From Bdellovibrionales bacterium (GTDB lineage Bacteria > Bdellovibrionota > Bdellovibrionia > Bdellovibrionales > JAMPXM01): a DNA stretch of 34,842 bases. Position 1 is the stretch's first letter. Each line of letters begins with the position of its first letter. A model generated the notes under the pieces. That model made no database searches. It had not been told where the DNA came from and worked only from the letters and a program-made list of their open reading frames with translations. The stretch covers positions 1-34,842 of the forward strand of contig JAYUEN010000372.1 of assembly GCA_043739185.1 (NCBI GenBank). The letters run 5' to 3'. The position numbers and the translations under genes were made by a program. Shown here piece by piece: positions 1 through 34,842 of the stretch.

Positions 1-100
1 GACGTTTTCTTCATGTGGGGCTCCTTTAGGTTTTGTATCTGGAATTATTCCAGAACTGGAGCCCTTCTTTCAAACTCTAACGCTTCTCAGGGCAAGCTCA
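1..100 (-). mobile_element. Probable left end of an IS3-family insertion sequence with the start of transposase OrfA (runs off window)
   Basis: Minus strand from 100 reads TGAGCTTGCCCTG..., resembling the 5'-TG IS3-type inverted repeat. Downstream is AAGGAG (26-21) then ATG at 14 giving MKKTS..., like IS3/IS407 OrfA N-termini. Intron RT similarity stops abruptly at about 101. Confidence 0.55.
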
Positions 101-101
101 A

Positions 102-521
102 ACTGCGCCAAAGAAAATCGCAAACAGCATTCAGAACTTTAAAGAATGGATCAAGGCCGAACGTCACAAGCACCGGCTGAAGATACTCTGGGATTTGGCA
201 GCTGCCAAGATCCGGGGCCACTTCAATTACTACGGTGTTGCGACGAACGAGAGCAAACTGAACCACTTCTACTATGCATGCGTGCGTGAACTCTTCAAAT
301 GGTTAAACCGTCGAAGCCAAAAACGCTCCTACACATGGGATGGTTTTATGCAACGACTGCAGTCTGATCCATTGCCCTTGCCTCCAACAGGCCGGGCTTT
401 GGTTGACATCACGAATGGACTTGGTTCAAAGTTAAAACATAAACCGAAGAGCCGTGTGCGGGAAATCCGCAAGCACGGTTCCGAAAGGAGCAACGGGCGG
501 CAACGCCCGTTGTTTACTTAA
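102..521 (+). pseudogene. ltrA: Group II intron reverse transcriptase/maturase, C-terminal (domain X) fragment
   Basis: The frame of ORF 195..521 is open back to 81. It reads TAPKKIANSIQNFKEWIKAERHK...KIRGHFNYYGV...FKWLNRRSQKRSYTW...PLPLP, typical maturase motifs (class E-like by recollection). RT palm domains are absent upstream in this window. Confidence 0.85.
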
Positions 522-522
522 T
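449..522 (+). ncRNA. Group II intron catalytic domain V and domain VI
   Basis: GAGCCGTGTGCGGGAAATCCGCAAGCACGGTTC (449-481) matches the DV consensus with an AGC triad. The stem-loop GAGCAACGGGC-GGCAAC-GCCCGTTGTTT followed by ACTTAAT is DVI with the branch-point A. Confidence 0.92.
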
Positions 523-934
523 GAATGTGACCGAGTCTTTCGAATCGATTGAATTTCAAGTTAAGTATTCATTGGCTGATTACTATGCGATTATTGCCGA
601 TCACGTGCCTATTGCCGTTCAGGAAAACCCAAAAAAATCTTCAGCTTTCAGCGCGTGGTTAGTCTGTAGAATTGTGCCGACCATTTCCTGCGCGGTCGCC
701 ATCCTTAATGGGAAACTGAGGCGAACATATACGTTCACGATTTCTGCGAAAGCAATTAAAAGGACGGCAGATAAAAAGGAATTATTAGTCACTTGGGAAG
801 AAGTCAAAAAAGTGCGACAGTACAGATCTAGCTTTTTTATCGAACTAAAAAAAGGAGGCGCACTACCATTGCCTTACAGAGCCCTATCAGACGATCACCG
901 ATCTAAGCTGGACAGACTCTTTTTCCCCAAATAA
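521..934 (+). CDS. YcxB-family membrane protein
   Basis: Hydrophobic segment then VTWEEVKKVRQYRSSFFIELKKGGALPLPYRAL, matching the YcxB C-terminal pattern. Start is ATG 521 or GTG 527. Confidence 0.7.
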   Translation: MNVTESFESIEFQVKYSLADYYAIIADHVPIAVQENPKKSSAFSAWLVCRIVPTISCAVAILNGKLRRTYTFTISAKAIKRTADKKELLVTWEEVKKVRQYRSSFFIELKKGGALPLPYRALSDDHRSKLDRLFFPK

Positions 935-1015
935 TGTTGCTTCATTTCATATCGAGAAAATCTCACACCCACGCAGGAATGAACTAGGCCTTGGTCATCA
1001 AGTCCGAAGGATTTG

Positions 1016-1091
1016 GTCAGAGAGCTTTACAACGCTCTGACTTTCTGACGGATCAAATCTCGATGATTTCTTTTGCGCGAGATTCGATCTG
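1016..1091. other. Two tandem imperfect hairpins (possible terminator between convergent genes)
   Basis: GTCAGAGAGC(1016-1025)/GCTCTGAC(1034-1041) and CGGATCAAATCTCG(1049-1062)/CGAGATTCGATCTG(1078-1091). Confidence 0.35.
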
Positions 1092-1131
1092 ACTGGCGCC
1101 ATTTTATTAAGTGTTTCTGGTCAGGTCAAAA

Positions 1132-1287
1132 TTAATACCCAATGTGCAATTTCCCTTTCGGCATGGCTGCTTCTATTCGCTTCTTTTCTTCTAGTGTGAG
1201 TGAATCTTTTTTCCAAAGGTCGCCTATCTTGAGCAATTTGAGATTGGATAATGGTGTCAAATCCTCGGGATTCTTAGGGTATTCCAC
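1132..1287 (-). pseudogene. C-terminal remnant of a leucine-rich-repeat protein
   Basis: Own translation: VEYPKNPEDLTPLSNLKLLKIGDLWKKDSLTLEEKKRIEAAMPKGKLHIGY*, one LRR-like unit plus the typical EEKxRIxxxxP capping helix. An in-frame TGA lies immediately upstream. Confidence 0.45.
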
Positions 1288-1508
1288 TCATTCATATTGC
1301 ATCTGGCAACTTACTTGCGTCAAGTGCATAGGTAGGTTCATCATGATCTCGGAAGTTTTAAGAAGCTCGTTCGGCGCGCTTGGATACATGGCCGAGTGAG
1401 AAAGCAAAGACAGCTGTTTACGCCCAGAAGACATCGCGGGCTTTGGGATGCGCGCAAAAAGCTTATTTCAAATTTTAGTCTGCCAGAATTTGGCTATGCT
1501 TTGGCGCA

Positions 1509-2495
1509 CTATTTTTTAGTTGGTGTTGCTGGGCTCCTAAGTAAACCAAAGATTTCGCCAAACAAATAAAAAATATGGGTAGAAAATAGTAGGCCTGTTA
1601 TTGCCAAGGCGTATCTTGGCGATAATCTTGCGGCCGATACAAGAATAGAAAAAAAATACAAAGCTACAAAAATGCAAAAATAGAGAGGAGCTTCGCCTAT
1701 TAAGTAAATGGCAACTAGAAACAACCAAAGCGGAAGGCATTTTCGCGTTAGAAAAAAACTGAGATGAACTCTCGCGGTTTGGGTCTGAGCCGCCCCATAT
1801 TTAAAGGATTTTTTAAGCCATTGAATCAAATCTTGAGCGACTTGATGTTTGGCGTGTGCCTCTTTCACCCAAAGAATTTTTTTATTCATTTGAGAAAGGC
1901 GCCAATGAATTTCTAAATCTTCACCTGTTTTGTCAAAACTGGTGTTGAAAGAGCCCGCCTTCAAATAATCTGATCGTTTAACAAGTAAATGTGCTGTAGG
2001 TGCGTGTGAGATTAACTTCTCGGCAAACGAGTTCTTCATTTGGGCCGAGCCAAAATTTCCCCACCAGCTAGCTTGCAATAGTGCGAGTCTCTTTTGAAAT
2101 TCGTTCGTTCCAGATACCTGGAGGGGGCCAGACGCCGCACATACTGAGGAATCATTAATGTGCTGTGAGAGTGCGTTAGATAATAGTAGAATCGTATTTG
2201 AATCGGGGGTGACATCCACATCAATAAAGTAGACCAATTCAGAAGATGAATGTTCAAGGATCCAGGCCCGGGCCTCTCCCATATTATTTCGTTCAGACTT
2301 TTGAATTCTGAACTTCCATTTACGATTTTTACAATTTTGTTCGAAAGTCTCTGCGCTCGAGTCTCTTGAATTATTATCATAGCCCAAAACTTCAAAGTGA
2401 ATTTGATTTGGCAGCGCCATAGCTAAGGCATCAAAAAAACCTGCAAAATGTGCAGCTTCGTTTCTGAATACTATGCCAATCGTCATTTCGATCAT
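1509..2495 (-). CDS. Glycosyltransferase family 2 with C-terminal transmembrane helices
   Basis: IVFRNEA, YDNNSRDSS, FIDVD (DxD) and GEDLE motifs. Three hydrophobic C-terminal segments. Confidence 0.88.
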   Translation of the reverse strand: MIEMTIGIVFRNEAAHFAGFFDALAMALPNQIHFEVLGYDNNSRDSSAETFEQNCKNRKWKFRIQKSERNNMGEARAWILEHSSSELVYFIDVDVTPDSNTILLLSNALSQHINDSSVCAASGPLQVSGTNEFQKRLALLQASWWGNFGSAQMKNSFAEKLISHAPTAHLLVKRSDYLKAGSFNTSFDKTGEDLEIHWRLSQMNKKILWVKEAHAKHQVAQDLIQWLKKSFKYGAAQTQTARVHLSFFLTRKCLPLWLFLVAIYLIGEAPLYFCIFVALYFFSILVSAARLSPRYALAITGLLFSTHIFYLFGEIFGLLRSPATPTKK

Positions 2496-2566
2496 TTTTG
2501 GGGAGCTCCGTACTACCTTAATATTTTAAGTAGGACAGACTTTCTTCGATATGTCATACTCTACCG

Positions 2567-3874
2567 GTGAGTATCTCAGAATATTTTAATAAAACTAAGA
2601 TCAAATTAGACAAGATAAGTCCGAGTTTTTGTTTGGCGAAATGGACTCATCTTGGTTTGCACCTTCATTCTGGAGAAGGGCACTCTTGCCATCACCCAAG
2701 TCCTCAGCCAATTCCGTTAGATAAGATTTTAGAAAACCCCAGCGCTTTGCATAATACTCCACAAAAGATTGAAGCTCGTTCTGAAATGCTAAAAGGTTTG
2801 AGACCTAAAGAGTGTCGGTATTGTTGGACCATGGAGGATTCGGGACCTCAAGTTTTGAGTGATCGCATTGTGAAATCTTCTAATATTGATTTCGAAACAG
2901 AAATTGAGAAACTAAAGTTGAATCCAGCGGGTCAGTTTTTCAAACCCAAATATCTTGAGGTGGGCTTTAGCAATCTCTGTAATTTGAAATGCGTCTACTG
3001 TGGACCTCACTTCTCAACTGCATGGGCGAGAGAGCAAGAAAACTTCGGCCCGATGAAAGATTATCCACAGACGAGTTCGACGATTGGTGACGCTGATAAT
3101 CCATATGTGACCGCTTTTTTTCGCTGGTGGCCTGAAATTAAAACCAACCTCGAGGTTTTAAGATTAACCGGTGGCGAGCCACTACTAGCTGATGCGGTCA
3201 TTCAAATATTGCAGGATATTCTTGAAGGTCCCAAGCTTGAGCTCAAACTCATAATCAATTCTAATTTGAGCGTTCCTGATAAACGTATGGATACAGTCAT
3301 AAATCTAGTAAGCGCCTTGCACGCAAAAAACAAAGTAAGTCGTATTCAAATCATCTCTAGTATGGAGTCGACTTCAGAAGTCGCTGAATATATGAGATTT
3401 GGAATCAGCAATGAGGTTTTTTGGAGGAACATTGTTCGCATACGAGACTTAGGCTTTTGTGATTTAAGTATTACAGCGACCATTAATGTTCTCTGCTTAG
3501 GTTCCCTTTATGAGTTTTACAAAAAGGTAGGGATTTTGAAAAAAGAGATGAATCTAAAATATGGCGCTAAATTTTTTATAGATCCATCTTTGCTGAAGGA
3601 GCCTGATTTCTTAAATATTCTTCATTTTTCAAATGAAATCAAAGATGCTTTTGCTTCTGAGATAGAGCGCATTTTAAATCAAGCAGATAGCCTAATGTTA
3701 AGTGATTACGAAGTGTTTCGATTAAATGGTCTGCGACAAGTTATAGATGCTAGTAAAACGGAGTCTAAACCCGAAGTATTGCCTAGATTAAAAAATTTTC
3801 TGCTTGAAATAGATAAAAGAAGAAATTTGAATTATCAGAAGACATTTAAGGACTTGGCGCCATTTTTGATCTAG
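2567..3874 (+). CDS. Radical SAM protein with N-terminal twitch/SPASM-like domain
   Basis: CNLKCVYC, TGGEP, NSNL. N-terminal FCLAKW...SCHH...CRYC. Confidence 0.88.
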   Translation: MSISEYFNKTKIKLDKISPSFCLAKWTHLGLHLHSGEGHSCHHPSPQPIPLDKILENPSALHNTPQKIEARSEMLKGLRPKECRYCWTMEDSGPQVLSDRIVKSSNIDFETEIEKLKLNPAGQFFKPKYLEVGFSNLCNLKCVYCGPHFSTAWAREQENFGPMKDYPQTSSTIGDADNPYVTAFFRWWPEIKTNLEVLRLTGGEPLLADAVIQILQDILEGPKLELKLIINSNLSVPDKRMDTVINLVSALHAKNKVSRIQIISSMESTSEVAEYMRFGISNEVFWRNIVRIRDLGFCDLSITATINVLCLGSLYEFYKKVGILKKEMNLKYGAKFFIDPSLLKEPDFLNILHFSNEIKDAFASEIERILNQADSLMLSDYEVFRLNGLRQVIDASKTESKPEVLPRLKNFLLEIDKRRNLNYQKTFKDLAPFLI

Positions 3875-4038
3875 AGCCTTTGTAACCGCAGATTGAACGC
3901 TTTTTTTCAATTATGAAAATGAGTTAAATATTGCCGATTGATTAGTTAATAGACTTTAATATTAAAATATCGATGCTGTGCAAGGTTTTGGGTGATTTTA
4001 GTACTTTAATTATCGAAATTAATGTGTGATCGACAAAT

Positions 4039-5193
4039 ATGAAATATTTAATTCAAGAGATTGTTTTTACAAATTCTGATTTAAGCTGGATGCAGAGATA
4101 TTGGACGGATCCGTCTGCAAGACTTACTTATTTGTTACGAAGTGAATTCGATCAACTTTTTTGGCAGAACTATGCACAATGTCTAAGAAAAAAAATCGAA
4201 GATGGTGAATTGTTGTTTCGTGCAAAATGGGGTCGTTCTGAGGGTGAAGTTTGTTTGACTCAAATTTGGAAGTCAGAAAATTCTATGAACAAATTTAGAG
4301 CCGAAATTGATATGGCCGAAAAGTCTAAATCTGTTCTTCAGCGGCAAGGAATAGAAGCAAATGAAAACCTAAGCTGGTTAGATACTAGTAGTATTGAGGT
4401 TTTCATCAATAGCATTTTAAAAAGAGAGCACATAATTCAAGCTTTAAATCCAGTGTTTAAAACTGACGTTCCAAAAATTATGGGTGACCCATTGAAGAAG
4501 AAAAATTTATCTCCTTTTCAAACCCACACCTCAGCCAGAGACATGGATATTCTTTTTGCGAGCTTGTTTTTGCCACCTTTTCCTAGGACCTCGGTTTTGG
4601 ATAAAATTCTCAAAGTCGAAAAATCTCACTGGCACTGGGATGATTATAGACAAGTCGAAATGTTGCCTTTGATGACATCCAATGGGAATTCAAGTCGAAA
4701 TTCAGTCAACGCCCAAAATGCCACAGCTACTTATCAATGGACCGAAGATGCGCCTCTCGAATTGAGAAATTATTTTGATCAGTATATTTGGGATTGGGTG
4801 AAGCCTCAATCAAGAGTTATGATTTTAAAAACAAAGCCGGGTGCGAGAAATCAAGAGCATATAGATTGCTCGCCTGATCAATTTGAAAAGCTTCAGCTCA
4901 AACTGCGCATTGTTCTACAGGGGCGTACAGATTCACTTTACTTTATAACAAAAGGGGCGCCGATCTTTGCTCCTGCAACAGATGGTGCCTATCTTATAGA
5001 TGGAAGTTGGCCCCATGGCATGATTAATAATTTTTCAGACGACAAATATACATTGTGTATTGGAGCGCCTTGGACCGGATCTAATTTTTATCCAGCATTT
5101 GATTCAGTTATTTATCGTGATCGAAACTTATTGCCAGATAATTTTTCATCTTATTTCGATAAAAAATATTCTAATAGACCTCTTTCATACTAA
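4039..5193 (+). CDS. Fusion of an uncharacterised N-terminal alpha/beta domain and an AspH-like 2OG-Fe(II) oxygenase domain
   Basis: C-terminal RVMILKTKPG...HID...LRIVL...DGSWPHGM gives an HxD...H facial triad on a DSBH fold. The N-terminus resembles ORF 9241..9765. Confidence 0.7.
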   Translation: MKYLIQEIVFTNSDLSWMQRYWTDPSARLTYLLRSEFDQLFWQNYAQCLRKKIEDGELLFRAKWGRSEGEVCLTQIWKSENSMNKFRAEIDMAEKSKSVLQRQGIEANENLSWLDTSSIEVFINSILKREHIIQALNPVFKTDVPKIMGDPLKKKNLSPFQTHTSARDMDILFASLFLPPFPRTSVLDKILKVEKSHWHWDDYRQVEMLPLMTSNGNSSRNSVNAQNATATYQWTEDAPLELRNYFDQYIWDWVKPQSRVMILKTKPGARNQEHIDCSPDQFEKLQLKLRIVLQGRTDSLYFITKGAPIFAPATDGAYLIDGSWPHGMINNFSDDKYTLCIGAPWTGSNFYPAFDSVIYRDRNLLPDNFSSYFDKKYSNRPLSY

Positions 5194-5354
5194 TTCGTGG
5201 CCAAAGCCTTGGCATCTGCTCCAGCTCAGCGTCTTCAGGTAAAAATAAGACTCAAAATACAATTTATGTATTCCTCGTCTCATTTTTACCTTCAATCCTT
5301 GATCTGAAGCAGATTCCTTCATTTTATCTCACGATTAGTTTGAAAAAGGTCTAA

Positions 5355-5996
5355 TCACAAATGAGTGGAGTGTGATTGCTCAATGCCTCGACGAGGCAAT
5401 GGAGCGAGCATAGAATCAGTAAAGCTTTGATCATAGCTAGTTGCCGCGATCCAGTGCCAACAGATTTCTAATTTGGTATTGTTGCATACATTAAACATCG
5501 CACTCTCGATGATTTTAAGGCGTGGTAAATCGCGAGATAAGAGCGCGTTTACTTTGGACTCCATAAAGAAGCGAAATGAGCGAAGACCGCGATCACGGCT
5601 TACAAAAACTCCTTTGTATCCAAGATCTTTGCAAAGCTCAATTTGGTGTCGAATGATGGCTCCGCCAAATAGAACTCCGTCGCTGGTGCGGCCGATCGTT
5701 TCGATATTTAGACTTTGAGAACGAAATTCTGGAAAGATGAAATGCCTTGTATTTATTCGGCAAAAACCTTCTGGAAAATGATCTTTTTTTTGAATACAGC
5801 CAATACTGACGGGGGCACCATCAATCATCAATAGATTACAAACTTCAATGGTGGAGTCGATCCAGGGATCAAACTTCTGATAGTTTACATTGAGTCTGTG
5901 TGGAGGCTTAGCATTTCGTAAATAGGATCTTACCGTATTGGATTCAAAACTGTTTGGATTGGATTTTATATCGATGATTTGGATTTCATTTTTCAT
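5355..5996 (-). CDS. GNAT-like acyltransferase (putative)
   Basis: RINTRHFIFPEFRSQSL (motif A-like) and QIELCKDLGYKGVFVS (motif B-like). Confidence 0.55.
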   Translation of the reverse strand: MKNEIQIIDIKSNPNSFESNTVRSYLRNAKPPHRLNVNYQKFDPWIDSTIEVCNLLMIDGAPVSIGCIQKKDHFPEGFCRINTRHFIFPEFRSQSLNIETIGRTSDGVLFGGAIIRHQIELCKDLGYKGVFVSRDRGLRSFRFFMESKVNALLSRDLPRLKIIESAMFNVCNNTKLEICWHWIAATSYDQSFTDSMLAPLPRRGIEQSHSTHL

Positions 5997-6021
5997 TTAT
6001 ATTATGATCCAAGTTTTCATT

Positions 6022-6480
6022 TTACTTCTTTTTATCAGTTTTTACGCACTGATTTTTTCCAGCTGCAACCCGCATGACATTTATGAATGTCTTTTTGTTT
6101 AAAATAATGAGACATCCATTCACTTTATTGCTGCAATCCGTACTCGTATATTGAAAATCTGGAGCTTTAAATGTTTCAGCTAAGTGCTGCTTTAAACTTT
6201 CTCGTTGAGGTGCAGTGAGATTACAATCTAAAATGGCAGCTTCTGTAGCCAATTTGACTTCGCAAATATTGCCTGGCGAGGACTTAAGAATATCAAATTG
6301 ATATTTTTTTTGAACGCCATTTTCTAGTCTGCTGCTATTGCAGGACGCCGTTTGGCAGGTTTTTAAATTTTCTAAGAACTTACCGCAGTTGGGACTAATC
6401 ACTGAATTTTTAATGATGAAGTTCTGATCAGCGGCATAGGTACGATTTAAAAGTAAAAAAAGAATTAAATTTAAAAACAT
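6022..6480 (-). CDS. Secreted cysteine-rich hypothetical protein
   Basis: Strong RBS GAGGAGG, signal peptide MFLNLILFLLLNRTYA, 8 Cys in the mature region. Confidence 0.75.
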   Translation of the reverse strand: MFLNLILFLLLNRTYAADQNFIIKNSVISPNCGKFLENLKTCQTASCNSSRLENGVQKKYQFDILKSSPGNICEVKLATEAAILDCNLTAPQRESLKQHLAETFKAPDFQYTSTDCSNKVNGCLIILNKKTFINVMRVAAGKNQCVKTDKKK

Positions 6481-6697
6481 CTAAAGCCTCCTCGGTCGAA
6501 TCAAATACTAGTTAGATATTTTAAACTAACTAATTGGCCGTTAGCTAGGACTTTCGTCGACTGCTCTGACTTGAGGCGTAGTAGATAGGGCTATGGAAAG
6601 CTGAGGGGCCGGGCTGTGAAAACTGGGGCAATAAGTATTTGATTCTCAAGTTCTCGGTTGTTAGGCTTAAATGCAGTTTATCTAGAAGGGGGCATAG

Positions 6698-7483
6698 TTG
6701 AATCTAGGAACAAAATCAGAAGGCAATTTTGTTGATCGATTCTACTCTCCCTTTACGTCTTGGCCGTCAATTGCTCCGAACTTTCTCGCTTTACCCGATA
6801 TTTACTCTATAGATTTACAGAAGGCGAAAAGCGAAATTGAAGCTTTAATTCAGAGGTTTGCTTTAGCTCCTTTCAAATTCGGATCAAAAGATGGTCGAGT
6901 CAGAAGTCGGTTGAGCTATAGAGGAATCGGATTGACGACTCGGCCTGAGGCCGAAGATCCATTATATGACAGTCTTAATCTTTATGGCGATCAGGGGCGA
7001 AAGCTGGATATTTATCAAACCTTCGCAAAGGTGAGCGAAAAGCTGCCTGCTTCGGAGCGTGTGATAGAGGTTTTAGATGAAACTGGATTTTCAGAGTTGA
7101 CCGAGGCTTGCACGCCATATTTTCAGTCCGTTCTTAGTAAATTCAAATCAAACTATTCAAAAGTTCGATTGTTAGAACTAATGCCTGGAGGCCAAATTCC
7201 TCCTCATGTGGACTTTCCGTATTATGAAGGAATTCGTGTTCATGCTGTGATTGATTCAAATCCGGAAGTGCTATGGGAAGTAAACGGCGAGCAATTCAAA
7301 ATTCCGTCAGATGGTCGTTTCTATTGGTTTGATACAGGTAAATATCATGCGGTTTCAAATCCAGGAAAAACGCCTAGATTGGTTCTGAGCATCAATCTTT
7401 TAGTTTATAAAAACCGTGATGGCAGCCAGCGCTTCAAAGAGAATCATAATTTAGAAGACTTAATTTTAAAGGCATTAATATGA
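6698..7483 (+). CDS. Aspartyl/asparaginyl beta-hydroxylase-like 2OG-Fe(II) oxygenase
   Basis: VRLLELMPGGQIPPHVD...RVHAVI...FDTGKYHAVSN...RLVL. Confidence 0.88.
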   Translation: MNLGTKSEGNFVDRFYSPFTSWPSIAPNFLALPDIYSIDLQKAKSEIEALIQRFALAPFKFGSKDGRVRSRLSYRGIGLTTRPEAEDPLYDSLNLYGDQGRKLDIYQTFAKVSEKLPASERVIEVLDETGFSELTEACTPYFQSVLSKFKSNYSKVRLLELMPGGQIPPHVDFPYYEGIRVHAVIDSNPEVLWEVNGEQFKIPSDGRFYWFDTGKYHAVSNPGKTPRLVLSINLLVYKNRDGSQRFKENHNLEDLILKALI

Positions 7484-8214
7484 AACTTGATGTGCGAAAG
7501 TTTCAGCTCCTTAATTTATTGGCTGCTCTTCTGCTTTCTTATAGCTACTTCAATTGGTCGCGCATTGGGGTTTCTGGTCTCATGTATTTTCTCATGTTAG
7601 CTGTTGGAATTAATATGGGCTTGCATCGGGGATTTAGTCATGGGCGTTTAGAGCCCGATTCATTTTTTGGTAGAATTTGTCTATTTTTTTCAGTTTTAAC
7701 TTGTATGGGTAAGCCTTCGGCTTGGATTTTAGTACATCGACTTCATCATACATATTCGGATACAAATCTGGATCCGCATTCACCTACCAAATCTGGGCGT
7801 TGGCAGGTATTTGCTAATACATGGTCCCTTTCAAAAGAAATTCCCGCAAACGCTATTCTCGCTATTAAGAGTTCAATTCGAAAAAGCAGTGCCATTTTGT
7901 TTTTTGATCGAAATTATTGGACGATCATTGGATTGTATTGTGCGGCTCTTTTGATTTTTGGTGGAGTTGGAATGCTGGTTTATGCATGGTGCATTCCCGC
8001 GACCGGGGCTTTGCTTGCAACATCTTTAGTGAATGCTTTTTGTCATGATCCCAACGGAAACATTTTGAATGTGAAGTGGATTTCTTTAATGACTTTTGGT
8101 GAAGGTTTTCACAAAAATCATCATCTCAATCCGAATTCAAATCGGACGAATCAATCTGCTGTTCTGGATTTTTCTGGCTGGCTATTAACGCGATTTTCAA
8201 AGGGACCAATATGA
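7480..8214 (+). CDS. Membrane fatty acyl desaturase (delta-9/OLE1-like)
   Basis: Three His boxes HRGFSH, HRLHH and HKNHH, plus DPHSP and GEGFH. ATGA overlap with both neighbours. Confidence 0.92.
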   Translation: MKLDVRKFQLLNLLAALLLSYSYFNWSRIGVSGLMYFLMLAVGINMGLHRGFSHGRLEPDSFFGRICLFFSVLTCMGKPSAWILVHRLHHTYSDTNLDPHSPTKSGRWQVFANTWSLSKEIPANAILAIKSSIRKSSAILFFDRNYWTIIGLYCAALLIFGGVGMLVYAWCIPATGALLATSLVNAFCHDPNGNILNVKWISLMTFGEGFHKNHHLNPNSNRTNQSAVLDFSGWLLTRFSKGPI

Positions 8215-9128
8215 ATGATGTTGAAACGTTTACTTCTAGTGTAATTCAGACGCCCGGTCATTATTATGAAGTCGAGCCAGAAAACAGCAAATTCTACACT
8301 ATTGGTGTCGATGTAACACATAAATGCAATATGGAATGTGCGAATTGCTATAGCCCGATTCGAGATTTGCCCGATGTTCCACAAAAAGATTTACTTAGCT
8401 TTTTTCGAAAATTAGGAAGAAAGACGGAGGTCCGCTTCACTGGTGGCGAGCCGACACTTCGAAGTGATCTTCCTGTTTTAATAAAAGAAACTCTGGGCAT
8501 GGGGCATCGAGTGGCTATTATGACCAATGGTCTAAAATTGGCCGACTTAGAATATTGTAAGCAATTAAAAGAGGCTGGACTAAAGTTTGTATGCATTTCA
8601 ATGAATGGCGCTGACGATGATAAGGTCTATGAGAAGTTGGATCATCGTAAATGTGCAGCTTTAAAGATGGCGGCGCTAGAGAATATTGTGAAGCTCGGTT
8701 TTTTTATAAACATCAATTGTATTTTGGTTAAAGGCGTAAATGAGCATACTCCCAAGAGATTGGCTGAACTGCTCAAAAACCGAAATATAAATGGCGTTAT
8801 TCGCCTACGAAATATTGGTAAATTGGGTCGCCATATGAGCGGCTCAAACTTTACATTCGACGAGCTCATCGAGCTAATGGCCACGTCTTTCGGTCAGGAC
8901 CCTGAAGAGCTTAAAAAGTTTAGAATGGTCAACGGCTACCAAGAGGAACATAATATTTTGTTTCCACTTGAGAAAAATAAGAAGCTCAATACGACTTGGG
9001 TAAAGTTAACCGATTGGCGGCCTACTGAGAATTCGATTCCCGACCCACAAAGTACACGTAGGGGCCGAATGACAAAAGACTTTAAAGTGGCTCCCTTCTT
9101 TGAGCATGCTCAATTGAATGGGTACTAA
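8211..9128 (+). CDS. Radical SAM protein (MoaA/NifB/PqqE-like core, no C-terminal Cys cluster)
   Basis: DVTHKCNMECANC, TGGEPT, MTNG. Confidence 0.88.
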   Translation: MNDVETFTSSVIQTPGHYYEVEPENSKFYTIGVDVTHKCNMECANCYSPIRDLPDVPQKDLLSFFRKLGRKTEVRFTGGEPTLRSDLPVLIKETLGMGHRVAIMTNGLKLADLEYCKQLKEAGLKFVCISMNGADDDKVYEKLDHRKCAALKMAALENIVKLGFFININCILVKGVNEHTPKRLAELLKNRNINGVIRLRNIGKLGRHMSGSNFTFDELIELMATSFGQDPEELKKFRMVNGYQEEHNILFPLEKNKKLNTTWVKLTDWRPTENSIPDPQSTRRGRMTKDFKVAPFFEHAQLNGY

Positions 9129-9240
9129 CGCGAAAGTAGATCAAGCTTTGTTTCAAATTGAGATCATTAGGGCATTCAGATATTTTTATGTTCACTAACG
9201 GGGGCAGCATTGATATCCTAGAAACAGGGAGAAAATCACC

Positions 9241-9765
9241 ATGTTAAGTCGAAGAGACTTTTTAGCACAAAAATTCAAACTCATGATTTACGGAGGTATT
9301 GCCGGATTGGGGATTCCAACGGTATTGCTTTCAAAACTTCCTTTTGTAACTAAGTGTGATATTCAAATTGATTCTAACGATCTAAGATCACAAGAAGAAT
9401 TCATTCAAAGCTGTTTTGAACAAAACTTACGACCGATTGATTTTCTTAAATCTAACTTTAGTGCGGCTCAAAAGAAAAATTACTTAAGTGTGCGTTCTCA
9501 GTTTGAAAATAGTGGTCGTCTATTGAAAACTCACCGCATTTTTGATCAAGAAAAACGCAAGGTCACAGTGGTTAATGTTTGGAGACAGAAAAGTGACTTC
9601 GAAGAGTTTGACAAATTGACTCAGGTTTCAAATCTACCTGCGGTATATAAGGCAAATGGACTTCGATTGAAGTATGAACTTGGTACAGAAATGGAGCACA
9701 TTTCATCTCTCATGAGCGAAGTTTATCTACGAAGGGCAAACTACAGCAAACTCTTGATTGGTTAG
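9241..9765 (+). CDS. Hypothetical protein with twin-arginine-like N-terminus
   Basis: RBS AGGGAG. MLSRRDFL followed by a hydrophobic stretch. C-terminal domain resembles the N-terminus of ORF 4039..5193. Confidence 0.7.
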   Translation: MLSRRDFLAQKFKLMIYGGIAGLGIPTVLLSKLPFVTKCDIQIDSNDLRSQEEFIQSCFEQNLRPIDFLKSNFSAAQKKNYLSVRSQFENSGRLLKTHRIFDQEKRKVTVVNVWRQKSDFEEFDKLTQVSNLPAVYKANGLRLKYELGTEMEHISSLMSEVYLRRANYSKLLIG

Positions 9766-10516
9766 GCTTGTGTTAGTATCTGATCTTGCTGAAACTTTAG
9801 CGAAAATCCCTCATTTAAAAATTGGCCAAATATCAGGTGATTCTTTGCGATTGATCCTCGAAGAGGTGGATCGCGAAGTCGATGGGTACTCAAGTGTAGA
9901 ATTAAATTCTCAAATGGCTGGGAAGTACGTTGGCGAGTTTCAGGATGCTTGGAGTGCCCGAGGAATAATTGACTATGATCCAGACAGTAAAAGAATTCTA
10001 ACCTATCAAAGGTCAATGCAGATTCAAGCCGAACAAGGCAAACAGCTAAAGCATTTTACAACAGATTTATATGAGCGACTAGTTGAAGTCCGCAAATTGA
10101 TAGAAAGTATTACTCAAAAACCAAAAACCACGCGAATATTTAAATTGAAGGCAAAGACACAGTTGCCTTGGCACAGCCATCTACAATCTATAGCAAAAGA
10201 AAAAGACTATAAGCGTATAGTTGTGCAAATTCCCTTAATTAATAGTGAAGCCTGTATTTATCAAGTCAGGCATAGAGAGATTGATCAAATCATTGAACAA
10301 ATTTACTCTCCTGGAGAGATTTGGATTTTCAATTCGTTTCATCAGCATCGGGTCATTAATCAGTCTCAATGTGATCGACTGTCTCTTTTTATTGAGACTG
10401 ATTTACATGATTTCTGTTTGTCGGAGGATTTGAATTCACTCTGTCAGAAATATCTAAAGAGCGGTGGCGTTTATTTTCGAGAGGAGGCTTCGAGTGGAAA
10501 TGAATTATTTCGATAA
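9758..10516 (+). CDS. AspH-like DSBH oxygenase with HxH...H variant triad
   Basis: TRIFKLKAKTQLPWHSH...VVQIPL...FNSFHQHRVIN...RLSL. Confidence 0.8.
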   Translation: MVRLVLVSDLAETLAKIPHLKIGQISGDSLRLILEEVDREVDGYSSVELNSQMAGKYVGEFQDAWSARGIIDYDPDSKRILTYQRSMQIQAEQGKQLKHFTTDLYERLVEVRKLIESITQKPKTTRIFKLKAKTQLPWHSHLQSIAKEKDYKRIVVQIPLINSEACIYQVRHREIDQIIEQIYSPGEIWIFNSFHQHRVINQSQCDRLSLFIETDLHDFCLSEDLNSLCQKYLKSGGVYFREEASSGNELFR

Positions 10517-11105
10517 CTTGAACACCAGCTTGATTCATAAAACGGAGTTTGATTTTTCAATTCAAAAGCTGCTAGAAGCAACTCAGAGATTAATGAGTCG
10601 TTTGAAAATAACCGAAGAGTTCATAATCGATCGAGGGGGCTACTCTCTTTGTTTGGTACATCGGGCAAATACAGAGGAGAAGGATCGATTCCGTGAAGGT
10701 TCGACTGCACTATGGGATCGAAAGCTTAATAAGCGTTTGTTTCATGAATCAGAATTTACAAACTTCAATCAGGCATTGACGGGCACCTACTTCGAAACTG
10801 TTTATCAAGAGGTGCAAAAAATGACCAATGCTAGGATAAGAAGAATGCGTCTTTTATGGTTACCACCAGAGCGAAACTATGCATTTCACACGGATATCGA
10901 CGAGCCCGTAAGATATCACTTGGCGCTGACCACTAATGAAAATTGCTTTTTCATTTACAAATCAAATGGTAAAATCAATTCGACTTTTCATATTCCAAGC
11001 AATGGATTTCTCTACAAAGTTAATGCCAACGAAGAGCATAGCTTTGTAAATGCCAGCCATGAGTTAAGACTTCACTTGGTTTTTACTACGCCGAAAAATG
11101 TTTAA
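10500..11105 (+). CDS. AspH-like 2OG-Fe(II) oxygenase
   Basis: RMRLLWLPP...HTD...RYHLAL...NANEEHSFVN...RLHL. Start placed at ATG 10500 after GAGGAGG (the ORF track gives 10464). Confidence 0.85.
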   Translation: MNYFDNLNTSLIHKTEFDFSIQKLLEATQRLMSRLKITEEFIIDRGGYSLCLVHRANTEEKDRFREGSTALWDRKLNKRLFHESEFTNFNQALTGTYFETVYQEVQKMTNARIRRMRLLWLPPERNYAFHTDIDEPVRYHLALTTNENCFFIYKSNGKINSTFHIPSNGFLYKVNANEEHSFVNASHELRLHLVFTTPKNV

Positions 11106-11933
11106 TTGAGATATCCAATTTTCATCAAAAAGAAACAGATGAATGATGAACATGCCGAGACTAATTTGTGGAATACTCATCGTCATGAGTATTGCAATAT
11201 GCATAGAGAAGGTTATGAGCCAAACATAAGGGCGAGTGAGCTTAAATAAATATCCGGGGCCTGCCAGAAATTCAATTAAGAGAAAACCACGGTCAATAAT
11301 GACATAGAGCCAGATTGGAATTGCATCTAGAATTGGTCGAACCCAGGTATAGCCATGATAACCCTTTAGGATCGCTGCCGTTGCGCCACCCTCCCACCAT
11401 CGTGGTGTGAAGAATTTTGTATAGCCCATATAGGAGTATGAAATACCTAAAATAATCCATGCGCCCCAATAGAGCACCGGAGACATTTTCCATTCGCTTT
11501 TGCATTTTTCTTTTTTAAGAGAATCACCCTCTGGAATGAGGGCACAGCATAATAAGAGCCAGCCATGGTATGGCAGCTCAATACTGTATGTTGTCGGATT
11601 TTTATTGTACAAAGAGGCCATTACAAACCAAAGTAAAAGAGCCACAATTCTTCTATGAAAGCCGATTAGAAAAAGAAAACTTAGTAAGACCTGTAGGCTC
11701 GCTACAATTTCAATCCAAATTTCGGTTGCCGAAAAAAGTAAGAGTCCTGGAAATTCAAAATTAGAAGTCGGAAAGCTAGTCGCTCCATAAAGACCTTTCA
11801 TTGGGCCCAAATCACTGTAGAGATCGACAGCGTAAGGCCAAATTCTCAAGCTATAGTAAAAGAGAAAGCTTCCGAATAGAACTCGCCAATAAGCAAACCT
11901 TTGAGCGCTATATTTGAAACTTAATCTTTGCAT
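11064..11933 (-). CDS. HTTM-domain (SdpB / VKGC-like) membrane protein
   Basis: WRVLFG, LFLIGFHRR, YMGYTKF..PRWWEG and MHIAI motifs with multiple TM helices. Start placed at ATG 11933, overlapping the upstream stop. Confidence 0.8.
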   Translation of the reverse strand: MQRLSFKYSAQRFAYWRVLFGSFLFYYSLRIWPYAVDLYSDLGPMKGLYGATSFPTSNFEFPGLLLFSATEIWIEIVASLQVLLSFLFLIGFHRRIVALLLWFVMASLYNKNPTTYSIELPYHGWLLLCCALIPEGDSLKKEKCKSEWKMSPVLYWGAWIILGISYSYMGYTKFFTPRWWEGGATAAILKGYHGYTWVRPILDAIPIWLYVIIDRGFLLIEFLAGPGYLFKLTRPYVWLITFSMHIAILMTMSIPQISLGMFIIHLFLFDENWISQLNIFRRSKNQVKS

Positions 11934-12388
11934 TCGAAGGCCCTTGTTATTTTCTTTTCTTTGGTCCACGGCCAAAGGTAAGTTAATTCAAAGCTTGAAA
12001 CCATACTCTTTGAATTCAGCTGACGATAGATTGGGCCATTTGCAGAACATATACTGTAAATTAGATTTCTCTGATGCTTAAAGCTAGCACGAGTAACGGT
12101 ATTGTGATCCGCTCCAACAAAGGACATGCGGTAGCGAGTCGGGCCTTCGATATTTCGCTTCAGCTCATGGTAATTGAGAACAATCTTTGAATCATCTGCA
12201 AAATGAATTGAGATTTCATTAGGCGAAATAAACTTGTCTGTATGAAGCCCATAGTTTGAAAAGGGCACTGGTGCAGGCGATATCATAAGAGCATTTGCAA
12301 CCTCTGAGACAATGCTAAACTTTAGTAAAGCTGAAAACACATGCGAGCATCCTAGCACTACGAGTGTAATTTCGAAAAATTTTCTCAT
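11921..12388 (-). CDS. Small exported/membrane-anchored protein, probable HTTM partner
   Basis: N-terminal hydrophobic segment, SPAPVPFS motif, two Cys in the C-terminal half. Translationally coupled directly upstream of the HTTM gene. Confidence 0.6.
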   Translation of the reverse strand: MRKFFEITLVVLGCSHVFSALLKFSIVSEVANALMISPAPVPFSNYGLHTDKFISPNEISIHFADDSKIVLNYHELKRNIEGPTRYRMSFVGADHNTVTRASFKHQRNLIYSICSANGPIYRQLNSKSMVSSFELTYLWPWTKEKKITRAFECKD

Positions 12389-13227
12389 ATAGGAACTTGA
12401 ACTCCAAAGCTTTGATAAAATGGTCGCACAATGGCTTTCATATTTCGGTTTTCTTCAAAGTCTCGTAGGAGTGGCATTAATGAATTGAAGCAAAAAAGTG
12501 CAAAGAATTGACCATATGGAATTAAATAGTAACGAAAGAAGGCGTCAAAAATGGCGACGCCAATGCCAAAGAAAATTTGCATTTTTTTGGAGCGTGGAGT
12601 AGTTGCCGGATCACTTAGCATATGAAATGTAAAAAGTAAGAAGCCAGGGCTGAGACAGGGGCCAAAGGCAAGGAGCCAATATGTACCCAAGAGCCAACGC
12701 ACTCCTGCGAATAGAAGAAAGCCGGCAAAAAATGAAAGAGTGAGAGTGAGTTGTTTGGCATAGTAGACATTTATTAGTCCCAATGTGAGAAAGACACATG
12801 ATGGGATAACATATCCTGCAAATAAATTTTGAATACCGGTGGCATATCCAGAGGCCAATAAAAATATTAGAACAACTGAAAAGTTAGCCGGATTCATATA
12901 ATGTTTATTCTTATAAGTAAAAAATGATTTTGATAAAACACCAATAGTGACGGCAATGAAATAGAGGCCGGGATGAGGACTATCAATGAGTAAGCCACAA
13001 GCAAAAGCAATAACTGCCGAGCCAATAGGAACTCGCGATATTTTATATTTAGTCCAACCAATGACAAAATCTAAAGAAATGGCCCAGATTAAAAGACCAG
13101 CAGTGATCCAGTGCGAGCGTTCAAAATTGAAAACTTCTCGAGCCACTATTGCATAGACTGCGAGAATAGATACTTGCACCCAGCGCGGATCGCGCAAATT
13201 TGGAAAGTATTTTAGCATAGATCTCAA
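12385..13227 (-). CDS. UnbU-like / RnfD-NqrB-related membrane protein
   Basis: RDPR, KHYMNPANF and FHMLSDPATTP motifs. Short (280 aa) with no evident FMN-attachment GATP motif. Confidence 0.8.
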   Translation of the reverse strand: MRSMLKYFPNLRDPRWVQVSILAVYAIVAREVFNFERSHWITAGLLIWAISLDFVIGWTKYKISRVPIGSAVIAFACGLLIDSPHPGLYFIAVTIGVLSKSFFTYKNKHYMNPANFSVVLIFLLASGYATGIQNLFAGYVIPSCVFLTLGLINVYYAKQLTLTLSFFAGFLLFAGVRWLLGTYWLLAFGPCLSPGFLLFTFHMLSDPATTPRSKKMQIFFGIGVAIFDAFFRYYLIPYGQFFALFCFNSLMPLLRDFEENRNMKAIVRPFYQSFGVQVPI

Positions 13228-15045
13228 CTACTCCTCATTTACCGAATAATATTTGCCAGAGGCCAAGTTACTTAAGTGCGTCTTTTTACCAAGTGGCCAA
13301 AGGATATTGATGCTGACGGGGCCTTCTTTTGGTAAGCCGAAATGAATTCTCGGATCTGAATAAGCAATAAATCCAGATTTACCTGATGTATCCCAGCGGT
13401 AGGCTTTGAAGCCATCTTGAACAATTTCAATTTTCGTACCGGCAGAAATGGATAAGCCAGGTTTGTGATTAATTTTGAGACCAATCCACTTTTGACTAGG
13501 GGCAGTTTGATTTTTTAAAAAATGCACTTCGCCGGTCCTTGTGGTTACGATTAAATCTATTACGCCATTGTTTCTTGTATCAATCATTGCAACGGCTCGG
13601 CCGTCCCAAGACTTTCGAATTCCAGATCTGTAGGATTCATTTCTAAATTTTGAGCCTTGATTTACAAATACGCAGTCGACTTGGTTTCCGCTGCGAAATG
13701 GGATTTTTTCTCGTTCAAAAAGACTTAAGTGGCTGGTCATAATTCCGGGTAATCCGACAAAAGTTGCCGTCACAAATCCATCGCCTGACGTCCAGGGCTT
13801 GTCCCGGCTTACAAAGCCATTTGCGACATACGAATCGATATGCCCGTCTAAATTGAAGTCACCAAATGCGGCCCCCCAGGCAAAAAGACAATTTTCTAAA
13901 CCAAATTCGGGCGCGCGATCAGTAGCTTTGCCATTTTGATCGAAGTGCCACAAGAAATTTCCTCGTTCATTATATCTTGGATAAAATACATTTGAGATGA
14001 AAACATGTGGAGTGCCTGACCCATCCAAATCAACAAAAGAGACGTTCATTCCGTATCTTCGGTCTGGGATTCCGAGATCGCCACTTCGATTTACAAATTT
14101 TGAGCCGTCTTCTTCAAACAAGAAATCAGGTCCAAAATCATTGGCAACATAGAGATCCATTTTACCTTGATTTCTCATGTCGCCATAGTTTGCATCAATG
14201 GCCCAGCCTGTAGAGGGGGGCAGTGCCTGATCAGTAATGTCTTTGAACTTTCCATTTCCTAAATTTAAATAGAGTGAATCTTGACCGCCGTTATTTGCTG
14301 AATAGGTATTTTCTGGCCAAACAAAAGCCTTTGGGTCTAAAAAATTAAAATTTGGAAAATAACGAAAGACGAACAAGTCTGGGAGACCATCATGATTGAT
14401 ATCAACGACAACTGCGCCCTGACTATTTTTACAGTCTTTTAGGCCAGAAACCTCAGTCACATCAACAAAGTGATCTCCGCGATTTTCATAAAGACGAGTG
14501 CATCCTAGTCCGGCTATAAATAGGTCGGGCAAATGATCGCCATTGAAATCAAATACAACTGGCGAGAGTGCTCCAATTTGACTTGAATTGAGGTCACTGA
14601 TTCCCCATTCCAACGCACGATCTACGAAATGATTTCCGCCTTGATTTATAAATAAATGATTCTTTCCTGGCGAACTACCTGCTGGCAAAAAGACATCCAT
14701 ATAGCCGTCGTTATTAAAATCAGCGACCGCTACTCCGGGTCCAAGAATGTATTCTCCTCGCAAATGCGCTTCATTCTTTTCTAAGCCCTTTGAGTAGTCT
14801 TTCATTAGCTCAGGCAGTTTGAATTTATAGTCCGAAAAGCCAAAGCTCACAGTAGCATCCTCAAATTTTAAGGCTGGTACTCGAGCGTCGTTTCGCAGCT
14901 CACTTCGCAAGTTTAATGCCTCAAAGCGCTGGCGAAAAGATTTATCTCGATTGGCGAAAAGCAGAAAGAATACAAAGCACCAGGCCACGCTCGCGATCAA
15001 AGCTGCTAATCGATATTTTTTTGGGGGGTGGATTTGATTAGACAT
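13228..15045 (-). CDS. CRTAC1 / ASPIC-UnbV family FG-GAP repeat protein
   Basis: N-terminal TM anchor, seven D-x-[DN]-x-D-G-like FG-GAP repeats (ADFNNDGYMD, DFNGDHLPD, DINHDGLPD, DMRNQGKMD, DLDGSG, DFNLDGHID, DTRNNGVID) and C-terminal SDPRIHFGL...ILWPLG. Confidence 0.92.
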   Translation of the reverse strand: MSNQIHPPKKYRLAALIASVAWCFVFFLLFANRDKSFRQRFEALNLRSELRNDARVPALKFEDATVSFGFSDYKFKLPELMKDYSKGLEKNEAHLRGEYILGPGVAVADFNNDGYMDVFLPAGSSPGKNHLFINQGGNHFVDRALEWGISDLNSSQIGALSPVVFDFNGDHLPDLFIAGLGCTRLYENRGDHFVDVTEVSGLKDCKNSQGAVVVDINHDGLPDLFVFRYFPNFNFLDPKAFVWPENTYSANNGGQDSLYLNLGNGKFKDITDQALPPSTGWAIDANYGDMRNQGKMDLYVANDFGPDFLFEEDGSKFVNRSGDLGIPDRRYGMNVSFVDLDGSGTPHVFISNVFYPRYNERGNFLWHFDQNGKATDRAPEFGLENCLFAWGAAFGDFNLDGHIDSYVANGFVSRDKPWTSGDGFVTATFVGLPGIMTSHLSLFEREKIPFRSGNQVDCVFVNQGSKFRNESYRSGIRKSWDGRAVAMIDTRNNGVIDLIVTTRTGEVHFLKNQTAPSQKWIGLKINHKPGLSISAGTKIEIVQDGFKAYRWDTSGKSGFIAYSDPRIHFGLPKEGPVSINILWPLGKKTHLSNLASGKYYSVNEE

Positions 15046-16141
15046 TTGCAGCCAATTTCGGTTTTAGGTTTGATATGAGGGGCCCGATATTTTCACTAAT
15101 TTCTGGCTCACGAAAGCGAAAAATCACAGCATCTAAATAGAAATGCATGAGAGCATTAGACACATTCAAAACTGAGAATACCACCCAAACTTTTGGAATT
15201 TGCCCGAGATCGTTTCGGTATAGATACTTAATGAGCGGCTGATGGGAGCTTAAAAACCAAACTAAGGAAATAGCGGAGCAAAATAAAATAAGCATTGAGA
15301 TCCAAAGTTTATTGTTTTTGATGCTTGAATTAGAGTGCATTTCTTTAGTCACAAATAAATATTCAATTCCATGTATAATTTCTGTAGCAATAGTTGCATA
15401 GCCTATGGCTGGAGTGACCGGATAGTAAAGCAGGCGAAGTAAATAAGATCTCTTGGACGAATGCTCTACACCTTTTTGTTTTAAAGTATTGAAGAAAATA
15501 AAACCCACGATCAGGATCCCGATCGCAAGCATTGTCATTTTGTATCCTAACCCAAAAGAATGAGGATAGAAGCTTAATATGAAGGCTTGAGCCCCACATA
15601 ACAAAACGAGAAAATGAATAGCAAGCATCTCTCGCGATTCGGATTTTTCAAACTGACTCGATAAACTTTCACTATTTACGTTATTTTTGATTTTGAAGTT
15701 ATAAACTTTTAGGAGACCTTGGGTCTGCATCAAAGTATGGGCGCGGCTACTGAAAAGATATATCCCAAAGTAGAATTTTGCCATAAAGTTATAATCTACA
15801 ACTGGCGAGGTCGCGATCAATTTGTAGGGTATCAGTCCGACGAATACGAGTCCGGCATATATGAATATCCATTTGGCCCACCAAAAAAAAGGGCGGCCCT
15901 TTGTTTTTATATTAATGATCTTTTGAAACTCGGGCAGAGCAATGAGATTTGCAAATGTAAATCCAAGATGAAGTGTACTTATCAAAAAAATGCTAGCGAT
16001 GGTATTGACCAAGAGCTTTTCACCCGAAGTTGATCCCCACTCAAAGGTGATGGCTGCAACTACGAGGGGAAATAGAACGAGCGGCAGAAACAGATTTAGG
16101 CGCTCATCTGTTTTTTCAAATAATCTAACGTTTGCGGCCAC
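15038..16141 (-). CDS. Multi-pass membrane protein with four His motifs (putative metalloenzyme)
   Basis: STLHLGFT, AHTLMQTQG, IHGIEYL and MHFYLDAVIFR within a ~9-10 TM protein. First gene of a tightly coupled operon. Confidence 0.65.
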   Translation of the reverse strand: MAANVRLFEKTDERLNLFLPLVLFPLVVAAITFEWGSTSGEKLLVNTIASIFLISTLHLGFTFANLIALPEFQKIINIKTKGRPFFWWAKWIFIYAGLVFVGLIPYKLIATSPVVDYNFMAKFYFGIYLFSSRAHTLMQTQGLLKVYNFKIKNNVNSESLSSQFEKSESREMLAIHFLVLLCGAQAFILSFYPHSFGLGYKMTMLAIGILIVGFIFFNTLKQKGVEHSSKRSYLLRLLYYPVTPAIGYATIATEIIHGIEYLFVTKEMHSNSSIKNNKLWISMLILFCSAISLVWFLSSHQPLIKYLYRNDLGQIPKVWVVFSVLNVSNALMHFYLDAVIFRFREPEISENIGPLISNLKPKLAANV

Positions 16142-16304
16142 AGAATGCCTCTAGAAAGTGATTGGTTGAGTTTTATCCTATTTTACTCTTAATAGATTAT
16201 CTAGTTGGCTTGAGATTTTTTTTAAATAGGTACGCTGTGTCTATTTTTCAGAGGTGAATATTACTTGTTGGTGCCTGAGCATTACCCTAAACTTATAGGT
16301 TCAT

Positions 16305-18323
16305 ATGGCGAAAATTCTCATCAGCAATCCCTCAAGTACCTACATTACTTTTCTTCCATATATTCATGGCGTATTGAAAGTATTTGCCCAAAGAGATCCA
16401 CAGATTTCTCAACACTATGAATGGCTGAGACCAATTTACTTGTATGATACCCCTGAAAACTTAATTGCTGAATACGATTTAAGTGAAATTGATGTACTTG
16501 GTATAAGTTGTTATGTTTGGAACTTTTCTTTGCAGTGTGAGATAGCAAAAAGAGTCAAGCAGATCAATCCAGAGTGTTTGGTTGTGGCCGGTGGTCCCGA
16601 ACCTGATTGGAATGATGAATGTTTTTTTGAGCAATATCCATTTATAGATATTGTGGTCACACACGACGGTGAGATTCCATTCCAAAAAATATTGTGTGAG
16701 AGAATGAAATGCTCAAGCGCAGACTACTCTCAAATTCCGGGGATAATCACGAAGCTCGAGGGCAAATGGTCTCGCCGAACCGGCGTTGAGAAGGTCAAGT
16801 CGTGGGACGACACAAGCCCTTATTGTGACGATCCTCAAATGATTGAAATTCTGAAGCTGCATCCAAAAGATAAAAGTCTTGCCGTAATTTGGGAAACAAA
16901 CCGCGGCTGCCCTTATAGTTGTGTGTTTTGTGACTGGGGCTCTAATGTTTCGACAAAAATACGAGCTTTTTCAAATAATAAACTAATGAAAGAAATTAAG
17001 TGGTTCTCGCAAAATAAAATTGAGCGAGTTTATATAGCGGATGCAAACTTTGGAATTCTGCCTCGAGATGAGGTTATTGTAGATGAAATCTGCAAACAAA
17101 AAAGTGAATCGAATTGGCCAAAAATTGTTGACTGGTGTGCTGCCAAAAATAATATTGATCGGGTTACCAGCATTTGTTTGAAATTACATGAGTCCAATCT
17201 AAACCGAGGGGTTTTGATTGGATATCAATCTACGAGTACGGAAGTACTATCTGCGATGCTTCGACTCAATATGGCCGAACAACAGCACCGCGAGATGGTC
17301 CTTCGCCTCAAGAGTTCAAATGTTCATGTATTTGCAGCAATCATTTTGGGGAGTCCTGAAGATACTTGTGAAAGCTTTAAGAAAACAATTCATGACTTGC
17401 TAGATTTGGGTTTTCACGACTCTATTCGCTGTTATTTGTATGCACTTTTGCCTAATGCGCCCGCCAATGAAAAGTCGTATCTCAAAAAATATAAAATCAA
17501 GACCAAGCGGTCTAAAATTGTTGGACCAGTTTCTGACAATACCGAATTAGATAGTATTTACTATCCAAGAATTGATTACATAGTTGGGCACCATAAAATG
17601 TCCACATACGAATGGATTGAAAACTGCCAATATTATGCCTTCATTAGCGGTTTGCACAATTTGGGTTTGACTCGTCATTTGGCCAATTTTTCTAAAGTGA
17701 AATTAGGCATTTCTTATGGGGACTTTTATTCAAAGATTTTCAATTATTTTATCCACAATAAGAATACCCATCTTGGAAAAATTTTAGAGAATCTCAAAGC
17801 ACATTTAAATTCATTTTTGACAGATGAAGAAGCTATTTTCTTTGCAAGAAAAGATGAGGAAAATGCACTTTACGAGCATGAGAAATGGATATTCATTGAG
17901 ATTCTTGAACAAAAAAGCCGATTTTATTCTGAACTTGAAATTTGCTTGATTAAAGAACTTGAGTTTCCAGAGGTCTATCGTGAATTGATAGACTTTCAGA
18001 GTTTCTCTATTTTCCCTATCTGTGGTGACTATCAGCAGACCGCGAAATTTGAGCTTAATTGGCTAGATATTCTGGATTTCTCAGGTGATGCCTCCGCTCA
18101 TAATAGATTTCAAAAAGAAAGTCATTTTATCATTTCTCATAAAATAGATTTTACTGAGAAGTACAAGTGGCTAAACCTGCAGGATATGACAAAACGAAAG
18201 AGTAGGTATGTTCAAGAAGTATTAGGGAGCATGATTTATAAAAACTCTTCAGCCCTTGCTAAATTGGATTCTTTAGGAATTGATTTAGAAGACAATAGAA
18301 ATTTTAATGATCGAGAGATTTAA
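16305..18323 (+). CDS. Cobalamin-binding radical SAM protein
   Basis: N-terminal B12-binding-like domain (LPY..G.L, GISCYVWN, GGPE), ETNRGCPYSCVFCDWG, DANFG. Confidence 0.92.
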   Translation: MAKILISNPSSTYITFLPYIHGVLKVFAQRDPQISQHYEWLRPIYLYDTPENLIAEYDLSEIDVLGISCYVWNFSLQCEIAKRVKQINPECLVVAGGPEPDWNDECFFEQYPFIDIVVTHDGEIPFQKILCERMKCSSADYSQIPGIITKLEGKWSRRTGVEKVKSWDDTSPYCDDPQMIEILKLHPKDKSLAVIWETNRGCPYSCVFCDWGSNVSTKIRAFSNNKLMKEIKWFSQNKIERVYIADANFGILPRDEVIVDEICKQKSESNWPKIVDWCAAKNNIDRVTSICLKLHESNLNRGVLIGYQSTSTEVLSAMLRLNMAEQQHREMVLRLKSSNVHVFAAIILGSPEDTCESFKKTIHDLLDLGFHDSIRCYLYALLPNAPANEKSYLKKYKIKTKRSKIVGPVSDNTELDSIYYPRIDYIVGHHKMSTYEWIENCQYYAFISGLHNLGLTRHLANFSKVKLGISYGDFYSKIFNYFIHNKNTHLGKILENLKAHLNSFLTDEEAIFFARKDEENALYEHEKWIFIEILEQKSRFYSELEICLIKELEFPEVYRELIDFQSFSIFPICGDYQQTAKFELNWLDILDFSGDASAHNRFQKESHFIISHKIDFTEKYKWLNLQDMTKRKSRYVQEVLGSMIYKNSSALAKLDSLGIDLEDNRNFNDREI

Positions 18324-19161
18324 ATTTAATGAAGACAGCGTTAGGCGCACAAAGAGATATTAGTGCCACGCTCATTCCTGCTATTAAAAAGTTCACTTGA
18401 ACAGTCAAGATACTTAAGAAGTGAAAGAGCAAAATGAGAATAACCCAGACTTTCATATATCTTTGACTGAATAGTATAATCGGTGAACTCAGGTGAACAA
18501 TTACAAAGCTTAGGATGCCAAAATAAGACAGCAATTGATGCTTAACAAGTAAGTTCCCGAGCAGGCTCATTTTACCATGGGATAATAAATAAAAAGAAAT
18601 GATATTTGAGCCAAAATCCAACCTGAAGAGATTACCATCAAGGGTTCCGAGTGCTATCTTCCAGATGGCCGGCCAAAAGTAAAAGAGAGTTCCACTTAGT
18701 AGAGCACAGCCATAGCTCAGAACATATATGTACGAGAAGTTCTCTGGCTGCTCTTTGACAGGTGGTTCATTTTCAAGATTACCAGGAATAGAAAAGCATA
18801 TGAGGGCCCATATCATCGGCCAGTAGCTATGTCCGAATCGAATACAGGCGAAGGCAAGGCCAAAGGAGATTAGAAATACGATACAAGTTAGAATGCGAAT
18901 GCTTTGTAGGCGATAGAAAAGCAAAGATATCCAAGGCATTATAATATTGATTGGCAATAGAATATTGGCCCAATATTTTGGTGAATGCCACTTAAGAAAT
19001 TCTAATGCAATTGGAAGCTCTACATATTTAAACTCATATAGAGAAATGGCACTCAATTGATTGGTCAAATTGGTATAAGTAACGAAAGCTACAAGAAAGT
19101 AAAAGAGCTGAAGGTTTTGAGGAAAATTAGTTCGAAATTTTTTTATAGACAGTATCGACAA
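18304..19161 (-). CDS. HTTM-like polytopic membrane protein
   Basis: FGHS, YFWPAIWKI and LFHFL motifs with TM helices. Probable TTG start at 19161 after GAGGA (the ORF track extends to 19272, inside the neighbour). Confidence 0.6.
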   Translation of the reverse strand: MSILSIKKFRTNFPQNLQLFYFLVAFVTYTNLTNQLSAISLYEFKYVELPIALEFLKWHSPKYWANILLPINIIMPWISLLFYRLQSIRILTCIVFLISFGLAFACIRFGHSYWPMIWALICFSIPGNLENEPPVKEQPENFSYIYVLSYGCALLSGTLFYFWPAIWKIALGTLDGNLFRLDFGSNIISFYLLSHGKMSLLGNLLVKHQLLSYFGILSFVIVHLSSPIILFSQRYMKVWVILILLFHFLSILTVQVNFLIAGMSVALISLCAPNAVFIKFKSLDH

Positions 19162-19693
19162 GATGTTTTTCCTCGAGTAACTTTCCGTTGGTAAATCTTT
19201 CAATAGCATTCCATTTAATTTTATAGACACTATATTGAACGAAACTTTGGTCCTGAAATTTAAAAGTCTCAAATGTCATTTTTAATTCGTTATATCGTTT
19301 GAGGTCATTTGCTTCAATGCTTTTTGCCATCAGCTCTATTAATACACTCGGGCTAAATATGAGGCCTTCTCGGGTTGGGAGCAGTTCAAACAAATCAAGT
19401 GGCGGATTGAATGTTTGACTATCCATATTTGATATTCGTACTTGATATCCAATTGATTGACGAGGAAATCCTGCAAATAATTTGTAAGACCAAATTGGAT
19501 AGAGTCGATCCTCGTAAGGAAAAGAAACATATTTTAACGCAAAAAATGGCCCGAACGAAGTGGCTATAAAAATAATTAAGAGAAGAAACAGGCGAGTTTT
19601 GTCCCTACAAGAAAGCTTCTGAAATTTTGCAGTACAGGATTCTCGACACAACATAGGCCTCCGAAACTCAATTGAAGAAAGGTATTCTCTCAA
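19127..19693 (-). CDS. SdpA/DUF5819-like partner protein
   Basis: TM segment followed by YPIWSYKLFAGFP. Overlaps the start of the HTTM-like gene. Start codon uncertain. Confidence 0.55.
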   Translation of the reverse strand: MREYLSSIEFRRPMLCRESCTAKFQKLSCRDKTRLFLLLIIFIATSFGPFFALKYVSFPYEDRLYPIWSYKLFAGFPRQSIGYQVRISNMDSQTFNPPLDLFELLPTREGLIFSPSVLIELMAKSIEANDLKRYNELKMTFETFKFQDQSFVQYSVYKIKWNAIERFTNGKLLEEKHLVDTVYKKISN

Positions 19694-19992
19694 TCACTAT
19701 ATCTCGATTAACATAATTTGGTTAACCTCCATTTGATAAAGACTTAGGTCTAGAAGCCGCGGCGAGTAGGCATTATCTTTGCGTAGATTTAAGAGCTTTT
19801 TAAGACTCCAATTTTGAGAAGTGATAATAGTGAAGACACTAAAAACTCTGCTTTTTCTATCTCGGTGCCTGCTAAAAACATCTGGACTCATTCGAGAAGA
19901 CTGCCATACTTTGAAGTGTCGGGTACTTCGAAGTCAAGATACCTATTTTGAATTATAATTGAATTTAAAACCTCTCGAGAAGAGTCTGCTCT

Positions 19993-20562
19993 ATGTTTGA
20001 AAGTTATGAAGACTACTTTAATATAAATTTGCCAATGCCAGAGTTGGACATTCAAAGCTTGAACTGGGTGCAATACAACCCAAGAAAAAATGTCAATAGA
20101 TGGGGAGTCAGCCTAACTTCGCTGGATGGAGAAAGTAGTGGTATCCCTGACTTAGATAGCCTCTACGAGTATAATCGCATTAATAACACAAAGTATTGCG
20201 AGTCAGATTTCAATAAACCAACTCCAATATTTGCCAAGAGCTTCGGCTTTTTAAGTGAACATTTTGAATTGGGAAGATCACATATTATCAGACTTGGTGT
20301 AGGTGGGTTCTTTCCTTATCATAGAGACCTGGACCAAAATACTTTTCGACTTATCTATACTTTTTCTGGTTGCCAAGAAGCTAGTTTAGTTTGGATCCTC
20401 GACAATCAGATCATCAGGTTGAATAATCATCGGTGGTATTATATTAACACTAAAAAAGTACACTCGGTATTTTCATTTTTTGGATCTGAGTTTGCGGTTT
20501 TCAATGTGATCGCAAATGCGAAAACTGAAAAAGCAGTATTGACTCTGTTGAGCATTAAATAG
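19993..20562 (+). CDS. AspH-like 2OG-Fe(II) oxygenase
   Basis: RSHIIRLGVGGFFPYHRD...FRLI...NTKKVHSVF. Confidence 0.8.
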   Translation: MFESYEDYFNINLPMPELDIQSLNWVQYNPRKNVNRWGVSLTSLDGESSGIPDLDSLYEYNRINNTKYCESDFNKPTPIFAKSFGFLSEHFELGRSHIIRLGVGGFFPYHRDLDQNTFRLIYTFSGCQEASLVWILDNQIIRLNNHRWYYINTKKVHSVFSFFGSEFAVFNVIANAKTEKAVLTLLSIK

Positions 20563-20598
20563 GCCGTCAGATCGATTTAGGGAAAACTTGCTCTATTA

Positions 20599-21714
20599 TC
20601 AGTTCAAAAACCAGCCAACCTTATATTCGGGAGTCATAACATGCTGACCGCACTTTTGTTCGCATTCAGCAAAGCAAGTTTTCTCGTCTTGAAAGCCACT
20701 GAAAAGTCTTTGCCATAGAGGTTCAGAAACCACATCCTTGAAATCTCTCTTCAAGAGATTAAACTGATCTGAATACCTATTAAAAAATGAATCTTTAAAT
20801 TTTATCGTTCGACCCGACTTTATAGAGACCATTTGTGTATATGGAAAACTCACCCATGAACACGGGAATAACTGTCCTAGGACATTTATATAAAGGCCGC
20901 GATTTCCATTTTTACACAAAGGAAAGACCGGAGCCTGGGCGTATATCTTTTCATTTTCTTTAGTTGCGATAAGCATGGTTTCAATAAACTTGTTATTATC
21001 TATTGTTCGGTTCGATAGATGCTCCCATGAGCGCTCAAAGCGCAATGAATTTGAAATCGATTTTTCTGAAGGTTGCAGGGGATCAATGCCTTGGGTCTCT
21101 TTGAAGCGAGCATAATTTAAGCCGAACTTTGTGCTCTTTGTGATTTGAATTGAATCGCAGCCGCGCTCTCTTGCAAGGCTTTGAATGATGTCCATTTTGT
21201 TTTCATTGAAGCTAAATAAAATACAGGCCCAAACCATGAAGGCTTTGCTCTTTTGGATTTCGCTCATACCAATAGCGATGGACTCCCAGTCAGATCCTAT
21301 GCGATAGAGCTGGTTTGAGGCATCATCAAAGCCATCAATGCTAAATGCAACAGTATCGTATTCATTTAAAATATTTGCAGTCTTTGCCCACCATTCACGA
21401 GTGCGATATGAACCATTTGTGACTATATAGAGATGGATGCGCGGATTTACACTTTTGATATAATGCAAGATTTCGTGAAACTCCGTATTGTAAATAGGGT
21501 CGCCAACATCACCACAAATCGTTATTCGTTAAATGTGATCACGTAAGAGAAATTCTGGAAGGCTTCTCTTGATATCTTGAAGGCCAAGTTGTTTCGAGAG
21601 CCAGGGCGTTTCTGGATGTTCGGTGCGTGGGCAGCGCGGACACTTCAGTGCGCATTTACTCGATATTTCTAGGTGAATATGTTCAAAGTGAAGATCGTTT
21701 GGATTCCAGTTCAT
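20599..21714 (-). pseudogene. Radical SAM protein with C-terminal SPASM/twitch domain, interrupted by one in-frame TAA (21531-21529)
   Basis: ORFs 21529..21714 (CALKCPRC) and 20599..21468 (TNGS, FSIDG, C...FPCSW...CFAECEQKC) are in the same frame. Read-through gives DHI*RITICGDVGDPIY. Confidence 0.85.
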
Positions 21715-22535
21715 GTAGCAAGCCTCGTAGGCTGAATTTCTAGTTTAGATATTGAAATTTTGGAATCTTGATTGAGAGCCCAAAGCATGGTTTTTGCTAC
21801 ACTCTCGGCATCAAGAACTGAACTGAAAGAATCATAAAATGTCTTTGCCTCTTCAAGCTTTTTGGTGCGATTGAAGGCAAAATTGGTCTTTGTAATACTT
21901 GGGCAAATCTCTATTACTCTTAAATCCTGGTCTTTGTATTCGAGGCGTAAATTATCAAGAGCTGATCGCATCGCGGCTTTTGCGGCAGTATAGGCAAGGC
22001 ACGTTTTGGGTGGAGCATCAATATTCATTGAGGTAACGGCAAGAATAGTCTTTAAGCCGGACTCCAAAATTTGTGGTAACAATAAATGGATGAGCTCAAG
22101 GCTTCTAGTGAAATTGACTTGAAAAGTGGCCTCCCAAACTTCGAAAGAATTTTTCAGAAAATGAGTTCGTCCGCCTTCATCAGCCCCGGCACATAAAACC
22201 AGCGCATCTATTGAGGACGGCCTTTTCCATGTTTCCAATTGAGGAAGAACTGCGTTTTTGAGATCCAAATAAAAATGAGAGTGGCTCTCTCTATCCGTCA
22301 AAATATTGCTTCGACCAAGTGTGTGGACTTGAAAAAATTGTTCTTTCGCTAGATTCAAAAATGAATTGCCGATTCCACTTGAAGCGCCAGTCATCACTAA
22401 AGATTTTATGGTATGAGCTTGTTTCACTCGATCAAGGTATTTCTGTTCACAAGATTTAGTCAAGACACGAAGTCTTTTCTCAATCTTGGATTTTTTAAAC
22501 CATCTATCTGGATTGGTTTGATATTTCGATTTCAA
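21711..22535 (-). CDS. Short-chain dehydrogenase/reductase (SDR)
   Basis: TGASSGIG, CAG and YTAAK (YxxxK). True start may be GTG 22427. ATGA overlap with the downstream radical SAM gene. Confidence 0.9.
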   Translation of the reverse strand: MKSKYQTNPDRWFKKSKIEKRLRVLTKSCEQKYLDRVKQAHTIKSLVMTGASSGIGNSFLNLAKEQFFQVHTLGRSNILTDRESHSHFYLDLKNAVLPQLETWKRPSSIDALVLCAGADEGGRTHFLKNSFEVWEATFQVNFTRSLELIHLLLPQILESGLKTILAVTSMNIDAPPKTCLAYTAAKAAMRSALDNLRLEYKDQDLRVIEICPSITKTNFAFNRTKKLEEAKTFYDSFSSVLDAESVAKTMLWALNQDSKISISKLEIQPTRLAT

Positions 22536-22912
22536 ACACTTTATTTGTTGGCGCTACAGGTCAATTTTTCATACGCTTTTGGGCCTACATTCTGTTTTTG
22601 TTTCTTTGTATTTCCACGTGTATTTCTCACTAAGTCAGGAGTCGCATCCAATCTAAGAGAGCTAACTGAGAGACCAAAAATGCGATTGGACATTTTAAAG
22701 AGATTTTGTATTGATCCAGCAGCCGGCAAACACACGACTCAAAACAATGCCAAGAGAACATAAGGAAAGCTTAAGCCTAAGATAAATTTTCGCCTTGAAA
22801 AAAAAGCTTTCAATACAAATATTGAGCTCTCATTTCATAATAACTCAATTTTTTTTGTTGAATGGGTCTGGTCGAAATAGGAATATCGGTCATATTTAGT
22901 CTTTTATGTCGA

Positions 22913-22941
22913 TTGATAATACTGGAATAGTCTTTTACAAT
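22913..22941 (+). promoter_or_regulatory. Sigma70-type promoter, probably giving a leaderless mRNA
   Basis: TTGATA(22913-22918)-17 nt-TACAAT(22936-22941). ATG begins at 22948, 6 nt later, with no SD. Confidence 0.55.
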
Positions 22942-22947
22942 GTCAAT

Positions 22948-24135
22948 ATGAAGTCAAAAACCCTATGTGTCCTGCCTTGGTCGCATGTGTTTATATCAAG
23001 TTCGGGTTGGATTTATCCATGTTGCGTGAGTCAAGACTCATACGACCCAATTCGAAGCGAAAAGGGCGTAAAATTGCTCGCTGAAAGCCCAAATGATCTT
23101 TTGGCAGCCTGGAGCTCTACGCAAATGAAGAATCTGCGATTGAAAATGACTGAAGGCCAATGGCCAAGTTCATGCAAGAGCTGTAAAATGCAGGAGGCTG
23201 CGGGCCAGACAAGCTATCGACAATCCATGAATTCTAAAAATAAAGAAGTCTATGAAGCTTTGATTATTGAGAAGGAGAATGTAAATCCCGTATTTTTACC
23301 TATTAGTTTGGCCTTGAGATGGTCAAACCATTGTATTTTGAGCTGTCGTATGTGTTCCCCTTGGTCGAGTAAATCTTTGCAAAGAGAGTGGGAATCCTTT
23401 TTCAAAGAGAAGCTAAATAAGAACGATAGTTTCATATCAGAAGAAGTGGTGGCGTTCATATTGAAGCACTCTTCTCAAATTCAACATTTGCGGTTTGCGG
23501 GCGGGGAGCCCTTTCTCACCGAAAAGCTTCAAAAATTTCTATTGGACCTGATCGTATTAAATGAATCAGAGCATATTGGACTTAGCTTCAATACCAATCT
23601 GACCTTGTTTCCTGAAAAACTGATCAGACTTTTTTCTGAATTTCGTGAAGTCGAAGTGAGTGTAAGTTTGGATGGCTACGGCGATCTCAATGATTACATC
23701 CGATATCCTTTGCGTCGGCATCAGATCGTTAAGAATTTGAAAATGCTAAAGGCGCTCTCTGAAGAAGTTAAATCTATTGAGATACGAGTTCAAACAACTG
23801 CTCAGATATATAATATTATGAAGCTGGATGATCTCATTCAATTTTTAGAAACTGAGTTTGAGATTATCCCTCAGCTGAATATGCTTTCAAGTCCGAGTCA
23901 TCTAAGCATTCAGGCATTGCCTAGCGAGTTCAAATCACTTGTCCAGGCTGAGCTTGTGCGATTGGAGAGAAGATATACAAATAATAGAGATATTTCAGCC
24001 CATAAGGCATTGCTCTTTGAGCGCGATGAAAGCGCAAAGTTTGACAAGTTTAAGGCTTGGACAAAACATCTCGATCAGTCTAGGCGACAAAATGTTTTAC
24101 AGCATTTACCATTTTTGAAAGATGCGTTTCTATGA
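22948..24135 (+). CDS. Radical SAM protein with N-terminal twitch/SPASM-like domain
   Basis: LCVLPW...YPCC...CKSC, CILSCRMC, AGGEP, NTNL, SLDG, YIRYP. Start inferred from paralogue alignment and promoter (the track gives 22906). Confidence 0.88.
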   Translation: MKSKTLCVLPWSHVFISSSGWIYPCCVSQDSYDPIRSEKGVKLLAESPNDLLAAWSSTQMKNLRLKMTEGQWPSSCKSCKMQEAAGQTSYRQSMNSKNKEVYEALIIEKENVNPVFLPISLALRWSNHCILSCRMCSPWSSKSLQREWESFFKEKLNKNDSFISEEVVAFILKHSSQIQHLRFAGGEPFLTEKLQKFLLDLIVLNESEHIGLSFNTNLTLFPEKLIRLFSEFREVEVSVSLDGYGDLNDYIRYPLRRHQIVKNLKMLKALSEEVKSIEIRVQTTAQIYNIMKLDDLIQFLETEFEIIPQLNMLSSPSHLSIQALPSEFKSLVQAELVRLERRYTNNRDISAHKALLFERDESAKFDKFKAWTKHLDQSRRQNVLQHLPFLKDAFL

Positions 24136-25391
24136 ATGGTTTTCGCTGTATATTGCCTTGGATACATATCGCAACTCAGGTTTCCGGAGCTACTCGGCCC
24201 TGTTGCATCACAGGTTTTTCAAATAATACGACGCTCAAGACCTCCACGGATGATTCAAAATCTACGCTTCAGCCCGTCTCGAATCTGAAGCATCATAGTC
24301 TTGATGAAATTCTCAACTCGCAGACAGCACGGGAGCTGCGTGAAGAAATGAATCGCGGTTTGGTGCCGAAGCTCTGTCAGATCTGCAAATTCAATGAAGA
24401 AGAATTTGGGGAATCTAAAAGACTTCAAGAAAATAGAAAGTGGCAGAGTGACGTCGCACAGCTGCCAATGGCTCCCAAGCTTAAATATGTCGATTTGCGA
24501 TTTGGCAATACTTGCAATCTTAAGTGTGTCATGTGCTCAGCAAAGGAGAGTTCTTCTTGGAGTGCTGACTATATAGGTCTAGCTGCTAAAGTAGAATCTC
24601 CTAGGTTAAAAAGTTATTTGCATGCACTACACCATGAAGACGCCAAGCCATTTGGAGAATCAAACTGGTATGATATTGAGTCTCCTTTTTGGACTGACTT
24701 CTTTGCAAGACTTCAAGACATTCAAGAGATCTATTTTGCTGGTGGTGAGCCACTCATTCAGAAAGAACATCAATGGTGTCTTAAGCAAATCATCATGAGG
24801 GGTTTTGCTGGTCAGATCAGATTGCGATATAATACGAATTTGAGCTATTTAAATGAGGCGCATTTTGAAATGTGGAGCCACTTTCAAAAAGTCGACATCT
24901 CGGTTAGTCTAGATTCGATAGAGAGAAAAAATGAATTTATTCGCTATCCAAGTCGCTGGACAATTTTAGAAAAAAACCTACAGCAACTTGATCAGTCCAA
25001 TAAAAACATTAATTTCAGTTTTTCATTTACGGTGCAGGCCCTGAACATCTTAGCTGTGACCCAATTTATTGAATGGAAGCGTAAGCAAAACTTTAAGAAA
25101 TCAAAGGATGATCCGACTCTGTCAAATATTTCGTTTAACCTACTTCATACACCGCACTTTTTGAATGCACGAATTCTACCGGCCCCAATAAAAACTTTAG
25201 CGCGAGACCGCCTGTTTAAAATCTCTGAAGTAGAAAGGGATCGCCGGCTTTCTGATCTTGCAATTCATATGGATAAAGAGGATTGGGGTATATACTGGCC
25301 CGAATTTAAGGAATACATTCGAAATCTTTCAGACCTTCGAAAGCAAGACTTTGTCGCAATTTTTCCGGAGTTTGTGGAGTACTTCGTTTGA
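24132..25391 (+). CDS. Radical SAM protein with N-terminal twitch/SPASM-like domain
   Basis: CILPW...RPCC...CQIC, CNLKCVMC, AGGEP, YNTN, FIRYP. Confidence 0.9.
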   Translation: MNGFRCILPWIHIATQVSGATRPCCITGFSNNTTLKTSTDDSKSTLQPVSNLKHHSLDEILNSQTARELREEMNRGLVPKLCQICKFNEEEFGESKRLQENRKWQSDVAQLPMAPKLKYVDLRFGNTCNLKCVMCSAKESSSWSADYIGLAAKVESPRLKSYLHALHHEDAKPFGESNWYDIESPFWTDFFARLQDIQEIYFAGGEPLIQKEHQWCLKQIIMRGFAGQIRLRYNTNLSYLNEAHFEMWSHFQKVDISVSLDSIERKNEFIRYPSRWTILEKNLQQLDQSNKNINFSFSFTVQALNILAVTQFIEWKRKQNFKKSKDDPTLSNISFNLLHTPHFLNARILPAPIKTLARDRLFKISEVERDRRLSDLAIHMDKEDWGIYWPEFKEYIRNLSDLRKQDFVAIFPEFVEYFV

Positions 25392-26971
25392 GAACTGAAC
25401 TATTACCAATATCAAGTCAATGCGCCTTCTCTCAAACTTGTCATTTCTGCAGTAGATTGGGGTATCGATCAAAACAAAATATTTCTGATCGAGAAGTTGA
25501 AGAAAAACAAACTAAATTGGCCAGTTCAATATCCAAAACTGTGGCGTTGCCATGCAGTTCGATCGAGCACCAAAGCTATGATAGTTTGATTGGCAAATTT
25601 GAAGCCGGTCAAATTCAGAGCCAACATATTTTTTACAGTGATTATTGGTTTGCTTTGCCTGAGTCTAAGCAACAGAAATTGAAATTGAAACCTATTGCAA
25701 TCTTTTTCACTTCTGTAGATGCGCTAGCAAAAGCGCATTTGCCAAAGCAAGTAAAGAAGTACTTTCTTGTTCTGAAATCAAGCTGGAATTTGAATGATTG
25801 GCAAAAGCTAGCTAGAGAGATTCGCAACGACACTAAGATGTTTTTTGTTCCAAATACTGTAGAGACTGATGACTACTTTAGCGCGGTTGAGATCTATGCC
25901 ATATGTCAAGGGATTTTCAAATTGTCTGGTGATACACAATTTGAAACGCCTTTTGGACATGATTTGTTGGATAGGCGAAATCAAGGACACTTAAATTGGA
26001 TTTTTGAAGACCGGCCAATATGGATTAATCGAAAAGCTGCGGTTCCTAAAATTAGTATTATAATTCCAACTTATAATCGAAAAGATTTATTGTTCAAAGT
26101 ATTGAATAGTCTGAATGGGCAAAGTCTCAGCATTCATGATTTTGAAGTCATTGTTCTAGATGATGGCGGCACCGACAGATTGGGGCCTGAGTTGAAATTG
26201 AAAGCTGAAAGTCTGTATCGATTTGATCTCAGCTACTTTTATGTTCGACGCGAGATTGGACTTCAGGGATTTTATATCGGAAATCGAGCTGGTCCAATTC
26301 GCAATATGGGTGCGAAATGGGCGAGGGCCGATCTGTTTTTGTTTTTGGATTCAGATATTTTAATTGCAAACGACTATCTTGATAAACTTTTAGTTGTTCA
26401 CCGCGATGCTGAAGTTGTCAGTCCTAGAAGATTTTATCTCAGCAAGGACTCAAGTGTACAGGCGAATGGTCAAGACATTCTGTTTCAAGAGTCAGATAGA
26501 ATGCGTTCGCAGTGGCAAGAGTATTTGACTCATTTTTATGAAACCGGCGATTGGGAATCCGAGGGAACTCCGTGGAAGTTTTTTATGACCTTTTGCTTGT
26601 CGGTGTCACGAAAGGTTTTTGTCGAGGCCGGCGGATTTCGCACAAATTATATTTCCTATGGTTACGAAGATTTAGATTTTGGATATCGAGCCGTCAAATT
26701 GAAACCTCGCCTTAAGTTGCTAAAAACATCTGTATATCATTTATATCACTTTGAAGATTCGAGTTCTGAGTATGGTATCGATCATGACTTTAAATTTTTT
26801 CAATTAACACTTTCTTCGAGAATGTTTATATTTCAAAATGTGCCTTGGAGAATTAGTTATTTGAAATCGATGGCTACATTAAAAACAAATAAGCAGAAAT
26901 TGTATTATTTTGGATTTAAAATACTTTGGGAGATGAGATTGCTTTGGAAGGCTTGGTCCGAGGTTTTGTGA
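25388..26971 (+). CDS. GT2 glycosyltransferase with N-terminal degenerate radical-SAM-like domain
   Basis: ISIIIPTYN, DDGGTD, FLDSD, YGYEDLD. N-terminal CAFSQTCHFC. Confidence 0.85.
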   Translation: MRTELLPISSQCAFSQTCHFCSRLGYRSKQNISDREVEEKQTKLASSISKTVALPCSSIEHQSYDSLIGKFEAGQIQSQHIFYSDYWFALPESKQQKLKLKPIAIFFTSVDALAKAHLPKQVKKYFLVLKSSWNLNDWQKLAREIRNDTKMFFVPNTVETDDYFSAVEIYAICQGIFKLSGDTQFETPFGHDLLDRRNQGHLNWIFEDRPIWINRKAAVPKISIIIPTYNRKDLLFKVLNSLNGQSLSIHDFEVIVLDDGGTDRLGPELKLKAESLYRFDLSYFYVRREIGLQGFYIGNRAGPIRNMGAKWARADLFLFLDSDILIANDYLDKLLVVHRDAEVVSPRRFYLSKDSSVQANGQDILFQESDRMRSQWQEYLTHFYETGDWESEGTPWKFFMTFCLSVSRKVFVEAGGFRTNYISYGYEDLDFGYRAVKLKPRLKLLKTSVYHLYHFEDSSSEYGIDHDFKFFQLTLSSRMFIFQNVPWRISYLKSMATLKTNKQKLYYFGFKILWEMRLLWKAWSEVL

Positions 26972-27082
26972 TGGCGTGTAGTATAAGTGTCTGCCATCGG
27001 GCTCTAATTAAATGATTACTTATCTTTCGTCAATTTCTCATGAAAGATATTCAATACTAGAACTGATGCATGAAAATTCATT

Positions 27083-28315
27083 TTAGATTTGGTCAATTGC
27101 CGTCAGCTCGGGAAAGACATTAGTGAAATCCTCTTGTCTCGAAACGTCCAGCGCTTTAGTTTTAGATAAAAAATCAGGCATTAAGTGAGAGAGATCTTGT
27201 TGCATTAAAAAATTTATGATCGACTCGTATCTAGATCGAACTATATTAAACTCAGTCGATGAAGCCGTCCCTTTCGCCCAAGCTAAAAAATCATTAATTT
27301 TCAAGAGAACTTTTTCTTTTTCTTGTCTCGTTAGGATTTGAATTCGAAAGTGAGTCGGATAAAAGAGCAGATTCGGCACAAACTCAACTATAGGAATAAG
27401 CCCCTGCTCGGTCCACTCCTTATGAAAATCGGTAATATGATAGATATTGAATACGCTGAGGGTCACGATGATGGTGAAATGAACTTCCGGCGCTTCTCGC
27501 ATCAAGCGTTTTCGATTTTCTAGTATTTGGGTCCACTGCTGGCCTTTTCGAATGTACTCTCCGCGCTCATGGGTGGCGTCGAGACTCGCCCAAACGTGTA
27601 TGCTTTCAAATTTCTTCCAATATTCTAAAGCATCATAATTTTTAAATTTTAAAACAGAAAGGTTTGTACTGTAGGAAATTTTAGTTTTAAACATTTTCTT
27701 TTCAACGAGCTTGTCGAGTAACTGCCAATGTTCGTCCATAATCAAGGGCTCACCACCTGCAAAATACACCCACTCCAGCTCTTCAAAATGCGACTCGAGT
27801 TGGTGCCACAATTTATTGACCTGATTTATTATTTTTTTTACCGGTGGGCCCAAATTCGGATCAAGCTTTTTGGTTTCCTCATACCAGGCGCTGCTGTTTA
27901 GAAATCCACAGGTGCGGCATTTATAATTGCATAGGTTAGAAAAGCGAAAATCCCAAAAGGCCAAAAAAAATTCGGCCTTGCCGTCGGCATCAGTTTCGTT
28001 AATTTTAGCGAAATGTTTACTGAAGTTGTTGTTAATAAATCGACGATGAGAATTGCCGCCTGCATCCTCAATTTCAAAACATTTTTTACAGCCAGCGGGC
28101 CGGGCGCCACTTATCATTTCTTTCCGAAGATCTCTCATTTCTTTCTGATTGAAAACTTCTTTCAAATCTTTCTTGTCAAGGTGAGCTAATGGTTGGTTTG
28201 AGTCCGTAAAGCAGCAGGGAAACACCTCGCCTTGTGTGCTAATGTGAAGGTGCGTCCAAGGGCTCATGCACAAGCTTGGGTGAGTCTTCACGTCATTTGG
28301 ATTTGAAATCTTCAT
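27083..28315 (-). CDS. Radical SAM protein with N-terminal twitch/SPASM-like domain
   Basis: CMSPW...FPCC...CKKC, CNYKCRTC, AGGEP, YSTN, EYIRKG. Confidence 0.9.
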   Translation of the reverse strand: MKISNPNDVKTHPSLCMSPWTHLHISTQGEVFPCCFTDSNQPLAHLDKKDLKEVFNQKEMRDLRKEMISGARPAGCKKCFEIEDAGGNSHRRFINNNFSKHFAKINETDADGKAEFFLAFWDFRFSNLCNYKCRTCGFLNSSAWYEETKKLDPNLGPPVKKIINQVNKLWHQLESHFEELEWVYFAGGEPLIMDEHWQLLDKLVEKKMFKTKISYSTNLSVLKFKNYDALEYWKKFESIHVWASLDATHERGEYIRKGQQWTQILENRKRLMREAPEVHFTIIVTLSVFNIYHITDFHKEWTEQGLIPIVEFVPNLLFYPTHFRIQILTRQEKEKVLLKINDFLAWAKGTASSTEFNIVRSRYESIINFLMQQDLSHLMPDFLSKTKALDVSRQEDFTNVFPELTAIDQI

Positions 28316-28554
28316 AGATAATCTTCATCAGTAGAATTACGAATTTTCAGAATAGACAAAATGTACCTCGCACCTGTCAACTCGTCAAGTTTACGAGCTT
28401 CTTATAATAGAGCTTGAGTTTTGTGGGCGTCCTAAGGATAATTCTTAACGGCAGCCTCTATATAGAGTCGTTTCCGTGACCCGACCGATTGAATTTTGAA
28501 TGAGAGCTGGGCGCATGTTTGAAAGCTTCGCTTTAAATTTCGAAAGACTCACAA

Positions 28555-30666
28555 ATGCTAGAGCAAACAATTTGGCACCCAATATCCAGTTCAAAAATAT
28601 TTAGAAGTTGGCCTGAAATTTTTGATTTGGACCATCCCAAATGGAGCTATATTGACTTCTTTAAATATGAAGCCATTTTAGTTCGCCGAGAACATTGCCA
28701 GGGATTTTCATATGAGCAAATCATCTTATTGAAGTCACTATTGACTGCAAAAAGTATTCGTTTGATTTTACAAATTGAAAGTGCAGACCTTCGAGACTTG
28801 GTACTTTTAAAGAAAATTGTATCCTTAGAGCTAGCGATTAATATTAGATTTAATTTAGCGTCAGAGTTGCTACTTGACGTTGGCAACTTAAACGTTGCTT
28901 GGTTCACATTGCAGTTAACTGCAATGACAAACTTGAATGTTATGAAAGTCATTGATTTTGAATCCAATGGTGTCCCAATTTTTGTCGAAATTTCAAGGGA
29001 AGGAGCGTTGCCGCCGTCGAGCCATTCAATTGAAATCGCAAAAGCACAATATCAATTCTTTGAAAATAATGGCAATTTGCCACATCTATTTTCATTAGAA
29101 GAAGTCTTGCACGTTGAGCAAGAGTCTTTTTATTGGAAGAATCACAGTCTGATTGAATATAAGTATTTCGATGCTAAACCCGACTTGTCGATCATCATTC
29201 CGAGTCATAATCGAGCAAAGTATTTGATGCCTGTGCTGGCGGCCATTCAGAGTCAGGTTGATTTCAACAGATGGTTTGAAGTTATCATTATTGATGATCG
29301 TAGCAATGACCAAACTGAAGAATCCATTAGAGAGTGGATCGGTCAGAATTCTCCAAAATTCAATTTTCGCTACTTTTACATAACAAGTGATCCACTTAGT
29401 AAAGAAAAATTGAATCGTGTCGGTGCCATTCGAAATTTTGGGGCAATGAATGCATCAGCTAATAATTTCTTGTTCATTGATTCCGACATTTTACTGCCTA
29501 AGACTTTTTTGAGCGAATTGTTTAAAATGGACTTTCGAAACAAAGTCATTCAGCCTTATCGCGCAGATTTGAACCACAAAGAAACTCAAGACTTGTTTGG
29601 GTTAAATGACTTTGGTGCGAAAGCGCTCAAACACCCAGGAGATTTCACAAGTGATGCTTCAAATTTTATGAAAAACCAATCTCCCGATGCTGATTTTGTA
29701 TCATGGGGAGCCTCATATTGTTGGTGCATGACAAAAGAAAGCTTTATTACAGTTGGCGGCTTTCGAAATTGCTTTGTCACTTATGGCTGGGAAGACCTGG
29801 ATTTGATTTTTAGACTTCTCTATTTGAAAATGTCATTTGTGCCGTCAAAACAAATTGTTTTTCACGCTTATACTCTGGATGACTCTTCTGAATATTCAGA
29901 AGGAGTCTTTCATAGAAGGCTGATGCTTGCAGAAGGAGCTGAGATCTTCTTTCGTAATACTTTGTCGCTGCGCGCTCTGAAGTGCATGGTTTTTGGTTTT
30001 TTTCGGGCCATAATAATTTTGCAAAAATACAGGCGATATATTGAGCCTAACTTTAAAAGTTCTTATTTAGACTCATTCAGTCTTGATCAGATAATGAACT
30101 TGGGACAGGTGATACTTCCGAGCGTTCGCTACCCTCAAGTTTTTTTTGAAACTGAAAGTCCAATGAAGTTTTTAGAATCGGTTTTTCCGATTGATTTCAC
30201 GTTTAAGAAGCTACTTATTCTGGGTGATGAATGTTGTACATTGCCAACAGAAATTCTTCTTAAAAAAGAGTGGGGATGTCAGGAAATTAGACGAGTCTTG
30301 AGCGATTCGAACAGCTATGAATCAGATAATTTTGTAAATTTTATTCATTTAGCTGGATGGAAATTTAAGTCAGGACGAATAAAAGACTTCAATGTTCACA
30401 ACTCTGCAATTAGTCTGATTTTGGTAAATGACAAGGGCGAGAGTGTCGAGTCGCAATTCGAGTTTGATTGTATATTGATTCAAAACATCGAACTCTTCGA
30501 AAAATTGAATGTAAACGCCTTTAAAAAGGGGACGCGACTTTTCTTTTTAATAAATATTGCGCAGTCGACGGGCTTTCGTAGGACTCTTGATAACTTTTCT
30601 CTTGGGCAAAAGAGATTTGAATACACAGATGAGCAGAACTTTGAGCTAATTCATCTAGAGATTTGA
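28555..30666 (+). CDS. Multidomain GT2 glycosyltransferase (N-terminal accessory domain, C-terminal methyltransferase-like remnant)
   Basis: LSIIIPSHN, DDRSND, FIDSD, YGWEDLD. C-terminal FDCIL...KKGTRLFF. Confidence 0.83.
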   Translation: MLEQTIWHPISSSKIFRSWPEIFDLDHPKWSYIDFFKYEAILVRREHCQGFSYEQIILLKSLLTAKSIRLILQIESADLRDLVLLKKIVSLELAINIRFNLASELLLDVGNLNVAWFTLQLTAMTNLNVMKVIDFESNGVPIFVEISREGALPPSSHSIEIAKAQYQFFENNGNLPHLFSLEEVLHVEQESFYWKNHSLIEYKYFDAKPDLSIIIPSHNRAKYLMPVLAAIQSQVDFNRWFEVIIIDDRSNDQTEESIREWIGQNSPKFNFRYFYITSDPLSKEKLNRVGAIRNFGAMNASANNFLFIDSDILLPKTFLSELFKMDFRNKVIQPYRADLNHKETQDLFGLNDFGAKALKHPGDFTSDASNFMKNQSPDADFVSWGASYCWCMTKESFITVGGFRNCFVTYGWEDLDLIFRLLYLKMSFVPSKQIVFHAYTLDDSSEYSEGVFHRRLMLAEGAEIFFRNTLSLRALKCMVFGFFRAIIILQKYRRYIEPNFKSSYLDSFSLDQIMNLGQVILPSVRYPQVFFETESPMKFLESVFPIDFTFKKLLILGDECCTLPTEILLKKEWGCQEIRRVLSDSNSYESDNFVNFIHLAGWKFKSGRIKDFNVHNSAISLILVNDKGESVESQFEFDCILIQNIELFEKLNVNAFKKGTRLFFLINIAQSTGFRRTLDNFSLGQKRFEYTDEQNFELIHLEI

Positions 30667-31506
30667 AATTCTCTTTAGGGTCTTTATTTTCTGCAGTAGA
30701 AGTTTTAACCTAGAAGACTCACCAACAAATGATTCAAAATAGATTTGAATAAATGGCGCAATACTTTGATCGTGGTCTTGCTCAGGCAACAAAGTTTTTT
30801 CTCGCGTTAGGACATCACCATTTTGCTTCTTTAAATGTCTAAAGCCTTCACCCTGACATCTTGCTTTGTAAATGAGGTCTTTTTTTGAAATTGAACTTAT
30901 ATGTTTAACCGCTTGGTCTGCAAAAAACATAAATTGATCTCCGCGTTTTGCGAGTCGATCCAGTAACTCATACTCAGTGCTTCCAAAAATCATTTGTTCG
31001 TCGAATTTGGCGGTCTGAAGTTTGGATTTTCTAAGGACGAGATTTCCTCCCATTAGGTGATCTGTGAAGTTTTGCTTTGAATAAATTCCTCCTCTTAGCC
31101 ATGCCGACTGAATCTGATGGTAAGCCCTGGTACAGACGTTCGCCTCACTCGAAAGGGTGTATGGGCCACCGCAAGCTGTGAGTTGAGGATACTTTGTCAT
31201 TTCATCCACATATTTTTTCAGAGTGAGTTCATTGTCTAGAATGCAGTCCGAATCCAAAAAGAATACTAGATCGGTTTTTGCTGCCTGAAGTCCAACATTT
31301 CTGGCTCGATTGGCACCTTTTTCAGAAGACAGTTTTCTTATTTTCAAATTTAGTGGAGGCAATATTGGCCATACCGATGTTTTAGGGTTTATGACCATCA
31401 GGACCTCTATTGAGAGATTTTTTTGTTTTTCCAAACTGGTTAGGCAGGCCATTAAATGAGTGTCGGTTGGCAAAAATGGTATGACAACCGATAGGTCAAT
31501 CTGCAT
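30655..31506 (-). CDS. GT2 glycosyltransferase
   Basis: LSVVIP, ARNVG, FLDSD, GGNL. Confidence 0.87.
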   Translation of the reverse strand: MQIDLSVVIPFLPTDTHLMACLTSLEKQKNLSIEVLMVINPKTSVWPILPPLNLKIRKLSSEKGANRARNVGLQAAKTDLVFFLDSDCILDNELTLKKYVDEMTKYPQLTACGGPYTLSSEANVCTRAYHQIQSAWLRGGIYSKQNFTDHLMGGNLVLRKSKLQTAKFDEQMIFGSTEYELLDRLAKRGDQFMFFADQAVKHISSISKKDLIYKARCQGEGFRHLKKQNGDVLTREKTLLPEQDHDQSIAPFIQIYFESFVGESSRLKLLLQKIKTLKRISNL

Positions 31507-32218
31507 ATGACTTGACTCTCTTTAGACGGCCAAAGTTGACGGCCAAAAAATACAAGTAAAGGATCCAATTCTTTTCTTTCAGATAGCGTTTAAAGTTTTC
31601 AATATTAGGATGTTTTAAAAAATTTATTGTCCTATTTGATAGATGGGACTCTAGATTTTTAAATGCAATCGTCGACATATCCATGTCTAAGAATTGTTTT
31701 TTTAAAATGAGAAACTGCTCATAAGCTTCTTCAATATCAAGGATTGTGGTAGAAAAGAATCGCTTTTGCGGCATGAAAAAGCTCAGCTTCTTAAAAAGTC
31801 GCAATCTAAATAGGGCCTCAAAGTTGATATCACTTGAGAATATAAATACAAGGTGAAGCCTTGCAATAAATTGTTCGATGAGTTCAAGCTCCCGCTGAGT
31901 CAAATCTCTATGGATCCACAATTGCACCGGGGATACTGTGGACTCAAGTAATTTTTGCAAGCTATCGATCTGGCTAAGACAAAGCTGAAACTGAATGTTT
32001 TTCTTCTGTGAAAGCGTAAGCTTTTGATAAACATCAAACTGCTCTGAATTCATAGAGTCGAAAGGAATCAAAATATTAATTTCGGGTTCCTTCGTTCGCC
32101 GCACCGCTATAGCAAGATTTTCTTCCAAAACTGGAAAGAGACCAAGTTTCCAAATCGGATTGTAATTGCATACAAACTCATTAAGGCTGACTAAGGTGTA
32201 TTCGTGTGCGGTTAACAT
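31496..32218 (-). CDS. Hypothetical protein resembling the N-terminal accessory domain of the fused GT2s
   Basis: Alternating beta/alpha pattern alignable by eye with 25388 aa ~50-175. Overlaps the start of GT2 30655..31506. Confidence 0.6.
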   Translation of the reverse strand: MLTAHEYTLVSLNEFVCNYNPIWKLGLFPVLEENLAIAVRRTKEPEINILIPFDSMNSEQFDVYQKLTLSQKKNIQFQLCLSQIDSLQKLLESTVSPVQLWIHRDLTQRELELIEQFIARLHLVFIFSSDINFEALFRLRLFKKLSFFMPQKRFFSTTILDIEEAYEQFLILKKQFLDMDMSTIAFKNLESHLSNRTINFLKHPNIENFKRYLKEKNWILYLYFLAVNFGRLKRVKSYAD

Positions 32219-32224
32219 AAGTAC

Positions 32225-32253
32225 ATCATATTAACGTGCAGTAAATTAGTCGA
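32225..32253 (-). promoter_or_regulatory. Sigma70-type promoter, probably giving a leaderless mRNA
   Basis: Minus strand TCGACT-17 nt-TATGAT, then 6 nt and ATG at 32218, with no SD. Confidence 0.45.
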
Positions 32254-32336
32254 GATCTTTCATGCCAGCTTTAGGATTGGATTCATGTTCATTATTGAGT
32301 CTCTGCGGTTGACATCATTTTTGTAGAGGATCAAGA

Positions 32337-33014
32337 TTGTCAAATATGGAAACTAGCGTCAGTTCGGCTCTAAGACTGGGTCTATTTATTAATGAAGTGA
32401 TCAAGACTAATCCAAATTTGAATTGGAGGAACGCTCTATCGAAAGAGCAGATTCGATCTAAGATTTGGCTTATAAATATGCTTCGAGAAAGTAAACTAAC
32501 CGATCTGGGGAATGTTATGATTTTAGGCGGCTGGATAGGGCTTCTTGGATATTTACTTCTTCATGACGAAGAATTGAATATAAATTACATTCGCAGCTTT
32601 GACGTTGATCCTGAGAGCATTCGAGCGGCGGATGATTTGAACTATGATCATCTGAAAAATAACTGGAAGTTTAAGTCCTGCTTCGCAAATTGGGATCTAA
32701 TCGACTACAATGAAACTATATATCATACCCATCGCTACACTGACAATCGAGATATAGATCTTACTAATCGCTTTGATACAATTATCAATACCTGTTGTGA
32801 GCATATGAGTTTATTTTCTGATTGGATTCAAAAAATTCCTGGAGATCGTCTGCTGATTTTACAGTCTAACTCTAATGCGGAGTTTGAAGGTCATACTAAT
32901 TGTAAGTCTTCTTTGAAAGAGTTTGTAAACAGTTGTCAGCTTTCACGAGTACTTTATTCGGGCGAGCTAGATCTTGGACTTTACAAACGCTGGATGATTT
33001 TTGGTTACAAATAG
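32337..33014 (+). CDS. Class I SAM-dependent methyltransferase-like protein
   Basis: VMILGGWIG (motif I), IRSFDVD (acidic end of beta2), DTIINTCCEH. Confidence 0.7.
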   Translation: MSNMETSVSSALRLGLFINEVIKTNPNLNWRNALSKEQIRSKIWLINMLRESKLTDLGNVMILGGWIGLLGYLLLHDEELNINYIRSFDVDPESIRAADDLNYDHLKNNWKFKSCFANWDLIDYNETIYHTHRYTDNRDIDLTNRFDTIINTCCEHMSLFSDWIQKIPGDRLLILQSNSNAEFEGHTNCKSSLKEFVNSCQLSRVLYSGELDLGLYKRWMIFGYK

Positions 33015-33082
33015 CTATCGCGAAAGTTCTAACTGATGGCAGTTGCCAAGATCTTACCTTGACTAATTGTGCAGGAGACATT

Positions 33083-34255
33083 TTGAAAAATACACTTTGC
33101 GTGATGCCATGGTCACATGTTTTCATTTCGAGCTCGAGCGAAGTTTATCCCTGCTGTATGAGCCAAGAGCTTTCGTCTCGCATTCGTTCCCCTAGTGGAA
33201 AACCACTTTTGGTTCAAGAGCCGCAAGATATTATTGAGGCATGGCATTCTGATCAAATGAAAGAAATTCGAAGGCAAATGATCAATGCTGAGCGGCCATT
33301 CGCTTGTCAAAATTGTTTTCAACAAGAGGATTTGGGGCAAACGAGCTACAGGGAGTCGATGAACCAGAGTTTTTCGGTCCTATATGAAGATTTGCTTGCG
33401 AAGGATGCTTCTGAGGCTCCTGATTTTAAACCTCTCAGTCTAGATTTGCGAATTTCAAACCTATGTAATTTGAAATGCCGTATGTGTGCGCCGTGGTCGA
33501 GTCGATTATTGAAAAAGGAGTGGGAATCTTTTTACCCGATGAAAAATGTCGAATCAGTTAGCGGGCTTAAGCAGCAGATTTTAGATTTTCTTTTGCAACA
33601 TTCTGGGGCCATTCAACACCTTCGATTGGCCGGTGGAGAGCCCTTCTTAATCAAAGAGCTATTTGTTTTTTTAGAATCTCTTGTGAAAAGTGGCGCATCT
33701 TCAAATATTGATCTAAGCATTAATAGCAATCTGACGGTTTTTCCTGAAAACTATAAAGAGATCTTCAAAAGTTTTCGTAATATTGTGTTGGCGGTTAGCT
33801 TGGATGGCTTTGGACCACTTAATAATTATATTCGATATCCGGCAAATTGGGATGAGATTGTTACAAATATCTCATCGGCCTTTACTTTTTCTCGTGAGGT
33901 AAAGCCTTTAGATATTCGAATTCAAACCACTGTTCAGATATACAATATTTTTAAACTGAATGAGCTCTATCGATTTCTCGACTCTGAGTTTGCTCTTCTT
34001 CCCCAGCTGAACTTTTTAAATTCTCCAGTACATTTGAGTATTCAGGCTTTACCAAATTCATTAAAAGACAAGGCGGCAAGAAGACTCGATGAAATTGAAG
34101 GCGAGTATCCTTTCAACAAAGACGTTTTGTCCATTCGAAAGTTTCTCTATGCTAAAAACGAAGCGCATCATTTTGAAGATTTTTGGCGCTGGACAGAACA
34201 TTTGGATCGCACTCGAAAGCAGAACTCATCTGAATTTTTGCCATTTGAGAAATAA
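33083..34255 (+). CDS. Radical SAM protein with N-terminal twitch/SPASM-like domain (close paralogue of 22948..24135)
   Basis: LCVMPW...YPCC...CQNC, CNLKCRMC, AGGEP, SLDG, YIRYP. TTG start at 33083 after AGGAGA (the track gives 32933). Confidence 0.88.
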   Translation: MKNTLCVMPWSHVFISSSSEVYPCCMSQELSSRIRSPSGKPLLVQEPQDIIEAWHSDQMKEIRRQMINAERPFACQNCFQQEDLGQTSYRESMNQSFSVLYEDLLAKDASEAPDFKPLSLDLRISNLCNLKCRMCAPWSSRLLKKEWESFYPMKNVESVSGLKQQILDFLLQHSGAIQHLRLAGGEPFLIKELFVFLESLVKSGASSNIDLSINSNLTVFPENYKEIFKSFRNIVLAVSLDGFGPLNNYIRYPANWDEIVTNISSAFTFSREVKPLDIRIQTTVQIYNIFKLNELYRFLDSEFALLPQLNFLNSPVHLSIQALPNSLKDKAARRLDEIEGEYPFNKDVLSIRKFLYAKNEAHHFEDFWRWTEHLDRTRKQNSSEFLPFEK

Positions 34256-34669
34256 TATCTACATATCATTGGATGAGTGCTCGTAAAAAGTTCCAAGGGC
34301 AAAGTCCCGATTTTACTGAGAGCTTGTTGGGGCGGGTGCCGCTGCGTGATCGTGGTTGGCGTAAAAACGCTTGGATTTGGTTTGCCAGATCTAAAAAAGA
34401 CTCGACATAGCATGAAGTATGCCTCGGCTTTTTTGATCTAAAAGACTCGTCAGCCAATTTATTCGCTCAAGCTCGCTACACGCGCCGCCTCCCGGCAGGC
34501 TCTAAGATATTAGTCTTATTAATAATCTTGCTGGAAGCTAGAGAAAATGCACCTTTTTTCTTAAAGCTTTCAATTTAATGCCTATCTCCAGGGGTGATCC
34601 AAAAGGATAAGTTTTGTGTTATCTGTGATATTATGGCAGGCTGAGTTGAATTTTTAAACAGGGAGTCGT

Positions 34670-34842
34670 GTGCGTAAGTTTTCAGATGAACCCAAGCTCA
34701 TTCAAGCAGGCATGGGCATCGCTATTTCAGATTGGCATCTCGCTCGGACAGTTTCGAAATTGGGTCATCTTGGAATAGTTTCGGGCACGGCCATTGATAG
34801 CGTTTTTGTCAGACGTTTACAAACCGGAGATCCAGGCGGCCA
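34670..34842 (+). CDS. Nitronate monooxygenase (2-nitropropane dioxygenase) family protein, 5' partial
   Basis: Not in the ORF track. Own translation from GTG 34670 after [62 protein letters not shown], with the family IQxGMG and VSGTA motifs. Confidence 0.85.

Follow-up and report, generated by a model that had tools for sequence, protein, structure and literature searches.

What does a 33-kb cluster of tailoring enzymes build when nothing to be tailored is encoded with it? The question is raised by a stretch of 34,842 nucleotides (the window) from a bacterium that is likely a relative of the predatory Bdellovibrio. With moderate confidence, our analysis suggests that the window is the variable part of a system that builds and tailors a glycan on pilin-like surface proteins, in a TfpW-like manner, using sugars oxidised by radical SAM enzymes (rSAMs). 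A literature search found no description of such a system. As the window is the whole of contig C372, little can be concluded from the lack of a scaffold within it, and its scaffold-less look is probably a contig-edge effect.

Gene content of the window

The window holds 31 genes in 14 same-strand blocks (Table 1). Family matches, motifs and alignments bear out the inventory given in a preliminary description of this DNA. All four GT2s are present, as are the membrane modules (desaturase, UnbV/ASPIC, RnfD-like and two HTTM-like proteins). Three of the five AspH-like proteins pass Pfam Asp_Arg_Hydrox; the C-terminal half of 4039 and the whole of 19993 have no Pfam match, yet an alignment shows that each retains the two metal histidines. 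Seven of the eight claimed rSAMs are intact, while the eighth is broken by an in-frame stop codon. Two source-like runs have the same letter at this stop; in runs X3 and X5 another base gives a sense codon, and the frame is open in sister populations.

An HMM search of 33 window ORFs gave no match to PKS, NRPS, ACP, nucleotide-sugar, flippase or peptidase families, in agreement with the preliminary description. Nor did a clear precursor peptide emerge: the 13 intergenic gaps hold no small ORF conserved in the fetched loci, a comparison that fast-evolving peptides may escape. The GT, twitch, AspH and desaturase families were all absent from each of 40 control regions, so the assembly of genes is not chance.

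Table 1. Features of the window, in order of position
Position	Strand	Feature	Evidence and remarks
1336..1566	+	3' remnant of GT2 gene	tblastn 58% identity to C496:20963-21697; left synteny anchor
1509..2495	-	GT2, hydrophobic C-terminal region	53% identity to C496 paralogue
2567..3874	+	N-terminal-twitch rSAM	NF033640, 279 bits; Cys 22/41/83/86, CxxxCxxC at 138
4039..5193	+	ABM-like domain (family of 9241) fused to AspH-like oxygenase	halves are separate genes in relatives
5355..5996	-	AspH-neighbour family, GNAT-like fold	fold inferred from motifs; no HMM match; recurs beside AspH genes
6022..6480	-	small Cys-rich protein, hydrophobic N-terminus	no homologue found
6698..7483	+	AspH-like 2OG-Fe(II) oxygenase	Pfam Asp_Arg_Hydrox; heads conserved AspH-desaturase-rSAM unit
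7480..8214	+	membrane fatty-acid desaturase	HMM; three intact His boxes
8211..9128	+	MoaA-like rSAM	HMM; 401 homologues at E<=1e-40, 22 viral loci
9241..9765	+	twin-arginine motif protein (SRRDFL)	ABM-like by language-model features, a fairly high score but a lead only
9758..10516	+	AspH-like oxygenase	Pfam Asp_Arg_Hydrox; HxH...H, HxH replacing HxD
10464..11105	+	AspH-like oxygenase	Pfam Asp_Arg_Hydrox
11064..11975	-	HTTM-like membrane protein	hhalign 93%
11921..12388	-	small partner of HTTM-like protein	54% identity in L080
12385..13227	-	RnfD/NQR2-like membrane protein	HMM
13228..15045	-	FG-GAP repeat and ASPIC/UnbV protein	HMM; single N-terminal hydrophobic helix
15038..16141	-	multi-pass membrane protein	recurs in 4/20 AspH loci
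16305..18323	+	B12-binding rSAM, probable C-methyltransferase	best family KedN5, below cut-off
18304..19272	-	second HTTM-like membrane protein (weak)	hhalign 83%
19127..19693	-	single-helix small partner of second HTTM-like protein	no HMM match
19993..20562	+	AspH-like oxygenase	motif level
20599..21714	-	broken rSAM	in-frame TAA 21529-21531 separates CxxxCxxC part from rest
21711..22535	-	short-chain dehydrogenase/reductase (SDR)	HMM
22906..24135	+	N-terminal-twitch rSAM	NF033640; 49% identity to 32933
24132..25391	+	N-terminal-twitch rSAM	NF033640; overlaps start of extended GT2
25388..26971	+	extended GT2	degenerate rSAM-like N-terminal domain; GT-A domain closest to chondroitin polymerase K4CP
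27083..28315	-	N-terminal-twitch rSAM	NF033640; closest fold and sequences from phage contigs
28555..30666	+	second extended GT2, additional C-terminal domain	HMM
30655..31506	-	GT2	family in 31/43 extended-GT2 loci
31496..32218	-	possible stand-alone degenerate rSAM-like domain (weak)	hhalign 54%
32337..33014	+	methyltransferase-like protein	LGGWxG and acidic motifs; no HMM/PDB match
32933..34255	+	N-terminal-twitch rSAM	NF033640
34658..34842	+	nitronate-monooxygenase-like gene, 5' start	90% identity to C496 gene; right synteny anchor

The ASPIC/UnbV gene lies next to the RnfD-like membrane gene, which we take to be UnbU-like, and so recalls the UnbU/UnbV cassette of enediyne clusters. Those clusters combine UnbL, UnbU and UnbV with an iterative PKSE and a thioesterase, whereas the window has neither PKS nor thioesterase among its 33 ORFs and pairs the two genes with HTTM-like genes, as does locus L080. 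The motifs of the protein at 32337 presumably mark a methyltransferase; its family occurs in 13 of 43 extended-GT2 loci and also in phage loci. The N-terminal domain of the extended GT2s is modelled as alternating strands and helices. Members of the rSAM superfamily combine CxxxCxxC with a partial TIM barrel. The domain may be related to the 8211 family (hhalign 48%), has a weak Pfam match in 1 of 20 at E 0.1, and carries CxxxCxxC in 16 of 53 members, the motif being altered in the window copy.

Radical SAM enzymes with an N-terminal twitch domain

The five twitch rSAMs score 279-395 bits against NF033640 (N_Twi_rSAM; cut-off 170 bits), and each joins an N-terminal twitch domain to CxxxCxxC. 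The four twitch cysteines are invariant in 24 of 24 aligned sequences. The only PDB matches of the domain are to BtrN, weak (E 0.007) but with all four cysteines aligned. To judge by sequence, these domains resemble BtrN, a dehydrogenase of a sugar-like substrate, rather than the peptide-acting SPASM enzymes that the preliminary description had cited. The four-cysteine cluster of BtrN is described as serving aminocyclitol oxidation, and low-potential clusters of this kind are also reported in peptide cross-linkers (both in PMC9012708). The ligation thus indicates oxidation, probably of the two-electron type, not a sugar. There are differences from BtrN besides the weakness of the match: the twitch domain is C-terminal in BtrN, the window proteins are about 410 residues long against 270, and the window has no aminoglycoside or aminocyclitol pathway genes. 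A literature search found no paper naming NF033640 or an N-terminal twitch; we add a pathway context for the family, of which up to nine members occur per genome.

A second locus and its pilin-like genes

Both ends of the window match C496, a second locus of the same genome, where GT2s are followed by an NMO-like gene, a GT-C-like gene, two pilin-like genes and tRNA-Gly. C496 also carries a DPM-synthase-like GT2. The window has no GT-C, DPM-like or pilin gene, and the assembly ends before its continuation. The claimed absence of a scaffold is therefore true of the window, but C496 offers a candidate scaffold and export step in its GT-C-like, DPM-synthase-like and pilin-like genes. No dedicated flippase was identified.

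The GT-C-like family (394 clusters at E<=1e-30) has invariant S-E-x-W and R-x-D motifs and 6-8 predicted helices. PMT_2 matches occur in 4 of 29 members; the family has no PDB match and does not match a local PMT_2 protein (2%), so that the GT-C assignment is weak. In C496 and at 20 of 35 GT-C loci the gene lies near type IV pilin-like genes; 15 of 35 loci lack them. Our custom pattern for pilins also found them at 10 of 20 separately fetched GT-C loci and 13 of 43 extended-GT2 loci, against 0 of 40 control regions and 7 of 116 tiles of the host's own genome. The predicted acceptors are Ser/Thr-rich. Of the 43 extended-GT2 loci, 11 have a DPM-like GT2 and 6 have sugar epimerases.

This arrangement resembles that of Pseudomonas TfpW and TfpO, as described in 10.1101/150227 and PMC5836110: the gene of a membrane transferase, here putatively of GT-C type, adjoins a pilin gene, the genes that build the sugar need not be linked to it, the distribution is patchy and a role in phage defence is plausible. 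TfpW is reported to glycosylate pilin and block phages (10.1101/150227). The present system differs in its acceptors, which are long pilin-like proteins (about 200-700 residues) rather than the major PilA, and in its dedicated set of GT2s, twitch rSAMs, methyltransferases and oxygenases. In TfpW-type systems the glycan is a polymer of D-arabinofuranose.

Could the target be a lipid instead? The GT-C-like protein would then work as ArnT does and attach a sugar to lipid A. Acyl chains would be hydroxylated, desaturated and methylated by the AspH, desaturase, GNAT and B12-rSAM proteins, a function with precedents in the hydroxylases LpxO and OlsC. The desaturase has intact His boxes and accompanies 13 of 20 AspH loci, some extended-GT2 loci have lpxC, GT9/KDO transferase or lptC genes as neighbours, and a DPM-like GT2 with a GT-C protein is the usual lipid-carrier design (PMC5836110). 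This reading, which we consider unlikely, leaves the pilin genes beside the GT-C gene unexplained, and the LPS neighbours vary from locus to locus. In LpxO, membrane helices flank the AspH domain; hydropathy predicts none in any of the five AspH-like proteins. A surface protein encoded elsewhere, one of the targets that the preliminary description had offered, is the likeliest.

Distribution and mosaic structure

We profiled one sample of 400 genomes of the phylum, 101 of them from the host order; related genomes are not independent, and the family profiles were built from the same loci as were counted. The extended GT2 occurs in 39 of the 400, the GT-C-like family in 35 and both in 33; twitch rSAMs occur in 109. 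In the host order the extended GT2 is found in 28 genomes and the other two families in 30 each; 27 genomes have all three and 69 have none. In four split genera the extended GT2 and GT-C-like protein are held by the same genomes (4/14, 1/26, 2/4, 2/3). Homologues thus co-localise and co-occur elsewhere rather than being scattered, the outcome on which the claim of an undescribed multi-enzyme tailoring system had been made to depend. Of 100 genomes of family f22, 56 have twitch rSAMs, 6 the extended GT2 and none the GT-C-like protein, and phages carry twitch rSAMs without the extended GT2, so other partners exist.

The window, a block likely acquired horizontally, is a mosaic of GT2/twitch-rSAM, AspH/desaturase and UnbV/UnbU/HTTM modules that are mostly separate elsewhere. 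Possibly the GT module glycosylates pilins while the other two, a cassette for a small molecule or one derived from phages, entered the same insertion hotspot as unrelated cargo. AspH genes are present at 4 of 43 extended-GT2 loci, and none of 20 AspH loci has the extended GT2; 13 of 42 AspH-positive genomes, and 22 viral loci with the AspH set, lack the extended GT2. In composition, the contig ranks 75 of 78 and is an outlier. We nevertheless think unrelated cargo improbable, as within the order the AspH set accompanies the extended GT2 in 24 of 28 genomes but is found in 3 of the 73 genomes without it; of the 27 genomes with all three families, 23 have it. The modules also adjoin in the window and in G185, G378, G374 and G147, and in L083 the AspH cluster borders directly on a GT-C-like gene. 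The hydroxylate-then-glycosylate order proposed for one substrate is not supported, since none of the 20 AspH loci has a pilin gene nearby; GT genes are seldom near them.

A RiPP cluster with an overlooked precursor peptide is very unlikely. Such clusters often have many rSAMs, AspH-type hydroxylases and B12-rSAMs, as here, and there are NCBIfam matches to peptide maturases, all far below cut-off. Against this stand the gaps without a conserved small ORF, the lack of a peptidase, an exporter or any maturase family above cut-off, the BtrN-like N-terminal twitch, and the strong links to GT-C and pilin genes. That the contig is a piece of phage or prophage binned by mistake, as suggested by the unusual composition and by closest folds and some closest sequences from phages, is hardly credible given no PHROG structural or replication match among 32 ORFs, the chromosomal locus matching both ends, sequencing depth equal to that of C496 in two runs, and the near-absence of the extended GT2 from viral loci (1 of 79; its N-terminal domain in 0).

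Phages do share part of this enzyme set. The AspH-desaturase-rSAM-GNAT set and twitch rSAMs are found in tailed-phage contigs, and in phage Mosig (MT647606) they adjoin tail-fibre genes. Variable cassettes in the host-recognition clusters of pelagimyophages (PMC7029224) and the dioxygenase clusters of Iyer et al. (PMC2938197; PMC7824862) similarly mix AspH, desaturase, GNAT, TauD, aminotransferase, rSAM and GT genes; the targets these papers put forward are O-antigen modification, secondary metabolites or collagen-like proteins. The present cluster differs in lying on a bacterial chromosome and in its tie to a GT-C/pilin system, in a phylum, Bdellovibrionota, that the relevant parts of those papers do not treat. 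It is conceivable, though rather doubtful, that predatory Bdellovibrionota and large myophages share an undescribed fibre-decoration chemistry, in which twitch rSAMs oxidise sugars, the pseudo-rSAM/GT2 fusion reads or assembles the glycan and AspH-desaturase-GNAT adds a tailored acyl group, the strain-specific coats on pili or tail fibres setting prey or host range.

Proposed pathway and its significance

In the pilin-glycan pathway that we favour, the DPM-synthase-like GT2 would load a sugar onto polyprenyl phosphate, and the GT2s at 1509 and 30655 and the extended GT2s would lengthen or diversify the glycan. The twitch rSAMs, with their BtrN-type four-cysteine cluster, may oxidise the hydroxyls of the sugars. 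Reduction or methylation could fall to the SDR, methyltransferase-like protein and B12-rSAM. The GT-C-like protein, encoded outside the window, would move the glycan onto pilin-like proteins in the periplasm. In the least certain step, the AspH-desaturase-GNAT module might supply the same coat with an acyl or amino-acid substituent that is hydroxylated and unsaturated. The likely purpose is to diversify the surface, either as a defence against phages or to attach to prey.

These results propose a concrete pathway for the large orphan rSAM family NF033640 and a context for the oxygenase/desaturase cassettes of phage host-recognition regions. They also introduce a new GT-C-like family, as well as a GT2 with a degenerate rSAM-like domain at its N-terminus. 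Glycosylation of pilin-like proteins is predicted in about a quarter of the sampled genomes of the host order; the system is present in 1 of 26 genomes of the largest sampled genus, and this scarcity may be why it was overlooked. Predation by Bdellovibrio is reported to need pili (PMC3818213), and variation in the coat could therefore affect both the range of prey and resistance to phages.

Results

The 25388 family, a GT2 extended by a radical-SAM-like domain before its GT-A domain (genes are named by start coordinate), was found with alignment A1 in 39 genomes when 400 others from the phylum were examined. The 43 loci centred on this extended GT2 held 30655-type GT2s (31), N-terminal-twitch radical SAM enzymes (twitch rSAMs, NF033640; 22), a membrane protein (13), a methyltransferase-like gene (13), 1509-type GT2s (12) and DPM-like GT2s (11). 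No family of this module occurred in 40 control regions from 23 of the same genomes; as the profiles were built from the counted loci, the informative part is this contrast with the controls.

We call the membrane protein GT-C-like on the strength of its sequence: S-E-x-W and R-x-D are invariant, 6-8 helices are predicted in the three members checked, and PMT_2 matches 4 of 29 members, while comparing the family with the PDB gave nothing clear. Its gene was present in 35 of 400 genomes, 33 of which also carry the extended GT2, even where the two lie far apart. Among 101 genomes of the host order, extended GT2, GT-C-like protein and twitch rSAMs occurred together in 27 and were all missing from 69. 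In four split genera, the genomes that carried the extended GT2 were also those that carried the GT-C-like gene (nominal p 2e-6, overstated if the carriers are subclades). In family f22, by contrast, 56 of 100 genomes have twitch rSAMs but not one has the GT-C-like gene, which counts against a strict link between the two and makes f22 a second context for twitch rSAMs. Outside Bdellovibrionota, a Bacteroidales MAG locus (L013; Table) is an independent twitch/GT-C pairing. A metagenome scan for close relatives of the extended GT2 mostly retrieved generic GT2s, with one of 80 loci scoring. P0003 and P0034 both lie on 63,982-base contigs, a hint at a possible second combined island.

Prepilin-type genes, detected by our own N-terminal sequence pattern, were found at 13 of 43 extended-GT2 loci and in 7 of 116 tiles of the window's own genome, but at none of 20 AspH loci and in none of 40 controls. 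When, as a second test, 20 GT-C loci were fetched without centring on the extended GT2, ten had a pilin-like gene, often the immediate neighbour; 20 of the 35 loci examined from 37 GT-C matches (two were not fetched) have one. At L147, a GT-C locus lacking a pilin-like gene, a protein of 1,965 aa that matches phage tail fibres is encoded two genes away. Ser plus Thr made up 17-20% of the five pilin-like proteins checked.

The source genome is 4.85 Mb in 540 contigs, and the window is the entire contig C372. We take Bdellovibrionales as the host group, since the named homologues of two window proteins belong there. C372 behaves as an island: its GC content is 39.2% (genome 41.8%), its rank in tetranucleotide distance is 75 among 78 long contigs, and no twitch rSAM scored above the cut-off in three genomes of the same genus. 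The preliminary description counted eight radical SAM genes, and the number stands; five pass NF033640, 8211 is MoaA-like and 16305 B12-binding, but the eighth is not intact, being split by a stop. This stop was present in two source-like runs, where it is fixed, and absent from two others, a recent strain-level gene loss. All four GT2s proposed are there, as are the five AspH-like proteins, three passing Pfam and two retaining the metal histidines. The window also encodes a desaturase, SDR, UnbV, RnfD-like and HTTM-like proteins. As had been said, its ORFs matched none of the PKS, NRPS, flippase and peptidase families, and a search for precursor peptides in 13 intergenic gaps found no conserved small ORF. 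The window has no tRNA genes and no repeats beyond similarity between paralogues. The fragment near its left end, which resembles a group II intron maturase, matches the short contig C331 over its first 95 bases, which may explain the contig break.

A matching cluster lies on C496 of the same genome. It comprises four twitch rSAMs; an extended GT2, a DPM-synthase-like GT2 and three other GT2s; an NMO-like gene; a membrane protein; tRNA-Gly; and two genes with prepilin-type N-termini, one of which passes Pfam N_methyl. The last two GT2s of C496 have counterparts at the left end of the window, one a remnant (58%) and the other a full paralogue (53%), and at the right end is the start of an NMO-like gene 90% identical to that of C496. 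A source-run contig extends 1,396 bases beyond this right end. These matches place 32 kb between two genes that are adjacent on C496. Read depths of C372 and C496 were 11.8 and 11.0, and 10.7 and 10.0, in the two source-like runs and differed in two other runs, consistent with a genome that has both loci, plus strain variation. The tRNA-Gly(TCC) site is a likely integration hotspot; the ORF end that follows it resembles a serine recombinase. A radical SAM gene near a pilin cluster on C270 was rejected as an ordinary MoaA within a molybdenum-cofactor operon. C22 (L016), a 2.6-kb contig of this genome, adds a further two AspH-like genes that belong to the same families.

Coordinates of features at the window and fetched loci
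Locus	Position	Feature
Window	195-521	C-terminal fragment; Pfam match absent
Window	4039	ABM-like, fused to AspH
Window	9241-9765	ABM-like, twin-arginine-type N-terminus
Window	21529-21531	Stop in eighth rSAM
L013	7556-14095	Four tandem twitch rSAMs adjoining a PMT_2 (GT-C) gene
L015 (C496)	17110-17611	tRNA-Gly(TCC), then ORF end, directly after pilin-like genes
L020	4805-6565	Degenerate rSAM-like domain, in a separate family or suggested in a long 30655-type GT2
L030	7005-8927	As L020
L054, L058, L060		As L020
L081	8630	ABM-like, twin-arginine-type N-terminus
L085	8961	As L081
L093	5178	As L081
L090	13293-15408	Four tandem 175-aa 2OG-oxygenase-like paralogues adjoining AspH and B12-rSAM genes

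Discussion

Together, these genes suggest a glycan that GT2s would build, twitch rSAMs would probably oxidise and the GT-C-like protein would transfer to pilin-like proteins. TfpW is a GT-C enzyme encoded beside its pilin, and its glycan blocks phages (10.1101/150227, PMC5836110). The Bdellovibrionales system may work in a similar way, the likeness being a GT-C-like gene adjoining a pilin-like gene, but membership of the TfpW type is unproven. On balance we lean, by a modest degree, towards this pilin-glycan mechanism.

The model of the twitch rSAM 27083 (pLDDT 93.7) found only generic radical SAM proteins in the PDB (TM up to 0.38) and phage proteins at TM up to 0.92. Four twitch cysteines, invariant in 24 of 24 sequences, align only with BtrN, whose four-Cys cluster is thought to take electrons during aminocyclitol oxidation (PMC9012708). 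This alignment favours oxidation by the twitch rSAMs; from the context, their substrate would be a sugar. The extended GT2 model (pLDDT 93.4) best matched the chondroitin polymerase K4CP (Z 24.2, rmsd 2.4, 229 residues), in a search that hardly probed residues 1-210. The first 205 residues match a radical SAM family weakly, and 16 of 53 members retain CxxxCxxC there; this is probably a decaying radical SAM domain. The domain gave nothing clear in the PDB and zero matches in Atlas, and the methyltransferase-like family likewise nothing clear in the PDB. A second, separate family of proteins also has the degenerate domain (hhalign 97%; Table), and the existence of long forms of the 30655-type GT2 suggests a fusion in that family too.

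The substrate of the AspH module could be a coat acyl substituent, a lipid or an unrelated metabolite. Alignment A7 matched AspH in 42 of 400 genomes, 29 also with the extended GT2; in the host order, AspH was present in 24 of 28 extended-GT2 carriers versus 3 of 73 others. The window's set recurs, as 20 AspH-centred regions from 18 genomes held a desaturase (13), B12-rSAM (9), 8211-type rSAM (8), GNAT-like (7) and ABM-like gene (5). L080 has the UnbV/RnfD-like/HTTM cassette too, at about 50-60% identity in the genes compared. Fibre-like genes, by a crude Gly/Ser/Thr measure, were not enriched near bacterial AspH loci (3 in 23 loci versus 6 in 40 controls). Several ABM-like members have twin-arginine-type N-termini, whereas the rest include cytoplasmic forms and fusions to AspH; the protein is possibly an exported carrier or sensor.

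Parts of the system are also carried by phages. The 8211-type rSAM was found in 22 viral loci; 15 of these have AspH, 15 a desaturase, 10 a GNAT-like gene and 2 twitch rSAMs. When long ORFs from 15 of the 22 were scanned against PHROG, 8 loci had tail, baseplate or virion genes, an uncontrolled count, and in the cultured phage Mosig the cassette directly adjoins tail-fibre genes. Trees intermix phage and bacterial copies, without giving the direction of transfer, and spread the window's five twitch genes over four subfamilies; L011, treated as phage because of its gene order, is recorded as a bacterial MAG.

Similar phage cassettes have been described, but without functional tests (PMC7029224, PMC7824862, PMC2938197). 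The open-access main texts searched gave no account of the system in Bdellovibrionota. Searching twitch, radical SAM and Bdellovibrio found no paper, though supplements may list these families; radical SAM, Bdellovibrionota and glycosyltransferase found only an unrelated one. None of five terms looked for occurs in the main text of PMC11656739.

Among cultured large phages, Vibrio phage K566 (L310) has several twitch rSAM genes in tandem and Ralstonia phage RsoM2USA (L311) has one near a carbamoyltransferase; both are tractable sources of the family. In Bdellovibrionota, the system would work as a variant on the theme of TfpW-type pilin glycosylation, one not previously described there in the literature covered.
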